The notes beneath the pieces are model-generated. The model was given only the letters and a program-made list of their open reading frames with translations. It searched no databases and had not been told where the DNA came from. Source: Candidatus Latescibacterota bacterium (GTDB lineage: Bacteria > Latescibacterota > UBA2968 > UBA8231). Taken from it: a DNA stretch of 64,000 nt. Where the stretch lies: the NCBI GenBank assembly GCA_965200315.1, contig OZ241362.1:2176001-2240000 (forward strand), given 5' to 3'. The position numbers were made by a program, and so were the translations under genes. Each line of letters starts with the position of its first letter. The stretch's first letter is position 1. Below are positions 1-64,000 of this stretch, piece by piece.

Positions 1-847
1 CCGCGAGGGTGCGCTTGACCAAGACCCCGACGAGATGGGTGCGGAACTCGGCTGGGCCACGCATATCGGAAATCGGGCGAGCCGCGCTCTGGGCTGCGGC
101 TGCGGCCGCGGCAATGGCCTCGTCTGAAACGGCTTGACCCGCTAGGCTATCGCCGGCCTCGCGCGCGAAAATCGGCGTGGGCCCGACCGCGGCGAGCGCT
201 ATACGCGCGGCCTTAAACTCCTTGCCGCGATTGGCCAAGGTAACATGGGAGGACACTCCGACGACGGCGATGTCCATCTCGTTGCGCGGAATGAAGCGCT
301 GATAGTGAGAGCCCGTGTTCTTTTTGGCAATCGGCATCTGGAGAGCAACCAAGAGCTCGCCGGGCGCGAGCACGCTACGGCCCGGAGCCGTGCAAAAATC
401 TTCTACCGCGACTTGACGCCGGCCGGCCGGCCCGGCGATGTGGCACACGGCCGAGTGGGTAATCAGGCTGGGAATGGTGTCCGCACTCGGAGAGGCGTTG
501 CACAAATTGCCGCCAAAGGTGGCGCGGCCCTGTATTTGGATACCGCCGATGATGGCGGCCGAATCGACGAGCCCAGGGTAGCGATCGACGATTTCGGGGT
601 CATTGTAGATGCGCCAGCAGGACACGGCCGCGCCGATGACCAAACCCCGGCGGGGGCCGTAGGAAAGCTCATTGGCCTCGGGGACGTTCTTGATGTCGAT
701 GACGCAGTCGGGCGTAAATCGCTTTCCGCGCAACTGGACGAGCAAGTCGGTGCCGCCAGCGAGGACGCGGGCGGCCGCGCCCTTCTCGGCCTTGAGGGCC
801 ACGGCCTCGCGCAATGTGCTGGGAGCGCAGTATGCAAAATCTTTCAA
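1..847 (-). CDS. Xanthine/CO dehydrogenase family FAD-binding (medium) subunit, CoxM/CutM-like; 3' end runs off the window
   Basis: Not in the ORF track. Manual minus-strand translation from TTG at 847 gives MKDFAYCAPSTLREAVALKAEKGAAARVLAGGTDLLVQLR, followed later by ATFGGNLCNASPSADT; AGGTD and TxGGN are the FAD-subunit motifs. GGAGG RBS at 854-858. Confidence 0.9.
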   Translation of the reverse strand, partial: MKDFAYCAPSTLREAVALKAEKGAAARVLAGGTDLLVQLRGKRFTPDCVIDIKNVPEANELSYGPRRGLVIGAAVSCWRIYNDPEIVDRYPGLVDSAAIIGGIQIQGRATFGGNLCNASPSADTIPSLITHSAVCHIAGPAGRRQVAVEDFCTAPGRSVLAPGELLVALQMPIAKKNTGSHYQRFIPRNEMDIAVVGVSSHVTLANRGKEFKAARIALAAVGPTPIFAREAGDSLAGQAVSDEAIAAAAAAAQSAARPISDMRGPAEFRTHLVGVLVKRTLA

Positions 848-893
848 GGAAAACCTCCTCGCTTGTAAGTAGTGATCGCTTAGTTTGCGCCTA

Positions 894-922
894 ATTATGG
901 CCTGCTCCATCTCCGCTGTCAA
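894..922 (-). promoter_or_regulatory. Sigma70-type promoter (TTGACA-17-CATAAT) upstream of the FAD-subunit gene
   Basis: Reverse complement reads TTGACA gcggagatggagcaggc CATAAT with a 17-nt spacer. Confidence 0.7.
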
Positions 923-1018
923 GAGCGGCAAAAGAGGCCGGATAGCTGGATTTTTCTCGGAGAAATCCTCGGCGTGAGGTGCTTCAATCCGCGGGCGACT
1001 GAGCCGACGGGATGCGTC

Positions 1019-2824
1019 CTAAGGCAGCTTCATCATCTTCTTGGTTTCCACGCGCCCATCCACCTCGACCCGATAGAGATACACGCCGGCGGCCACATCC
1101 CGGCCCACCTCGTCGCGACCATCCCAAGTAAACCGATGGGTACCCACCCGCAACGACCCCTGCCACAACGGCCGCACCCAACGACCCAGCACGTCGTACA
1201 CCGCCAGCGACACCCCGGCCGCGTCCGTCACCAAATCGAGGGGAATCACCACAGCCGGATTAAACGGATTGGGATAGCTGTCGCCCAGCCGATACTGCGC
1301 CGGCACAGCACCCACTGCCATCCTCACCGCCGTCGGCTGCCCAACCCCTGAATTCTCGAGCAGATGCACGCCGCCCAAGGTCGGGTCTAACACCACTAAG
1401 TCCAGATCGCCGTCGGCATCGACATCGCCGGGCAGCACCCTAGTTCCATCACCAGCCAAGCGATGCGTTTCCCCTTCTTGGGTCGGATTCAAGCCGCCAC
1501 CCCACTCGACAAACACCCCAAATCCCGATGCCCGGTTGCCGCCGACAAATACCCAATCATCTATCCCGTCGGCATTCAAATCGCGCACCACCACCGGTGA
1601 ACGCACAAACAAATGCTCATCGTACAGCACCTTCAGCACCTCTGCGGACAGCCTTTGCACAGCGAGTCCCATATCCCCTTCATAGGAATTGCGTTGGAGT
1701 TCCACGAGCATCTCCTGCTGCTCATCTCCGTCAAAATCGCCCATAGAACTATTCATGCTGTAGTACAAATCGAAGAGCGATTCGAGGTCGTCTGGACTCA
1801 TCGTAAGTACCTCTTCTTCGAGATTCTCCCCGATAGACCAAATCGCTATTTCGGAGCCTGCTCTTATCATAATCTCGTCTTGGCCATCGCCATCCATATC
1901 GTGGGCGAGCATAACCCAAAATCCGTCTTGGTCATACCCGATGCGCGCGATTTCAAAGGCTCCACTGCCATCATTGAGGGCCATGACCCAGCCCCAAGGC
2001 GGTCTATAGCCAGAGGAGGGATCACCTTGATAGGGGGCAAATCTAGCAGAGAAAAGGTCTAAGTCGCCATCGCCATCCAAGTCGGTCAAGACGCCACTCC
2101 CCCATCCAAAACCCCCTAAACCCGGTGTAATCGGATAGAACACCGGTGGCGCAAAAAGACCGGGGCCATCAAAGTAAAAATACTCTACATGCGGCCGGGC
2201 TAATTCGCCCTGCGAGCGCTCTTCAGGGCCAGTCAACTCGATCCAGTCGATCTCAAAGCACCCGACCACCTCATCCACCGACCGGGGCTCCTCCGCTTCG
2301 TTGTGATCCAACCTAAAGAGCAGCCGAATATCCCGTAAAAGCCCCTCCCATACGATCTCATCTTGGCCAGAGAGGGTAAACTCTACTTCCTGCCATTCGG
2401 TCGTGTAGGCGAAGTCTATAAAGGGGATCGAAAATCGGTTTTCTGACGGCCCTTCTGGATCGAGTCCTGGTGCCGCGAGGTTGTGCTCATTGGTCCAAGC
2501 AAACCAAATGCGCCCTACCGTAGGGCGATCATGCACGGTGCGGAACCGGACCCGCACCCGGTCAAACAGGTGCGAGTCGTAGCCGATGATATAAGAAATC
2601 AATTCCACACTCGAAACAGGATTGCCTTTGCCCACCATCGAAGGCGAGACATCGACCCTCCACACGCCATCTTCGACCTCCCCTCGAAACAGATTAAAAA
2701 TTAACCCGCCCAGAGCACTTTTGGCAGCCCATCCTTGCGTCGTTCCGTCGTCGAAATCCCACTTGACCGCCTCGGCGAGGCCGCTCCATAACACTAAGCA
2801 TCCAACGACGGCGAGCTTCAACAC
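1019..2824 (-). CDS. Secreted FG-GAP/VCBS-repeat protein with C-terminal FlgD-Ig / T9SS type A-like sorting domain
   Basis: Signal peptide; DLDGDGDLD, DMDGDGQDE and DVDADGDLD repeats; C-terminus SYPNPFNP...WDGRDEVGRDVAAGVYLYR...TKKMMKLP. Confidence 0.8.
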   Translation of the reverse strand: MLKLAVVGCLVLWSGLAEAVKWDFDDGTTQGWAAKSALGGLIFNLFRGEVEDGVWRVDVSPSMVGKGNPVSSVELISYIIGYDSHLFDRVRVRFRTVHDRPTVGRIWFAWTNEHNLAAPGLDPEGPSENRFSIPFIDFAYTTEWQEVEFTLSGQDEIVWEGLLRDIRLLFRLDHNEAEEPRSVDEVVGCFEIDWIELTGPEERSQGELARPHVEYFYFDGPGLFAPPVFYPITPGLGGFGWGSGVLTDLDGDGDLDLFSARFAPYQGDPSSGYRPPWGWVMALNDGSGAFEIARIGYDQDGFWVMLAHDMDGDGQDEIMIRAGSEIAIWSIGENLEEEVLTMSPDDLESLFDLYYSMNSSMGDFDGDEQQEMLVELQRNSYEGDMGLAVQRLSAEVLKVLYDEHLFVRSPVVVRDLNADGIDDWVFVGGNRASGFGVFVEWGGGLNPTQEGETHRLAGDGTRVLPGDVDADGDLDLVVLDPTLGGVHLLENSGVGQPTAVRMAVGAVPAQYRLGDSYPNPFNPAVVIPLDLVTDAAGVSLAVYDVLGRWVRPLWQGSLRVGTHRFTWDGRDEVGRDVAAGVYLYRVEVDGRVETKKMMKLP

Positions 2825-2919
2825 GACAGCACCTCCATAGAAATTTCCACAAGACGGCCAGTCTGATTCCAGCGAGTACTAAATTTTGGCCAGCGACAGA
2901 CCGCATCCATAGCTTCTCA

Positions 2920-3795
2920 TCAATCGCTCCCCACCCCCGCTTCCAAGCTCCAATAGACCGTTTCGATCCAGCGCTGCGCTGGCACGAAAGACCACGCCCA
3001 CGACGCCCATTGAGGGTCGAGTCCCTCGGCGCTTATTTGGTCGAGCGACATGCCCGCACTCCGGAGTGTGCGCACGCTATCCGTAGTTTCCACCAACATG
3101 CGGTGGTAAGCCTTCAAGTCGTCGAGTGTGGCAACCGGGCCGTGGCCGGGGATGATTTTGGTGTCCGCGGGAAGCTGGTCAATGAGCGCGGCGATGTGTT
3201 GCGTCAGGGTCTCGACATCGCCGCCGTACTCTAGATCGACAAAGGGGAAAAGGCCATTGAAGAACAGGTCGCCAAGATGGACGACCTCGGCGTTGACAAA
3301 GAATACGGCGATGTCCCCGTCGGTATGGGCGCGAGGGAAGTGAACGGCGCGGATTTCCTCGCCATTGAAGAACACAGACACCGACTGCTCAAACGCAATC
3401 ACTGGTAAGGCAACCGCCGGCGCAGGCTCAATGTGCCGCTTGCCAAACTCACCACCCGTCGCCAAGCGTTTGCGGACGTTGGCGTGGGCCAAAATCGCGG
3501 CGTGCTGGCCAAAGGCGCGGTTGCCGCCGGTGTGGTCACCGTGAAAATGCGTGTTGAAGATGTACTGGGGCTGACCGACAAAACGAGACAGCGCGGTGCG
3601 CACCTCATCAGCCTGCGACGCCAGTTTGTCATCTACCAAAAGAATGCCGTCGTCGCCGACGCAAACCCCTACGTTGCCGCCACCGCCTTGCAGCACATAC
3701 ACTGCGTCGCTGAGCTGATGGAGCGACAACTCGGCGGTCGCTGGGCCAGTAGCTAACAGTGTTGCGATTAATGAGCAAGCCTGTAAGAAGCGCAT
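2920..3795 (-). CDS. Secreted MBL-fold metallo-hydrolase (cyclase-like subgroup)
   Basis: Signal peptide; THFHGDH, AHTDGD, GDL and IPGHG metallo-beta-lactamase motifs. Confidence 0.88.
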   Translation of the reverse strand: MRFLQACSLIATLLATGPATAELSLHQLSDAVYVLQGGGGNVGVCVGDDGILLVDDKLASQADEVRTALSRFVGQPQYIFNTHFHGDHTGGNRAFGQHAAILAHANVRKRLATGGEFGKRHIEPAPAVALPVIAFEQSVSVFFNGEEIRAVHFPRAHTDGDIAVFFVNAEVVHLGDLFFNGLFPFVDLEYGGDVETLTQHIAALIDQLPADTKIIPGHGPVATLDDLKAYHRMLVETTDSVRTLRSAGMSLDQISAEGLDPQWASWAWSFVPAQRWIETVYWSLEAGVGSD

Positions 3796-3816
3796 GGTTC
3801 TTTACCTCTGTGATTA

Positions 3817-3917
3817 ACTGACATGATGCTGCGCTCCGCATGACAACATGGGCGTCCTCGCCTGTCCTGCGGAGCGCAGCCAAGCATCTCATACCCGGAC
3901 CTGTGCGTAACATCAGT
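3817..3917. mobile_element. MITE-like insertion with ACTG...CAGT ends and 5-bp target duplication GATTA
   Basis: GATTA at 3812-3816 and 3918-3922; right end TGCGTAACATCAGT matches the element at 28615-28806; internal perfect 13-bp inverted repeat GCTGCGCTCCGCA/TGCGGAGCGCAGC. Confidence 0.65.
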
Positions 3918-3925
3918 GATTAAAG

Positions 3926-5557
3926 TCACGGATCGCTGTTTCTTTCTTCTATCGTTATGTAGCGATTGACCGGCAGATCAGTAAAAATTTCGCAGTGCTG
4001 ATCGGGCCAGCGCACTTCGAGCGTATCGACTCGCTTGACGCGCCCCAGCCCGAAGTGGAGGCGGCGGTCTTCACTGGAGAGGAAACTGCTGCCGCAGATG
4101 AGGTCGCGAATCTGCGTCCGCTTGCCAGCGACGAGTCGCGCTCGGGTGCCAACGCCATCGCGGTTGCCGCGCGTACCAACCAAGCGCAAACCCAACCAAT
4201 TCCGCCGGTTGCCCACATCGTTCCGCAACAGCGAGGGCCGATCGTCGAGATTGGCCACGAAAACGTCCAAGTCGCCGTCGTTGTCAAAGTCGAGCACGTT
4301 GGCTCCGCGACTGACGCCGGGCACCTCAAAGCCGAGCGCGACCTGCGTAAACGTCCCATCGCCAACATTGGCAAAAAGCTGATTGGGCTGGGCGTATGCA
4401 CTGCCGCTGCCGGCGCGGTCAATCTGCGGGTACACATGGCCGTTGGCCACCAACAGATCGAGATCGCCATCGTGGTCAAAGTCAAAAAAACCCGCGCCAA
4501 ACCCCACGTGCGCCCATCCCGCACGCCCCAATCCAACTTCCGCGCTGACATCCGCAAAGGTGCCGTCGCCTTCGTTGCGATAGAGGGTATTGTACTCGTC
4601 TGCAAAATGCGTGGCGAACACATCGGGGCGTCCGTCGTTGTCGTAGTCGCCCCAAGCCACCCCCATACTCGCTTGGATTTGTCCGCTGCGGCTGTATGCC
4701 AAGCGGGCCGGGAGGGAGCGGTCTGTAAAGCGGCCATCGCCGCGATTGCGATAAAAAAAGTTCGGGCTAGAATCGTTGGCCACGAACAGATCGGGCCAGC
4801 CATCGGCGTCCGCATCCGCAAACAGGACGCCCAACCCATAGCCCGGGGAAGGGTGGTTAAGGCGCGCCCAAGCGGTGATGTCGGCAAACTCGCCGCCATC
4901 GTTGCGATAAAACACATCCGCAGCCCCCACCAATCCCCTCGGGCCGATGAAAACCTCCACCCCCTTCCATTGCGCCCCCAAACGTTTAACCTCAGTCGAA
5001 TCGAATACCGCATAGCTCGCCACGTACAGGTCGAGGTCGCCGTCGCGGTCGTAGTCGGCCCAAGCTGCGCCCGTGCTCCAATCGGACGCGGCCACGCCAG
5101 CCCCTGCGGCCACCTCGACAAAGTGGTCGCCATCGTTGCGGAAGAGCAGATTCTCCCGCAATTGCGTCGCGTACAGGTCCTGGTCGCCATCGTTGTCAAA
5201 GTCCGCGCTAGTCGCCCCCATGCCCCAGCCGCGCCCTGCGGCCCCGAGCGCCTCGCCCACCTCGACAAAGCCGGCCGGGCCATCGTTGCGAAAGAGCGCA
5301 TGGCCACCGCCTTTGCCATTGACCCAGTACAGGTCTTGGTCGCCGTCGCGGTCAAAATCGAGCGCGGCCGTGCCGCCGCCTTTGGCCTCGGGGATGTAGC
5401 CCTTTTCCAAGCTGCCGCTCGTGTGGACGCGAGTCAGGCCGAGATCAGCGGCCACATCGACGAAGGGCACGAGCGACTCGGCGGCGGCGCAGCACGTCCA
5501 CAGGATGGTTGTGCAGAAGCCGCCGGCTAATTTCCACTTGCCGCGATCCAAGCTCAT
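3926..5557 (-). CDS. CRTAC1-family protein (FG-GAP/VCBS repeats plus ASPIC/UnbV domain)
   Basis: Multiple DxDxDGDxD repeats; C-terminal NRDGVG...SFLSSEDRRLHFGLG...EVRWP ASPIC/UnbV signature. Confidence 0.9.
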   Translation of the reverse strand: MSLDRGKWKLAGGFCTTILWTCCAAAESLVPFVDVAADLGLTRVHTSGSLEKGYIPEAKGGGTAALDFDRDGDQDLYWVNGKGGGHALFRNDGPAGFVEVGEALGAAGRGWGMGATSADFDNDGDQDLYATQLRENLLFRNDGDHFVEVAAGAGVAASDWSTGAAWADYDRDGDLDLYVASYAVFDSTEVKRLGAQWKGVEVFIGPRGLVGAADVFYRNDGGEFADITAWARLNHPSPGYGLGVLFADADADGWPDLFVANDSSPNFFYRNRGDGRFTDRSLPARLAYSRSGQIQASMGVAWGDYDNDGRPDVFATHFADEYNTLYRNEGDGTFADVSAEVGLGRAGWAHVGFGAGFFDFDHDGDLDLLVANGHVYPQIDRAGSGSAYAQPNQLFANVGDGTFTQVALGFEVPGVSRGANVLDFDNDGDLDVFVANLDDRPSLLRNDVGNRRNWLGLRLVGTRGNRDGVGTRARLVAGKRTQIRDLICGSSFLSSEDRRLHFGLGRVKRVDTLEVRWPDQHCEIFTDLPVNRYITIEERNSDP

Positions 5558-5573
5558 CCGTATATCCTAGTAC

Positions 5574-6263
5574 ATGACTACGACATTGACCCAAAACGAC
5601 TCTGAATCCCTCGTGAGTCGCATCATTGAAGAGTTGCGAGCCAACCCCGAAGCTCAGGCCCTATTACTGCGGGCCTTGCTCACCGACGAATTTCTCGGTA
5701 TGCCCATACGCCTCAAGCGCGTAGAAGCCGATGTCGCCCAACTCAAAGTTGACGTCTCAGTGCTCAAAACCGATGTCGCCCAACTCAAAACCGATGTCGC
5801 CCAACTCAAAACCGATGTCGCCCAACTTAAGGGGGACAGTTTAGAAGTGAAACTCTACCGGCGGATTCGTCCGTTACTCAGTCAGCGGTTCAACCTGCGC
5901 CGGGGCCAGATAATGCAAGGTAGCCTGCAAGATCCCAGACCGGATTTTTTTGAACCGGTTGAAAAGGCTTTTGACGCGGGGGTTATTACGGACGCACAGG
6001 AAGTTCGGATCAGTGCTACGGATCTGATTATTCGCGCACAGCGCAAGGAGGACTTGGCGGTGGTGTGGGTGGCAGTGGAGGTGTCCAATCAAATCGGGCA
6101 GCGCGACATTGATCGGGGGCGCGAGTCGGCTGACGCCCTGAGCGCGATCTTCCAACAGGAGGCCCTCGCTGTGGTCATCGGCTATCGCATCCATGCACAG
6201 GACCAAAGGCGCGCAGAGCGAGCCGCTGTGCATGTCCTCCGCGTCGAGGAGACGAGGGACTAA
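5574..6263 (+). CDS. Hypothetical protein with heptad coiled-coil repeat and putative PD-(D/E)XK-like C-terminal domain
   Basis: DVAQLKT repeats, then TDLII...VAVEVS resembling a restriction-endonuclease-like fold. Confidence 0.6.
   Translation: MTTTLTQNDSESLVSRIIEELRANPEAQALLLRALLTDEFLGMPIRLKRVEADVAQLKVDVSVLKTDVAQLKTDVAQLKTDVAQLKGDSLEVKLYRRIRPLLSQRFNLRRGQIMQGSLQDPRPDFFEPVEKAFDAGVITDAQEVRISATDLIIRAQRKEDLAVVWVAVEVSNQIGQRDIDRGRESADALSAIFQQEALAVVIGYRIHAQDQRRAERAAVHVLRVEETRD
5730..5830 (+). repeat. 21-bp in-frame tandem repeat (GATGTCGCCCAACTCAAAACC), about 5 units
   Basis: Directly visible; encodes DVAQLKV DVSVLKT DVAQLKT DVAQLKT DVAQLK. Confidence 0.9.
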
Positions 6264-6289
6264 CGGGCCGACGTATAACATCCGACATC

Positions 6290-8770
6290 TCAGTACGCGC
6301 TAGCGACGAGTTTGGCACTCGTCGTCTGTCCGCCTTCGGCATCTACTTCCACGCCGACGCGACACACGTACAGTCCCGGCGGTAGCAGTCGGCCCTGTTG
6401 GTCCCGCCCATCCCAAGTCAGCCGCTGAACCCCCGCGGCGGTCGCGACCGCCTGTTCAATGCGCTGTACCGACTGGCCGTCTAGGCCATAGACTTCCAGA
6501 ACCAACGCCTTGGCACCCTGCACTTGGAACACCGGAAAGACCAATTCCACCACGTCATTGATCCCGTCCCCATTGGGCGTAAACGGATTTGACGACGCAG
6601 CCACCTCGCCTAAAGCGGCCTTGGTAAAGGGCGTGAACACGGTCAGGTGGCGGCCCGCGTCGACCCGCTGCCACACTTGGTCGGCCCCTTGTCCACGACC
6701 GACTTGCACCTCAAAGGCATTGCTAACCAAGTAGAGTTCGCCAGCAAAGCGCAGCGACACGACACCCGGCCCCTGCTCAACCGGCTTGGGCAACCTCACC
6801 CACAGCGAATCCGGGCCGGTCGGCAGCCGCTCGAACTGATCGCGTCCGTACTGCTCTTCACCCACGGCTCCGTCGACCAAGTCCATCTCCGCGCCCGGCG
6901 GCAGCTCCACCAGCACTTGGTCGAACCCGCTGTTCCCGTCTTGGAACGCGGGCCGCAAGCGCAAGGTAAACGTCTGAGGTTGCCCGCGCTGAGACGCTCT
7001 GTTGGGGGCGATCTCGCCGAGAATTTGGCTGGCGAGGGGCGCGTCTAGCGCAAGGCGCAGTGAGCTTAGCAGCACGGCCGCGTCTGGATCGTCCGAGCGC
7101 AGAATAGCCTCGATCATCACGTAGCGGCGCGGACTCGGCGAGGTGATGGGCGCACCCGAGGCCGAATAAGGCAGACTCCACGGGCTCCAATCCTCACCGG
7201 GAATGATGGTGATAGTCGAATCGCCGCGCTGGAAGCTGAGCAGTTTGCGGTACTTGGCCTCGGTCACTTCTTGGCCGGTGCTCGAAAAGTAGCGGATGTT
7301 CTGGCCGAGTTGGTTCCCGCTGCGGGTGCGGACGCGCACTTGGGTGCCGGGCGGCGCATCGGCCGTCCACTGCACGGATGACAGAACGCGGGCGGCGCGC
7401 CCCAATTCGATCGGCTCAGATGTGAGCGATACCTCGGGGAGAAAGCCGCGTCCGTATAGCTGTATCTCGCGGATGGCCGGGCGGGCCGACCCCCGGACCA
7501 AGGTGTAATTCATCCTGAAGTAACGCGCCTTAGTCAGCGAAAACACATTATCCTGAAAGAGAATATTGCGATGCGCGGTTCCTTCTCCACCCTCCAGACC
7601 GCGCGCCGTCAACGCGACATAGCTCAAGCTGCCGTCCGGTGCGCGGCTGCCATCGGAAAGCGCAATCGCGTAATTGGGAAACGCTCGGCTATATCTATCG
7701 CCAAAGACGATGGCGACGCGGTTGACCCAATACCAAGTTCCCAAGTCAAAATAGATATTGCGATGCGGATCCTGAAATACAACCGCCGGATCGTTGCCGC
7801 TAAAGCCCACTTCCACACTCCAAAAGGAGCCCCACTCGCCATCTACGGTTAGCTTTTCCGCGCCCAAGTTGCCGTAGCCGATAATCTCCCCGCCGCGGTC
7901 CAAGGCACCAAGGCTAATGTTGTCGCCCGCGGTCCACACCTCGACTTCGGTCAGCCGCGGCCGCTCCCGGCGATAGTATTCGACCGGGCCTTGCCATTCC
8001 GCCGCAATGGCCTCGTATGCCGCTCGGTCTATCGGTCGCAAAACGCCGCTCGACTCGCGGCGGAAGTAGAGCACATCGCCGCGATCTTCCTCCGGTAGAC
8101 TATTCCAGCGCACGGCACTGATTTGCTCGGCTTGCCCCAAATCGCTGGCCGTCGCCACCACCTGGAGAAACTGAATCAGACGACCGGTAAGCCCCGGGTC
8201 CACTTTGCGGGTAGGCTGCAACTCAAACTCATAGACGCGCTGCGATTTGTTTAACCCCTCGCTGTGGCCGGCGGGCAGGTAGCTGAAGGATTCGCTTTGT
8301 AGGAAGGCGGGATCGCCGTTGGCGGTGAGCACCTTGAACTGGAGGAATGGATCGCCTTGGCCTTCCGCGGCGAACTTCACCAACACCTTCTGAGCCCACA
8401 CCAGCCGCCCCAAGTCGATTTCGATCCACCACTTGTCGAGTGGGTCCGCCAAGTCCGGTTCCCAGAAGGTATCCTCCCGGCCATCTAAGATATTGGCGGC
8501 CCCCGTTAGGCCGGTTCCAGCACTGCGGATGCCGCCCTGCGCCCCATCTCCATAGGTGAACGCGCTGGCGTCCAAGGCGGCGTTGACCTGATCGCGGACA
8601 AAGGCGGGCTGGACGCCTTCATCGCTGAAGTCCAAGCTGCCCGGCGGAAAGCCCCACTCCGGCCAGTGCTCCGGAGCGACGTTCAACTCCTTCGCGTCGA
8701 GTTGGTACGCTTGGCACCACACCGCCGATGCCGTCAGCAGGATTGTCCCTACAATCGCAACGCTTTTCAT
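6290..8770 (-). CDS. Secreted discoidin-like domain protein with C-terminal FlgD-Ig / gliding-motility (type B CTD-like) domain, long form
   Basis: Signal peptide; ANILDGREDTFW, WIEIDLGR, WSPWS, SPSPRRY and NPFTPNGDGIND...WDGRD...PPGLY motifs; ends ASAY. Confidence 0.8.
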   Translation of the reverse strand: MKSVAIVGTILLTASAVWCQAYQLDAKELNVAPEHWPEWGFPPGSLDFSDEGVQPAFVRDQVNAALDASAFTYGDGAQGGIRSAGTGLTGAANILDGREDTFWEPDLADPLDKWWIEIDLGRLVWAQKVLVKFAAEGQGDPFLQFKVLTANGDPAFLQSESFSYLPAGHSEGLNKSQRVYEFELQPTRKVDPGLTGRLIQFLQVVATASDLGQAEQISAVRWNSLPEEDRGDVLYFRRESSGVLRPIDRAAYEAIAAEWQGPVEYYRRERPRLTEVEVWTAGDNISLGALDRGGEIIGYGNLGAEKLTVDGEWGSFWSVEVGFSGNDPAVVFQDPHRNIYFDLGTWYWVNRVAIVFGDRYSRAFPNYAIALSDGSRAPDGSLSYVALTARGLEGGEGTAHRNILFQDNVFSLTKARYFRMNYTLVRGSARPAIREIQLYGRGFLPEVSLTSEPIELGRAARVLSSVQWTADAPPGTQVRVRTRSGNQLGQNIRYFSSTGQEVTEAKYRKLLSFQRGDSTITIIPGEDWSPWSLPYSASGAPITSPSPRRYVMIEAILRSDDPDAAVLLSSLRLALDAPLASQILGEIAPNRASQRGQPQTFTLRLRPAFQDGNSGFDQVLVELPPGAEMDLVDGAVGEEQYGRDQFERLPTGPDSLWVRLPKPVEQGPGVVSLRFAGELYLVSNAFEVQVGRGQGADQVWQRVDAGRHLTVFTPFTKAALGEVAASSNPFTPNGDGINDVVELVFPVFQVQGAKALVLEVYGLDGQSVQRIEQAVATAAGVQRLTWDGRDQQGRLLPPGLYVCRVGVEVDAEGGQTTSAKLVASAY

Positions 8771-8788
8771 GCAGCACCTAATGGGAAT

Positions 8789-8865
8789 CAGTGGTCAGTG
8801 ATTCAGTGGTTGGTTTCCCTAGCACCACTTCCGGGGGGCGGGTCGTGCCTGACCACTAACCACTA
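8789..8865. repeat. Heptamer (CAGTGGT-like) short tandem repeats in inverted arrangement
   Basis: CAGTGGTCAGTG...CAGTGGT followed by CTGACCACTAACCACTA; same family at 41615-41663. Confidence 0.6.
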
Positions 8866-9987
8866 TTAATGTGGATCGCCCACGCGCCAGCGGTGCTTTT
8901 CCACCCCATCCATGTCAAGCTCTATCCCAAAACCCGGGCCTTCCGGCAGCACAATGCAACTATCCTCCACTCGCAGCGGCTCGGTGATAATCTCGTCCCG
9001 CCACGCAATGCCGGTGACGAACTCCATGGGGGCCACATTCGGTATGGAGGCCATCAAATGCGCAGCTGCGATGATGCCGACCGGGCCTTTGGTGTTGTGC
9101 GGCGATATGGGAACGTGAAAGGTATCGGCAATGGCCGCGATTTTGCGCACCTCGGTGATCCCACCGGCGTACATCAGGTCGGGTTGTGCTACATCAATGC
9201 CATCTAGGTCCAACAATTGGCGGTAGTGGCTCTTGGTATTGAGCCGCTCGCTGCCCATGACCGGAATGGAGATTTCCCGCCGCACTTTTGGATAGGCATT
9301 CAGATCGTCCGGCGGCACGGGGTCTTCAAACACGTATAGATCGTACGACTCTATGGCGCGGGCCAAGCGGATGCACTGGGCCACCGTGAAGCGGCCGTGG
9401 CAATCGATCAACAGCTTGGCATCCGGCCCCACCACTTCTCGCACTGCGGCGAAGTGCTCTGCCGTCTCTGTCGGATGGCCGTCGTCCGCGTACTGACCAA
9501 AGTCGTGCCCGCGCCGCGACCGCGCTCCGCCCTTGAGCGCAGTGTACCCCTCTGCTACCTTTCCCCGCGCCATGTTCGCCGAATCCTCGGGCGTGGCACC
9601 GCCAAAGTGCGTATAGACCTCGACTCGGTCGCGGAACTTGCCGCCCAACAGTTCGACCACCGGCAGGTTCGCCACCTTGCCCTTGATGTCCCACAGCGCT
9701 TGGTCAATGCCGCTCATGGCGCTCATCCACACGGGACCCGCCATGCGCCAGATGCCGCTCAGCGAGGAGCGCAGATAGAGCTTGTGCCACAAGTACTCGA
9801 TGCGCGCCGGATCTTCGCCGATCAACTCCTGTTTGAGATGCTCGACCGCAGCTACGACCACCGGCTCCTTTTGGGAATACGTGGCCTCTCCCAAGCCCAC
9901 GAGGCCCTCGTCGGTAAAGACCCGCACAATCGTCCATTTGCGGCCCGGCGAGTCGATTAGAATGGTATCAATATCGCGTATTTTCAT
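8866..9987 (-). CDS. Enolase-superfamily acid-sugar dehydratase (mandelate racemase/galactonate dehydratase DgoD-like)
   Basis: GLGEA, SGIDQALWDIKGK, DCHGR, FEDP, GSERL, QPD and PHN motifs; start taken at MKIRDID. Confidence 0.88.
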   Translation of the reverse strand: MKIRDIDTILIDSPGRKWTIVRVFTDEGLVGLGEATYSQKEPVVVAAVEHLKQELIGEDPARIEYLWHKLYLRSSLSGIWRMAGPVWMSAMSGIDQALWDIKGKVANLPVVELLGGKFRDRVEVYTHFGGATPEDSANMARGKVAEGYTALKGGARSRRGHDFGQYADDGHPTETAEHFAAVREVVGPDAKLLIDCHGRFTVAQCIRLARAIESYDLYVFEDPVPPDDLNAYPKVRREISIPVMGSERLNTKSHYRQLLDLDGIDVAQPDLMYAGGITEVRKIAAIADTFHVPISPHNTKGPVGIIAAAHLMASIPNVAPMEFVTGIAWRDEIITEPLRVEDSCIVLPEGPGFGIELDMDGVEKHRWRVGDPH

Positions 9988-10196
9988 CGGTTCCCCATTT
10001 TTTTGCAAGATAGGCCAGCATGAAAACTCAATATATTAGTCTCATGGATTTACTCAAGGCGTTTCTCGACTCACAAGCCTGTATTGACCATTTTGTCAAG
10101 CTGTAGTGGCCAGACGGCATAGCCTGCCCGGATTGCGAATTAGAGAAGATTTATATCTGTAAGCGGTGTTTTTGTTGTGGGGATTGCAAGAACAAC

Positions 10197-11270
10197 TCAG
10201 CGACGCAGACGACCGTTTTCAAGCAAACAGTCGAACACTTCTTGCGCCACAGTGCTAGCTACTTCTTGGTAAAAATCATCGAGAACAGGTGCCTTGTCCA
10301 TCTCAAAAGCCGTATTGACGGCGTGCCACTTATTCAACACCTCTTTGTCCTCAGACACATCCTTCATCACCAACAGCGCGGCGGTGCTTAGCTTGAATTG
10401 TTGCTGGTTGCGATCCTTGCCGACTGAGTACGAGTTTGCCACGTAATCCAAGGTATAGCGAGCGTCCTCAATAGATGCGATATCCGTAGTCCAATAGACG
10501 CGCCTGAACCGTTTGAGCTCGTCCAAGAGGGCCGGTCGAATGGACTCATGCAGTGCAAGGAGCTTTTCCTTTTGTATATCCTCCTGACGCGAAGAGGTCT
10601 TAAATATCTTGGAAAAGGTCCTGTCGTCTATAAATACAAAGTGGCCCAATATGCGACCTTTGTGTCCTTGCTTGATAATTTTACTGGCCTGTAAGTCCCC
10701 ACTATTGCTCGTCTTCACCAACACCTTAAAGGTTCCAGTCGGGGCGTTTACCGCGCCATCATCCGCTACCGGCTCTTCCGCCACCGGCGATCCGACGAAT
10801 GGAACTAGCAGTGCCGCGGTATAATCCAAGGCTTGGAACTTGAGCAGCTTGCTTTTGCCCGCCGCTTGCGCGATCAGCGGTTCCAACCCAACACTCTCTT
10901 CTTTCTTCAACAGGTCGCCGGCCATATCCACGACCCGCACCAAATACGCCTTGGCTTCGCGCTCGGAAAAATGCTCCCCGTGCAGCGCAAAAAGTTGTTC
11001 GCCGAGGGCCGTGGATTTCTTGCAATGAGTCTTTAAGTCCCGCAATAATGAGACCAAAGAATCCCGGCTCACAGCAGCCGACAATCCAGACGCGGTACTA
11101 ACATCCGCGACGAACTCGTCCAACGTTCCCTTGTCGTCTCGCTCCATGCGGTCGCGCAACTGATCCAAAGCCACGAGCACAAAACTCGTCTCCTGTGCAG
11201 AAGCGGCCAAAATACTCGATGCCATGGAGAAAAAGACGCAAATAGCAAGGCGACACCATGTGTTATTCAT
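10197..11270 (-). CDS. Secreted hypothetical protein
   Basis: 357-aa ORF with signal peptide, starting 15 nt downstream of the DUF6785-like gene; no recognisable family. Confidence 0.65.
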   Translation of the reverse strand: MNNTWCRLAICVFFSMASSILAASAQETSFVLVALDQLRDRMERDDKGTLDEFVADVSTASGLSAAVSRDSLVSLLRDLKTHCKKSTALGEQLFALHGEHFSEREAKAYLVRVVDMAGDLLKKEESVGLEPLIAQAAGKSKLLKFQALDYTAALLVPFVGSPVAEEPVADDGAVNAPTGTFKVLVKTSNSGDLQASKIIKQGHKGRILGHFVFIDDRTFSKIFKTSSRQEDIQKEKLLALHESIRPALLDELKRFRRVYWTTDIASIEDARYTLDYVANSYSVGKDRNQQQFKLSTAALLVMKDVSEDKEVLNKWHAVNTAFEMDKAPVLDDFYQEVASTVAQEVFDCLLENGRLRR

Positions 11271-11285
11271 CTATATATCCTCTTG

Positions 11286-13271
11286 TCAAATCTGCGTCAG
11301 AAAACTGCCCACATGCCCGGTAATGTAATCGGCCACCAGCCACGCGCCGGCCGCGGCCACTTCCCCGAGGATCAGCCCTAAAAAAAACGGACGCAGGCTC
11401 CGATATAGCCGCGGCCCCCCATACTTGAGGATCACTAGCTTGAGCAGCCAAGCTATGAGCGCACTGGCAAAAATGTGGCCGGTCTTCCAGTTCGCGCTGA
11501 TGGCGTAGCCGAGCGGATTGAGAGGCCACCACAACCAATGGTGCCGCACCCACATCAGCACGGCCATCACCCCGCCGCCAATCGCCATAAAAGACCAAGC
11601 GTCGAGTCTTGGGCCGGTCAATTCCGCCGCAATGCGCGGAGCCATGTCCTTGGGGCCGTACGTAGCGGCTCCCCAACCAAAAAACAGGCCGTTGAGATTG
11701 ATGCCGCCGTATTTGTACGCCAACGCCATGGTGACGTACGAAGAGCCGACCAAGCTGACCACAATGGCGATGATCACCGCCCAAAACAGCCGCCGCTTTC
11801 CGCCCTTGATTACCTCGCTCATCTTCAGGCCATTGGCGACCGACGACATGACAAACGAGCGGATCTCCGAGTGCCAGCCATAGGAAAATCCCAAGGCCAC
11901 CAAGCCAGAAGCCCCCAAGCTCGAAGCCCCGGCACCGGAAATCACAAAGGTCGAGGTCATAATGGGGGGGCGCATCGCCGGAATGCCTCCTTCGGCGACC
12001 ACTCGTGTCAGCCCCAAAAACAGCACCATGGCCCCAAAGATAAACAGCGCCACGCCCAACGGCGGCAACCCAGCCATCCACAGCCCCAACCCCACCAAAC
12101 CGAGCGACGCCAACAAGCCGAAGGTAGCCTGCCGGTACGACATAATTTCGTCGGCATCTTCTACATCTAAGTCGCCGTACCACGCTTTGCGCCACACGGC
12201 CTGCAAGTGCCCGCGCGACACCCACAGCCCGATCAGCACGAAAACGATCATCGCCCCCATGCCTTGGTGGGCTATGTACGGCTCCCGCGAGTACAGATCC
12301 ATCCGCTCTGTGCTTTGCAGGCCGAGGACGTTGAAGACGCCCCGTTGCACTGTGGTGAGGATGTAGAATACCCAGATGGACGCGGAAATATCCAAGTTGA
12401 CGAAGTAAAAGAAGCCAATCCAAGGCGGGCTAAACCACAAGTCCAAACGCACGGTATCGCGAAACAGGGGGAGCGACGCGGTCCGCGCAATCCCGGGCAC
12501 CTCCGGGAAATAGGCGTGCAATCCATTGACGCTGAGCAAGACAAATGCAAACGCAAACCCCAGCCACATCGCCTTATTGGTAAAAAACTCCCGCCCAATA
12601 GCGCGCCCTTGCTCGCGCTGAATCATTTCCATCGGCACCTGCACCAACGGATACGCCAGTTTCTCTCGATCTACCCATTGCTTGCGCAGGATGACCATCG
12701 TGCAAATCATCGCTGCGCTGAGCACCAAGAAGAACCCGTACCAATAGGTCAGCGGCAGCACCCACGCTGCCCAGGGAATGGTAGCCCCCTCGGGCAGCCC
12801 TTCAAAAAAGTAGCGCGCCACGTTTTCGCCGCGCGGAATCATCCACGTGGGGATGTACTGGTTGTATAAAAAGTCCCAGTTATTCTCCGGCGTCGCATAG
12901 TACGTAGAGCCGACCAGACAGGGAATGATAAATTGGGTAAACCCCATCCCGGGAATGCAGCAGGCGACCACCAGCATAATGTAGATGGTAATCAGTTCGG
13001 ATTGGGTCAGGGCCAAAGAGCGGCGCAGGCAGTACACGAGGCCGCTGGCAGGTACTAAAAAAAAGAAGAAGAATAAGGCGGCCGGCGTACTAAAATTTAA
13101 GGTCAGGTACGAGCCGCGAATGATGGTCGTGGCGTACGCGTCTAAACCATTGAGCAGCAAGGCAAGCACCGCGCCGAGCAGGATGCCCCGCACGGGGATG
13201 CCGGCGACATCCTGCTGTCCTTCCTCCTCTTTCACCCACTCGAGGTATGCTGGAGGAATTTGTTTTTTCAA
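11286..13271 (-). CDS. DUF6785/DUF6784-like polytopic membrane protein (putative OPT-like transporter)
   Basis: Many TM segments; YYATPENNW, LRKQWVDREKLAYPLVQVP, RVVAEGG, WWPLNPLGY and LYRSLRPFFLGLILGE motifs; paralogue of 37015-38955. Confidence 0.8.
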   Translation of the reverse strand: MKKQIPPAYLEWVKEEEGQQDVAGIPVRGILLGAVLALLLNGLDAYATTIIRGSYLTLNFSTPAALFFFFFLVPASGLVYCLRRSLALTQSELITIYIMLVVACCIPGMGFTQFIIPCLVGSTYYATPENNWDFLYNQYIPTWMIPRGENVARYFFEGLPEGATIPWAAWVLPLTYWYGFFLVLSAAMICTMVILRKQWVDREKLAYPLVQVPMEMIQREQGRAIGREFFTNKAMWLGFAFAFVLLSVNGLHAYFPEVPGIARTASLPLFRDTVRLDLWFSPPWIGFFYFVNLDISASIWVFYILTTVQRGVFNVLGLQSTERMDLYSREPYIAHQGMGAMIVFVLIGLWVSRGHLQAVWRKAWYGDLDVEDADEIMSYRQATFGLLASLGLVGLGLWMAGLPPLGVALFIFGAMVLFLGLTRVVAEGGIPAMRPPIMTSTFVISGAGASSLGASGLVALGFSYGWHSEIRSFVMSSVANGLKMSEVIKGGKRRLFWAVIIAIVVSLVGSSYVTMALAYKYGGINLNGLFFGWGAATYGPKDMAPRIAAELTGPRLDAWSFMAIGGGVMAVLMWVRHHWLWWPLNPLGYAISANWKTGHIFASALIAWLLKLVILKYGGPRLYRSLRPFFLGLILGEVAAAGAWLVADYITGHVGSFLTQI

Positions 13272-13314
13272 GGCCGTTTACCTCGATCATGGTTCAAATC
13301 AGTACCGATTCCTC

Positions 13315-13431
13315 CAGTAGGGACAGACACATACAGTAGGGACAGACACATAGGTCTGTCCCTACGAATATGTCGCCGTTTCCGTGTGAATGATTTATGT
13401 CTTCGTAGGGGCGAACCGATGTGTTCGCCCT
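13315..13431. repeat. GTAG-family REP-like palindromes
   Basis: 19-bp direct duplication CAGTAGGGACAGACACATA; palindrome GTAGGGACAGAC..GTCTGTCCCTAC; second palindrome GTAGGGGCGAAC..GTTCGCCC. Confidence 0.7.
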
Positions 13432-13502
13432 TTTATCCGTTCTTCTTAGATGAGTACGCCAGCTAAACAATAGGCCACCGATGTGACTTCGAGCCGTGCA
13501 AA

Positions 13503-16022
13503 TCAGTACGCGCTAGCCACGAGTTTGGTGATCGTCGTTTGCTCGCCTTCGGCATCGACCTCCACGCCGACTCGGCACAGATACAGGCCCGGCCGCGTCA
13601 GGCGGCCCAGATCGTCTCGCCCGTCCCATGTCAAACGCTGCACTCCGGCGGCATGCGCCACCACCGGAGCCATTTGCCGCACGCGCTGGCCGTCTAAGCC
13701 ATACACCTCTAGCACCAACTCCTTGGTACCCTGCACAGCGAACACCGGAAACACCAATTCCACCACGTCGTTGATCCCGTCCCCATTGGGCGTAAACGGA
13801 TTGGATGACGCGATCACCTCGCCCAACAGCCCGCCGCTAAACGGGGTCAACACCTGCAAACTGCGGCCGGCACCGGCATCCACCCGCTGCCATACCCGCT
13901 CATCGCCTTCGCCCAACCCCACCTGCACGGCAAACGCATTGCTGGCGAGGTAGAGCACACCGGAAAATTGCAGCGCCACGAACCCCTCTCCCTCCGCCAC
14001 GGGCGCGGGTAGCTGCACCCACAGCGAATCGGTCCCGGCCTTTACCCGCGTGACTTCTTCTGGCCCGTAGCGCACCCGCTCCGCACCCACAACCACTTCC
14101 TCCAGATCGACCGCCGCCCCTGACGGCAACACCACTAGTACCTGGTCGAAGCCGCGATTGTCGGCTCGGAACTGCGGCTGCAAAGACAGCGTGAAAGTCG
14201 TGCGCTCCCCGCGCTGCTGAGTCTGACGCGGCTGCACTTCGCCTATAACTTGGCTAGCCAAAGGCCAATCCAACGCAATGTGCATCCGGCGCAACAACAC
14301 CCCGTGGCCGGGGTCGTCCGAGCGCAGCGTGGCCTCCACTATGGAGTAGCGGCGCGGGCTTGGCGAGGTAATCGGCGCGCCCGTGGCCGTGTAGTACGGA
14401 CTCCAAGAGCTCCAGTCGGCACCGGGAACCACCGAGATAGTCGAATCGCCCCGCTGAAAGCTGAGCAACTTGCGATATCTGGCCTCGGTCACCTCTTTTC
14501 CGGCCTTGGTGAAGTAGTGGATTTCCTCGTCGAGCTGGTTGCCAGTGCGCGTACGAAATTGCACTTGGGTGCCCGGAGGGGCGTCGGCCGCCCAGTGAAT
14601 GGAAGACAGGATGCGGGGATCACTGCCCAGTTCCATAGGTGCCGATTGAAGCGTCACCTGCGGCAGGAAACCGCGACCGTAGAGCTGGAGCTCGCGAATG
14701 CCGGAGTTGGCCCAATTCGGGACGATGAGCACGCGGTAATCCATCTTGAAGTAGCGCGCTCTAGTGAGCGGAAAGGCATTGTCCTGATAAAAAATGTGGG
14801 GGAACAGCCCACTGAAGCGGCCCGGCTCTATGTCGGCGGTTTCTCGCATGGCCAGCGCAACGTAAGCCAAGCTGCCGTCCGGGTTGCGCTGGCCATTCGA
14901 GAGGTTGATGGCGTAATTGGGAAACGCGCCGGTAAAGCCGTGAGCGATGTTTTCGCGGTCAAAGCCGATGACCACTCGGCTGATCCAGAACCAAGTCCCC
15001 AAGTCGAAGAGGAGCTCGCGGTCGAACTCCACGTCGATGTGCTCGACGCCGCTGACGCCCACTTGCTCGGTCCACACGGTCTTGTAGTCGCCGTCAATGG
15101 CCAAGCGCTCCGTCCCGGTGTTGCTCGTGCCCCCGATCAACCCACCCCGGCTCAGCGAGCCCAAGCTGATATTGTCGCCCTCGGTCCACACCTCCACCTC
15201 GGCCAGCCGCGGCCGCTCCCGTCGATAGTACTTTATCGGGCCAGCGCGTGACTCGCTCAGTGCTGAGTGCTGGTCTTGGTCAATCGGCCGCAAAACGCCC
15301 GAGGACTCGCGCAAGAAATAGAGCACATCGCCGCGTTCTTCCTCTGGCAAGCTGTTCCAGCGGCTCTCGCTGACTTCGTGCCCTTGGCCGCGCGCACTAG
15401 CCGTGGCCACGATCTGGACGAACTGGAACATGTCGCCGACAAAGCCCGCGTCCGCTTCCTGTGCAGGCTTCAGATCAAACTCAAAGACGCGCTGAGTCTT
15501 GTTCAAGCCCTCGCTGCGGCCGGCCTGCGTGAAGCGGATCGCCTTGCTCTGGGAGAAAGCCGGGAGGCCGTTGGACGTGAGCACCTTGAACTGCAAGAAA
15601 GGGTCGCCCATGCCTTCCGGTGCGAATTTCACCACGATCTTGCGCGCCCACACCAAACGGCCCAAGTCGATCTCGACCCACCAATCGCGTAGGGGCGCTT
15701 CTACATCCGGCTCCCAGAAGGTATCCTCTTGGCCGTCTATGACATTCGCGGCCTCAGCTAAGCTAGTGCCCGCCGACCGGACCCCACCCTGTACGCCTTC
15801 TCCGGACACAAAATTCGGAGCGTCTAGCACGGCGTTGATTTGCTCGCGGATGCGGTGCGGTCGCACCCCTTCTGGGCCCAATTGCACCGTACCTGCGGCT
15901 ATCTCCCATTCCGCCCAGTCGCCCTCGTCAACGGCAACCCGGTCCAATTCGAGGCGGAATCCCTCGGGCCACGCCGCCGCCGCGATCAGCAGGGCGCAGG
16001 CAATGAGCCACAACCGAGTCAC
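13503..16022 (-). CDS. Secreted discoidin-like / FlgD-Ig type B CTD-like protein, long form; close paralogue of 6290-8770
   Basis: Same motif series; ends ASAY. GTG start at 16022 overlaps the upstream stop (GTGA) and gives signal peptide VTRLWLIACALLIAAAA. Confidence 0.8.
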   Translation of the reverse strand: MTRLWLIACALLIAAAAWPEGFRLELDRVAVDEGDWAEWEIAAGTVQLGPEGVRPHRIREQINAVLDAPNFVSGEGVQGGVRSAGTSLAEAANVIDGQEDTFWEPDVEAPLRDWWVEIDLGRLVWARKIVVKFAPEGMGDPFLQFKVLTSNGLPAFSQSKAIRFTQAGRSEGLNKTQRVFEFDLKPAQEADAGFVGDMFQFVQIVATASARGQGHEVSESRWNSLPEEERGDVLYFLRESSGVLRPIDQDQHSALSESRAGPIKYYRRERPRLAEVEVWTEGDNISLGSLSRGGLIGGTSNTGTERLAIDGDYKTVWTEQVGVSGVEHIDVEFDRELLFDLGTWFWISRVVIGFDRENIAHGFTGAFPNYAINLSNGQRNPDGSLAYVALAMRETADIEPGRFSGLFPHIFYQDNAFPLTRARYFKMDYRVLIVPNWANSGIRELQLYGRGFLPQVTLQSAPMELGSDPRILSSIHWAADAPPGTQVQFRTRTGNQLDEEIHYFTKAGKEVTEARYRKLLSFQRGDSTISVVPGADWSSWSPYYTATGAPITSPSPRRYSIVEATLRSDDPGHGVLLRRMHIALDWPLASQVIGEVQPRQTQQRGERTTFTLSLQPQFRADNRGFDQVLVVLPSGAAVDLEEVVVGAERVRYGPEEVTRVKAGTDSLWVQLPAPVAEGEGFVALQFSGVLYLASNAFAVQVGLGEGDERVWQRVDAGAGRSLQVLTPFSGGLLGEVIASSNPFTPNGDGINDVVELVFPVFAVQGTKELVLEVYGLDGQRVRQMAPVVAHAAGVQRLTWDGRDDLGRLTRPGLYLCRVGVEVDAEGEQTTITKLVASAY

Positions 16023-16732
16023 GCGACCCTTTCCTCCCCCACCTGCTGACACGCCGCGATGAATTCCTCGGCCGTGGTGGTATAACCGATCAGATGTTCA
16101 AAGTTGCGCAGCGTGATCCGGTTGATCCAACCGCCTTCCGGCAGGCTGTCGTCTAGCGTGTCGGGCATCTCGATCGTACCGGGAGCGTTTGAACAATCGC
16201 GCAACAGAATGACGCGATAATTCCTCCCCACGGCTTCGGCGCAGGTGTAGTGCAAGCAGGCCCGCCGGCTGTAGCCAACCACGAACAGCGTCTTAATCCC
16301 ATAGCTACGCAAGTGCTGGTCCAAAAAGGTGTCGTGGAAGCCGCTCCAGATCCACTTGGGGAAATTGCGCTCGCCCTCGCGGGGCGCCACGCAGTCGAGG
16401 TATTCGGGTTTGTATTCCTGTCGCGCCCAGTTTGCAATGCCGTTGTCGCTGTCGCCGCCCTTGGTCTTGCCCCAGATCTCGCCCACGATGTTGCCGGGGT
16501 CGGCCACTAGGCGCAGGTCGTTGTGGACGTAGTTTACCAGCATCCCGCCGGCGCGGGCGGCTTGCAAAGCCGGCGCGATAAAGTCCTTGGTCGTTGGATT
16601 GGGCGAGCACCCATCGACATCCACTAAGAGAAAGGCGCACTCGGCGAACTTCAGGGCTAGGGTCTCGTACCCATAGTCGTATCCGCCGGGATAATCCTTG
16701 TAATAGCGAATGGGGATTTGAATGTTGGCCAT
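16019..16732 (-). CDS. Isochorismatase-family cysteine hydrolase
   Basis: LLVDVD, FPKWIWSGFHDTFLDQHLRS and GYSRRAC give the Asp/Lys/Cys triad; ATG at 16732 with AAGGAGG RBS. Confidence 0.85.
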   Translation of the reverse strand: MANIQIPIRYYKDYPGGYDYGYETLALKFAECAFLLVDVDGCSPNPTTKDFIAPALQAARAGGMLVNYVHNDLRLVADPGNIVGEIWGKTKGGDSDNGIANWARQEYKPEYLDCVAPREGERNFPKWIWSGFHDTFLDQHLRSYGIKTLFVVGYSRRACLHYTCAEAVGRNYRVILLRDCSNAPGTIEMPDTLDDSLPEGGWINRITLRNFEHLIGYTTTAEEFIAACQQVGEERVA

Positions 16733-16746
16733 AGGGGCCTCCTTTT

Positions 16747-18717
16747 TTAATAGACCACGGCGACGGTTCCCGCTAGCTGATCGCCGCCTTTTTCTGACTC
16801 CACCGATAGGCGATAAACATACAGGCCCGGAGGCACCCGCTCGCCGCTTTCGTCCCGGCCATCCCAAGAAAAGCGCAGGCCACCGCTGTGCTGTTGCCCG
16901 TCGTGGATTACCCGCAGCGAGCGGCCGGACAGATCGAAGACAGCGAGGCGCAAGGGCACCTCTTGGGTTACCTGTAATAGCTTAAAAGAGAAGTGGATCT
17001 GCTCGTTTATCCCGTCGCCATTGGGGGTGGCAATTTTCGGCTGCACCTCCAGATCGTCTAGTAGGCGACGGGAAATCGAGGTGCGGACCGTGAGTACCTC
17101 GCTCACTATCTCGCTCGCCGCATCGCCGCGATTGATAGGTTGCGCTAGCTCCAAGGGGCGCTGCGAGTCCCGCACCCAGCCGCGAAAGGTCGTGCCGTAG
17201 CGCAGCACTGGAGCGCGAAAAAACACCTCGATCACTCCGCCGGAATCCCCGGATGTACGCGGGGGAAACAAGGCGACCGCAAAGCGCAGCGAATCCGGCG
17301 AGATATGCACGGCAAAGCTATCCAAGCCAGTGGCTTGGACCGAATCCACGCTAGCCACGCCAAAGGGCGCGGCAATTTCTACGGAGTCAAAACCCGAGTG
17401 CTGTGCGCGGATGATGGGCTGAATGGCATACCTAAACGACGCGATCTCGCCCAGAGCAACCTCGGGGGGATATATTTCGCCCAGCACCTCCTCGGCCAGC
17501 GGCGGCTTGGTCGCCGAGAATTCGATGAACTCTAGCTCTCCGCCTTCACTGCCTACGGGCAAAAAATCGACCCGCAGTTGCAAGACCGAATTGGGGCCGG
17601 GCGAGGCGATGGCAGTGCCGCTGCTGTCGGCGAACGCATAGGGCGACGACCAGAAGCTCCAGTTGTCAATGTCGTAGGTGATTTCGCCGGCCTCGCCCGG
17701 TTTGAGAAAGAGGTAGTCCGTAGCGTCGAGGGGCTGCCCTGCTTCGTCGAGCGACGTCACTTCATCGCCGCGGCCGGTGAAGCGCCAATACACGTTTGGA
17801 TCGAGATCCTTCCCGGCCCGCGATTGGATCCAGACGCGGGCGCGGGGATCCTGGCGGCCGCGCCAGCGGATGTCGCCCCACACGGCCGGCTCGCCGAGGT
17901 CGATAAATGGGCTGACGTACGATGCTTGGTGCGCGTAGCCCACGCCATAGACTTCCACTTCGCCGATGTGCAGGGCCTTGGGCGACGCACGGAGGAGCAA
18001 CAGCCCCACGCTGCGGGCGAGGGCCGGGGGAAAGCGCACGTCTATGGTGTCCTGCACGTTTTCGGGAAGCTCAAAGACGAGCTGGCCGCCGACGCGGGCA
18101 GCACCATACCCGGATACGGTGTCTTTCTTCTGCACACCTAAGTCGGCACTCACGTACAACCCGTCGGGATACAGGCCGCTCTCAGCGGCGACGACCCGCA
18201 CTCTGTTCACAAAAAACAGGCCGCCGAGGTCCATGGTAACGCGCCGCGATTCCAAGTAGCGCTGGCCCGTGAATCGGCTCTGAATGCCTGCCACCCATTC
18301 CCAGAACGTCGTTGGGTCGGCGTCGATCATGTTCTTGGACAGATCGGTGATGGAATAGCTCGCTACCCCGCTCACCCGCACGTAAGGCCCCCCGTTCCGC
18401 TCGGGACTAGTGAGAGCGATATTGGTCGCCGGCGTCAAAAGGATCGGCCGCAGCTTTCCGGCGGTGAGGGCCTCGGTGTCGAGGCTTTGCTCCTCCTCAA
18501 AGTCGCTCCAAGACAATTGATGGAAATTCACTCCGGCCTCGCTCGGGCGGGGCAGGTCCTCGCCGCCGATGCGATAAAACTCCACGGCCCCGCTCCTTTC
18601 TAGGGCGAGCGCGGCGAATGCGAGGGCTAGTAGCGTCCTTAAGTACGCGACACCCGCTCGAGCACATCTTCGTGCGGGCTTCTGACCCGGCCGCAACCGT
18701 AGCGTCCTTTTTCTCAT
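16747..18717 (-). CDS. Secreted discoidin-like / FlgD-Ig type B CTD-like protein, short form
   Basis: MIDADPTT, MDLGGLFFVNR, SPFIDLG, WSFWS and TPNGDGINE...WDGRD motifs; ends AVVY. Confidence 0.78.
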   Translation of the reverse strand: MRKRTLRLRPGQKPARRCARAGVAYLRTLLALAFAALALERSGAVEFYRIGGEDLPRPSEAGVNFHQLSWSDFEEEQSLDTEALTAGKLRPILLTPATNIALTSPERNGGPYVRVSGVASYSITDLSKNMIDADPTTFWEWVAGIQSRFTGQRYLESRRVTMDLGGLFFVNRVRVVAAESGLYPDGLYVSADLGVQKKDTVSGYGAARVGGQLVFELPENVQDTIDVRFPPALARSVGLLLLRASPKALHIGEVEVYGVGYAHQASYVSPFIDLGEPAVWGDIRWRGRQDPRARVWIQSRAGKDLDPNVYWRFTGRGDEVTSLDEAGQPLDATDYLFLKPGEAGEITYDIDNWSFWSSPYAFADSSGTAIASPGPNSVLQLRVDFLPVGSEGGELEFIEFSATKPPLAEEVLGEIYPPEVALGEIASFRYAIQPIIRAQHSGFDSVEIAAPFGVASVDSVQATGLDSFAVHISPDSLRFAVALFPPRTSGDSGGVIEVFFRAPVLRYGTTFRGWVRDSQRPLELAQPINRGDAASEIVSEVLTVRTSISRRLLDDLEVQPKIATPNGDGINEQIHFSFKLLQVTQEVPLRLAVFDLSGRSLRVIHDGQQHSGGLRFSWDGRDESGERVPPGLYVYRLSVESEKGGDQLAGTVAVVY

Positions 18718-18729
18718 AGCCTCAGCCCC

Positions 18730-21426
18730 TTAGTCGAGCCCGGCATAGACCGTCACAAATTGGGATGCGCCAGTAAAGGCGTCTTCTCCCTTGCGGTCGA
18801 TTCGGCTGACTCGCAGGCCCATCTGGGTGGTCAAACTGTACCCGAGATATGCGCCTGTATTGGAGTACTGGATGGCGAGCACCGTCTCTCGATAGTCTGG
18901 CTGCAATCCCAAGGCCCGCACTTTTTCCGCGTCTTCGAGCTGGCTGAATATGGTGTACTCCAGCCCGGCTCTCAGTTCGGAACTAGTCAAAATTGCGACC
19001 TCGCCGATCAAGAACAAGAGCAGGGCGTTTTCTTTGCGCACGGGATCGTTGCTCAAAAGCGGCGCTTCGCGGCGATGTTCGTTCTTGATCTTGGGGGCCA
19101 GCAGCACGCGGCCGACTTCGCGCCGGTACTCGGCCTTGTTGATCAGGCCGAAGAACTGGAAGTTTTCGCGCATGTCCGGCTGCGCGTCGTTTTGGTGCCA
19201 GATGTCGTATTTCAGCTTGTTGGTAACGGTCAGGCCGGGGATGCTGGTATAGTCAAAACTGGCAAATGCGGAATTGATGTAGGTGTTGGGCGCGGCCAAG
19301 GGGTCTTCTATCCGCTGCAACGCGCCTGGGGCACCAGTCGGCTGCACCCACTGGACGACGTTGTCTGCGATCTCGTCCTCGACCCGCTTGAACATGTCAA
19401 AGACGCGGACCCGACCCACACCGGCGATGTCTTTGTCCCACGTAACAATCCCGTACGCGGTCTGTTCGCGCTTCTTAGCCGAGAGCATGCGCTCCCGTTT
19501 GTAGCCGGCGGTCAGTCGCATCTCGGGCGTGAGGTGCATCCCGACATACGCATTGTAGCCGCGGCGATTGCGGTCGTATGGATAATCCGGGTCCTCGTCG
19601 TTTTCAAAGCGGTCGATCCAGAAGTTGTTGTTCATGTCCATGCCAAACAAAAACTCCGGGCGATCTACATGGTAGCGCAGGAAAGGCTCCTCGTAGTCAG
19701 GGACGAAGTTCGGCCGGAACTCGTTGTCGTTTTGGTTGAAATCCGAGATGAAGTCGAGGTTTTCGTCCCACCCGGGGAAAATCCGCAAATCCGGCCCGAA
19801 CTGGTTGAGGCGCAGCCAGTCGGGGATGCGGTCTTGATCGTCGTTGTCGTCCACCCACTCGTAGTAATTGGTCGTTGGGTCGGTGTAGTCAATGTCGCCG
19901 GAAGGCGAGGCGATTAGGCTGGTGGTGCCGTAGTTGTAATCCATGCTATAGGTCTCGGCAAAGAGGAAATAGGGATAGCTCTTCTTCGACAAATTGACCA
20001 TATAGGCATTGGCTTGATCCGCGGCCGTGTGGTGGGTCGCAAACGCGCGGTTCGGGTATTTGCGATAGTGCCGACTGCGGTCGAATTCCGCGTACAGATC
20101 AAAACCCAGCACTTCCTGCACCTCCAAGGTAAACCCATAGATGTCGTTGCCCGTAGGCAAGCCGTAGTCGAGGCGCAACAACCCCAAGTTGGACCCGTCC
20201 TGCACGTTGCCCTCCGCCCGCTTCGCCGTCAGAAAAACGGGCTGCCCCTCGGGTATGTTGAGCTGGCGATCCGAGCTCATCTCAATGTGGTAGTCGTTGG
20301 CCACCACCAACTCGATCTGCGTGCGGCGAATGGTCGAAAGCTCCGGGCCACTGTACGACGGGGAGCGGAAATCGTAGGTCATTTCGATGCGCTCGTCGCC
20401 ATCGGCCGCGAGGAATCCAAGGCGTTGTAAGCCACCGTCAATGATCGGCTCAAAGCCGATTTGGCTGCCCCGCACCGTTTCCTTCTCGACCTCGACGACG
20501 CGCTCGCCTGCTTCTGTTTCGCGCACTATCTCAGTCTCGGATTCAATGATAATGTCCCACGAAAAGAGGGCCGCCCCGCCCTCGCGGTCTTCGGGCGAAT
20601 CATCGCTCAGGCGGATGAAGATCTGCCCGACGTGCTCCAAGTTTTGCCCAACCGTCAGCGAGCCGGTCCACGGGTTGCCCTCAAAGCTCTCCAACAGGGT
20701 TTGCGAGTTGTGGGCGTTGATATAGAGGCCACCTACCTCGACAAAGTCGCCGATCTGCGTCGTGCCGTAGAAGCCCAACAAATTGGTACTATTGGTGGTT
20801 TCAACAGACACGCTCCGCGCCAGCCCGGGGGAGCTAATCCGCGACATCAAGACGGTCAGGCTGTACTTGTCGGACTGAAAGTCGGCCTGTATGCCGTCGA
20901 AGGCCGGCTTGGAGAACGTCATCGGTGTCAGCGTGGTGCGAATCATGCTGCCGATCGTCAGGGCCAAGTTGTTTTGCCCCTTTTGGTCGGAAGCAATCAC
21001 GAGCTGGTTGAACCACGCGCTGAACCGAGAGGTCTTGAATACCGTACTGCCAAACTGCTGGGGCTGATTCTGGCTCCAGTCGTAGATGAGCCAGCCGCGG
21101 TTGATGAAAGACCCATAGAGGTCGTAAAAATAATCGCCCTCTATGTCGCTGGAGACGTAGCGCTGGTACAGGTCGCGGGCGTAGTTGGTGTATTCCCATT
21201 GCTTCCAGCCGTAGAGCTGATATAGCTCTTGGGGCACGTACCAACGCCGCACGGCCGGATCTAAGGAGTCGAAAAGCACCCCCGGCCCGATGGGTTCATA
21301 CGAGACCTCACCGCCCCGCTGCACGCCCAACCTACGGCCGTAATCTTCCCTTCCCTGCGCGCCAATATCGCCGCCCGTCGCCGCGGCAATCAGGGCTGTG
21401 AGCAAAAGCAAATTCCGTCTGGCCAC
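18730..21426 (-). CDS. Uncharacterised ~900-aa secreted/outer-membrane protein with acidic Ca-binding-like repeats and probable C-terminal beta-barrel
   Basis: Signal peptide from GTG 21426; DDNDDQDR, DENLDFISDFNQNDN and DMNNN motifs; amphipathic beta-strand pattern at the C-terminus; paralogue of 38959-41598. Confidence 0.72.
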   Translation of the reverse strand: MARRNLLLLTALIAAATGGDIGAQGREDYGRRLGVQRGGEVSYEPIGPGVLFDSLDPAVRRWYVPQELYQLYGWKQWEYTNYARDLYQRYVSSDIEGDYFYDLYGSFINRGWLIYDWSQNQPQQFGSTVFKTSRFSAWFNQLVIASDQKGQNNLALTIGSMIRTTLTPMTFSKPAFDGIQADFQSDKYSLTVLMSRISSPGLARSVSVETTNSTNLLGFYGTTQIGDFVEVGGLYINAHNSQTLLESFEGNPWTGSLTVGQNLEHVGQIFIRLSDDSPEDREGGAALFSWDIIIESETEIVRETEAGERVVEVEKETVRGSQIGFEPIIDGGLQRLGFLAADGDERIEMTYDFRSPSYSGPELSTIRRTQIELVVANDYHIEMSSDRQLNIPEGQPVFLTAKRAEGNVQDGSNLGLLRLDYGLPTGNDIYGFTLEVQEVLGFDLYAEFDRSRHYRKYPNRAFATHHTAADQANAYMVNLSKKSYPYFLFAETYSMDYNYGTTSLIASPSGDIDYTDPTTNYYEWVDDNDDQDRIPDWLRLNQFGPDLRIFPGWDENLDFISDFNQNDNEFRPNFVPDYEEPFLRYHVDRPEFLFGMDMNNNFWIDRFENDEDPDYPYDRNRRGYNAYVGMHLTPEMRLTAGYKRERMLSAKKREQTAYGIVTWDKDIAGVGRVRVFDMFKRVEDEIADNVVQWVQPTGAPGALQRIEDPLAAPNTYINSAFASFDYTSIPGLTVTNKLKYDIWHQNDAQPDMRENFQFFGLINKAEYRREVGRVLLAPKIKNEHRREAPLLSNDPVRKENALLLFLIGEVAILTSSELRAGLEYTIFSQLEDAEKVRALGLQPDYRETVLAIQYSNTGAYLGYSLTTQMGLRVSRIDRKGEDAFTGASQFVTVYAGLD

Positions 21427-21454
21427 TGTGCGTCGTCCTTTGTTTATTTCCGCG

Positions 21455-23179
21455 TCAATAGGCAATGGTCACCACGCTGCTGCTGCGCTCGGTGCCACTG
21501 TCGGTCTCCACTTCGACTTGCAGAATGTAAACCCCGGGCAGCAGTAGCCCGCCCTGTGCGTCTCGGCCATCCCAGAGGCGCTCAAACCGCCCGCTCCCGC
21601 GGCCAGCGCCCGGCAGATCTACGACCTGATTGCGCGCCAAGTCGTAGATCTGCAGCGCAACCGGCGCTCGGCCCGTCAGATAGAGCAGATCGTAGGTAAG
21701 AGTCGTGTGATCGTTGATTCCGTCGCCGTTGGGCGTGAACACCGGCGGCGTTGCAGACACCCGATGTACCAAGCGCTGGCCCTTCAAGGGCACCCGCACG
21801 CTCAGGTCGTCTCCCGCAAAGAGGGGAGCAGCGTTGCCGCTTGCGATCGCTTGGGGCAGTGCCCTCTCGCGTGTGGTGTCGAGGAGACGTCCGGTAAACA
21901 CAGTCTCATAGCGCAGCACGGCCGTGTCGAAAACCACTTGCAGGGCGCGATTGCCGGTCTGGCGCACAAAGCTAACTCGCAGTCCCTTGGCCCCTAATTC
22001 CTCGCTGAACTCGATCTCTTGGTCATCTACGCGCAACTCGCGCAAGGCGCGGACCGGAGCCGGGGTGTCGATTTCCAAGCGGTCGAATCCCTCGGCATCC
22101 GTCACTTCGATGGTATAGACAAAGCTCGTATCCACGCCTACGGGGACCTCCTGTGGCCATATCTCGCCGACGATCGCCTGCGCCAAGGCCGGGCGAAAGA
22201 CCTCGAAGGCGAGTGAATCCACGGCCATGCCGTCTTCTAGCCCATCGCTCTCCAACACCATACTGAACTGGAAATAGCGGCGCGGGGCCGGCGAGAGGAT
22301 CGGATCGCCGCTGTTCCGATAGGGCGTGGACCAAGGGCTCCAAGTATCAGGCTCGTCGTCCGGCGCGGGACTGCTGCCGCTGCGGGTGCGCACGATGAGC
22401 CGCGACCGCTGCGGCAAGCCCACTTGCTCGGTGGCCCATTGCAGCCGGCCCCACAGCGCATCCTGCTCCATGTCGAAGACCTCGGACAGGTAATCCGCCT
22501 CGGGCACAAACCCGCTGCCAAAAATTTCCAATTCGTCGATTTCCCAGTTGAACCGCTGCGTGGACTCTAGGCGGATATAGCGCACGTATTGCAAGGGGAA
22601 CCGCACGTCGATGGTGTCGCGGCTATTGCTGCCGTCTTGGGCCATGACCGTTACCAAGGTCTTGTCCGGCAGCTTATCGACCGAGGCGGCTACGATATCT
22701 GCACCGAATGCGCCGTCGTTGATGGAGAGCACGTAGCCTTTCATAAAGTCGCTTTTGAAGGCTTGGCGAGGGAAAAAGCGAATGTGATTGACGCCAAACC
22801 GAGCGCCTAAATCGACGACTAGGAGGATGCCGGTGGCCACCACATCCTTGGCCTCAAAAGCCGTGTTTGGATCACCATCCACCATGCTGTGCAAACGCTC
22901 TTTAAGCACGTCCGAGGTCAGGCGCAAAACGGCTTGGGCGTTGGGCGAAGTCACCCGGCCGCCGCGTTCGAGGAGCCCCGTGGCGATATTGGTGTTTTCC
23001 TCCACGCTGCGGGGCTGAATCCAGCCGGCGCGGCTGCTGAAGTCGATGAGCGGCGCGGCTGCGGCCGCCTCCTGCCAAGTTGTGCCGCTTACGTCGCCTC
23101 CAACCACGATGTTTTCCGTCGCCAAGGCCGCCGCAGCGAGCAACCCCACTAACGCCAAGGCATTGCGCTGTCTGCTCAT
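21455..23179 (-). CDS. Secreted discoidin-like / FlgD-Ig type B CTD-like protein, short form
   Basis: MVDGDPNT, VDLGARFGVN, WSPWS, SPAPRRY and VFTPNGDGIND...WDGRD motifs; ends TIAY. Confidence 0.8.
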   Translation of the reverse strand: MSRQRNALALVGLLAAAALATENIVVGGDVSGTTWQEAAAAAPLIDFSSRAGWIQPRSVEENTNIATGLLERGGRVTSPNAQAVLRLTSDVLKERLHSMVDGDPNTAFEAKDVVATGILLVVDLGARFGVNHIRFFPRQAFKSDFMKGYVLSINDGAFGADIVAASVDKLPDKTLVTVMAQDGSNSRDTIDVRFPLQYVRYIRLESTQRFNWEIDELEIFGSGFVPEADYLSEVFDMEQDALWGRLQWATEQVGLPQRSRLIVRTRSGSSPAPDDEPDTWSPWSTPYRNSGDPILSPAPRRYFQFSMVLESDGLEDGMAVDSLAFEVFRPALAQAIVGEIWPQEVPVGVDTSFVYTIEVTDAEGFDRLEIDTPAPVRALRELRVDDQEIEFSEELGAKGLRVSFVRQTGNRALQVVFDTAVLRYETVFTGRLLDTTRERALPQAIASGNAAPLFAGDDLSVRVPLKGQRLVHRVSATPPVFTPNGDGINDHTTLTYDLLYLTGRAPVALQIYDLARNQVVDLPGAGRGSGRFERLWDGRDAQGGLLLPGVYILQVEVETDSGTERSSSVVTIAY

Positions 23180-23237
23180 ATCGCCTCTTGGGAGAGTTGC
23201 GCTTCACCGGATCAATCAGTTCAGTACCTTCAACAGG

Positions 23238-23513
23238 CTACTGGGTGATAGCAAGCCGGATGTTCAGTGTATCCAGCACTTTAAAGAGCGTGTCAATGCG
23301 CGGGTTTCCCTCGCTGGATAGCGCACGGTACAACGCCTGCCGTCCTAGACCGCTGGATTCGGCGATCGAGGACATTCCCTTGGCCCGGGCGACATTGCCG
23401 AGAGCCTTGGCGAAGTACTGCGGATCGTTTTCTTCTAGCACTACGTTGAGGTATTCAATCAACGCCTCATCGTTATTGAGAAAATCGATTACGTCGAATT
23501 TTTTGAGCTTCAT
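23238..23513 (-). CDS. Putative addiction-module antidote protein (HTH, HigA-like)
   Basis: FDVIDFL...ALGNVARAKGMSSIAESSGLGRQALYRALSSEGNPRIDT. Confidence 0.9.
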   Translation of the reverse strand: MKLKKFDVIDFLNNDEALIEYLNVVLEENDPQYFAKALGNVARAKGMSSIAESSGLGRQALYRALSSEGNPRIDTLFKVLDTLNIRLAITQ

Positions 23514-23811
23514 GATGCCTCCTTAATATCTCGCTCGCCATTTGCTGAGCGCGTTTGATGTCTTGCTGCTGCGTCGATTTGTCGCCACCGCATAGCAGGA
23601 TCACCACGGTATTTCGTCGAATTGTGTAGTAGGCGCGATAGCCCTTGCCGACATTGATTCGGAGCTCGCTGACCCCGTCGCCAACCGATTTGTGGTCTCC
23701 AAAGTTGCCGTCTTCGATGCGTTCGATTCGGGAAACAATCGAGACCCTAGCGCGTTGATCACCGAGTCGCTTGAGCCAATTCTCAAAGACCTCGGTATAG
23801 ACGATTTCCAC
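23473..23811 (-). CDS. Type II toxin, RelE/ParE family addiction-module killer protein
   Basis: FENWLKRL...RIEDGNFGDHKSVGDGVSELRINVGKGYRAYY...LLCGGDKSTQ; GTG start at 23811; toxin precedes antitoxin. Confidence 0.9.
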   Translation of the reverse strand: MEIVYTEVFENWLKRLGDQRARVSIVSRIERIEDGNFGDHKSVGDGVSELRINVGKGYRAYYTIRRNTVVILLCGGDKSTQQQDIKRAQQMASEILRRHHEAQKIRRNRFSQ

Positions 23812-23817
23812 AGGCGC

Positions 23818-23846
23818 AATGTCCCTTTTTAGGGACATATTGTCAA
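23818..23846 (-). promoter_or_regulatory. TA-operon promoter with overlapping palindromic operator
   Basis: TTGACA-17-GACATT on the minus strand; inverted repeat ATGTCCC-6nt-GGGACAT at 23819-23838 covers the spacer and -10 box. Confidence 0.65.
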
Positions 23847-23882
23847 GTAGATCATGGTGTCGTGTACCAAGCGGAAAAGATA

Positions 23883-23922
23883 TAAAAAACCGCCATGCCA
23901 GGTCGGAAGCCCGGCATGGCGG
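23883..23922 (-). terminator. Rho-independent terminator after the 23952-24836 gene
   Basis: CCGCCATGCC...GGCATGGCGG stem followed by a T-run on the minus strand. Confidence 0.8.
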
Positions 23923-23951
23923 CATTCAATCTACGCACCTAAAGCAACTAA

Positions 23952-24836
23952 CTACTCGGCAAACGTGGATTTGAGCCGGCCCCAGCCAATTTCCTCTACG
24001 GCCGTGGGTTCGGCCGTGGCTTGGGAAGCCCAATCGATATCCGGATCGATGGGAGCCAGCAGAAAGTCGGAGAGCAAATCGCCCTGGAAGTAGCTATCCG
24101 TGGCCCCACTCAGGGTCCAATAGCCCTCGTAGCCGCCAATTTCCAGATCGTCGTCGTCGATGATCGTGAAGTGGAAGCCCGTGATATTGCCCTCGACCAA
24201 GGAGCCGATAGTGCTCTGGTCAATCCCGTTCCAGTTCAGGTTGTCGAAGGGGGTTAGCATGTACTCGGCTCGGAAGAAACCCTCCCCGCCTTCATCGGCG
24301 GTCTGGGAGTTAGCGAACTGCCCATAGGGCGGCTCAGTAATCCACTGGGCTTTGCCCCAGTGGTTGAGGCCCGGGCCGCCTTGGTTGAAACCATAGTTTT
24401 GGGCGTGGGCTCCGTGCAGCAGATCCTTCTGATCTTGGTCTTCCACGTCGGGCCACACGTTGAACATGCCGCCGCTGTGGTCCGCGTCGAACACCATCTC
24501 CATAGGCTCCCAGCCAGTGACGACCCAGATGGCGTCGTCGAACCGATCCTCCATCACGTAGAGCTTGTTGGTGGTGGGGTTCCAGCCGACGATGGCCCGC
24601 AGTGCTAGGTCGGTGGCATCCCACGCGGTGCCTACGCCTCTCACGGTCTCGGTTAGCTGCTCGTGGTTGATCCAGTAGGCATCGGGAATGACGTCCCACT
24701 CGACGAGGTTGCCGTCAACAGTGGGAATATTGGCGTCCGGGAATTGCACGGCTACAAACACCACATCTACGGGCAGGTGTGCCCAGCTAGGGGTGGCCGC
24801 GAGTGCGACAGCAAAAATCAGAGCGAGTTTCTTCAT
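23952..24836 (-). CDS. Secreted CBM9/DOMON-like protein with short C-terminal TAVE..WG..K motif
   Basis: Signal peptide (SWA-HL); PTVDGNLVEW and FDADHSGG motifs; ends PTAVEEIGWGRLKSTFAE. Confidence 0.65.
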   Translation of the reverse strand: MKKLALIFAVALAATPSWAHLPVDVVFVAVQFPDANIPTVDGNLVEWDVIPDAYWINHEQLTETVRGVGTAWDATDLALRAIVGWNPTTNKLYVMEDRFDDAIWVVTGWEPMEMVFDADHSGGMFNVWPDVEDQDQKDLLHGAHAQNYGFNQGGPGLNHWGKAQWITEPPYGQFANSQTADEGGEGFFRAEYMLTPFDNLNWNGIDQSTIGSLVEGNITGFHFTIIDDDDLEIGGYEGYWTLSGATDSYFQGDLLSDFLLAPIDPDIDWASQATAEPTAVEEIGWGRLKSTFAE

Positions 24837-24906
24837 TGCTTTACTCCATTGGAAAGAGGTTGGAAAACCTATAACTTCTCTGCAGATGCTTTTGCTATAA
24901 CGCTAC

Positions 24907-24936
24907 ATTGTACGGAATTTATTTCTCACTTGTCAA
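24907..24936 (-). promoter_or_regulatory. Sigma70-type promoter (TTGACA-18-TACAAT) for the 24836 gene
   Basis: Reverse complement reads TTGACA agtgagaaataaattccg TACAAT in an AT-rich divergent intergenic region. Confidence 0.65.
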
Positions 24937-24960
24937 ACTTTTCCGATAAGATGCAAAATT

Positions 24961-26889
24961 TTGCGCGATTTTGGATCCATCACCCATCACTCCCGCGTTG
25001 CGTCGGCTGTTCGCTGGCTACTCTGTCCTCTCGTTGTTCTTGCTGCCTGTGCAGTGCAAGATCCGGATGACAGGCTTCAACCTGAGCTCAGCCGAAGGCC
25101 GCTGGCCCAAGTCGGCACGGAGCTGATTACCGAGCGGGACTATCGCCGTTTTGTCGCCGGGCTGCCCGAGTGGACCCAAAGCGCGGCCAAAGGCAGCGAC
25201 CAAGTGCGCGACTACCTGCAATCCCTCGTCGATCGCGCCCTCATCTTGCGCGCAGCGCGAGCGCAAAAAGCAGAGCAAAGCGCGGCCGTGCAAAAAAACA
25301 TGGCAGTAGCACTGCGGCTGAAAGTGGGTCAGGCGATGGAGCAGCGCTATATCCGACCCGCCGTCTCGGTCAGCGAAGCAGAGCTGCGAAGCGAATTCAC
25401 CGTGCGGGGATGGGAGCGGCAGCTCAAGATCGCCCACATTTTCGTGCGGACGCCAGCGCGAGCCGAAGCGGCCCTAGCCGCCCTGCAAGCGGGCCGGGCC
25501 TTTGCAGAAGTGGCGCACGAGTTTTCGCAAAACCGTACCTCGGCGGCGCACGGCGGAGAAAAGCCTTACTACTACAGCCGCATCAATGCCATCCCCGCCG
25601 TGCGCGACTCCTTGTTCAGCTTGCCCAAGGGCGCAATATCGGCGATTCTCCCCGTGCCCAAGGGGTACGAAATTTTCAAGATCCTCGACGAGCGCACCGC
25701 TTCCTATGAGCAAATGCGGCCGCAAGTCCTCAAGGCCGTTATGAGGGAGCGGTTGCAGGCGCGGCGGCGGGCGTACATCGACTCGCTGGCCGAGCAGTTC
25801 CAATGGCAGGAGGTTGCCGAGGGCATGGAGCGGCTCACGCGCATCTTGCACAGCGGCGCACAAGAGGGCGATAAGAAGGTATTTTACCTCGCGGAGGCAG
25901 ACGCCGCGGCCGCGCTGTACACGTACCAAGGCGGCGCGATCACCTTGGGGGAGGCGGTGAGCCGCTCGCAGTTCATCCGCCAAGGGCGGTATGTGGAAGA
26001 CCGTCTGAAGGTGGCACACTACTTGGAACGCGACGTGAAGGTGCCACAGCTTCTCCTGCTGCAAGGCCGCGCCTTGGAAATCGACCAAGAGCCGGCGATC
26101 GCCGGCTGGCTCGAGCGCAAAAAGGAAGAAATCCTCATCCGCGAAATGCGGCGTCTCGCCACAGCTCACCAGAAGCCGATAACCGAGCAAGAGATGCGCG
26201 CTCACTACGAAGCGCACCCGAGGAGTTACCAGACTTCGTCCATGGTAGAAGTCGTGGAAATACAGGTCGAGGAAGCGGACCAAGCGCGGGAATTGCTATC
26301 CCAGATGCGCGCCGACCGGCAGCGGGCCGCGCCGCTGATTGCCCTCCTCGCCGACATAAAAAAGGACAGGCGTGCGGTAAGCGCGTTGCAAAGTCTCAAC
26401 GGTGAACTCGCGGTATATGCCTATCTCAAGCAGCGTCTGAGCGATCCACTGGGCACAGCGCAAGTCGCCGCGGAAATTGCAAGCGCAGCCGAGCCAGCAG
26501 ACCTCGCCGAAACCTACATCGCGCGTCAACTCGCAGCCGTCCACAGCGTGCGCCACGGCAGTCGCGAAGCCGAGGGCCTCTACCAACTCTACTGGCACGA
26601 GACGCCGAGCTTTGGCCCCCTCGTCAAAGCGGCCATGGAGGCCGAGGTCGGCGCACTCATTGGTCCGGTAGAACACCACGGCCTGTACTCGATCGCCAAA
26701 ATCGCGGGGCGCACAGCAGCGGGGCGGCAGCCTTTTGCGGAAATACAGAAGCGCATCGAACACACCTTGCGGCGCAACCGCGAAAACGAACTGTTCGGGC
26801 AGTGGCTGCAAGCGTTGCGCACCGACGCCGCAGACGAAGTGGTCTTCTTCGACGACAACATCGAAGCACTGGGGCAGGACGCGCCGTGA
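24961..26889 (+). CDS. PpiC/parvulin-type peptidyl-prolyl isomerase (SurA/PrsA-like foldase), probable lipoprotein
   Basis: VLAAC lipobox; IAHIFVRT...GRAFAEVAHEFS..SAAHGG rotamase motif; a second rotamase-like domain follows. Confidence 0.8.
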   Translation: MRDFGSITHHSRVASAVRWLLCPLVVLAACAVQDPDDRLQPELSRRPLAQVGTELITERDYRRFVAGLPEWTQSAAKGSDQVRDYLQSLVDRALILRAARAQKAEQSAAVQKNMAVALRLKVGQAMEQRYIRPAVSVSEAELRSEFTVRGWERQLKIAHIFVRTPARAEAALAALQAGRAFAEVAHEFSQNRTSAAHGGEKPYYYSRINAIPAVRDSLFSLPKGAISAILPVPKGYEIFKILDERTASYEQMRPQVLKAVMRERLQARRRAYIDSLAEQFQWQEVAEGMERLTRILHSGAQEGDKKVFYLAEADAAAALYTYQGGAITLGEAVSRSQFIRQGRYVEDRLKVAHYLERDVKVPQLLLLQGRALEIDQEPAIAGWLERKKEEILIREMRRLATAHQKPITEQEMRAHYEAHPRSYQTSSMVEVVEIQVEEADQARELLSQMRADRQRAAPLIALLADIKKDRRAVSALQSLNGELAVYAYLKQRLSDPLGTAQVAAEIASAAEPADLAETYIARQLAAVHSVRHGSREAEGLYQLYWHETPSFGPLVKAAMEAEVGALIGPVEHHGLYSIAKIAGRTAAGRQPFAEIQKRIEHTLRRNRENELFGQWLQALRTDAADEVVFFDDNIEALGQDAP

Positions 26890-27764
26890 TCCAACGCGAA
26901 CTTCGCAAGCTGATCGCGCCTCTGCTCGGGCCGGCACTCGTACTGCACATCGCGTTCTTTGTGCTGCCGGTGTGCAATGCCTTCTACTATTCGCTGACTT
27001 CGTGGTCGGGCGTATCGCCGCAAAAGGAGTACATCGGCCTCGCCAATTTTATGCGCGCCTTTGCCGATCACACCTTTCTCACGGCCCTAGAGAACGTCTT
27101 TTTGTTTGGCATCCTCGGGTTCTTAGTCGTCTTTCCGTTGAGCCTGCTGTTTGCGGTGATTCTCTCCAAAAAGCCGCCCTTTGCCGGCTTTCTAAAATTC
27201 GTCGTCTTTGCCCCCACCCTGCTCTCGGTCGTGGTCACCGCCGTGCTGTGGGGCAGCATCTACAACCCGGTCATCGGCCTGCTCAACGAAACCCTGCGCA
27301 GCGCCGGGCTAGACGCGCTCACTCGGCCTTGGCTGGGCAGCCGCCACAACGCCCTGCCGGCCATTGCCGTCGCCATGATCTGGCAGGGGCTGGGCACCTA
27401 CGTGATCCTATTTTTGGCGGGCCTGCAAAAGATCCCGCTCAGTTTTTACGAGTCCGCCGAGCTGGATGGGGCCAATGCTTGGCAGCAATTTTGGCACGTG
27501 ACCCTGCCGCTTTTGTGGGACGTCGTGCAGATTCTGGTGATTTTCTGGATCATCGGCGCCTTTCAGGCTTTTGCCCTCATCTTCGTCATCACGCGCGGCT
27601 ATCCCAACGTCATCGAGGTGCTGGGAACCTACATCTATTGGGCCGGCTTTCAGGGGCAAAGCATTGGCTATGCCTCGGCCATGGGGGTCGTCATGTTCTT
27701 CCTCGTATTGGCGTTTAGCCTCGCAGTCAATCGCCTGATGCGCCGCGAAAGCGTGGAATACTAA
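26886..27764 (+). CDS. Carbohydrate ABC transporter permease (MalF/UgpA-like)
   Basis: YIGLANF and LAGLQKIPLSFYESAELDGANAWQQFWHVTLPLL (EAA loop); GTG start overlaps the PPIase stop. Confidence 0.93.
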   Translation: MIQRELRKLIAPLLGPALVLHIAFFVLPVCNAFYYSLTSWSGVSPQKEYIGLANFMRAFADHTFLTALENVFLFGILGFLVVFPLSLLFAVILSKKPPFAGFLKFVVFAPTLLSVVVTAVLWGSIYNPVIGLLNETLRSAGLDALTRPWLGSRHNALPAIAVAMIWQGLGTYVILFLAGLQKIPLSFYESAELDGANAWQQFWHVTLPLLWDVVQILVIFWIIGAFQAFALIFVITRGYPNVIEVLGTYIYWAGFQGQSIGYASAMGVVMFFLVLAFSLAVNRLMRRESVEY

Positions 27765-27766
27765 CG

Positions 27767-28594
27767 ATGCGCCGCTGGTCCAAGCTACTGGCCATCCTGT
27801 TCATGGGGGGCTATTGCCTAAGTTCCCTAATCGCCCTGTTCTGGGTGACTTATACCTCCTTTAAGACCAATCCCGAGTTCTTCGCCAGCACTTGGTCCCT
27901 GCCCGCCGAATTGCGCTGGAGCAATTACGCGTACGCGTGGGACAACGCCGAAATTGGCCGCTACTTTTTTAACACGGCCTACATCACCGCGCTCGCCACG
28001 AGCGGCACTCTAGTAGTATCGGCCATGGCAGCATACGTCCTATCGCGGGTAACTTTCCGGTTCAGTCGATTCACCTTCTATCTCTTTCTGTCGGCCATGA
28101 TGGTGCCGCCCATGCTGTACCTCTTCCCGCTCTTTGTGCAGATGCGGTATATGCACCTAACCAACAGCCACTTTGGTTTGATCGTGCTCTACATCGCCAC
28201 CGGGCTGCCCTTTTCGATCTTTGTCCTGACGGGTTTTTTCCGCACCCTGCCGACCGAAATGGAAGAGGCCGCGCTGATCGACGGGGCCTCGCCGTGGCGC
28301 ACCTTCTGGACGATCGCCCTGCCTTTGGCCAAGCCCGGGCTCATCGCGGTTTCCATCTTCAACTGCATCAACTACTGGAACGAGTTCTTCTGGTCGCTCA
28401 TCCTCCTCCGCACCGGCAAGCTCTACACGCTGGCGCGCGGCCTGCAAACCCTGTTCTGGAACATGTCAACCGAATCGCGCTGGACCGAGTTATTTGCCGG
28501 TCTGGTGATCGTCATGCTGCCCTTGATCGTGGTGTTCATCCTGTTGCAAAACCGCATCACAGAGGGTCTAACCGTCGGCGCGCTGAAAGGATAA
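27767..28594 (+). CDS. Carbohydrate ABC transporter permease (MalG-like)
   Basis: EMEEAALIDGAS...IALPLAKPG; ends GALKG. Confidence 0.93.
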   Translation: MRRWSKLLAILFMGGYCLSSLIALFWVTYTSFKTNPEFFASTWSLPAELRWSNYAYAWDNAEIGRYFFNTAYITALATSGTLVVSAMAAYVLSRVTFRFSRFTFYLFLSAMMVPPMLYLFPLFVQMRYMHLTNSHFGLIVLYIATGLPFSIFVLTGFFRTLPTEMEEAALIDGASPWRTFWTIALPLAKPGLIAVSIFNCINYWNEFFWSLILLRTGKLYTLARGLQTLFWNMSTESRWTELFAGLVIVMLPLIVVFILLQNRITEGLTVGALKG

Positions 28595-28614
28595 TTGAGA
28601 ATTTGTACTTCGTA

Positions 28615-28806
28615 ACTGACGTTGCGCATTGTAGGGGCGACCTTTATGGTTGCCCGCCTTGGCGCTGGTGGGCTGAATGCGTCGATGCCTCGATTCCCGC
28701 ATGCGCGGGAATGACCCGGGCGACGGGGGGAAGAATGGGAACTCGGCTTCGACAAGCTCAACTAGCGGGACGATCCAGCCCCGGCTCATTCCTGCGTAAC
28801 ACCAGT
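28615..28806. mobile_element. MITE-like element with 14-bp imperfect TIRs, 5-bp target duplication TCGTA and nested REP-like palindromes
   Basis: Ends ACTGACGTTGCGCA ... TGCGTAACACCAGT; TCGTA at 28610-28614 and 28807-28811. Interior contains GTAGGGGCGACC..GGTTGCCC, ATTCCCGCATGCGCGGGAAT and CTTCGACAAGCTCA. Confidence 0.75.
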
Positions 28807-28828
28807 TCGTAATTCGCAATTGACAGGT

Positions 28829-30133
28829 ATGAAACGCCGAGATGTTCTCAAATACCTTGCTGCCGCTTTCGCCGGTGGATGCGGCCGCTATCTGCCCGGG
28901 GAAAATGTGCTGGAGATAGCCAACCTCCAGCCGCCTGCCGCCCAAGTGCCGATCAACCAGCTCATGTGGCGGGCCATAGAGCACTTCCGCGAGACGCATC
29001 CAGATGTCCAAGTCGAGCCCGCTAGCGGCGGCGGCGGCGGCTACCAAGAATTGATGATCCGCGTCATGGAGGGGCACCCGCCGGACATCATGTCTTTTGC
29101 CACGGCCGAGACCGGCCTGACCTACGCCTACGTCGAACAGGGGCACGTCCTCGATATAACCGAGCATCTCCAGCGGCCCTCTTGGGATACCCCGGGCAAA
29201 ACTTGGCTGGAGACCATTGACCCCCTATACCGAGGGCCGCTGACGTACCAAGGCCGCTATTACGCCATCCCCCAAAACGTGATTTCCCTTCAGGTGTATT
29301 GTAACGCCGAGCTGTACCAACGCGCCGGTGCCAGCCTCAACCCGCAGACTTGGGATCAGTTTCTCGACAACTGCGAGCGCCTCAAGCGCGCCGGCATAGT
29401 TCCCATTACCCAAGACGGCATCCACTGGTACACGAGCTGGTGGTTCGATCACCTAGCCCAGCGCATCCTCGGTGCCGACAAGGTGCGCCAAGCCTTCCGC
29501 GATCCCCAGCGCCGGACCCCATGGACCGAACCCGGGTTTCTCCAAGCTGCCCGCATGGTCGAACAGATGCTGAATCGAGGGTATTTCGCCGAGGGGTTTG
29601 CCGGCCTCAATCACATTGAGTCCGAGCTTTTGTTTTGGCAGGGGCGAGCGGCGACCGTCTTTGTCGGCAGTTGGTTTACCAGCGGCCGAACCGCAATAAT
29701 CGGGAAGGACTTTCCCCTGTACGCCTTTCGCTTTCCCGCAGTCGAGGGCGGGCGCGGAAATCCGCACGACCTGATCGGCACGGTCAACACCCAGAGCATC
29801 CCCTCTCTGGCCCGCCAGCCCGAGCGGGCAGCGGAGTTTCTGCGCTTGGTCAACAGCCACTGGTTCCAAGAGCAGATGGTGCAACAGGCCCAGATGATCA
29901 GCCCGCTCGTTGGGATGCCGCTGCCCGGCATCCAACAAGGCTTAGATCAGATCCTCGCCAAAACCGAGCAGTTCTACTCATTTTCCTTTGGGCTAGAAGG
30001 GGCGCACCCGTTCTTGTATCGCCAATACTGGAACGAGTGGAACCAGTTCATGGTGGCGCGCGAGCTGTCGGCCCTCCAGCTCGTGGAAAACCTCGAAAGT
30101 ATATTTACCCGTTATTACGGACACTTGGGGTAG
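28829..30133 (+). CDS. ABC transporter extracellular solute-binding protein (family 1), probable Tat lipoprotein
   Basis: MKRRDVLK twin-arginine motif, FAGGC lipobox, GRYYAIP...YCNAELY...PQTWDQF. Confidence 0.88.
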   Translation: MKRRDVLKYLAAAFAGGCGRYLPGENVLEIANLQPPAAQVPINQLMWRAIEHFRETHPDVQVEPASGGGGGYQELMIRVMEGHPPDIMSFATAETGLTYAYVEQGHVLDITEHLQRPSWDTPGKTWLETIDPLYRGPLTYQGRYYAIPQNVISLQVYCNAELYQRAGASLNPQTWDQFLDNCERLKRAGIVPITQDGIHWYTSWWFDHLAQRILGADKVRQAFRDPQRRTPWTEPGFLQAARMVEQMLNRGYFAEGFAGLNHIESELLFWQGRAATVFVGSWFTSGRTAIIGKDFPLYAFRFPAVEGGRGNPHDLIGTVNTQSIPSLARQPERAAEFLRLVNSHWFQEQMVQQAQMISPLVGMPLPGIQQGLDQILAKTEQFYSFSFGLEGAHPFLYRQYWNEWNQFMVARELSALQLVENLESIFTRYYGHLG

Positions 30134-30138
30134 AATTG

Positions 30139-30425
30139 AAGGCAGGACGCGGGTCGCGCATCCGCTATATACCTCCAAGGAGGCTATCTTCCACCGCCCA
30201 CAGCCACAGCCAGATATGGACAAAGGAGCGTTGAAGTCCATGCGGCGCTTCTTGCGACAAGCAGGCGTAGAACCAGAGGTAGGAAATCATGCTGAACCAT
30301 AGGCCATGTCGAGTTCGACGACGAGGCGGGCCTCCTTCATGGCGAGGTGCTAGATCTCAAAGACGTCGTCACGTTTCAAGGACAGCTAAAGAACTAGAGC
30401 GAGCCTTTCGAGAATCGGTAGATAA
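30139..30425 (+). pseudogene. Degraded hicA-hicB toxin-antitoxin remnant
   Basis: Fragments translate as GRGSRI..FHRPQPQPDMDKGALKSMRRFLRQAGV (HicA-like) and GHVEFDDEAGLLHGEVLDLKDVVTFQG..KELERAFRESVD (HicB-like), with frameshifts and deletions. Confidence 0.8.
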
Positions 30426-30668
30426 ATGATAGTGCAGAAGGGTATAATGATGAAGGTGAGAGTACGGTGATCTACGGCTTTAATGAACTACTCAATCACT
30501 TCAACAAACTCTAGAGGCAATCCGAAATCCATGTCCATAACCAAGGCCGGAGGGCCGAGATCGCCAGCCCATTCAAATTGATCCAGCATACGTCGGAAAG
30601 AGGCTACGGCAATGTAGGGAGTCGGTCAGCAGAAGGCTGGTCCAACTCGTCTCCCCAACCGCTAACCG

Positions 30669-31499
30669 CTATGCGCCAGCGCGGTCGATCCACTTATAGG
30701 CGGCTTTGGCGTTGCGCCAGAAAAACTTTTCCGTCGCCTCTTTGCCGCGTGCGGTAAAATACGTCATCACCAAGCGCTGTATGTCAGCGTACTTGCGACC
30801 ACTGCGGTCGGATACCGGCCAGTCGCTGCCGTAAATCAGCCGGTCCTCCCCGAACATATCCCATAGCGCGTCGAGCACCGGGGCGTAAAAGTCCACGTCC
30901 GTCGGCGCTGGCTTGACTTGGCTGCGCAAATCCATCAGCCCCGACACCTTGCAATAGACCTGCGGATGCGCCGCGGCCTGGCGCATCAATTCCAACCGCG
31001 CCGGATCGGGCGGCTGGCCGTCGATCGGGATGCCGCCGATGTGGTTTATGACGATGCGCAACTCGGGGAAGCGCTCCGCCAGCGCGGGCACGCCCTCGTG
31101 CAAACCCGTATCCAGTTCCAGATCGTTGGCTACTAGCATCTCAGCAGCGGCCAAGCCGTGACTTTCCGTTGCATGTACGCGAGCGCGGATGCCGACGAAG
31201 ACCGGATCGGCGGCAAAGCGCTCCAAGTGAGCGGCAAAGTCCGGGTCGTCGGGCTCGAGGTGGCCGACCAATCCCACGATGAAGGGATCGGCGGCGGCCA
31301 AGTCGAGTACCCACTGGTTGTCCTCGACCCACGGGCTGCACTCGACCATGACCGTGCCCGTCACGCCCTCGGGAACGGCCAAAGCCTTGTAGTCTTCGGG
31401 CAGCGCACGCCGGTAGAGAATCTCGTCGTCTTTTTCCGGCCAAGGCACACCTTGGGGTCGGAACGGATCGTAGAAATGGGTGTGGGTATCAATGATCAT
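30669..31499 (-). CDS. Amidohydrolase-2 family protein (L-fucono/rhamnono-lactonase-like)
   Basis: IIDTHTHF, VINHIG, YCKVSGL and LIYGSDWPV motifs; start MIIDTH at 31499. Confidence 0.88.
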   Translation of the reverse strand: MIIDTHTHFYDPFRPQGVPWPEKDDEILYRRALPEDYKALAVPEGVTGTVMVECSPWVEDNQWVLDLAAADPFIVGLVGHLEPDDPDFAAHLERFAADPVFVGIRARVHATESHGLAAAEMLVANDLELDTGLHEGVPALAERFPELRIVINHIGGIPIDGQPPDPARLELMRQAAAHPQVYCKVSGLMDLRSQVKPAPTDVDFYAPVLDALWDMFGEDRLIYGSDWPVSDRSGRKYADIQRLVMTYFTARGKEATEKFFWRNAKAAYKWIDRAGA

Positions 31500-31533
31500 C
31501 GAAATCGCTCCTTTTTTAAGTATGCCGCACAGC

Positions 31534-32496
31534 TCATTTACCGTCCGCAGAGGACGGTTGCACCGCATCCTGCTCCGTAGGCATACGCCAGTTTTGCGCC
31601 TCATCTAACGTAATAGTGCGAAAATCGGGCATCCGGTCGGCGTCGCGGTCCTGATGCTGATGGCCACCTAGGATGTACATCGAGTGCTTGCGCCCCGACC
31701 CCGGGCGGTCGGCGTCGAGCAGCCGGAATCCTATATGCAGCGTCTGGCCCGGCGCGAAAACGTGCCGCTTGCTCTCCTCATGGCTGGCCCCCAGCACATC
31801 CCACAAGGCCGCTTTCCACTCAAAGGTATATTCGACGTGCAAAGTGCCGTTGGCCGCGTCGGGCGGGCGCATCGTCCAAGCGATGTCGAAGTGGGGTTTG
31901 TGCATCGCCCACAGGAACTCCTCTAAGAAAGGATCGTGGTGCTGGTCGAGAAAGCCGGCCTGGCCGTGGGGCAGGCGCGGGTGCTTCAACGGCAGCACCC
32001 GCGCATAGTAGCGTTGGCCGTTGACCAGTTCCTCGCGGGTGAACCCGTAGATGCTGCCGCCGGAGTGGTCGGAATCCACGGTAATCGACAGCGTATCGTC
32101 CTGCCACCACTTGAGGGGGGCTTCGTTTTCGATCTTGAGGGTATCGTCGCTGATTCGGGCGAAGCAGTACCAGCTATTGTCCGGAGGCGGACTCCAAGCT
32201 GTGTAGATGGTGAAGTCGAAATCGGCCGCATCGACGTAGTCTGATTCGCGGTCGAAGAATCCCTCCCGCTCCAGCGCGAGACGAGAGTCGAAAAAGGCCC
32301 AGTCGCCGTCGTCGCCATCTATGGTTATCGCCGCGGGATCGGGGACCTTGACGAAGGGGACCGTAACGCCGACATGGGCGGACGCGAGGCTGGTTAGGGA
32401 GAACGCCAAGACGAGACTTGTGAGGAAGGCACTGAACGGAGCGCAGCAATGCGCGTCCTTATCGCTAGCTATCGTCATATCTTTCCTCGCGTTCAA
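31534..32496 (-). CDS. Secreted CBM9/DOMON-like protein; paralogue of 41920-42831
   Basis: AHVGVT..VPDPAAITIDGDDGDW, DSDHSGG and DADRPGSGRKHSMYI shared with the 41920 protein; exact start uncertain. Confidence 0.7.
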   Translation of the reverse strand: MNARKDMTIASDKDAHCCAPFSAFLTSLVLAFSLTSLASAHVGVTVPFVKVPDPAAITIDGDDGDWAFFDSRLALEREGFFDRESDYVDAADFDFTIYTAWSPPPDNSWYCFARISDDTLKIENEAPLKWWQDDTLSITVDSDHSGGSIYGFTREELVNGQRYYARVLPLKHPRLPHGQAGFLDQHHDPFLEEFLWAMHKPHFDIAWTMRPPDAANGTLHVEYTFEWKAALWDVLGASHEESKRHVFAPGQTLHIGFRLLDADRPGSGRKHSMYILGGHQHQDRDADRMPDFRTITLDEAQNWRMPTEQDAVQPSSADGK

Positions 32497-32661
32497 TTAA
32501 TACCCAGTACCATTTTCAATGCGTTGAACGACCTCGTGGAAGAAATCCCGCGACCAAATGTCGATGGTGCGGGTCGCGCACGAACCGATTATACCGCAAT
32601 AAATTAGTGGACATTGTATGCTAAAAATGTGAGAACCTGTCCACTACGAGCACGTCGCAGC

Positions 32662-35037
32662 CTAGTAGGCTACGCTGATAATGCGGTGCTGACTCGCAGC
32701 CCCGGCTTGGGCCTCTACCTCCACTCGACACAGGTACGAACCGGGGGGGACTACGCGTTCGTCTTGATCTTGGCCGCTCCAAATGTAGAGATAGGACTGG
32801 TCGGGCTGGCGCAGCCCCTCAAGGATGCGGACGAGCCGGCCATCGAGGGTGTAAATCCGCACTTGGGCCGGTGCGTCCGTCTTCAAGATGTGGAAGCGGA
32901 TTTCCGCAACGTCGCCGATCCCATCGCCGTTGGGGCTGAGGAACGATTGCACCGCGAGGTTGGTGATCAACTGGTCAGTGCCCGGAACGCTGGGCAAATA
33001 CACGGTTGTAGCGGCGCGGCGCAGCGGATCAACCGGCTGCCACACCGCTAGCTGCCCCTCGTTGCCGATGAAGGCCCGAAAGAGCGTGGCGTTGCGCTCT
33101 ACGACCGTACTAAATGTCAGCGCAACTTCCTCGCGCCGCACTGTGCGCGGCAGTTCCACAAGCAGCGAATCGCCAGCGACGCGCACCGCGGCTGGCTCGG
33201 CTTCGGCACCGCCTATAGTGAGAGCAAGCGAGTCGGGGTCGGCGGGCGACGGGATTTGCAGCAGGATGCGATCAAACCCGGGGTTACGCGACGCAAACTC
33301 TGGAGTTATGTGGAACGAAAAAAGCTGGCGCATGCCCGCCTCGGCCGTACGCGGCAGCACCTCGCCGGTAACTCCGGCGAGAAAGGCGTCGGTAAATTCA
33401 ATCTCCAAGGCGTGTACAGTCGGCGCAGTGATCGGGCGGTCTGAGCTGAGGATGAGCTGGACTTGGACGAAGCGGCGCGGGCTGGGAGACAGAAACTGCT
33501 CGCCGGAGCGCTGGTAAAAATTGCTCCACTCGCTCCAGTCCTCGTCAATGCCGATAGTGCTCTGGGTCTCGCCCCGCAGCGCCTTCGGCATCTGGTCGTA
33601 CTGCTCGGCCGTCACTTCGGTGCCATCCTTGCGGAAGTAGCGAAAATTTTCTTGCAGCTCGTTGCCCGAGCGAGTGCGCGCCTGAATGCGAGCACCCGGG
33701 GGCAGGTCGGCTTCCCAGAGCAGGGATTTGATCACCTTCGCCCGATTGTCGCCGGCGATTTTCCCCAAGTCGATAAAGTCCGAACTCATCTCCACTTGGG
33801 CCACGTGGCCCACCGCAAACACGAGCGTCTCAATCAAAAAGCCGCTCTGGAACTGGAAGCTAGTCTGCGAGCCGCCACCACCGACCCATTCGGCCGCGAT
33901 AAAGCGAACCGGGCGCGGCTCAAAAAGATACGTCAATTGGCCGGGGAATTCGGTCGAGGACGCGAGCAAGGCATCTGTATCGCCGACGAAGAGCTGGTCT
34001 AAATCGACTTCGCCCGTCAGGGTGCGGCGACCGTTGGAAACGCTCAAGCTATGGGTGCGAATCTGGGGCAGGTTGGAGCCGTACGTCAGGGTGCGGAGGA
34101 GAAAATCCGAAGTGCGCATCACGATCCGATCCACCCAGAATAGCGCACCCAAGTCCCAATCCCAAGCAATGGGGTCTTGACCGCGCTCCCGCCGTGCTCC
34201 CCAATCGGTATTGGCGTTGCCGTCGGCCATCTTGAAAGGAAAGCCCCGGCCCGAGCGCTCCTGAATCGCGCCGCCGCGCTCTAGGGTCTGCAAGGCAATG
34301 TTTTCCCCGAGCGTGTACACTTCCACCTCGGCAAGGGCTGCGTCCGGCGTCTTGGCATCTACCAGAATCCTTATGAATTGCAGCAGGTCATAGGTAGTGT
34401 CCTCAGTCTCCTCGCGTGCGCCCCGCTCCCGCGTCACCTCCCTCACCAGCGGCTTCACATCATAGGTCACCACGGTCTCGTCAATGGGCTTGGTGGTGCC
34501 GCCTATCAGGTGAAAAGAGAATATGTCTTGGCGCGTCACGCGGCGTCCCTCGGAGCCGAAGACTCGGAATTCGCGGAAGGGCCGCGCACCCTCTTGATCG
34601 GGGAAAATGAGGCGAATCTCCGACACGAGTACAGCCCTTCCTAGGTTGATCTCGATCCACCAGTCCTCTAAGGGAGCGTCCGGGTCGGGTTGCCAAAAAG
34701 TCTGGGCGCGGCCGTCTATGGCCCGGCCGGCCGTTGCGAGATTGGTGCCGGCCTTCCACGCGCCACCGCGCATCTCTTTGCCGCTCACCAACTCGTGGGT
34801 GAATTCGTCCGCATTGACCGCGGCGTTGTGGACGCCCTTGAATTCGAGGGGGGTCACCGAGCCGGTTGGGGAAAATGTGAGGGTCCCGGCCGGAAAGGTC
34901 CACTGCTGCCACTCGGCTTTGCGGTCCACCCGGTACACCTCCAGATCGGCACTCCGAGTCTGGGCGTACGTCGCCAGCACGAGGGCGGCCAAACTCAAAC
35001 CCGCGAACAGGAGGAACGTTGAGCGAATGCGCTGCAT
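32662..35037 (-). CDS. Secreted discoidin-like / FlgD-Ig type B CTD-like protein, long form
   Basis: AIDGRAQTFW, WIEINLGR, WSEWS, SPSPRRF and FLSPNGDGIGD motifs; ends SVAY; start MQRIRS with RBS. Confidence 0.8.
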   Translation of the reverse strand: MQRIRSTFLLFAGLSLAALVLATYAQTRSADLEVYRVDRKAEWQQWTFPAGTLTFSPTGSVTPLEFKGVHNAAVNADEFTHELVSGKEMRGGAWKAGTNLATAGRAIDGRAQTFWQPDPDAPLEDWWIEINLGRAVLVSEIRLIFPDQEGARPFREFRVFGSEGRRVTRQDIFSFHLIGGTTKPIDETVVTYDVKPLVREVTRERGAREETEDTTYDLLQFIRILVDAKTPDAALAEVEVYTLGENIALQTLERGGAIQERSGRGFPFKMADGNANTDWGARRERGQDPIAWDWDLGALFWVDRIVMRTSDFLLRTLTYGSNLPQIRTHSLSVSNGRRTLTGEVDLDQLFVGDTDALLASSTEFPGQLTYLFEPRPVRFIAAEWVGGGGSQTSFQFQSGFLIETLVFAVGHVAQVEMSSDFIDLGKIAGDNRAKVIKSLLWEADLPPGARIQARTRSGNELQENFRYFRKDGTEVTAEQYDQMPKALRGETQSTIGIDEDWSEWSNFYQRSGEQFLSPSPRRFVQVQLILSSDRPITAPTVHALEIEFTDAFLAGVTGEVLPRTAEAGMRQLFSFHITPEFASRNPGFDRILLQIPSPADPDSLALTIGGAEAEPAAVRVAGDSLLVELPRTVRREEVALTFSTVVERNATLFRAFIGNEGQLAVWQPVDPLRRAATTVYLPSVPGTDQLITNLAVQSFLSPNGDGIGDVAEIRFHILKTDAPAQVRIYTLDGRLVRILEGLRQPDQSYLYIWSGQDQDERVVPPGSYLCRVEVEAQAGAASQHRIISVAY

Positions 35038-35050
35038 AGCCTCTCCTTTT

Positions 35051-36964
35051 TTAGTAGGCAACGCCCACTGCACCGAGGCGCGTGAAGCGCTCGCGCTCGG
35101 CGTCGGCAGTCACCTCGGCGAGGTAAAGCCCCACGGGCACTGGATTGCCGCTGTCGTCGAGACCGTCCCATTCCCAAGCAAAAGAGCCGCTGCTGCGTAC
35201 GCCGGCAAACAAGGTGCGCACCCGCTGGCCGCCAAGCGAGAAAATCCGCACGGCCAACTGCACGGGTTGCTGGAGCTGGACCAAAGTACCGGAGATGCGC
35301 ACGCGCTCGTTGACCCCGTCGCCGTTGGGCGTCACCACGGCCGGCTGCACCGCAAAAAACGGGAGCAGGTTGCGCGCCGAAGCAGCCGTGGTCAGCACGC
35401 GCAAGTCGTTGGTCCAGACCGTAGGGTTGGCGTCTCCGGACAGGACCTGCTGAGGAGCCTCATCGCTTTGGGTGTCGAAGACTCGGGCGCGAAAGAACGT
35501 GGATTGAACGAAAACTTCGGCGTCGAAAACGACGCGCAACGCACTCGGCGATTGGTGCGTCAGCCGTTGGCTCGGAAAGAATAGCTTCAGGCCCCGCTCG
35601 CCCTCGACGACGCTGTCGGGCGCGGTCGCGACGGGCGGATCGCCGGTGAACATTTCCTTGAACTGCGGCCTAGCGGGCGTGAGGATCTCCAAGGCGTCAA
35701 AGCCCACATCCGTCTCGATGATGTCGGCGCGGATGTCGTAGGCAAACGTCGAGAGTTCGCCGGCCGGCACTCGGGGCTTGTTGCCCAAGGGGCGGGGGGT
35801 TTCCAGCACGGAAATTTCTCCTATGAGCTGCTGGGCCAGCGGCGGAATGGAGTGCTCGACCACCAGCGAGTTGACCCGTATGCCGTCGAGGATAGAGTGG
35901 CTGGTGAGCGCGATTTCGAGCTGGAAGAAACGACGCGGGCTAGGCAGCTCAATCCGCTGGCCAGACTCGGCAAAGGGCGGCGACCACTCACTCCAGTTGA
36001 CTTGGTCGTCTTCGACCGGGCCGCGCACGTTCAGGCCCAGCCTGCCGTAATCGCCTTCGGAGACTTCCTGCACATCGCCGGTGAAGACATTGACGATTTC
36101 GTAGAACACCTGCGGAGTATCGTCGCGGCCCGTGCGCATGCGAATAGAGACTTCTGCATCGGCCATTGGCTCGACATCGATGCGGCCCTCTTGCTGGCGC
36201 AAGGTCTCGGTCGTCCACCGCAGGCGACTGAAGTTGGCCACTTCGCCCAAGTCGATGATCTTGGACAGATAGCGCCCCCCCGGCGGAAAGCCCGCTCCGT
36301 ACACCTCAAACTCGGCGATCTCAAAGGGATTGGTCGAAGTAACGTTGAGTTGGATGTAGCGGACGAATTGCAAGGGGAAGGGAATTTGCGCCACGCTTTC
36401 CGTGGTAAAATCCACTTGGGTCAGCAGGTTGTACACCGGCAGGTTTTCCGGCGTGAAGCTCACGCCATCGCTGACCTGAATTTTATAGCCGCGGATGAAG
36501 TCGTCGGCAAAGGGCCGCCCGCGGCTGTCGGCCCCTTCTGGGCGCGGGAAAAACGAGATGCGGTTGACAGGGAAGCGCGTGCCCAAGTCAAAGAAAAAAG
36601 CCCGGCCCGCTTGCAATACTCCGAATTCCTTGAAGCGATTTTCGCTGGCGGTCTGCACTTCGCCATCGACGAGCGGGGCATTGCTCTGCTTGAAGGGCAC
36701 GTTGTCCCACACCCGCGCCTCGGCCTCACTGATGAAGTCCAAGGGAAAGCCCTCGGTCCATCTTAGCTGCCGGACGATGTTGTCGTTGGGATTAAAACCC
36801 ACCAATTGAATGGCCCCGGCAGCATCAAAGCTGATGGCCGTGGAATTTAGCTCGTCGTCCTTCCAAGAGCGACCCGCACCGCCCAATTCCCACTCCTCGC
36901 CCGCCGCGCCCGCGGCCATGACCAGCACCATAGAAGCACAAGACAGCGATCTGAACGCGCGCAA
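35051..36964 (-). CDS. Secreted discoidin-like / FlgD-Ig type B CTD-like protein, short form
   Basis: FDLGTRFPVNR, SKIIDLG, WSEWS, PSPRRF and VTPNGDGVNE...WDGLD motifs; ends GVAY. Confidence 0.8.
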   Translation of the reverse strand: MRAFRSLSCASMVLVMAAGAAGEEWELGGAGRSWKDDELNSTAISFDAAGAIQLVGFNPNDNIVRQLRWTEGFPLDFISEAEARVWDNVPFKQSNAPLVDGEVQTASENRFKEFGVLQAGRAFFFDLGTRFPVNRISFFPRPEGADSRGRPFADDFIRGYKIQVSDGVSFTPENLPVYNLLTQVDFTTESVAQIPFPLQFVRYIQLNVTSTNPFEIAEFEVYGAGFPPGGRYLSKIIDLGEVANFSRLRWTTETLRQQEGRIDVEPMADAEVSIRMRTGRDDTPQVFYEIVNVFTGDVQEVSEGDYGRLGLNVRGPVEDDQVNWSEWSPPFAESGQRIELPSPRRFFQLEIALTSHSILDGIRVNSLVVEHSIPPLAQQLIGEISVLETPRPLGNKPRVPAGELSTFAYDIRADIIETDVGFDALEILTPARPQFKEMFTGDPPVATAPDSVVEGERGLKLFFPSQRLTHQSPSALRVVFDAEVFVQSTFFRARVFDTQSDEAPQQVLSGDANPTVWTNDLRVLTTAASARNLLPFFAVQPAVVTPNGDGVNERVRISGTLVQLQQPVQLAVRIFSLGGQRVRTLFAGVRSSGSFAWEWDGLDDSGNPVPVGLYLAEVTADAERERFTRLGAVGVAY

Positions 36965-37014
36965 AACAATTCCCTCACTATTTGGCGAAATATAGCCCGT
37001 TTTCACCCAGCACC

Positions 37015-38955
37015 TCAACCCCAGAAAATCACATTGCCGACCATGCCGGTAAAGTGATCGACAAACAGAAAAAGGCCCCCCGGCACGATGTGCCCGGCAA
37101 TCATGCCCATGAAAAAGGGGCGCGTCTTGCGGTAGAGCGCCACGCCGCCGTAGCGCAGCACCGCCACCTTAATAAGCCACGCCAAAAACATGTCGAACCA
37201 CAGGTGATCCATAATCCCGGTCGGGCCAATCGGGTAGCCGAGAGGATGGAGGGGCCACCAGACGTAGTACCAGCGCGCCAACATCAAGAGCAGCATCACG
37301 CCGGCCCCAATCCCGGTGTTGATCCAACCCCACAAATGCGGCTCGCTCGGCGTGCGAATCAAGCCAGCGGCATAGTCGTAGAACCCGTGCTGTCCCCCGG
37401 GAATTTTCAAGTTGAGCGCCCCGTACGAATAGCCCAGTTCCATAACCACCCACATCGACGAGACCATCCCGATGGCCATGGCCAAGAGCATCGTCCAAAA
37501 CAGCGGGCGTTTGGAACCGCCAAAGCCCTCGCCTAGCTTGAGACTGTTGGCGGCTGACGTCATGGCAAAACTGCGGCCAGTCGTCCAGAAATAGGTCGTC
37601 GCCAGCACGATCAATCCTTGGGCACCAATGGCCGACGAGCCAACAGCGGAGACGACGATGGCGGCCGAGCCGACCGGGACCGAACCGTCCGAAAGCCCTC
37701 CTTCGGCGATCAGGCGCGTAAAACCGACAAAGAGCGCGGCCGCAGTAAAGAGAAACGCTAGCGCGACCCAGACCGGCAAACCCGCCAGCGCGAGCCACGA
37801 GACCATCACCGCGCTGCTGGCCAGCAAGATGAGCGCAGCCATCCGGTAGGATAGAATTTCGCCGGAGTCCTCTACCGTTGGGTCGCCCCACAGGGCCTTG
37901 CGACAGACCGCCCACAGGTGCTTGCGGGCCGCGAACAAGCCAAATAGAAACAGCACCAACATGCCGCCCATCGACTGGTGGACGAGGATCGGGTCGATGA
38001 TCGAGTGCCCACCTCCTATCATCTCCGAACTGGTGACGCCCAAGACGGCAAATGTGGTGCGCAGGGCGTTGGCGAAGAGGTTAAAAAACCACAGGCTGAA
38101 GGCGATTTCGGTCTTGAGAAAGTAGAAAAAGCCCAAAATGTTGAAGCGAAATTTGAATTGCAGTTCGGACAGATTGTCGAAGATGGGCAGGATGAAGTGG
38201 ATGGGATCGACATTGGTGGCGATGGGCACGGTCTCCGGGAAGTAATTGTGTAGCCCGTGCAGGGTGCCCCATACAGCCGGCACGGCAAAGCCGGTCCACA
38301 TCACCGGGTTTTTGAAGAATGGGGCCATGCGGTCCCCTCCGGCGTCTTGCTCGGTGAGGGCCATCGGCACTTGGACCAGCGGATAGGTGAGCCGCTCGTA
38401 GTCGTTCCACTGCCTGCGCAGAATCGCCATCGCGGCAATCATCGCCAAGTACAAAGCCCACACAAACGGTGCCCAGCGCGAGAACATCGGCAACCAGCCG
38501 GCCCACGGGATGGCCTGGCCCTGCTCCAAGCCCTCGTAAAAAGGCCACATGATCGCTAGGTCGCGCGGTTCCAACCAGTCCGCTATGTGGGGTTGGATGA
38601 GCGTGTGCCAGTCGTTTTCCGGCGTGGCAAAGTAAAAGGGAGTGAGGATCGTGCCGATGAACCGGCCGGCAAAAAACACCGGTAGGGGCGAGGCCATGAC
38701 CATCATTATATAAATGAGTAGGAGCTCGCCGCGATTCAGCCCGGCTCGCGGATGGATCAGCTTGAGCAGCGGGTTGATCAAGCCAGCGAGGAAAAAGAGC
38801 AAGAACAGGGCACCGACCGTGCTGGTCCCGAGCGTCATGTACGAGCCGCGCAAAAAGAAGACCCCGTACGAGTCGCCCGCGGCCACGAAAAACGTAAACA
38901 GGCAGCCGAGAATCAGCGTCTTGGGCGTGAAGACTCCGGCCGCTGGGGGTTGCAA
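37015..38955 (-). CDS. DUF6785/DUF6784-like polytopic membrane protein (putative transporter)
   Basis: YFATPENDW, LRRQWNDYERLTYPLVQVP, RLIAEGG and WWPLHPLGY motifs; paralogue of 11286-13271. Confidence 0.8.
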   Translation of the reverse strand: MQPPAAGVFTPKTLILGCLFTFFVAAGDSYGVFFLRGSYMTLGTSTVGALFLLFFLAGLINPLLKLIHPRAGLNRGELLLIYIMMVMASPLPVFFAGRFIGTILTPFYFATPENDWHTLIQPHIADWLEPRDLAIMWPFYEGLEQGQAIPWAGWLPMFSRWAPFVWALYLAMIAAMAILRRQWNDYERLTYPLVQVPMALTEQDAGGDRMAPFFKNPVMWTGFAVPAVWGTLHGLHNYFPETVPIATNVDPIHFILPIFDNLSELQFKFRFNILGFFYFLKTEIAFSLWFFNLFANALRTTFAVLGVTSSEMIGGGHSIIDPILVHQSMGGMLVLFLFGLFAARKHLWAVCRKALWGDPTVEDSGEILSYRMAALILLASSAVMVSWLALAGLPVWVALAFLFTAAALFVGFTRLIAEGGLSDGSVPVGSAAIVVSAVGSSAIGAQGLIVLATTYFWTTGRSFAMTSAANSLKLGEGFGGSKRPLFWTMLLAMAIGMVSSMWVVMELGYSYGALNLKIPGGQHGFYDYAAGLIRTPSEPHLWGWINTGIGAGVMLLLMLARWYYVWWPLHPLGYPIGPTGIMDHLWFDMFLAWLIKVAVLRYGGVALYRKTRPFFMGMIAGHIVPGGLFLFVDHFTGMVGNVIFWG

Positions 38956-38958
38956 GGA

Positions 38959-41598
38959 CTATACCCCGCCGGTGGCAGCGAAGATGCGGACGAAGACGAT
39001 TGATTGCTTCTGGGTTTGCTCCGCGAAGAATTGGCGCTCTAGCAGGAAGCCCGCGTTCATGGTCAGCTCGTACCCTTGATAGGACGACACATTGGTCAGC
39101 AGGGCCGAAAACACGAGGCTGCGGAAGTCATCGATATAGCTCGGCGACGCCTCGGCTGGACGCTCGACCAAGTTCTCAAAGAGGCTGAATTCAACGCCGA
39201 AGTCCAAGAGCGTCTTCGGCAGGAGCACGTACTGGCCCAAAAAGAAAAAGCTCTCAGTCAGTTCGTTGGATTCCAAACCGACCAGCGCGGTGGGGGTTTC
39301 TCGCTCGTACATACTCTTCCACTTGGGATAGAGAGCGAGCCGATCGCTGGGACGGAAGGAGTAATCGGCCTTGTTAATTAGGCCCCAAAAAGAGCGGTCG
39401 CGCTTTAGGTTGGCCTGCGCACCGAGCTGATTGAAGCGCTCGTACTTCAGCTTGCCTTCGAAGTTCAGATTGGCAATGCGAAAGTAGCGGGCCTGCACGT
39501 ACAGCGAGTTAACAAAGGTATCTTGGTTGTCGAGCGGATCGGCAAAATCCGTCAGGCCGATGGGGTCGCGCCAGACGATGCGGTCCTCGGGCAAGTTGTC
39601 GGCCACTAGTTTGGCGTGTTGAAAAAGGGCCACGTCTAGCCCGGGATAGGATTTTTCCAAGGTCAGCAACCCGTAGAACGAGCGGCTCGCGCGGTCGCTG
39701 CTCAGTTGGTGCTCGGCGAGCCGGCCGACGGTCAGCCGGGAACTCTCGGTGATTTTTAAACCTCCGTACGCGTTGTACCCGCGATGGTCGCGCTCGTAGG
39801 GATAGTCGGGCAGGCGGTCGTCCTCAAAGCGGTCAATGATCGTGTTGTTGTTCATGTCCATGCCAAAGAGAAACTCCGGCGGATCGACCTGATAGCGCAG
39901 GAAAGGCTCGACGTAATCCGGGCGGCTGTTCTGGTTTTGGTTGAAGTCGGAGATAAAATCGTTGTTCTCGTCCAGCCCGGGAAAAATCTCGGTGTCGCGG
40001 CCCTGCGAGCCGCCCTCGCCGCCGAACCCCTGACTCTGGCGATAGCGTTGCCAATCTGTGTAGCGATCTTGGTCGTCGTTGTCATCGACAAACTCAAAGA
40101 GGTTTTGGGTCTCGCTGGCGTAGTCGATGACCCCACCCGGGTCGGCGATAAAGGCCGTGGTGCTGTAGTCGGGATCTATGGTGAACACCTCGCCGTACGC
40201 AAAGAAGGGGTAGCGCTGGTAAGAGGCCGTCGCGTACCCGGCTTCGGCCGTTTCCTTATAAGCGGGCAGCTTGCGGAAGTTCTGATTGGGGAAGCGGCGG
40301 AAGCGGCGATTGAGGGCCCATTCGGCCCGCAAGTCGAAGTGGGCGAGGTTGATCAGTTCCAAGTCCATGCCGATCACCTCGTGCCCGGTCGGCAGGCCGT
40401 AGGCAAAGCGCACAAAGGTCTGATTGGAGCCATCGGAGATCTCGTCGCGGGCTTGGGCCACCGGCAAGAAAACCTGCTCGCCCCGGGCATTGGTCTGGAG
40501 ATTGGAGGCGATCTCTATGCGGTAGTCATTGGACACCACCAGCTCGAATTCGAGCTTCTTGGCCTCGCGGAAAGTGCCCACTTTTTCGGTTGGGCTAAAA
40601 TCGTTGCGAATGTCGTAGATAAGCTCAATTACGTCCGAGCCGCTCACCTCCAAGATGCCCTCTCGCCGCACACCGCCGCGCACCAAGGGCACGATCTCCG
40701 GGTGCAGCTCTCCGTCGATGATCACCTGATCGACGAAAAACGAGGCCCCGGTTTCCTCGGATTCGGGCGAATCGTCGGCAATGCGGATGATGACCCGTTC
40801 GACATTGCCCGTGTTCTGCGGGCCAGTCAGCAGGCCCTTGAGCGAGTTGTCGCCGAGGCTCAGCTCGCTGCTGGTATTGGACACATTGACCCACGTCAGA
40901 CCCAGCTTGGCGAAATCGCCCACTTGGGCCACGCCGCGCGCCCCGAGCAGGCGGGTCGTGTTTTCGATCGCCGACGCTCCCCCGGCCTCGTTGAGGGCGG
41001 TAAACCCCGGCGCGTTGAGGCGCGAGCCAAGGAGGGTCAGCGCGTATTTGTCGGCGAGAAAATCCCACTGCAACCCGTTGAACGTGGGCTTGGAAAAGGT
41101 CAGGGGGGTGAGCGTCGTGCGGATGGCGTCGCCCACCGTCAGGGAAGTGTGGAACTGGCCGTGGCTGGCCGACGAGATGACGAGGCTGTCGAACCACCGG
41201 CCAAAGCGGGTGCCCTTCAACAGGGCGCTGCCTTGGCGCAGAGGACTGGTTTCAGTCCAGTCGTAGATGACCCAGCCGCGATTGATGTACTGGCCGAAGA
41301 GGTTGTAGTTGCGGGTGCCTTCGAGCAGGATGTTGACGTAGCGCTGGTAGTGGTCGCGCGCGTAGTTGCTGTACTCCCAGCCGCGCCACTGGTATTCGTA
41401 GTACAGATTCTGCGGCAAGTACCACTTGCGCCGGTTGGGCGCCAAGGCACCCGGATGGATGCGCACCCCGCGAATCCCGGGTTCCTCAACCGGCCGAAAG
41501 CCCGTAGACAGCTGGGCAAAAGCCGTGGATTCCGAGAGTATAAACGCGCACCACAACAGCAAGATCGGCCCTCTGCTACAAAGGGTTATCAGCCTCAT
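38959..41598 (-). CDS. Uncharacterised ~880-aa secreted/outer-membrane protein; paralogue of 18730-21426
   Basis: Shares WY.PQ.LY..Y.W..WEY.NYARD.YQRYV, IRTTLTP.TFSKP.F.G.Q.DF..DKY, DDNDDQDR and FGMDMNNN..IDRFE with the first copy. Confidence 0.75.
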   Translation of the reverse strand: MRLITLCSRGPILLLWCAFILSESTAFAQLSTGFRPVEEPGIRGVRIHPGALAPNRRKWYLPQNLYYEYQWRGWEYSNYARDHYQRYVNILLEGTRNYNLFGQYINRGWVIYDWTETSPLRQGSALLKGTRFGRWFDSLVISSASHGQFHTSLTVGDAIRTTLTPLTFSKPTFNGLQWDFLADKYALTLLGSRLNAPGFTALNEAGGASAIENTTRLLGARGVAQVGDFAKLGLTWVNVSNTSSELSLGDNSLKGLLTGPQNTGNVERVIIRIADDSPESEETGASFFVDQVIIDGELHPEIVPLVRGGVRREGILEVSGSDVIELIYDIRNDFSPTEKVGTFREAKKLEFELVVSNDYRIEIASNLQTNARGEQVFLPVAQARDEISDGSNQTFVRFAYGLPTGHEVIGMDLELINLAHFDLRAEWALNRRFRRFPNQNFRKLPAYKETAEAGYATASYQRYPFFAYGEVFTIDPDYSTTAFIADPGGVIDYASETQNLFEFVDDNDDQDRYTDWQRYRQSQGFGGEGGSQGRDTEIFPGLDENNDFISDFNQNQNSRPDYVEPFLRYQVDPPEFLFGMDMNNNTIIDRFEDDRLPDYPYERDHRGYNAYGGLKITESSRLTVGRLAEHQLSSDRASRSFYGLLTLEKSYPGLDVALFQHAKLVADNLPEDRIVWRDPIGLTDFADPLDNQDTFVNSLYVQARYFRIANLNFEGKLKYERFNQLGAQANLKRDRSFWGLINKADYSFRPSDRLALYPKWKSMYERETPTALVGLESNELTESFFFLGQYVLLPKTLLDFGVEFSLFENLVERPAEASPSYIDDFRSLVFSALLTNVSSYQGYELTMNAGFLLERQFFAEQTQKQSIVFVRIFAATGGV

Positions 41599-41614
41599 GA
41601 TCCAACTCCTGAGA

Positions 41615-41663
41615 CAGTGGTTAGTGGCCAGTGGTCAGTCTCTGAAACTAACTGCTGACCACT
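41615..41663. repeat. Heptamer (YAGTGGY) short tandem repeats in inverted arrangement
   Basis: CAGTGGTTAGTGGCCAGTGGTCAG...CTAACTGCTGACCACT; same family as 8789-8865. Confidence 0.6.
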
Positions 41664-41919
41664 CAAGAAAAGCGAGTGCCTTCGGCTGACAATATACGCC
41701 TCGTACCCACTGCTTACCAAGTCAGCACCGCGCTGCTGCGCTGGCAAAAACGGCATTTTCTCGCAGCAAATTTGTTTCGCCTGTATGTGCTTTTTTGTTT
41801 ATAATGTAGAATCACTTCAGCATTATCGTCTATCCGAAAGGAGGTTGCACCGCTTGCTGAACGACGATTCCATATTCCTTTTTCCTTTTTCTATTTCTTC
41901 CAATCAAGGAGCGTATAGT

Positions 41920-42831
41920 ATGAGAAAGTTCGGCTTTTTCGCCTTGTCTTGCGGGCTGGCGTGCTTGCTTAGCACGGCCGCTTTTGCCCACGTTGGCGTG
42001 ACCGTGTTCTATCCCCAAGTGCCCGATCCGGCTGCCATCACCATCGACGGCAACGACGACGACTGGGGTTGGTACGACCCAGCTCTCGCCCTCAATCAGC
42101 CCGACTTCTTCGACCGAGCCAGCGATTTCGTCGAGTTGACGGACTACGACTTCACCATCCTCAACGGTTGGTCGGCACCGCCGGACAACAAGTGGTACGG
42201 CTTTGCTCGCTTTGTCGATGACACCCTCAAGTACGATTCGCCCGTCAAGGAATGGTGGAAAGACGACTGCTTGCAGATCACCGTTGACGCCGATCACCTC
42301 GGCGGCAATATCCTCGGTTCCGACCTCGAGCAGATCGCCAATGGCCAGCGCTGGCACGTGCGCATCTTCCCGCCGGCTGGCGAGTCCCTGTTGCCCAACC
42401 AGACCTGCTTCTTCTACAGCCAGCTAGAGTTCATCGACTCCCAAGAGCTGCTGTGGGGAGTGGAGCCGGAGTTTTTCGAGGCCGCGTGGACCGTCCTGCC
42501 AGCGGGTGCCGAGAACCTGACGGTTGGCCCGGTTACGTACACCTATGAGTGGCGGGGTGCCCTGTGGGACATTTGGGGCCTAAGCGAGAGCGAGAGCACG
42601 CGGCACACGTTCGCCGAGGACGACGTGATCCACCTCGGCTATCGCCCGCTCGACGCCGACCGCCCCGGCGGTGGACGCAAGCACTCCATGTACATCAACG
42701 ACGGCAGCCAATCGCAAGACGTCGACGCCTCGCAGATGCCCGACTTCTGGGCGCTGGCGGCGACCGAGACTAACGTGGAAAACGACACTTGGGGCCACAT
42801 CAAAAACAGCATGTCCCAACGCCTCAAGTAA
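41920..42831 (+). CDS. Secreted CBM9/DOMON-like protein with short C-terminal T.VE..TWG.IK motif
   Basis: AAGGAG RBS; signal peptide MRKFG...AFA-HVG; ends TETNVENDTWGHIKNSMSQRLK. Confidence 0.72.
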   Translation: MRKFGFFALSCGLACLLSTAAFAHVGVTVFYPQVPDPAAITIDGNDDDWGWYDPALALNQPDFFDRASDFVELTDYDFTILNGWSAPPDNKWYGFARFVDDTLKYDSPVKEWWKDDCLQITVDADHLGGNILGSDLEQIANGQRWHVRIFPPAGESLLPNQTCFFYSQLEFIDSQELLWGVEPEFFEAAWTVLPAGAENLTVGPVTYTYEWRGALWDIWGLSESESTRHTFAEDDVIHLGYRPLDADRPGGGRKHSMYINDGSQSQDVDASQMPDFWALAATETNVENDTWGHIKNSMSQRLK

Positions 42832-42849
42832 CAACCCGCGGCGCACACC

Positions 42850-42886
42850 ACGAGGGAGGGGGGCAAAAGGCCCTTCTCCCTCGTTT
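42850..42886 (+). terminator. Probable intrinsic terminator hairpin
   Basis: ACGAGGGAGGGGGGC-AAAAG-GCCCTTCTCCCTCGT followed by TT, just after the stop at 42831. Confidence 0.6.
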
Positions 42887-42910
42887 CACGTTCTATCGCA
42901 ATACTTGCCA

Positions 42911-44488
42911 ATGCGTTTTTTCAACACGGCTGGTCCGGTCAAGCCGGCAAAGCACTACTGCATCGCGCCGTTGGATCGGCTGAACTTGGCCGAGATGCTT
43001 GAGCTGGTGCGGGACGAGAAGTATTTCGTGCTACACGCGCCGCGTCAGACTGGCAAGACCTCGGCCCTGCTAATGCTGCGCGACCTGCTCAATGCCGAAG
43101 AGCGCTACCGCTGCGTGTATGCCAACGTCGAGGTCGGACAGGCAGGACGGGAAGATACCCAGCGCGCTATGCAGGCGATCCTCGGCGAATTGGCCTTGCG
43201 CGCCCGGCAGGCCCTGCAAGACGAGCTCGTCGAAGAAATCTGGTTCGATGCCTTGCAGCGCTACGGTCCCGATGGGGCCCTGCGGCAGGTACTCAACCGC
43301 TGGGCGGTAGCCGACCCGACGCCGCTGGTGCTGCTGATCGACGAGATCGACTCACTCGTCGGCGACACCCTCGTATCGGTGCTGCGGCAGCTACGGGCGG
43401 GCTACGACACGCGTCCCGAGGGTTTCCCGCAGAGCGTGGTGCTGTGCGGGGTGCGCGATGTACGCGACTATCGCATTCAATCAACCGCCGAGAACGCCAT
43501 CATCACCGGTGGCAGCGCATTTAACATCAAAGCCGAATCGCTACGGCTGGGTGCGTTCAGCGCGGAGGAGGTGCAAACGCTGTTGGCACAGCACACGGAA
43601 GAGACCGGACAGGTGTTTGCCGACGACGCGCAGCACACCATCTGGGAACTGACTCAAGGGCAGCCGTGGCTGGTCAACGCTTTGGCGTATGAAGCTTGCT
43701 TTAAGAACGAGGCCGGGCGAGACCGGAGTCGTTCCATTGACGCCGCGGCGATCTGGGCGGCGCGGGAACAGCTCATTGCACGGCGCGAGACGCATCTGGA
43801 TCAGCTAGCCGACAAGCTCAAGGAGGAGCGCGTGCGGCGCGTGGTCGAGCCGCTGTTGAGCGGTGGCCAACAACGCCACTTTGCCGACCGCGACGTGGAG
43901 TATGTGCGCGATCTGGGGCTGGTCGCTTACGACCCGCCGTATCGCATCGCCAATCCGATCTACGCGGAGGTGGTGCCGCGCGAACTGACGTGGGTGGTGC
44001 AAGAGGAGTTTGAGCAAGAAACCGCTTGGTATGTGGATGCTGAAGGCGGGTTGGACGTGGGCAAGTTGCTGGCGGCGTTCCAAGCATTTTTCCGCGAGCA
44101 CTCGGAGCACTGGGTGGAGCGATTCCAGTACAAGGAAGCGGGGCCGCAACTGCTACTTCAGGCCTTTTTGCAGCGGATCGTCAACAGCGGCGGTCGGATA
44201 GAGCGGGAATATGGGTTGGGTCGGATGCGGACGGATTTGCTGATCGTGTGGCCGCAGGGCGATCAGATGCTTAAAGTTGTGATCGAATGCAAAATTCTGC
44301 ACAAGAGCTTGGAGCAGACGAAGGCCGAGGGATTGGAGCAGACAGCGGCCTGCATGGATCGCTGCGGGGCCGAGGCGGGTCATCTGGTAATTTTCGACCG
44401 GCGGGCAGGGCGGCGGTGGGACGACAAGGTGTTCCACTGTCGCCGGGAGTCGGATAGTGGAGTGGTGATTGAGGTGTGGGGGATGTGA
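42911..44488 (+). CDS. AAA-family P-loop ATPase with C-terminal PD-(D/E)XK nuclease-like domain
   Basis: MRFFNTAGP start; APRQTGKT Walker A; LLIDEID Walker B; REYGLGRMRTDL...VIECK. Confidence 0.88.
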   Translation: MRFFNTAGPVKPAKHYCIAPLDRLNLAEMLELVRDEKYFVLHAPRQTGKTSALLMLRDLLNAEERYRCVYANVEVGQAGREDTQRAMQAILGELALRARQALQDELVEEIWFDALQRYGPDGALRQVLNRWAVADPTPLVLLIDEIDSLVGDTLVSVLRQLRAGYDTRPEGFPQSVVLCGVRDVRDYRIQSTAENAIITGGSAFNIKAESLRLGAFSAEEVQTLLAQHTEETGQVFADDAQHTIWELTQGQPWLVNALAYEACFKNEAGRDRSRSIDAAAIWAAREQLIARRETHLDQLADKLKEERVRRVVEPLLSGGQQRHFADRDVEYVRDLGLVAYDPPYRIANPIYAEVVPRELTWVVQEEFEQETAWYVDAEGGLDVGKLLAAFQAFFREHSEHWVERFQYKEAGPQLLLQAFLQRIVNSGGRIEREYGLGRMRTDLLIVWPQGDQMLKVVIECKILHKSLEQTKAEGLEQTAACMDRCGAEAGHLVIFDRRAGRRWDDKVFHCRRESDSGVVIEVWGM

Positions 44489-44489
44489 G

Positions 44490-44645
44490 ACCGAACCCCG
44501 TGTAGCCGACCCCGGTCGCGGTAAACCACTAGTGCCAGATACGTTTCTTGGCGTTTGACGTATCTGGCTCCTATTAACCGCAGTGAACAAGCGGCCCTGA
44601 CGAGACGCCCGCGATCCTACGAGGCTCTGAGCCGAGTGAGAGACC
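44490..44645 (-). ncRNA. Candidate structured non-coding RNA (long rod, possibly 6S-like)
   Basis: Perfect 11-bp stem 44534-44544/44558-44568; further pairings GCGGT/ACCGC and an outer GAGCCTCGTAG/CTACACGGGGTTC stem whose G-U pairs favour the minus strand; no ORF. Confidence 0.4.
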
Positions 44646-44774
44646 AAAACCCTAGTTTGAGAATGCTTCTAAGACATCGAGAAACCGCCGAAAATGGCCG
44701 AAATCAAAAAATGTGATAAAACCCTAGCCTGCGAGGAAGGTGGGAGCCTTTTTTACTCTTCCTTGTTGCGTCGG

Positions 44775-46781
44775 ATGCGATGGGCGCTGTTGGCTTGTGC
44801 CGCGCTGATGTGTAGTCCCGGGGCGGCGCAAGAGTGGTGGCAACTCGGCGGGCAGGGCGGCGTTTCGCCGGCGGACGTGGCGGATTTCAGCCTGATGATA
44901 GACAACGCAGCCGCTTCCCACGCACTCCAGCCCTTTGAACTCGACCCGAGCGAAAACATCTTGCCCCAGCTCGGCCCTTGGCAGCGCTGGCGCTTTCCCA
45001 CCGACCCGCAATTCCGCCCCGGCCATCCGCGCTTTTGGACGGACATCAACCACAACGTCCTGTACAAGGCCACGGAAACCTTTCTCTTCGTCGATGGGGA
45101 CTCGACCACGTACGTGGAGCGACGCGACGATAAGCAGATTTTCTATACCATTGACTTGGGCACTCAAGTGCCGGTAGAGCGCTTTGTATTTTTTCCGCCC
45201 GAAGGCGTCAGCCCCGAAAGCGACGAGCCTTTCAAGCCCAATTACATCCTCAAGTCCTATAGTCTGACGGCCGCCCAAGCCGAGACCGGCATTATGCAAG
45301 AAGAAATAGAGCGCGGGTTCGTCTGGCGGGGCGATGGGCCGTGCTGCCCGCTGGCCATCCCCCTCGGCTACGAGGAGCGCAATGCCGACGCGGAGACCGA
45401 AATCGCGTTTCCCACGCAATACCTCCGCTTCTTCCGCCTAATCGCCATTCCCGACGGATTCACCCTGTACGGCGATCCCATTGTCACGCGCTCGGCCTTT
45501 GCCGAGATGGAAATCTATGGCCGGGGCTTCGCTCCGCAGGCGACCTATGAGTCGCAGATCATAGACTTGGGGCGGGAAGTCAACTTCGGACAGGTGCGCT
45601 TGTCGGTGAGCAGATGGCGCAAGGACGGGGAGCAACTGCTGCCGTCCGGCGGCCCAACCCGCGCCCAAGTGGAAATTCGCACCGGGCGCGACGACACCCC
45701 AACAGCTTATTTCGGCTTTGACGATCTGGGTGCCCATGTAGAGGTGACCAAGAAGCAATGGGATCGACTAATACCTCTAGAGACGCGCGGCGCAACCATA
45801 GCGGTCGGCTTCCGCGGTCCGGTGGCCGAGGATCTGAAAAACTGGAGCTTCTGGTCGCTGCCGTTGGCGGACTCGGGCCAACATCCGCGCCTGCCGTGGG
45901 GCCGCTACTTCCAATTGCGCGTACAGCTAGCAACAGACGCGCTGTGGGAATTTGCCCGCCTCGATTCCCTGCAAATCGAGATCGCGCCCCTGCTGGCCGA
46001 CCGGGTCGTCGGCGAGATCGTCCTCGCGGCGGAACCTCACCCCCAAGGCGGACAAGTGCGCGTCCCAACGGGCGAGCAAACCCCATTCACGTACGACCTA
46101 GGCGTGGAATTTGCCAGCGCGGACCGCATCGGCTGCGACGCCGTGCGCATCTCAGCACCAGCGGAAGCCGCATTTCGCTATCTGGAGATGGGCGACCCGC
46201 TCAGCGTTGTAGAGCCGGATAGCCTGCGGCGTGAGGCAAGCGGCTTTGTGCTGTTCTTGCCGCGCCCCCTGCATCCGAGCGGCGATCAGCGGCTGCGCAT
46301 CGGCCTCGAAGCCGTGCTGTACGGCGAGGCCGGCGAATTTGGCGGCGAGGTTTTCAACCGCAGCGAGCCCAGCCTGTTGCAGCGCGTCGAAGGAGGAGAC
46401 GTCAGCGCGGAGCTAGGCTCCAACCAGTTGCTCGTCGTAGCGTCTGCCGCCTCCACGGGTGGGGTGCTGGGAGACATTGAGGCCGGCAGCGGCGCGTTTA
46501 CCCCCCAAGGCGACGGCGTAAACGACCTGTTGTCCATCCAATACACCCTTTTCCGGGTGCGGGAGTCGTCTCAAGTGCAGGTTGGCGTGTATGCGCTCGA
46601 TGGGCGGCCGATATGGGCAGCGGATCCAAAGGTGCTGGGCGCAGGACGCCATGCAGTGCTTTGGGATGGCCGGGACGCGGCCGGGCAGTTGGTTCCCGTA
46701 GGCGTGTACTTGGCGCGAGTGGAAGTGGAAACGGATAAGGGGCAAGAGGTGCGGATGCAGCCAGTGGCCGTGGCGTACTAG
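44775..46781 (+). CDS. Secreted discoidin-like / FlgD-Ig type B CTD-like protein, short form
   Basis: Signal peptide MRWALLAC; FVDGDSTT, IDLGTQVPVER, SQIIDLG, WSFWS and AFTPQGDGVND...WDGRD motifs; ends AVAY. Confidence 0.8.
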   Translation: MRWALLACAALMCSPGAAQEWWQLGGQGGVSPADVADFSLMIDNAAASHALQPFELDPSENILPQLGPWQRWRFPTDPQFRPGHPRFWTDINHNVLYKATETFLFVDGDSTTYVERRDDKQIFYTIDLGTQVPVERFVFFPPEGVSPESDEPFKPNYILKSYSLTAAQAETGIMQEEIERGFVWRGDGPCCPLAIPLGYEERNADAETEIAFPTQYLRFFRLIAIPDGFTLYGDPIVTRSAFAEMEIYGRGFAPQATYESQIIDLGREVNFGQVRLSVSRWRKDGEQLLPSGGPTRAQVEIRTGRDDTPTAYFGFDDLGAHVEVTKKQWDRLIPLETRGATIAVGFRGPVAEDLKNWSFWSLPLADSGQHPRLPWGRYFQLRVQLATDALWEFARLDSLQIEIAPLLADRVVGEIVLAAEPHPQGGQVRVPTGEQTPFTYDLGVEFASADRIGCDAVRISAPAEAAFRYLEMGDPLSVVEPDSLRREASGFVLFLPRPLHPSGDQRLRIGLEAVLYGEAGEFGGEVFNRSEPSLLQRVEGGDVSAELGSNQLLVVASAASTGGVLGDIEAGSGAFTPQGDGVNDLLSIQYTLFRVRESSQVQVGVYALDGRPIWAADPKVLGAGRHAVLWDGRDAAGQLVPVGVYLARVEVETDKGQEVRMQPVAVAY

Positions 46782-46844
46782 GAACAGCTTGATTCTCAAG
46801 GCATTTTGACTTTATATAGGCGGCGGCTTGTCTTATCCATACCA

Positions 46845-46878
46845 TTCTGCGCCCTTATGCGTCCATCTGCGGATCATC
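46845..46878. repeat. Dispersed short repeat TGCGYCCATCTGCGGATYATC (copy 1 of 3)
   Basis: Also at 54083-54106 and 56973-56996, all intergenic. Confidence 0.65.
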
Positions 46879-46949
46879 GCATGAATGATGTAGGGCTGCT
46901 ATATCTCTCACCCTCGTATCGAACAACCTGAGTAAACAAGGAGAGCTAC

Positions 46950-47555
46950 ATGGTACCACCATGGAACGTAATTGGTAAAGCCGTCGAGACAATTGCTAAA
47001 GTCGCCCCGGCAATAGTCGCAGCCGCCAAGCCTTTCATTAGTAGGTCCGAGCCTGACAATGACGAAGAACAACGCCGAGAACATGAAAAGCAACTCGAAC
47101 ATGAGCTCGAAGAACAACGCCGAGAACATGAAAAGCAACTCAAACATGAGCTCGAAGAACAACGCCGAGAACATGAAAAGCTCGAAGAACAACGCCGAGA
47201 ACATGAAAAGCTCGAAGAACAACGCCGAGAACATGAAAAGCAACTCGAACATGAGCTCGAAGAACAACGCCGAGAACATGAAAAGCAACTCGAACATGAG
47301 CAGCGAAAACGCAAAAAGCAAGTGATAGCAATAGGAGTAGTGTGTCTTATTCTAAGCTTAGTAATTGGCTCTGTTACTTGGTACGGCCTCCAACCCAGCC
47401 AACCTAGTGAGCAGATAGTCGCGCTTGAAGAACTCGAGAAGTACGAAAAGGCACGGGATGCTGGTCTCCAAGCCCTAGAAGATTATGTCATTAACAACCC
47501 GAACAGTCCGTATATTTCCCAAGCAAAAGATCAAATTCGGGCTTATCAAAGATAA
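46950..47555 (+). CDS. Membrane-anchored tandem-repeat coiled-coil protein
   Basis: AAGGAG RBS; EEQRREHEK(QLEHE)L repeats, basic cluster, one TM helix, C-terminal ..NNPNSPY.. helical hairpin. Confidence 0.75.
   Translation: MVPPWNVIGKAVETIAKVAPAIVAAAKPFISRSEPDNDEEQRREHEKQLEHELEEQRREHEKQLKHELEEQRREHEKLEEQRREHEKLEEQRREHEKQLEHELEEQRREHEKQLEHEQRKRKKQVIAIGVVCLILSLVIGSVTWYGLQPSQPSEQIVALEELEKYEKARDAGLQALEDYVINNPNSPYISQAKDQIRAYQR
47064..47300 (+). repeat. In-frame minisatellite of 45-bp and 30-bp units (45,45,30,30,45,42)
   Basis: GAAGAACAACGCCGAGAACATGAAAAG core repeated 6 times. Confidence 0.95.
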
Positions 47556-47565
47556 GGAGTAGTCT

Positions 47566-48438
47566 ATGTCTATATTTTTTTCTGTTCTTGCTCTAGCGGC
47601 TTGTCTAAGTCTGGTCGCCTGTGGCGACGATGACGAGAAAGCACGGCTCTTAGAGGGGGTCGTAAAACGGTCGGCGTTGAACGACTCTCTCAAGAAGGAG
47701 ATAATCCAGTCCGAACTCGACAAAACCGCTTTAGAGGCCATAAGCGACAGCCTGAGTAAATTTGGGGACCTTCTCTTAGAAAAAAATAATCAGCTCAGCA
47801 ATGAATTGGAGAAAACCAAGCAAGAGGCCGACAAATACCGCCAAGACAACGAGCACTTGCAGCGGGAAATCGTCCAACTAGAGGAGGAGATTGGCCAACT
47901 AGAGGAGGATAAAGTTATCAGCGAGCAGGAAATACGTAGGCTAGCTGTTGCGATCGACAGTATTTCCGTAGATCGGGACCACCTAGTAGGAGCCAACCAA
48001 GAATTAAAAAGCAAACTGACAGAAATCAGGGAGACTCTCAATGCCGTCCACAGGGTTCAGAAATCGGTACGTCTTCTGGTAGGCACTGAGAAACTACTCA
48101 AAAGCAACCGCTTTCTCGAGACAGGGCGCCGTGTGACCCTACGCAAACAATACAAACGCAAACAATACAAATTGGTCGAAAAGATCGAAGGCGACGACTC
48201 TCGGATCAAAATTGTGCCCCTCAATCAGCAACTGGACTTGACGCTAAATTCAATTCCAGAAGCCCTAGTTGGCCGTTCGGGCAAGCTCAAACTAAAAGCA
48301 CTGGTCGACCGCCACGGCAAGCTCAAGGAAGGCCGCGATTACAAAATCAATAAAAGTAAGGGAACTACAAGCATCACCTTTATAAACCGCGTTTTAGAAG
48401 GGACGGCTGTGCTGGCCGTGGTCGAGGTCGAAGATTGA
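47566..48438 (+). CDS. Coiled-coil lipoprotein, hypothetical
   Basis: TAAGGAG RBS; LVAC lipobox; long heptad region; internal duplication RKQYKRKQYK. Confidence 0.75.
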   Translation: MSIFFSVLALAACLSLVACGDDDEKARLLEGVVKRSALNDSLKKEIIQSELDKTALEAISDSLSKFGDLLLEKNNQLSNELEKTKQEADKYRQDNEHLQREIVQLEEEIGQLEEDKVISEQEIRRLAVAIDSISVDRDHLVGANQELKSKLTEIRETLNAVHRVQKSVRLLVGTEKLLKSNRFLETGRRVTLRKQYKRKQYKLVEKIEGDDSRIKIVPLNQQLDLTLNSIPEALVGRSGKLKLKALVDRHGKLKEGRDYKINKSKGTTSITFINRVLEGTAVLAVVEVED

Positions 48439-48485
48439 GGAAGTTACCGAGGCTTGTAACTTAAAGAAGGTGAAGAGAGATCATA

Positions 48486-48857
48486 TTGAATAGAATCAAA
48501 CATATTACTGCTAGTCAGGGAGACTACTTCCGAATCGTCCCAGGCATTGCAATAAAGCAAGTGGGCAGTGCAGTTGATAGTGCCTTCTCTGAGCTTAAAA
48601 GCATCATGGATTCACAACAAGCGACGACTGAAATTCCTAATCGGGACCTTCCAGAGGTAATTGATGCACTAAAAAGAGTATGTCGCTTGGTTGCTCAAGA
48701 TGCTGATGAGGGTACACGTGGTATATTCCATAACATTGAACATACTTGCACACAGTTGTTGGAAGATTATTCCGTGCGTCCAGAAGAATCGCAGCCCGAT
48801 CAGGTTCTACAAGACACTGATGATCTACAACAACCTTCAGGAGTGGACGATGAATAA
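48486..48857 (+). CDS. Hypothetical protein
   Basis: 123-aa ORF in an operon-like array, overlapping the next start; no motifs recognised. Confidence 0.5.
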   Translation: MNRIKHITASQGDYFRIVPGIAIKQVGSAVDSAFSELKSIMDSQQATTEIPNRDLPEVIDALKRVCRLVAQDADEGTRGIFHNIEHTCTQLLEDYSVRPEESQPDQVLQDTDDLQQPSGVDDE

Positions 48858-49257
48858 TCAAAATAGTCCTACGCCCGAAATTTTGACCTCTCAAATGGGT
48901 CTGAACTGGAAGAGGTGTTATGGCGATGTCTGGTGTATGCTTAATGCTGTAAACCTTGATCACGAGTATTTCAATAAAGATATCTCTGATATCTATATAA
49001 TTTGGCATGGGGGTACAAGTAGTATAAAGCCTAGGGTGGTATACGTCGGTCAGGGGAACATCAAGGATCGCATAATGCACCATCGGCAGAACCCAGAGAT
49101 ACAAAATTATGAGTATCTAGGGCTTTATGTCACTTGGGCAAGGGTATCCGAGAAGTATCGAGATGGTGTAGAAGCGTACTTGGCCGATAAATGGGATCCC
49201 ATTGTCGGCGAATACTATCCAGAAGTCCTGCCCATAGAGGTGAACTCGCCGTGGTAG
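48850..49257 (+). CDS. Small GIY-YIG nuclease-superfamily protein
   Basis: DIYIIW...VVYVGQG.IKDRIMHH...GVEAYL matches the GIY-YIG-R-E pattern; ATG at 48850 with GGAG RBS. Confidence 0.7.
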   Translation: MNNQNSPTPEILTSQMGLNWKRCYGDVWCMLNAVNLDHEYFNKDISDIYIIWHGGTSSIKPRVVYVGQGNIKDRIMHHRQNPEIQNYEYLGLYVTWARVSEKYRDGVEAYLADKWDPIVGEYYPEVLPIEVNSPW

Positions 49258-49277
49258 TCATTCGGCTTTTGAACTAG

Positions 49278-49547
49278 CTGAGTCCCAGAATTATCAGAGC
49301 AGGCAGTCTCATTTTTTGGTTTCACAGTTTTGATGCGCTTCACGAGAACCGAGCTAGTGTTCATGTAGGGAAGGGGACGCAAGATGACCACAATGATGCC
49401 AGAATCTAGATCGAACCTACTATCCAGATCGCACGTTCTGGCCGCGTCCTGAGACCACATGAATTAAACCGAGCACTGAAGATCATTGAGCAAAACCAAG
49501 TGTATTTATTGGAGGCATGGTATGAATACAGAGGTAAAACAAACTGA
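49278..49547 (+). pseudogene. DUF4160-family gene with in-frame amber stop and non-ATG (CTG) start
   Basis: Translates SPRIIRAGSLIFWFHSFDALHENRASVHV...ARI*IEP...IIEQNQVYLLEAWYEY; TAG at 49407-49409 where Trp is expected. Confidence 0.75.
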
Positions 49548-49860
49548 AGAACGGATTAAAGTGAAAAGATATGAGATTCCATATCCGGTTTCTGCATATA
49601 CCTTTCCTCAAGAAGCCTCTATTCGCCATGTGCGCTTTGACGATGTGCATATTCACATCGAATTAGCGGATGGACGCATTCTTTTGGTGCCCCTGCAATG
49701 GATTCCGACGCTCTATCACGCATCGCCCGATGAACGAGAAAAATACGAGATTAATCCAAGCCGCACGACGCTCTTGTGGGATGCCGACAAGTGCGATATT
49801 AACGACGAACTCCATATTGCGGACTATCTCGGCTCTGGTAGATCGAAAAACGGAGCCTAA
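49522..49860 (+). CDS. DUF2442-family protein (partner of DUF4160, putative TA module)
   Basis: IELADGRILLVPLQWIPTLYHASPDEREKYEI...LLWD..INDEL; GGAGG RBS. Confidence 0.82.
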   Translation: MNTEVKQTEERIKVKRYEIPYPVSAYTFPQEASIRHVRFDDVHIHIELADGRILLVPLQWIPTLYHASPDEREKYEINPSRTTLLWDADKCDINDELHIADYLGSGRSKNGA

Positions 49861-49918
49861 AAATTTGAGGACAGTCGCATTGGAGAATGATTCATCACCT
49901 CGCCAAGAAAGCCAAATC

Positions 49919-50692
49919 ATGCCTACATCATCTCATCGCTTATTCGCCTTGCTGTGCGCCGCCCTGCTCGCCAGCGGCTGCGGCCACAAACTCGGCTACC
50001 GCCACTTTGCCGGCCCCATACTGCCGGCCACTAATTTGGCAGGGGCAGATTTCGTCGTCCGCGACGACCACAGCATCACCTTCGTCAAAAACCGCTTGGA
50101 AGTGAGCATGTTGCCGCTGACCGTGGCCATGCTCAATCGGCAGCTAAGCGGCCACTCGCAGCGGCCGGAGGGCTTTCACGATCCCAACCCCTATCTCGCG
50201 CCGGTCAATCCCTACACCTATGGAGACTGGAAACCGGGGTGGGAAGCGGAGCATCCCACCCGCTTTACGGTCTTTCTGCTCAAGGTAAAGAACTACGCGT
50301 ACCCCAAGGTGTGGCTCAATCCCTACTCCATAGAGATCGCCAGCGCCAATGGCCGGCGCTACCAAGCCTTCACCCGGCTAGCGCTAGACGAGTACTTTGC
50401 CCCGTATGCCCTAGGCTATGCGGGCAATACCTTCCTCCCCTTCCGCGAGCGGCGCGACCTGTTGACCCGCACCATGTATCCAGAAGACGAGATGATCTTC
50501 AGCGGCCAAGAACGCGAAGGCTTCATCGCCTTCGCCCCGCTGGCTAATGATGTCGAAGCACTTGAAGTGCGGATCCCGGAGATAGTACTGCGCTTCGACT
50601 ACCGAGATCAGCCGATAGAGACCATAGACATCGCCTATCCATTTACGCGCGAAGTGTACTTGGCCAAGCAACGCCGCGCCGAGGAACTCTAA
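49919..50692 (+). CDS. Uncharacterised lipoprotein
   Basis: LLASGC lipobox; stop overlaps the PPIase start (TAATG). Confidence 0.7.
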   Translation: MPTSSHRLFALLCAALLASGCGHKLGYRHFAGPILPATNLAGADFVVRDDHSITFVKNRLEVSMLPLTVAMLNRQLSGHSQRPEGFHDPNPYLAPVNPYTYGDWKPGWEAEHPTRFTVFLLKVKNYAYPKVWLNPYSIEIASANGRRYQAFTRLALDEYFAPYALGYAGNTFLPFRERRDLLTRTMYPEDEMIFSGQEREGFIAFAPLANDVEALEVRIPEIVLRFDYRDQPIETIDIAYPFTREVYLAKQRRAEEL

Positions 50693-52377
50693 TGGTGCTC
50701 GCTCGGGTCGTTATCGGAGGCATCCTCGCGTCGCTGTGGTGGAGTGGCTGCGAACCGCAAGTAGATGGCGATGTGGTCGCCAAGGTAGGCGACGAAGAAA
50801 TCGAACTCGCAGACCTGCGCCAGTTCCGCGAAGAATCCACCGCCAATTACCGCGACCCCGAAGCGGGCCTCGAGGCGTGGCGTTTCTACTTGCAGACGAT
50901 GATCGACATGAAACTGATGCTCATCGCGGCACAGGAGCGGCAGCTAGATCAGACGGTGGAGTTCGTGCGCCAATGGGAGCGGGAACGGCGCAAGAAACTG
51001 GTCGATGAGTACGCCGTACGGACCATTCTCGCTGATGTCGATCTCGCCGTAGAAGGTATGCGGCAGGAGTTTGCGACGAGTAAATGGAATCGGATGTTGC
51101 GCCTAGCCCATATCCGCACCGCCAGCGAGACAGAAGCCCAAAAGGCCATGCGCGACTTGGAGCAGGGGTGGAATTTTGCCGAGGTGGCTCGCAGGTATTC
51201 TATAGCGCCAACAGCCGCCCACGGCGGGGTAATCGATGCTTGGTATGGACGCGGCAACTTGGAGGAGATGGGCCTGCCCCTAGATGTGGGAGAGCAGATA
51301 TTCGACCTACAGGTTGAGGACTTGAGTCAACCCTTACTGGTGGGGGAACACTACGAAATTTTCAAGGTCCTGTCCCAAGGCCCAGCACCGACTCACTACC
51401 GAGCAGCCTTCTTGCGCGAGCAGTACTGGAACGAGTTTCGCACCCGCTGGAATGAGCTGATCGCCCAACTCAAAGACCGGCTAAACGCCCAGCTAGATGG
51501 CGAGGCGATCCAGTTGCTGGTCGCTAGAATGGCCGAATCCGATGGTCGCGGGATGCTGTTGGGTCCCGAAGAACAGGAAGTGATCCTCTGCCGCTTCAAG
51601 GGCGGGCAGGTAACGCTGTGGGATTTCGCCGAAACCTATAACGCCTATTGGTTCATCCGCTCGGTCTCCTTCGACAGCAGCGGGATTGCCGAGTTCGTCC
51701 ACCGGGACCTCTTGCCGCGCACCCTCGTCTATCAAGCGGCTTTGCAGGAAGGCTTAGACCAAGATTCGACCATAGCAGCTTGGTTGCAGGACAAGAAAAA
51801 ATCACTGCTGCTCGAAGCCCTGCGGAGGGAGGACGTCGTCGAGCAGACCGAAGTCGATAGCGCCATGGCCCGCCAGTACTACGACGACCATCCTCAACAG
51901 TTCATGGAGCTAGAAGAGATTCAGGTGGTGGAAGCACTGCTGGCGACCCGCGCCGAAGCGGAACAGCTCTTGCAGCGGGTCCGCGCTGGCGAACCCCTAG
52001 AAACGCTGGCCGCCCGCCACACGCTGCGCACGGATACCGAGGGTGGGCATGGGCAATACCACATCCACAATCACCCCTCCGAGCGGCGGGTTTTCGGTGC
52101 CTTTTACGATTCGGTGGTCGCCGCGCCGGTGGGCGTGCTCACCGGCCCGGTGGCTCTCGACGAAGGCTATTCGATCTTCGAGGTGCGGGAGCGCATTCCC
52201 CCGCGTCCTACGCCTTTTGCACAGGCGGCTTCGCGGGCGCGGTGGTGGGTTCAGAAGCAGCAAGAAAAGACCCTCTTCGACTCCTTGTTCACCCGGCTCA
52301 GGAATCAATACGCCGATCGGGTTGTGGTATTTGAGGAGCAGTTGGGCAAACTAGACTCTAGCCCCGCTAGCCCATGA
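50692..52377 (+). CDS. PpiC-type peptidyl-prolyl isomerase lipoprotein (SurA/PrsA-like); paralogue of 24961-26889
   Basis: WSGC lipobox; LAHIRT...GWNFAEVARRYS..AAHGG; second rotamase-like domain. Confidence 0.82.
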   Translation: MVLARVVIGGILASLWWSGCEPQVDGDVVAKVGDEEIELADLRQFREESTANYRDPEAGLEAWRFYLQTMIDMKLMLIAAQERQLDQTVEFVRQWERERRKKLVDEYAVRTILADVDLAVEGMRQEFATSKWNRMLRLAHIRTASETEAQKAMRDLEQGWNFAEVARRYSIAPTAAHGGVIDAWYGRGNLEEMGLPLDVGEQIFDLQVEDLSQPLLVGEHYEIFKVLSQGPAPTHYRAAFLREQYWNEFRTRWNELIAQLKDRLNAQLDGEAIQLLVARMAESDGRGMLLGPEEQEVILCRFKGGQVTLWDFAETYNAYWFIRSVSFDSSGIAEFVHRDLLPRTLVYQAALQEGLDQDSTIAAWLQDKKKSLLLEALRREDVVEQTEVDSAMARQYYDDHPQQFMELEEIQVVEALLATRAEAEQLLQRVRAGEPLETLAARHTLRTDTEGGHGQYHIHNHPSERRVFGAFYDSVVAAPVGVLTGPVALDEGYSIFEVRERIPPRPTPFAQAASRARWWVQKQQEKTLFDSLFTRLRNQYADRVVVFEEQLGKLDSSPASP

Positions 52378-52434
52378 CATCACTCGTCGGGGCAACCCAC
52401 GCTCACCTCAGCTTCTCTGCTTTCTACTAGTTTC

Positions 52435-54081
52435 GTGGCCGCGGTTTTGTCTTTGTGGGTGCTGCTCGTCGTGGGCAGCGCGGGATGCGGGCCAGCGGAG
52501 CCGGAGATCGGACCGGCATTTGTCGAGGTCGCACAGGAGGCGGGCATTGAATTCCACCATCAGAATGGGGCGAGCGGGCGCTACTACTATGTGGAAACCT
52601 ATGGGTCGGGCGCGGCCTTCCTCGACTACGACAACGACGGCGACCAAGACCTCTATGCAGTCAACAGCGCGTCGCTGCCGGGTTTTGCCGCCGAAGACGT
52701 CCCTATCAACGCGTTCTATCACAACCGAGGCGATGGCACCTTCGCGGATGTGACGGCGCAAACGCAGACGGGGCACCCGGGTTATGGCATGGGTGCTTGC
52801 GTCGGAGACATCGACAACGACGGGCACGTGGATCTGTACGTGACCAACTTTGGCCCCAACGTCCTCTATCGCAATCAGGGCGACGGAACCTTTGCCGATC
52901 AAACCGCCGACGCCGGGGTCGGCGATCCTCGCCTGAGCACTAGCTCGGCATTGGCCGACATCGACAACGACGGCGATCTAGACCTCTATGTGGCCAACAA
53001 CGTCTCCGTTGACTTAGCGTCCGACGAAGGATGTCGCCAAGGGGAGATCCCGGTCTATTGCGCCCCCACCCAGTACAAAGGAGAATCCGGTGCCCTTTTC
53101 CGCAACGATCAGGGCGGAAAGTTCGCCGATATTACCCGACCAGCCGGCGTGTACAGCGAGGCCGGCCGCCAGTTGGGCGTCGTATTTGGCGACTACGACA
53201 ACGACGGCGACGCGGACCTGTATGTGGCCAACGACATGAAGGCCAATTTCCTCTTTCGCAACGACGGCGCGGCGCGGTTCGCCGAAGTGGGATTGAGCGC
53301 GGGGGTGGCGCTCAGCGAGAGCGCTCGTCCCGAGGCCGGCATGGGCACGGACTTTGGCGACTGCGACCGGGACGGCGACTTGGATATAGTAGTTTGCAAC
53401 TTCCAGTGGGAAAGCTGCCGCCTCTATCGCAACGACAGCGACGGCACCTTTGCCGACCTGAGCTTTCCGTCGGGGTTGGGCGAGCCTACGCTTTCGACTT
53501 TGACCTTCGGCACGGATTTTTTCGACTACGACAACGACGGCGACCTAGATCTTTATCTGGCCAATGGCCACGTCCATCCACAAGTGCAGGCGTTCGACCA
53601 AGCCGCGTCCTATCCGCAGCCGGACCAACTCTTTGCCAACGACGGGGCTGGACGGTTTGCGCTCGTGTCGACTACGGCCTTGGGTGGAGTCGGACGGGGC
53701 GCGGCGTTTGCCGACTACGACAACGACGGCGATCTGGACGCTTTTGTCTCCAACAACAATCAACGGGCATTCTTGCTGCGCAACGACAGCGGCCAGCGCA
53801 ACCACTGGATCGCCTTTAAAACCGTAGGCCGGGTCAGCAACCGGGACGGGATTGGGGCGGTGATCCGGGTGGTAAGCGGCGATTTAGTGCAGGTTGAGGA
53901 GGTGCGCAGCGGCAGCAGCTATCTTTCGCAAAACGATCTGCGAGTGTACTTCGGCTTGGGCCAGCGGCAACGGGTGGATCGCGTCCAGATCCGTTGGCCC
54001 AGCGGGATCGTGCAGACGCTCTTACAAGTGCCCATCGACCAGATCCACCAAGTGGAAGAACCTTCTCCTTCCTCCGGCTAG
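52435..54081 (+). CDS. CRTAC1-family protein (FG-GAP plus ASPIC/UnbV)
   Basis: DYDNDGDxD repeats; SNRDGIGA...GSSYLSQNDLRVYFGLG...IRWPSG. Confidence 0.92.
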   Translation: MAAVLSLWVLLVVGSAGCGPAEPEIGPAFVEVAQEAGIEFHHQNGASGRYYYVETYGSGAAFLDYDNDGDQDLYAVNSASLPGFAAEDVPINAFYHNRGDGTFADVTAQTQTGHPGYGMGACVGDIDNDGHVDLYVTNFGPNVLYRNQGDGTFADQTADAGVGDPRLSTSSALADIDNDGDLDLYVANNVSVDLASDEGCRQGEIPVYCAPTQYKGESGALFRNDQGGKFADITRPAGVYSEAGRQLGVVFGDYDNDGDADLYVANDMKANFLFRNDGAARFAEVGLSAGVALSESARPEAGMGTDFGDCDRDGDLDIVVCNFQWESCRLYRNDSDGTFADLSFPSGLGEPTLSTLTFGTDFFDYDNDGDLDLYLANGHVHPQVQAFDQAASYPQPDQLFANDGAGRFALVSTTALGGVGRGAAFADYDNDGDLDAFVSNNNQRAFLLRNDSGQRNHWIAFKTVGRVSNRDGIGAVIRVVSGDLVQVEEVRSGSSYLSQNDLRVYFGLGQRQRVDRVQIRWPSGIVQTLLQVPIDQIHQVEEPSPSSG

Positions 54082-54132
54082 CTTCTGCGCCCATCTGCGG
54101 ATTATCTTATGGATGAGGTAGGATTGTATAGC

Positions 54133-55659
54133 ATGAGCAACCAGTCGAAAAGAACCAGAGCGTACCGCTGGGCCGTTATCTGCCTGCCGGCCCTGCTCAA
54201 CGGGTGTACACCCGCCGAAGAAAGCCTAGTCGAGCGAGAGGTTCGCTATCAGCACCAGATCGCGGAAGATCCGACGGATGCTGAGTCTCATTACGCGCTC
54301 GGCCAAGTGTACCACGAACAGGCGCGTTACCCCGAGGCCCTACAGTTGTTTCGCCTAGCCCAAGCGCTGGATTCCACCCACACCGGAGCGCAAGTGGGGA
54401 TCGGCAACATCCTGTTCAGGGGGGGCGAATTAGATCGAGCCTCACAAGCATACCAACAGGCCGTGCAGGGATGTGCCGATTGCGCGGACGCGCACCGGGG
54501 GCTGGGGGCCGTCTATCTGCGTCAGCGGCGCTTTGCCCAAGCCCGCCAAGCCTACCAACAGGCGCTTTTAAGTGAGCCAGACCATGCCCCTTCGCACTAC
54601 AATATCGGTGCGGCCTTCGGCCAAGAAGGCGCGTATCAAGAGGCGGCGGCGGCGATGGAACAGGCCATTGCTAGCGACTCTAAGTACCTCTTGGCGTACA
54701 CCGCGCTGGGCGATGTGTACTGCCTCAAGCTGGGGCAGTGCGAAAAGGCCGCCACACTCCTCGCACGGGCCGTGACCTTGCAACCGACGGCAGTCGCCCC
54801 CCGGATCGGCTTGGGGCGGGCCCACCTCCGCCTAGGAAGGTACGAGGAGGCCGCGGCGAGCTTTGAGGCCGCCATTGCCGCGGATTCGACGGCCGCAACA
54901 GCCTTTAACTGGCTCGGGGTAGCCCACACCAAGTTGGGGCAATACGAGCCTGCGGTCCAAGCTCTGCGCCGCGCCATTCGTCTCGATATGCTCAACCCAC
55001 AAGCCTATTACAACCTATCCCAGACCTACCAGAAACAGGGCAAGGCCAAGGCTAGCGAAGAGGCCCTGCGCGCCTTCAACCGCATTGATGTGTACTCTGG
55101 GGACATCCTCCGGTGGAAAACAATCCTCAACGGCAACCCGCACGATGCGATGGCGCTCTTTGAACTGGGCCGGATCTATGCTCGACTGGGCGTCTCAAAA
55201 GAAGCAGCCGCGTCCTTCCAACGCACGCTGACGATCAACCCCGCCCATGCGCCGGCTTGGCACAATCTAGGCAATGCCTACGCCCGCCTCGACCGCTTGG
55301 ACGAGGCTATCGCCGCCTTCCGCCAAGCACTGGCGCTGGACGAAGAGTACGCTCTCGCTTGGTATAACCTCGGCAATGCCCATTTTGCCAAAGGAGAACT
55401 AGCACAAGCCCGCAAGGCATTCACCACGGCGCTCAATCACCGGGAAGGATACGCAGACGCCTACCACGGCCTCGGGGGAGTGGCGCTGCGCGAAGGGGCA
55501 GCCGAGGAGGCATTGGGCCACTTTCGCACGGTCTTGGCGGCAGATTCGAGCTATGTCCGCGCCCATTACGGCTTGGCCTTGGCCTACCGGGCGCTCGGCG
55601 ACTCCCTGCGCACGGTGCAGGCACTGAAGCACTTCAAGCGGCTGCGCGGTGGGCCGTAA
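54133..55659 (+). CDS. Tetratricopeptide-repeat lipoprotein
   Basis: LLNGC lipobox; many TPR units (AHxxLG..Y...A..AF..AL..P). Confidence 0.88.
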   Translation: MSNQSKRTRAYRWAVICLPALLNGCTPAEESLVEREVRYQHQIAEDPTDAESHYALGQVYHEQARYPEALQLFRLAQALDSTHTGAQVGIGNILFRGGELDRASQAYQQAVQGCADCADAHRGLGAVYLRQRRFAQARQAYQQALLSEPDHAPSHYNIGAAFGQEGAYQEAAAAMEQAIASDSKYLLAYTALGDVYCLKLGQCEKAATLLARAVTLQPTAVAPRIGLGRAHLRLGRYEEAAASFEAAIAADSTAATAFNWLGVAHTKLGQYEPAVQALRRAIRLDMLNPQAYYNLSQTYQKQGKAKASEEALRAFNRIDVYSGDILRWKTILNGNPHDAMALFELGRIYARLGVSKEAAASFQRTLTINPAHAPAWHNLGNAYARLDRLDEAIAAFRQALALDEEYALAWYNLGNAHFAKGELAQARKAFTTALNHREGYADAYHGLGGVALREGAAEEALGHFRTVLAADSSYVRAHYGLALAYRALGDSLRTVQALKHFKRLRGGP

Positions 55660-55660
55660 C

Positions 55661-56890
55661 ATGCGGTCTATGCTGGCCTTGACTTTTGTCGCGCTGTCTT
55701 GCGCCACAGAACCGTCGGTGCTAACACGAAGCGCATGGCCGTCCGCTTGGCGGAGATCGCGCAGAATTTGAACCCCACCATTACAACGCGGCGCGGGTAG
55801 AGTACCTCAAGCTCTTGCCGCAGCCATCCGATACCGCCGGCCACCTGCGCACCCGTGCCTATCTGGCGCGGGAACGATTGAGCACCGGCCAGAGCCAAGC
55901 CGCCATTGACGAGTTTGAAGAGCTCCAGCCGCAGCTACTACAAGTCGATCTCAGACTGACCCCAGACGTGCGCGTTCTGCTGGGGCTGTCCTATATGCGC
56001 CTAGGGGAGCAGGAAAACTGTCTCGCTCGGCACGCGACGGTCGCGTGTCTTTTGCCGATTGGCAGCGACGGAATCCACGCCATTGAGCGGGGGTCGCGGG
56101 CGGCGCGGGCGGAATTTGCCGCGTATTTGGCAGAGCACCCAGACGACCTCACCGTTCGCTGGCTTTTGCAGATACCATTACGAGGCCAGCGCCGCCGACT
56201 ATCTGGGGCTGGCGACCGCGGCCGAGCGTCCCCGCCTGTACCGCAACAAGGGCGACGAGACCTTTGCCGAGCGCAGCGCGGAGGAGGGCGTTGACAAAGT
56301 GCTCTATGCGATGGGTTGCGATTTCGGCGACCTTGACAACGGCGGTTGGCTGGATTTTTACGTCGGCATGGGGTCGCCTTCGCTCCGCTCGGTCATGCCC
56401 AGCCGCATGTTCCGCAATGCCGCCGGGCGCTTCCGGCGGCTTCGGCCATCTGCAAAAGGGGCACGGCGTGGCTTTTGGCGACCTCGACAACGACGGCGAC
56501 CAAGATATCTATGCGGTTATGGGCGGGGCCTATACTGGGGACGTGTTCCAGAACGTCCTCTTTGAAAACCCCGGGCACGGCAACCACTGGATCGCGCTTC
56601 TATTGGAAGGAGTACAATCCAATCGCGCCGCCTTGGGAGCGCACATCAGAGTCCAAGTCGCAACTGTGGAGGGAACGAGGAATATCTACGCCACCGTCGA
56701 CACGGGGGCCAGCTTCGGCGGATCGAGTCTGCAACAGGAGATCGGTCTGGGACAAGCCACGGCCCTCGAAGCCGTCGAAGTTACCTAGCCAGCCACGGAC
56801 GCACGGCAACTGTTTACCGGCCTCGAAATGGATCAGTACTACAGCATCCGCGAAGGCGACCGGACGCCGGTCCGGCTCGACCGCCGCTGG
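55661..56890 (+). pseudogene. Fragmented CRTAC1-family gene (frameshifts, internal deletion, amber stop)
   Basis: Pieces in different frames: YMRLGEQENC; RLYRNKGD..GDLDNGGWLD; GHGVAFGDLDNDGDQD..SFGGSSLQQEIGLG; VT*P with TAG at 56786-56788. Confidence 0.82.
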
Positions 56891-57067
56891 TCATGCAGGC
56901 TGCGGTGGGAGACCGCGCTATAGCAATGCGGAATGATCGAACGGTTCGAGATGCGGATCGCCTTGTTTACTATTCTGCGTCCATCTGCGGATCATCTTGT
57001 GAATTAGGTGCCCTGCATGACGCAGCCGTCCGTTTAAGCTAGGCCGCATCTAGGCCGCCGAAGAATT

Positions 57068-58543
57068 TCACCGCCTCCAGCCCTTCTCTAGCCGGCTCGC
57101 CTGTTTCTTCGACAGCCCACCCAACGCCTTCATGGCGTCCAACAGCCGCATCCGCGTCAATTCTGGCCCCAAGAGCGCGGCGGACTCAAACAGCGGCGGC
57201 CCCACCCGCTCGCCAGTCAGCGCGACAATGAGCGGTACGGTCACGTCGCGGACTGGCCACTCCCAATGCGCGGCCACCCGGCGCACGGCGGTGGCCACGC
57301 TGTCTTTGTCCCACTCCGCCACCTCGTCCAAGGCCCACACAGCCGTTTGCAACATTCGCGCTACCTCGGCGGCCTCCCGCTTTTTCGGCACCAAATCCTC
57401 GGCCTTTGGCTCCACCTGCCGGGCAAATAAAAACGCCACGCGCGGCACAAAATCCCCCAGCGTCTCTAGCCGCTGCTGCATAAAAGGCAGCATCTGCCCC
57501 ACGTATCCGTCGTTGAGCAGCCAGCCCTTTAGCTCCGCCAACAGGGCTTCCGGCGTCCGATCTTCGCGCAGATAGCGTCCGTTGAGCCAGCCCAGCTTGT
57601 CTATGTCGAAGATGGAGCCGCCCAAATTGAGCTTCGCCGGGTCGAAATGCTCGGCTAACTGCTCCACGGTGAACTTTTCGTCTCCGATCGGCGGATAGGC
57701 CATCAGCGCCAAGTAATTGAGCAGGGCCTGCGGCACATAGCCAGCGCGGCGATAGTACTCTACCGAGGTCGGGTTCCGCCGCTTCGACATCTTGGAGCCG
57801 TCGGGATTGAGCAGCAACGGCAGGTGCAGGTACGTCGGCGGCGTCCAGCCAAAAGCCTCGTAGAGCCTGAGGTGCTTGGGCGTGGAGGTGATCCACTCCT
57901 CCCCCCGAATCACGTGGCTGATCCGCATCAAATGATCGTCCACTACCACGGCCAAGTGGTAAGTCGGAAAGCCATCGGACTTCATCAGCACTTGGTCGTC
58001 CATATTCCCCCACTCTAGGGAAATCGGCTCCCGGAGCATATCCTCGACTATACATGCTCCCTCCTTCGGCATCTCCAGCCGAATCACATGCGTACATCCC
58101 GCCTGCATCTTGGTCTCTACCTCTTTAGCAGACAGCCTCCGGCAATGTCCGTCGTAGCCGATATGCTCCTTGCGCTCCTGCTGCTCCGCCCGCAGCGCGG
58201 CCAGCCGCTCGCTCGTGCAAAAGCAGGGATAGGCATGCCCGCTGGCGACCAACTTCGCAGCGTATTCCGCGTAGATGGACAAGCGCTCGCTCTGCCGATA
58301 CGGGCCGTAAGGACCGCCCACATCGGGGCCCTCGTCCCACGTCAACCCCAACCACCGCAGCGACTGCATGAGCTCATCTTCGTACCTCTTTTGCGACCGC
58401 GCTTGGTCGGTATCCTCGATGCGCAGCACAAACTGCCCTTCGTTTTGCCGCGCCCACACCCAATCGAACAGCGCTTGATACGCGGTCCCTACGTGCATGG
58501 GGCCGGTCGGCGAAGGCGCGATACGCACTCTCACGTCTGCCAT
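57068..58543 (-). CDS. gltX: Glutamate--tRNA ligase
   Basis: RIAPSPTGPMHVG (HIGH motif), LRIEDTD, PYRQSER, HVIRGEEW and KMSKR. Confidence 0.96.
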   Translation of the reverse strand: MADVRVRIAPSPTGPMHVGTAYQALFDWVWARQNEGQFVLRIEDTDQARSQKRYEDELMQSLRWLGLTWDEGPDVGGPYGPYRQSERLSIYAEYAAKLVASGHAYPCFCTSERLAALRAEQQERKEHIGYDGHCRRLSAKEVETKMQAGCTHVIRLEMPKEGACIVEDMLREPISLEWGNMDDQVLMKSDGFPTYHLAVVVDDHLMRISHVIRGEEWITSTPKHLRLYEAFGWTPPTYLHLPLLLNPDGSKMSKRRNPTSVEYYRRAGYVPQALLNYLALMAYPPIGDEKFTVEQLAEHFDPAKLNLGGSIFDIDKLGWLNGRYLREDRTPEALLAELKGWLLNDGYVGQMLPFMQQRLETLGDFVPRVAFLFARQVEPKAEDLVPKKREAAEVARMLQTAVWALDEVAEWDKDSVATAVRRVAAHWEWPVRDVTVPLIVALTGERVGPPLFESAALLGPELTRMRLLDAMKALGGLSKKQASRLEKGWRR

Positions 58544-58716
58544 CTTTTATCTCCTCGTCTTTGGGCTATAAACCAAGCCCTAGCCGCTCCTGCACAACGC
58601 GGCCTATTGCACATTTAGCTTTTTTTCCTAAGTTTATAACTTATAATGATTAACGTGCTTTCGCTGGCGTCCCGCCGCACGTATTTCTCGCCCTTTCAAT
58701 CCAATAGATAGGATTT

Positions 58717-59898
58717 ATGCTGTTTACCGAGCTCGACCTAGCACCCTACATCCTCAGAGCACTCGACGAGATGGGCTACGAGGACATGACGCCCATCCAA
58801 GAACAAACCATTCCCCACATTATCGCCGGCAAAGACGTCATGGGCCTAGCCGAAACCGGCTCTGGCAAGACCGGCGCCTGCGCCATCCCCCTGATCCAAG
58901 CCACAGACGAGTCGCTCAACGCCATCCAAGCCCTCATCTTGGTCCCCACCCGCGAGTTGGCACTTCAATACGTCCAAGAGGTGGACGAAATCGCCAAGTA
59001 CTCAGGCGTGGTGCCGTTTGCCATCTACGGCGGCTTTGACATGGACATCCAAAAGGCCAAGATCAACCACGGCGTTCACGTGCTCGTGGCCACGCCGGGC
59101 CGTCTCATCGACTTTATATGGAATCACAGCCTCGACCTGACCCACGTCAAAACTGTGGTCCTCGACGAGTCCGATGAGATGCTCAAGATGGGGTTTATCG
59201 AAGATGTGGACTTTATCTTGTCCTGCATCATGCAGGAACACCAAACCTTGCTTTTTTCCGCGACCATGCCCCCGGAGATAGAGCGGCTGACCCGACAATA
59301 CCTCAAGTCGCCCGAGCGCATCCATCTCAACCGCCACCAGCGGGCACCCCAATCGCTCGCCCATCACTTCCTCCACATTTCCCGCCGCCGCTGTGACGCA
59401 CTCGTCAATTACATTGAAGACCAAGATATCCAACAGGGCATCATCTTCTGCAATTCGCGCGACAAAGCATCCGACTTGTTCCGCGATCTACAAAGGCGCG
59501 TCCGCTCGGTCGATATCATCCACGGCGGGCTAGACCAAGAGCGGCGCACCTCCATCTTCCGCCGCTTCCGCCAGCAGAAGATCCGCTTTATGGTAGCCAC
59601 GGACGTGGCCGGGCGCGGCTTGGATTTTTCGCACGTCACCCACGTCATCAACTACGACTTTCCCTTTAACGCCGAAATCTACACCCACCGCACGGGCCGG
59701 GCCGGGCGCATGGGCCGGGCCGGTAAGGCCCTGACCTTGGTCGGCGACCGCGACCTCCGCGACCTCAAGCGCCTGCTCAACGCCAACCGCATCCACGCGC
59801 ATTGGGAAGGCACTGCGCCCGACTTGGACGACATCCGCGCCAAACGCAAAGGTCGAGGACGTAGACGTAGCCCGCGCGGCAAAAAACCTACCCGATAG
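58717..59898 (+). CDS. DEAD/DEAH-box RNA helicase
   Basis: Q motif, AETGSGKT, PTRELA, TPGR, DESD, SAT, VAGRGLD and HRTGRAGR; basic C-terminal tail. Confidence 0.93.
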   Translation: MLFTELDLAPYILRALDEMGYEDMTPIQEQTIPHIIAGKDVMGLAETGSGKTGACAIPLIQATDESLNAIQALILVPTRELALQYVQEVDEIAKYSGVVPFAIYGGFDMDIQKAKINHGVHVLVATPGRLIDFIWNHSLDLTHVKTVVLDESDEMLKMGFIEDVDFILSCIMQEHQTLLFSATMPPEIERLTRQYLKSPERIHLNRHQRAPQSLAHHFLHISRRRCDALVNYIEDQDIQQGIIFCNSRDKASDLFRDLQRRVRSVDIIHGGLDQERRTSIFRRFRQQKIRFMVATDVAGRGLDFSHVTHVINYDFPFNAEIYTHRTGRAGRMGRAGKALTLVGDRDLRDLKRLLNANRIHAHWEGTAPDLDDIRAKRKGRGRRRSPRGKKPTR

Positions 59899-59944
59899 AG
59901 CCGATCAGACGCTCTCCGCAGCGCACCAGCTAGCGGTCGTTTGT

Positions 59945-60727
59945 TCACGGCGCATCCGGTGAATTGGCTTTTTCCAACTCAGGCAGCAACCCGTATTTGA
60001 CCCAACCAAAATTTGGATCTATTCCAAGCGCCTTTTCAAAGGCCGCTCGCGCCTGCTCCAGCTCACCTCGGTCTTGGTAAACGATGCCGAGCCAAGCGTA
60101 GGTTTCCCTGTGCCCCCATACTGGCTGGATGGGATCGGTCGGCTCTTCTTGGGCAAAGAGTTCGGCGGCGCGTTGGAGCCCTTGCAGGCCCTTTTCTTTA
60201 CTTCCACCAAATATTTTGGGGGTATTAAAATCGCTGATGGCCGCGCTTAGTACCACGCGCGGATTGTCGGGAGCGAGTTGCTTGGCTTTCTGGATAGCCT
60301 TTCCAATTTTGGGACCCAAGAGTATGGTTTTCATAGGACTCAGGCCGATTTGTTGCCCGTACACGCTTGAGAGCAGAGCATAGGCTTCAGCCGCTTGCGG
60401 GTCAATCTCGGTAGCCTCTTGTAAGTGCCCGACAGCGGCTTTAAGGTGATCAAGAACCTGATCTTTGCTTGCTCGGCTCGAGCCCAATAGCCCGGCAATG
60501 CGGTAATCGGCCAAAGCGATGTAGTAGTGGCCCCATGCAGACAGACCCGTGTCGGCTAGGGTACGCTCAAACATCGCCCTAGCCGCGTACATAGAATCGA
60601 GGGCACTCTCATTTTCAGCAGCTTGCAGCATCTGCTTTCCACTGACGAGAAGACTATCGGCCGGTTGGGCGAGGGCAGGATGGGTAATCGAGATAATGAA
60701 AGCGAGTGAGAGCAGAAAACGTCGCAT
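59945..60727 (-). CDS. Secreted TPR protein
   Basis: Signal peptide; helical repeats; DNPRVVL...P.WG...FEKALGIDP; paralogous to the C-terminal part of 62991-64000. Confidence 0.8.
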   Translation of the reverse strand: MRRFLLSLAFIISITHPALAQPADSLLVSGKQMLQAAENESALDSMYAARAMFERTLADTGLSAWGHYYIALADYRIAGLLGSSRASKDQVLDHLKAAVGHLQEATEIDPQAAEAYALLSSVYGQQIGLSPMKTILLGPKIGKAIQKAKQLAPDNPRVVLSAAISDFNTPKIFGGSKEKGLQGLQRAAELFAQEEPTDPIQPVWGHRETYAWLGIVYQDRGELEQARAAFEKALGIDPNFGWVKYGLLPELEKANSPDAP

Positions 60728-60747
60728 AAGGGCCTCTCTAATGAAGT

Positions 60748-62985
60748 TTAGTAGTTCAGGAAGACGGAGACACCAAAGTAAATGGATCGGCGAAAGAGGG
60801 TGGTGCGTAGCTGGCGCTGAGTATAGTCGATGCTGTAATCATAGTCGAGCACATTTGCGCGGTTGAGCAGGTTGCTGACCGCCAAGTAGAAGACCGCTTG
60901 ATGCCCAGAGCCAAAGAAATGCAAATAGCTCAACTGCCCATCTATCTGTTGAAAGGACGGCAACCGTTCTGAGCCGACGGGTCCTTCTATGGGCAGATAG
61001 TAGCTTTTTTCTACTACGGGAACGGCACCGACGATTGGCGTGATGGGCCGGCCGGTGGCGTATCTCAGGGTCAAACCGCCGCTAAGGGTGCGGACGATCT
61101 GCATTTTTGTAACCAAGGTCAGATTGTGCGTGATATCAAACGGCGAAGGGGCTTCTTCGCGGATCATATCAGACTCTAGGTGGCGCACCTGCAATCGGCG
61201 CGATCGCAACAGACTATAGGCCATCCACCCGCTCAAGCGCGCATTGAGAAAACCACCGTACTTGCAAAAGAGGTCAACTCCAGAAGCTCGACCGCTACCC
61301 GTATTTGCGAGGTTCAGGTCGGGGTCGTCTAGGACGAGATTGCGGTAGGGTTTGTAGTAAGCCTCCAGCCGTACTAGGAGTTGCCCGCGTTCGTGGTGCA
61401 GGCCACCTATCCAGTGTTGGGCGCGTTGGGCCCCCAGATTGGGGTTGCCGCTAGTGGAGTTGTATGTAAAGGGGGCGGGGAATTGGTGGTAGATTCCCCA
61501 AGCGAGCCGGGCATTTGTGTCTTCTGAAAACTGGTATCGCGCAGACAAGCGCGGATCTAGGACAAAACCGTCGCCCAAGCTGTGGTGGTCGGTGCGCATA
61601 CCGACATTGGCGACGATGCGGCGCACGGGTTTGAAATCGACCTCAAAGTAAGCACCCGTGTGCCGACCACCGTAGGAGGTGTCGAGTTCAAAAATCTCTG
61701 CCTCGGGGTCGAAAACATCGCCCTGAGGGACGCTGCCCACGAATCGGCTGTCAGCGTATTCCATTTCAGCACCGAGGCGCAAGATTCCGAAATCGTCGAG
61801 GACGCGTTCCCAGTCCGTGCGAATTTTGCCGGTCCAGTCGCTAGGGATCAGGTCTAGATTGCCCAATTGCCGACGGGTCTTGTACTGGCTGAGCGAGGTG
61901 CTAGTCTGTATGGACCAATCGGCCCATACATCCGTCCACTGGAGATTGTGCAATGCCCTATCACTGCTGTTTCGGTAAAGGCCGTCAAAGGAAGGCTCTG
62001 CGACCTGCACCCCGATCTGGTCACCCGCATTGAAACTGAAAAACTTGAGGCGTCCGGTAGGCGAATATTGATAGATCAGATTGAGGTTGCCATCGTGCCC
62101 TTGCGGAGTGGTGATGAATTCTTCGCGGTGACCATTGACGCGGAGCAAGAGATCAGTAAAGCTGAGATTCCCCGTGAAGCGCAGACCGAGCTTATCCTCA
62201 ACAAGAGGCAAGGCGAGTCCTACAGAGCCAGCAGCGAGGCCCAAACCGAACGTATAGGTCTGTTGTGCGGGCATGTCTAGGCTCTCCATTGCCAGCACCG
62301 CGGAAAGCGCATTGCCGTAGCGGGCGGAGAACCCGCCGGTGGAAAAGGCCGTACCCTGTACCATAAAGGGGGAAATTGTGCCGAATGCTCCGCCGGTGGG
62401 CGATTCGTACCTGTAGGGATGCACCACCGTGGCTTGATCGAGCAGAATGACGGTCTCACTTACATCACCTCCCCGAACAAAAAGACCGGCACCGTCATCT
62501 ACGGTGGCAACGCCGGGAAAGGTTTTGAACGCACGAAAAATATCGGCGGCAGTTCCAGGCGTTGTAACCACATCTAAGGGGGTAAGGGTAACGGTCTCAT
62601 CCTCCCCGGTGGTATAGGTGCTAACTGTGACGACGGTTTCACCGAGTTCAATGAGGATGCGATGCAACACTAGGCGCACCGTTGTGGTATCGCCCGCAGT
62701 CAAGTGCAGGGTCTGCCGGGTGGGTTCAAAGCCGATGAAGGAGGCACTCAGGCTGTGTTGCCCGAGGTGGCGCGTAGAAAAGGCAAAGCGGCCGTCGCGG
62801 CCGGTTATGGCACCGTCGGTGGTGTCGATGATTTGTAAGTTGACAAAGGCTATTGGTCGTTCTGCTTCATCAACGACCTCGCCGCGCACAAAGGCCCGAT
62901 TCTGAGCAAAGGCGGGCAAAGAGAAACAGATACAAAAAAGGAGAGCGCTCGCCCCTTTCCACCAAGCTGTGCATCTCTTATCCAT
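60748..62985 (-). CDS. TonB-dependent receptor with N-terminal carboxypeptidase-regulatory-like domain
   Basis: PGTAADIFRAFKTFPGV...LFVRGGDVSET plug; STGGFSARYGNALS; DPRLSARY; barrel C-terminus. Confidence 0.9.
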   Translation of the reverse strand: MDKRCTAWWKGASALLFCICFSLPAFAQNRAFVRGEVVDEAERPIAFVNLQIIDTTDGAITGRDGRFAFSTRHLGQHSLSASFIGFEPTRQTLHLTAGDTTTVRLVLHRILIELGETVVTVSTYTTGEDETVTLTPLDVVTTPGTAADIFRAFKTFPGVATVDDGAGLFVRGGDVSETVILLDQATVVHPYRYESPTGGAFGTISPFMVQGTAFSTGGFSARYGNALSAVLAMESLDMPAQQTYTFGLGLAAGSVGLALPLVEDKLGLRFTGNLSFTDLLLRVNGHREEFITTPQGHDGNLNLIYQYSPTGRLKFFSFNAGDQIGVQVAEPSFDGLYRNSSDRALHNLQWTDVWADWSIQTSTSLSQYKTRRQLGNLDLIPSDWTGKIRTDWERVLDDFGILRLGAEMEYADSRFVGSVPQGDVFDPEAEIFELDTSYGGRHTGAYFEVDFKPVRRIVANVGMRTDHHSLGDGFVLDPRLSARYQFSEDTNARLAWGIYHQFPAPFTYNSTSGNPNLGAQRAQHWIGGLHHERGQLLVRLEAYYKPYRNLVLDDPDLNLANTGSGRASGVDLFCKYGGFLNARLSGWMAYSLLRSRRLQVRHLESDMIREEAPSPFDITHNLTLVTKMQIVRTLSGGLTLRYATGRPITPIVGAVPVVEKSYYLPIEGPVGSERLPSFQQIDGQLSYLHFFGSGHQAVFYLAVSNLLNRANVLDYDYSIDYTQRQLRTTLFRRSIYFGVSVFLNY

Positions 62986-62990
62986 TGTGA

Positions 62991-64000
62991 TTAACCATCC
63001 AATCCCGGCAATAAGTGGCTCTTCACCCAGCCGTTGTCGGGATTCACTTCAAGGGCTTTGACAAAGGCTTCCCTTGCTCCCTCGATATCTCCGGCTTCTT
63101 GACGCATGATGCCCAAGTGGGCGCAGGCTTCATCGTAGCCCCAAGAGGGCTGCAAAGGGTCGCGGACTTCCTCTTGGGCGAACAGCTCAAGGGCCTGCTC
63201 CAGCTTGGCGATCCCCCGCTCCTTGTCGCCGCCGAACAAAGCAGGAGTATAATAGTCACTTATTCCATCTGTTAAGACAACGCGAGGATTATTGCCATCG
63301 AGTCTCTTAGATTTTTCAAGGGATCTTTTGGTCTCAGGGCCCAGCACCATGCCCAGTTGAGGCTTCAGGCTGAGCTTTTGACCATAGGTGCTAGCTAAGA
63401 GGGCATGGGCGTCGCTGAAGTTGTCTTCTAACTCAGTAGCCTGCTTGAGGTACTCTATGGTTTGGTTGACACTCTGCGCCTGTTCGTCGGGCGCGGACGC
63501 AAAGAGCGTGGCGAGTCGGTATTCGCACAAAGCCAAGTAATACAGGGCAAATTCCTCGTGGTGGCCGTTTTGGCGAGCCTGCTCAAATAGTTTCTGTGCC
63601 TTATATAATTGTTCGAGGTCGGCGGTATCAATTGCCTGCTGAAGCAGCTCTTTGCCCTCGACGAAAAGAGCTTCAGATTCAATGCTCTGATCATTTTTTG
63701 CGTTTTTTTGACCATAGCGCATATAGCGGCTCCCCGTGGCGAATAGGTACACATCTTCAAGATCCGCGGTTTTTACAGAAAATTGATGTATGCTCAAGCT
63801 GTTAAGACGATCTATAATTGCCTCCCTAAACATCTCATCCTTGCCATATATACACGCTCCTTGAGAATTGACGTCGATGTGGGTTACCCCAAGACAGTCT
63901 GCAAAGGTTTCGGGATCGACTTCGGTTTCTACCTCTACTTTGAGGTTTAGCTGAAACTGTTCGAGCAGTTGTGGTACCGGACCAGAGGCAATAATTTGGC
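62991..64000 (-). CDS. TPR protein in one open frame with an ABC-ATPase-like C-terminal tail; 5' end off the window
   Basis: Frame is open from the window edge: QIIASGPVPQLL...VKTADLEDVYLFATG, then the TPR domain. Confidence 0.65.
   Translation of the reverse strand, partial: QIIASGPVPQLLEQFQLNLKVEVETEVDPETFADCLGVTHIDVNSQGACIYGKDEMFREAIIDRLNSLSIHQFSVKTADLEDVYLFATGSRYMRYGQKNAKNDQSIESEALFVEGKELLQQAIDTADLEQLYKAQKLFEQARQNGHHEEFALYYLALCEYRLATLFASAPDEQAQSVNQTIEYLKQATELEDNFSDAHALLASTYGQKLSLKPQLGMVLGPETKRSLEKSKRLDGNNPRVVLTDGISDYYTPALFGGDKERGIAKLEQALELFAQEEVRDPLQPSWGYDEACAHLGIMRQEAGDIEGAREAFVKALEVNPDNGWVKSHLLPGLDG

What the first reader, a model, noticed from the sequence alone, without database searches (positions are those of the whole stretch)
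6290..46781. Duplicated, uncharacterised envelope module: ~900-aa OM protein + discoidin/FlgD-CTD proteins + DUF6785 transporter + CBM9-like protein (candidate SusCD-independent uptake or surface system)
Seen: the same four uncharacterised families occur twice in co-oriented, tightly spaced or overlapping arrays. Copy A (minus strand): CBM9-like 24836 > CTD 23179 > 900-aa 21426 > CTD 18717 > hydrolase > CTD 16022 > DUF6785 13271 > ... > CTD 8770. Copy B (minus strand): 880-aa 41598 > DUF6785 38955 > CTD 36964 > CTD 35037 > CBM9-like 32496 > lactonase, with a divergent CBM9-like gene at 41920 and a CTD gene at 44775. Each copy has exactly one large OM-type protein, one inner-membrane protein, and both long and short CTD proteins. 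Known: Bacteroidota PULs pair an OM channel with surface binding proteins and catabolic enzymes, and T9SS type B CTD cargo need a co-encoded OM partner. Inference: this is a dedicated trans-envelope capture-and-import (or surface-display) system with no SusC/SusD in it, which I do not recognise as described.
Basis: partly seen in the sequence, partly recalled or inferred. Interest (0 to 1): 0.88.

Follow-up and report, generated by a model that had tools for sequence, protein, structure and literature searches.

The report
Repeated giant-barrel and lectin envelope modules
An uncultured sponge-associated Latescibacterota bacterium carries about 25 copies of an undescribed gene set, built around a very large outer-membrane barrel and three secreted sugar-binding-type surface proteins, that most likely forms surface complexes for catching and taking up nutrients.

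Summary
BLASTP and HMMs confirm two paralogous arrays in the window. The same set recurs in 25 blocks of this 5.36-Mb genome. Its gene order is conserved in 80 loci from other MAGs.

The tight core is:
- one or two ~900-aa proteins that model as giant outer-membrane beta-barrels;
- one long and two short discoidin-type proteins with T9SS-type tails;
- a CBM9-like secreted protein;
- a SurA-like double-PPIase;

DUF6785/DUF6784 models as an OPT/Yellow-Stripe-fold transporter (Z 24.3). It is not an obligate member: 51 related genomes have many copies and no barrel, and 11 have barrel relatives without it.

No SusD is found, the barrel is not a TonB-dependent receptor, and the flanks hold no classical glycoside hydrolases. 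Metatranscriptome contigs cover copy A. Six full-text searches found no description.

Best reading (0.45): a T9SS-assembled surface capture and uptake complex. Surface display alone is the main rival.

The parts
18730..21465 (-). B, copy A: ~900-aa giant outer-membrane beta-barrel with signal peptide, a conserved N-terminal ~150 aa and an Asp-rich conserved insert (residues ~539-627)
   Evidence: No Pfam or NCBIfam hit. AF2 model has pLDDT 65 with ~30 long strands. All top Foldseek and VIA matches are OM barrels: MtrB E 4e-7, SlpA, LptD, ushers; Z 12-15. 932 homologues were found, all unnamed.
38959..41598 (-). B, copy B (type II clade)
   Evidence: 41% identical to copy A over 850 aa. HMM score 1100.9 bits. 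Falls in the clade of type II modules.
13503..16052 (-). CL, copy A: long CTD protein (discoidin N-extension, core, FlgD_ig-type tail)
   Evidence: Pfam F5_F8_type_C and FlgD_ig. Class L in the tree, support 1.0.
16747..18717 (-). Cb, copy A: short CTD protein, class b
   Evidence: FlgD_ig 1.5e-8 and CHU_C 1.2e-5. Tail matches the PorU model at 995-1084. Class b. The profile shows a discoidin/CBM32-like region.
21455..23179 (-). Ca0, copy A: short CTD protein, class a0
   Evidence: Overlaps the start of B by 11 bases.
23952..24836 (-). s, copy A: CBM9-like secreted protein ending in the ...TAVE..WG.LK..F tag, with its own promoter-like and terminator-like sites
   Evidence: Profile hit to CBM9 of T. 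maritima Xyn10A, 1i82, E 1.9e-6. C-terminal tag. Promoter-like site 24936-24907 and hairpin 23923-23889. The RNA-library contig over it has depth 163 in X6.
24961..26889 (+). R, copy A: SurA-like protein with PPIC rotamase domains, divergent from s
   Evidence: Pfam Rotamase_2, Rotamase and Rotamase_3. Family HMM 571.8 bits. 24 of the family's 26 members lie near modules.
11286..13271 (-). D, copy A: DUF6785+DUF6784, OPT/Yellow-Stripe-fold inner-membrane transporter (facultative neighbour)
   Evidence: Pfam 9e-127 and 1.4e-29. AF2 pLDDT 75.6, pTM 0.79. Barley YS1 7wsr_A: Z 24.3, rmsd 3.9 over 549 residues, next best Z 6.8. Foldseek E 7.5e-9.
6290..8770 (-). Extra CL paralogue, 60% identical to 13503-16052
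3926..5557 (-). A: FG-GAP/UnbV_ASPIC (CRTAC1-like) accessory protein
   Evidence: Pfam. Family HMM 706 bits. 24 of the family's 42 members lie near modules.
31534..32496 (-). s, copy B: CBM9-like protein that lacks the C-terminal tag
32662..35073 (-). CL, copy B
35051..37018 (-). Ca1, copy B: short CTD protein, class a1
37015..38955 (-). D, copy B: DUF6785+DUF6784
41785..42831 (+). Second s of copy B, on the divergent arm, with the C-terminal tag
   Evidence: 50% identical to 31534-32496. Tag.
44694..46781 (+). Second Ca1 of copy B, on the divergent arm
49670..50692 (+). f: lipoprotein of unknown fold (lipobox L-x-G-C), a member of type II modules
   Evidence: Family HMM 326.8 bits. Lipobox in alignment A6. 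12 of the family's 13 members lie near modules. No Pfam or PDB-sequence hit.
50692..52377 (+). R, copy B: SurA-like rotamase
52435..54081 (+). A, copy B: FG-GAP/ASPIC protein
   Evidence: 43% identical to 3926-5557. Family HMM hit.
54109..55659 (+). T, copy B: TPR protein
   Evidence: 19 of the family's 27 members lie near modules.
8866..10008 (-). Flanking catabolic gene: enolase-superfamily (MR_MLE) dehydratase-type enzyme
   Evidence: Pfam 7.8e-64.
30669..31604 (-). Flanking catabolic gene: Amidohydro_2, L-fucono-1,5-lactonase-like (below the NCBIfam cut-off)
26802..30133 (+). Flanking sugar-type ABC importer: two permeases and an SBP_bac_1 binding protein

Best explanation
Each module most likely encodes a multi-subunit complex of the outer membrane.

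Shown:
- B models as a giant outer-membrane beta-barrel.
- The three C proteins (always one long and two short) carry discoidin/CBM32-like domains and T9SS-type C-terminal domains, in a genome that has SprA, PorU and a PorV-like gene.
- s is CBM9-like.
- R has the PPIC rotamase domains of SurA-type periplasmic chaperones.
- The barrel clades track the set of C classes beside them.
- The gene order is conserved across many Latescibacterota-type MAGs.

Inferred:
- The C proteins are exported by the T9SS and held at the cell surface on or beside B, where they bind glycans or glycoconjugates.
- B, folded with the help of its own R chaperone, lets the captured material cross the outer membrane.
- s and the lipoprotein f act as periplasmic or barrel-associated cap, plug or receiving parts.
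- About 25 diverged copies give different specificities, as PULs do in Bacteroidota.
- Passage across the inner membrane is a separate, exchangeable step. It uses DUF6785 (an OPT/YSL-fold secondary transporter) or the ABC, SSF or MFS transporters found in the flanks.
For: Paralogy and tight spacing.

Genome-wide recurrence: 25 blocks around 37 full-length B genes. B, D, s and all CTD-family ORFs together take 10.1% of the genome.

Fixed make-up: every module has one class-L protein and two short-class C proteins, as b + a0 or a1 + a1. B clades follow module type, and in tandem pairs the two B genes come from two different clades, each with support 1.0.

Conserved synteny: of 61 related loci of at least 20 kb, 60 have three or more C, 52 have s, 47 have R and 34 have D.

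Folds and profile hits:
- B barrel fold.
- C profile hits to CBM32/discoidin modules of glycosidases, 6e-6 to 8e-5, and to FlgD Ig, 6.5e-9.
- s profile hit to CBM9, 1.9e-6.

T9SS genes: SprA 496.6 bits, PorU 615 bits, and beside it a PorV-like gene at 149.8 bits, below the cut-off.

The SurA-like R family is almost confined to modules: 24 of 26 members.

Flanks often hold sugar-type transporters and sugar-acid enzymes.

RNA: three metatranscriptome libraries of one study cover all of copy A. Their contig depth is uneven (95.5 against 14.9-23.7 in X1), while the DNA run is flat at 147-166.
Against: - No binding, transport or surface location has been shown. The complex prediction could not be run.
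- None of the 107 flanking ORFs scanned has a classical GH or PL family.
- Catabolic families are not clearly enriched near modules: GFO 13 of 56 and MR_MLE 9 of 54, against a background of 14.5%.
- B has no recognisable plug or TonB box. ExbBD was seen beside only one block, of the divergent type III kind. So an energy source for uptake is missing.
- The B model is of moderate quality (pLDDT 65). Its N-terminal 130 residues and its Asp-rich insert are unmodelled.
- The middle ~300 residues of the C proteins have no known relative and could be catalytic or adhesive.
- The RNA evidence is contigs of one study, and DNA carry-over cannot be excluded.
Confidence: 0.45

Rival explanations
1. Surface display or adhesion only. 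B is an anchor or shuttle barrel that holds T9SS cargo with retained CTDs on the surface, as PorV holds PorU, PorQ holds PorZ and SprF serves SprB. The lectin-like C proteins would then mediate attachment to host (sponge) matrix, particles or other cells, with no transport through B.
For: - The C tails score best against the part of the PorU model that is PorU's own CTD, model positions ~995-1093.
- CHU_C (the type B signal) reaches its cut-off in some C proteins: 27.4 bits against a cut-off of 27 in 44694-46781, and 33.1 bits in L012.
- No CAZymes in the flanks and no energy coupling.
- Discoidin, FG-GAP and TPR are adhesion-type domains.
- The source is labelled as a sponge metagenome.
Against: - A ~30-strand barrel is far larger than the 14-strand FadL-like anchors (this size comparison is recalled, not tested here).
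- The module is also found in MAGs not labelled as sponge-derived (titles).
- The flanks often hold importers and sugar-acid enzymes.
- The PorP/SprF search was uninformative.
Confidence: 0.27
2. The four-family trans-envelope system. DUF6785 is a fixed, dedicated inner-membrane partner of the barrel, and the two evolve and act together.
For: - D lies inside both arrays of the window, with a 4-base overlap at 37015/37018.
- 34 of 61 related loci of at least 20 kb hold D.
- 13 of 27 blocks in this genome have D within 7 genes.
Against: - The phyletic patterns separate: 51 of 121 genomes have D without B, and 11 have B relatives without D.
- Only 8 of 35 D genes lie within 10 kb of a B.
- D also sits beside M28-MacB/FtsX fusions and beside sugar oxidoreductases, far from any B.
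Confidence: 0.1
3. Export rather than import. B with the TPR and GT-C (PMT_2) neighbours secretes or modifies a surface polymer or glycoprotein, as AlgK-AlgE, PgaA and BcsC do.
For: - TPR proteins are enriched near modules (19 of 27), and TPR+PMT_2 fusions occur near 8 of 10 members of their family.
- VIA lists AlgE, PgaA-type and BcsC barrels at Z 11.7-13.3.
Against: - No synthase, polymerase or flippase recurs in the modules.
- Those barrel matches are no better than matches to porins and ushers.
- Three lectin-type T9SS proteins per barrel are not explained.
Confidence: 0.08

Closest known systems
SusC/SusD-type polysaccharide utilisation loci of Bacteroidota (utilisomes)
   Same: Many diverged copies per genome. 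Each copy has one large OM barrel together with surface-exposed carbohydrate-binding-type proteins. Transporters and sugar enzymes lie nearby in some loci.
   Different: SusD is not found in the genome. B has no TonB-dependent receptor, plug or SusC signature. The surface proteins carry T9SS tails and are not lipoproteins. The flanks scanned hold no GH or PL genes. Each module has its own SurA-like chaperone.
T9SS cargo held by OM barrels: PorU-PorV, PorZ-PorQ, and type-B CTD cargo with PorP/SprF partners
   Same: CTD-bearing proteins are encoded beside an OM barrel. The C tails resemble PorU's own CTD. The T9SS core genes are present.
   Different: B is ~900 aa with about 30 strands and has no hit to the PorV or PorP models. 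The PorV-like genes lie elsewhere in the genome, and the PorP search was uninformative. Here there are three cargo proteins per barrel, plus s, f and R.
Giant OM barrels filled or capped by a partner: LptD-LptE, MtrB-MtrA, and Deinococcus SlpA (30 strands)
   Same: These are the top Foldseek matches: MtrB E 4e-7, SlpA 9e-7 to 3.5e-6, LptD 1.7e-5. A small secreted or lipoprotein partner (s, f) is encoded alongside.
   Different: TM-scores are only 0.2-0.36. The SlpA_C Pfam hits are below the cut-off: 16.8-22.7 bits against 35. Profile searches of PDB sequences found nothing. B has no SLH domain and no link to LPS or cytochrome genes.
OPT / Yellow-Stripe-like transporters (barley YS1, PDB 7wsr and 7wst), for the DUF6785+DUF6784 protein
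   Same: Whole-protein fold match: Z 24.3, rmsd 3.9 A over 549 residues, TM 0.63-0.70.
   Different: 12-13% identity. No Pfam OPT hit even at E 10. Expanded to ~35-40 copies per genome. The neighbours are sugar oxidoreductases and dehydratases rather than peptide or metal-chelate genes.

Membership tests
SusC/SusD PUL | A SusD/RagB-family lipoprotein gene next to the barrel gene | tested here: not met
   PF07980: 0 matches in the whole genome, which is 94.7% complete. The control rang in B. thetaiotaomicron.
SusC/SusD PUL | The barrel is a SusC/RagA-type TonB-dependent receptor | tested here: not met
   B has no Pfam or NCBIfam hit at E 0.01, nor at E 10. None of the 13 PF00593 matches in the genome is a B gene.
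TonB-dependent transporter | N-terminal plug domain with a TonB box inside a 22-strand barrel | tested here: inconclusive
   No Plug hit by sequence. The conserved N-terminal ~130 residues of B are modelled below pLDDT 50, so their fold is unknown. TBDTs appear among the generic barrel matches.
T9SS cargo (the C proteins) | A C-terminal Ig-like sorting domain, and T9SS machinery in the genome | tested here: met
   FlgD_ig and CHU_C hits on all seven C proteins. Four of the seven C tails match the PorU model's CTD region at E 0.01 or better. SprA 496.6 bits, PorU 615.1 bits, and beside it a PorV-like gene at 149.8 bits, below the cut-off.
T9SS type B CTD with PorP/SprF partner | A type B CTD (TIGR04131 / CHU_C) over its cut-off, and a PorP/SprF-family gene beside it | tested here: inconclusive
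   TIGR04131 scores 19.2 bits against a cut-off of 35. CHU_C is at or over its cut-off in some C proteins only. TIGR03519 has no match, but it rang in no control genome either.
OPT superfamily (for DUF6785/6784) | OPT/YSL fold over the whole protein | tested here: met
   7wsr_A: Z 24.3, rmsd 3.9, 549 residues; next best Z 6.8. Foldseek E 7.5e-9, TM 0.63/0.68.
OPT superfamily (for DUF6785/6784) | Sequence membership in the Pfam OPT family | tested here: not met
   Only DUF6785 and DUF6784 (plus a chance GLTT repeat) are listed at E up to 10.
CBM9 (for s) | Match to a CBM9 model or structure over the cut-off | tested here: inconclusive
   Profile A4 hits the CBM9 of Xyn10A, 1i82, at E 1.9e-6 over profile positions 42-161. 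Pfam CBM9_1 scores 15.3 bits against a cut-off of 23.4 on one of three copies. 3 of 35 homologues carry PF06452. Sugar-binding residues were not examined.
Deinococcus SlpA-type barrel | SlpA_C (PF21620) over its cut-off | tested here: not met
   Five of 18 distant relatives score 16.8-21.7 bits, and one divergent B of this genome scores 22.7 bits, against a cut-off of 35. Profile A5 against PDB sequences gave 0 hits. The fold resemblance remains.
SurA-type chaperone (for R) | PPIC parvulin domains together with the N-terminal chaperone domain of SurA | tested here: inconclusive
   PPIC domains are found. No hit to a SurA N-terminal model was listed. No structure was predicted.

The most novel reading that the evidence does not exclude
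These modules are a third, independent solution to outer-membrane nutrient acquisition in the FCB superphylum. A plug-less giant barrel is armed by the T9SS with three lectin-type subunits and assembled by its own SurA-like chaperone. On this reading it is the Latescibacterota counterpart of SusCD, diversified into about 25 specificities per cell. It would be served at the inner membrane by a hugely expanded OPT-fold family (DUF6785) that imports oligosaccharides or sugar derivatives rather than peptides.
Probability: 0.3. Interest if true: 0.9.

Novelty: categorically new. Interest (0 to 1): 0.78.

Why it matters
Latescibacterota are widespread in sediments, waters and sponges, none has been cultured, and how they take up food is unknown. 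This genome spends about a tenth of its DNA on these families. That includes protein families with no name in Pfam or NCBIfam and no detectable match among PDB sequences: the barrel, the lipoprotein f, and the core of the CTD proteins.

If the modules are uptake machines, they would show that multi-copy, substrate-specialised outer-membrane systems arose outside the SusCD/TonB design. They would also give the T9SS a new role, as the assembler of such machines.

Separately, DUF6785/DUF6784 now has a testable assignment: an OPT/YSL-fold transporter with sugar-catabolic neighbours. The short C-terminal ...WG.IK.. tag marks a possible new sorting or docking signal.

Tried and rejected
- **Complex prediction.** The queue was full each time, and the tool was declared unavailable. 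No complex was folded, so binding stays untested.
- **PDB sequence profiles.** B (A1) gave 0 hits, divergent B (A5) gave 0 hits, D (A2) gave only chance hits, and f (A6) gave only chance hits.
- **Link to SlpA.** Only sub-threshold Pfam hits were found. It is kept as a lead, not a finding.
- **ESM Atlas.** For B and for the C core it returned only clusters of their own kind. The nearest named cluster for B (DUF6029, score 0.89) is a lead only.
- **PorP/SprF.** The search had no match, but the controls were silent too, so it is uninformative.
- **Strict PUL reading.** I looked for CAZymes in the flanks and found no classical GH or PL family in the 107 ORFs scanned; they did hold a 3-keto-disaccharide hydrolase domain, a sulfatase and GDSL esterases. 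GH116 lies beside a lone D gene only. Catabolic families are not clearly enriched near modules.
- **The 84-base joint in B.** Tandem Repeats Finder found nothing at 19743-19828.
- **Earlier notes.** Look-ups near the window and by words returned nothing.
- **Literature.** DUF6785: 0 papers. DUF6784: 0. Latescibacterota with 'type IX secretion': 0. Latescibacteria with 'outer membrane' and 'polysaccharide': 12 papers. A six-term search: 31 papers. From the listings of titles and abstract openings, none deals with this module. WGRIK, WGQIK, WGxIK: 2 unrelated papers. No paper was read beyond the search listings.
Full report
**1. Check of the observation**

All-against-all BLASTP of the translated ORFs confirms the paralogy:
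- The two ~900-aa proteins (B; 18730-21465 and 38959-41598, both minus) share 41% identity over 850 residues.
- The two DUF6785+DUF6784 proteins (D; 11286-13271 and 37015-38955) share 40% over 647 residues.
- The seven CTD-tailed proteins (C) align with each other over their full common length.
- The three ~300-aa secreted proteins (s) are related. 31534-32496 and 41785-42831 are 50% identical; 23952-24836 is more distant.

Pfam gives DUF6785 and DUF6784 for D. It gives F5/8-type-C with FlgD_ig or CHU_C for C. It gives nothing for B or s, and NCBIfam adds no family for them. The genes overlap or lie a few bases apart.

**2. The two arrays are two of about 25**

The window is G000:C1:2176001-2240000 of a single 5.36-Mb contig. 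DUF6785 has 39 matches in this genome and none in 14 control genomes.

I laid the genome in the script box, called ORFs and built HMMs from the paralogues. This gave:
- 42 B ORFs, of which 37 are at least 800 aa;
- 41 D ORFs;
- 31 s ORFs;
- 144 ORFs that hit the C model, of which 108 cover more than 60% of it.

The 37 full-length B genes fall into 25 blocks; counting fragments as well gives 27 blocks. All 37 have a C-family gene within 10 kb (random placement mean 0.40). Twenty-four have a rotamase gene within 10 kb (0.10) and 22 have an s gene (0.10). Only 8 have a D gene (0.12; random maximum 0.32). B, D, s and all CTD-family ORFs together occupy 543 kb, which is 10.1% of the genome.

**3.

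I clustered the unlabelled neighbours and scanned representatives against Pfam. Four families turned out to be concentrated at the modules:
- R, a ~560-aa protein with two PPIC rotamase domains, SurA-like: 24 of 26 members lie near modules.
- f, a ~250-aa protein with no Pfam hit: 12 of 13. Its alignment shows a lipobox, L-x-G-C.
- T, TPR proteins: 19 of 27.
- A, FG-GAP + UnbV_ASPIC proteins: 24 of 42.

In the window these are R 24961-26889 and 50692-52377, f 49670-50692, A 3926-5557 and 52435-54081, and T 54109-55659. Copy B therefore has two divergent arms and runs to 55659.

**4. Internal regularity**

A tree of the 108 full-length C proteins gives four classes: class L (39 members, support 1.0, median 830 aa) and three short classes, b (19), a0 (17) and a1 (23).

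Written out block by block, the modules hold one L and two short proteins:
- b + a0 in type I, which is window copy A;
- a1 + a1 together with f in type II, which is window copy B.

The B tree follows the same division. Where two B genes stand in tandem, they belong to two different clades, each with support 1.0. A third, divergent group (type III: two or three B genes with unclassed C proteins) forms its own clade. Fixed composition and matching trees are what one expects of parts that work together physically. That is an inference.

**5. Conservation elsewhere**

B has 932 homologues at E <= 0.001 among 8000 candidates scored. None carries a Pfam domain or any name beyond 'hypothetical'. The sources name Latescibacteria or Latescibacterota and some Gemmatimonadota MAGs. 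An exhaustive profile search finds 1017 clusters at 50% identity.

A scan of species-representative genomes found 520 relatives. The 80 loci kept are mostly titled Candidatus Latescibacterota. Some are titled Gemmatimonadota or Gemmatimonadaceae, one Handelsmanbacteria and one Planctomycetota. I labelled these loci with my HMMs, and the gene order turns out to be conserved. For example, the order of copy A (R< s> C> B> C> C> D>) is kept down to 68% B identity. Of the 61 loci of at least 20 kb, 60 have three or more C genes, 52 have s, 47 have R and 34 have D. These loci come from related genomes and are not independent samples.

**6. What the parts are**

*B.* The AF2 model has mean pLDDT 65 and pTM 0.60. 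About 30 long antiparallel strands are confident over residues ~190-535 and 634-909. The conserved N-terminal region 33-163 and the invariant Asp-rich insert 539-627 are not modelled. Every leading Foldseek hit is an outer-membrane barrel: MtrB E 4e-7, Deinococcus SlpA, LptD, ushers and TonB-dependent receptors. TM-scores are low, 0.2-0.36. VIA gives Z 12-15 for many barrel families with none standing out. So B is an OM barrel of no identified family. B paralogues mostly end in ...F-I-T-V-Y-A-G-L.

*C.* A profile of 33 short C proteins hits FlgD Ig domains at 6.5e-9. It also hits CBM32/discoidin modules of glycosidases: the GH31-associated module 4lks at 6e-6, the GH89 module 4a41 at 1e-5, and sialidase at 8e-5. 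Profile positions ~225-520 match nothing.

*s.* A profile of 36 sequences hits the CBM9 of Thermotoga Xyn10A (1i82) at 1.9e-6.

*D.* The AF2 model (pLDDT 75.6, pTM 0.79) matches barley Yellow Stripe 1 over the whole chain. Foldseek gives E 7.5e-9 and TM 0.63/0.68, and VIA gives Z 24.3 with rmsd 3.9 A over 549 residues; the next best Z is 6.8. D is therefore an OPT/YSL-fold secondary transporter that Pfam's OPT model does not detect.

*T9SS.* The genome has SprA (496.6 bits) and PorU (615.1 bits). A PorV-like gene lies next to PorU at 149.8 bits, below the cut-off. The C tails align to the CTD portion of the PorU model. SusD is not found. The 13 TonB-dependent-receptor matches are other genes.

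**7. D is a facultative neighbour**

The same 121 genomes of the phylum (at least 80% complete) were searched twice. The B profile is found in 70 genomes: all 45 of the window's own family, none of families f2 (0/29), f3 (0/16), f4 (0/2) and f8 (0/4), and weakly in f10 (11/11, E 1e-18 to 1e-66). DUF6785 at E <= 1e-30 is found in 110 genomes, including all of f2, f3, f4 and f8 (with 6 to 68 first-look candidates each), and in none of f10.

Within this genome, lone D genes sit in two kinds of neighbourhood:
- beside GFO/IDH/MocA oxidoreductases, aldo-keto reductases, SDRs, PhyH dioxygenases, HpcH aldolases, enolase-superfamily enzymes and a GH116;
- beside ~1500-aa M28-MacB_PCD-FtsX fusions.

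This suggests a general importer of sugar-type solutes. It argues against D being a fixed fourth subunit.

**8. Are the modules PULs?**

Only loosely. Of the 122 unlabelled ORFs of at least 150 aa within six genes of a B gene, I scanned 107 here; the other 15 had been scanned earlier, and one further ORF was not fetched. Recurrent items are:
- TPR proteins, some fused to the GT-C domain PMT_2;
- ABC sugar-type binding proteins and permeases, SBP_bac_5 and MFS transporters;
- PhyH, MR_MLE and Amidohydro_2 enzymes and xylose-isomerase-like TIM barrels;
- a 3-keto-disaccharide hydrolase domain, a sulfatase, FGE-sulfatase and GDSL esterases.

No classical GH or PL family appears. The big catabolic families are not clearly enriched near modules: 13 of 56 and 9 of 54, against a background of 14.5%. 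ExbB/ExbD were seen beside one type III block only.

**9. Expression**

An 8-kb stretch of copy A is held almost whole (0.95-0.99 of the sampled words) by three metatranscriptomic runs of one study. The same study also holds the DNA run that may be the source of this assembly, which is labelled a sponge metagenome. Runs of a second study also hold the stretch.

I laid contigs of these runs on 5600-25500:
- All 30 bins are covered in all four runs.
- DNA contig depth is flat at 147-166.
- RNA-library contig depth is uneven. In X1 it is 95.5 over 21070-24883, against 14.9-23.7 elsewhere. In X6 it is 163 over the s gene, against 13.6-25.9 beside it.
- The RNA contigs stop at 24835-24883, where the DNA contig runs on.

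A sigma-70-like site on the minus strand (24936-24907, 11 of 12) precedes s, and a 14-bp hairpin followed by a T-run (23923-23889) follows its stop codon. These are hints of real transcription, with s made in excess. Contigs of a single study cannot exclude DNA carry-over, and they cannot define transcripts.

**10. Reading**

The best-supported reading (0.45) is an outer-membrane complex: the barrel(s), three T9SS-delivered lectin-type proteins, s and f, assembled with a dedicated SurA-like chaperone. It would capture glycans or glycoconjugates and pass them inward. Inner-membrane transport would be a separate, exchangeable step.

The main rival (0.27) is surface display or adhesion only, with B as an anchor for cargo that retains its CTD.

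The complex prediction that might have separated these could not be run.

**11. Novelty**

None of the defining features of SusCD PULs or of TonB-dependent transporters is met, and SlpA_C scores only below its cut-off. The T9SS type-B-cargo and PorP/SprF test was inconclusive. Six full-text searches gave no paper on these families or on the module, judging by the listings only.

Earlier AI notes on other windows of this genome describe the same module family. They agree on about 25 copies and about a tenth of the genome. They are not independent evidence.

I rate the gene system as a new kind. Its function remains unproven.

Noticed in passing
window 23952-24836 (-) and 41785-42831 (+); genome-wide in G000: The s proteins end in a conserved extreme C-terminal tag, [ST]AVE-x2-[ST]WG-x-[IVL]K-x2-[FY]. 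W-G-x-[IVL]-K occurs 50 times in 4388 ORFs. Forty-one of these lie within 20 residues of a C-terminus: 24 in s proteins and 17 in other small ORFs. No TM helix follows the tag. It may be a new sorting or docking signal. The s at 31534-32496 lacks it. No literature was found.
   Followed up: partly
window 23473-23925 (-), 23238-23513 (-): A Gp49/DUF891-type (HigB-like) ORF and a small ORF sit between s and Ca0 inside copy A. The terminator-like hairpin after s (23923-23889) lies in the long N-terminal extension of this ORF, so its true start is probably further downstream.
   Followed up: no
window 19743-19828 (inside B, in the Asp-rich insert): One contig in each of the four runs, DNA and RNA libraries alike, joins across an 84-base skip here. 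The shorter side of the joint is only 20 letters. No tandem repeat was found. It may be a length variant of the Asp-rich insert, a paralogue or an assembly effect.
   Followed up: partly
G000:C1:4023783-4033000 (L099) and about five further places: DUF6785 recurs beside a ~1500-aa fusion of M28 peptidase, MacB periplasmic core and FtsX permease, and beside a ~700-1000-aa protein with no Pfam hit.
   Followed up: partly
G000 blocks at 1355481, 3920853 and 4827849 (L105, L120/L121, L128/L129): A divergent 'type III' form has two or three B genes with unclassed C proteins. Beside them lie ~1090-aa TPR proteins with a YfiO/BamD-like part, DUF4159 proteins and, in one block, ExbB/ExbD. One of these B genes gives the only own-genome hit to SlpA_C, at 22.7 bits, below the cut-off.
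   Followed up: partly
whole genome G000: Several families are very large for a 5.4-Mb genome: GFO/IDH/MocA oxidoreductases (56), enolase-superfamily MR_MLE enzymes (54), FG-GAP/ASPIC (42), SDRs (38), and three separate clusters whose scanned representatives carry PhyH (34, 28 and one smaller cluster, F24). This points to oxidative, non-phosphorylative sugar catabolism.
   Followed up: no
window 48000-50000: G+C drops to 0.46, against ~0.60 elsewhere. The dip spans small ORFs 47566-48438 (a lipoprotein-like coiled-coil protein) and 48691-49257.
   Followed up: no
window 59945-63833 (-): A 745-aa protein has weak SusC N-terminal and BtuB-like hits and is one of the genome's PF00593 matches. It is flanked by two paralogous TPR proteins that are 43% identical.
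   Followed up: no
window 1019-2824 (-): A 601-aa FG-GAP protein carries the same FlgD_ig-type tail as the C proteins. The tail is therefore shared with cargo outside the C family.
   Followed up: no
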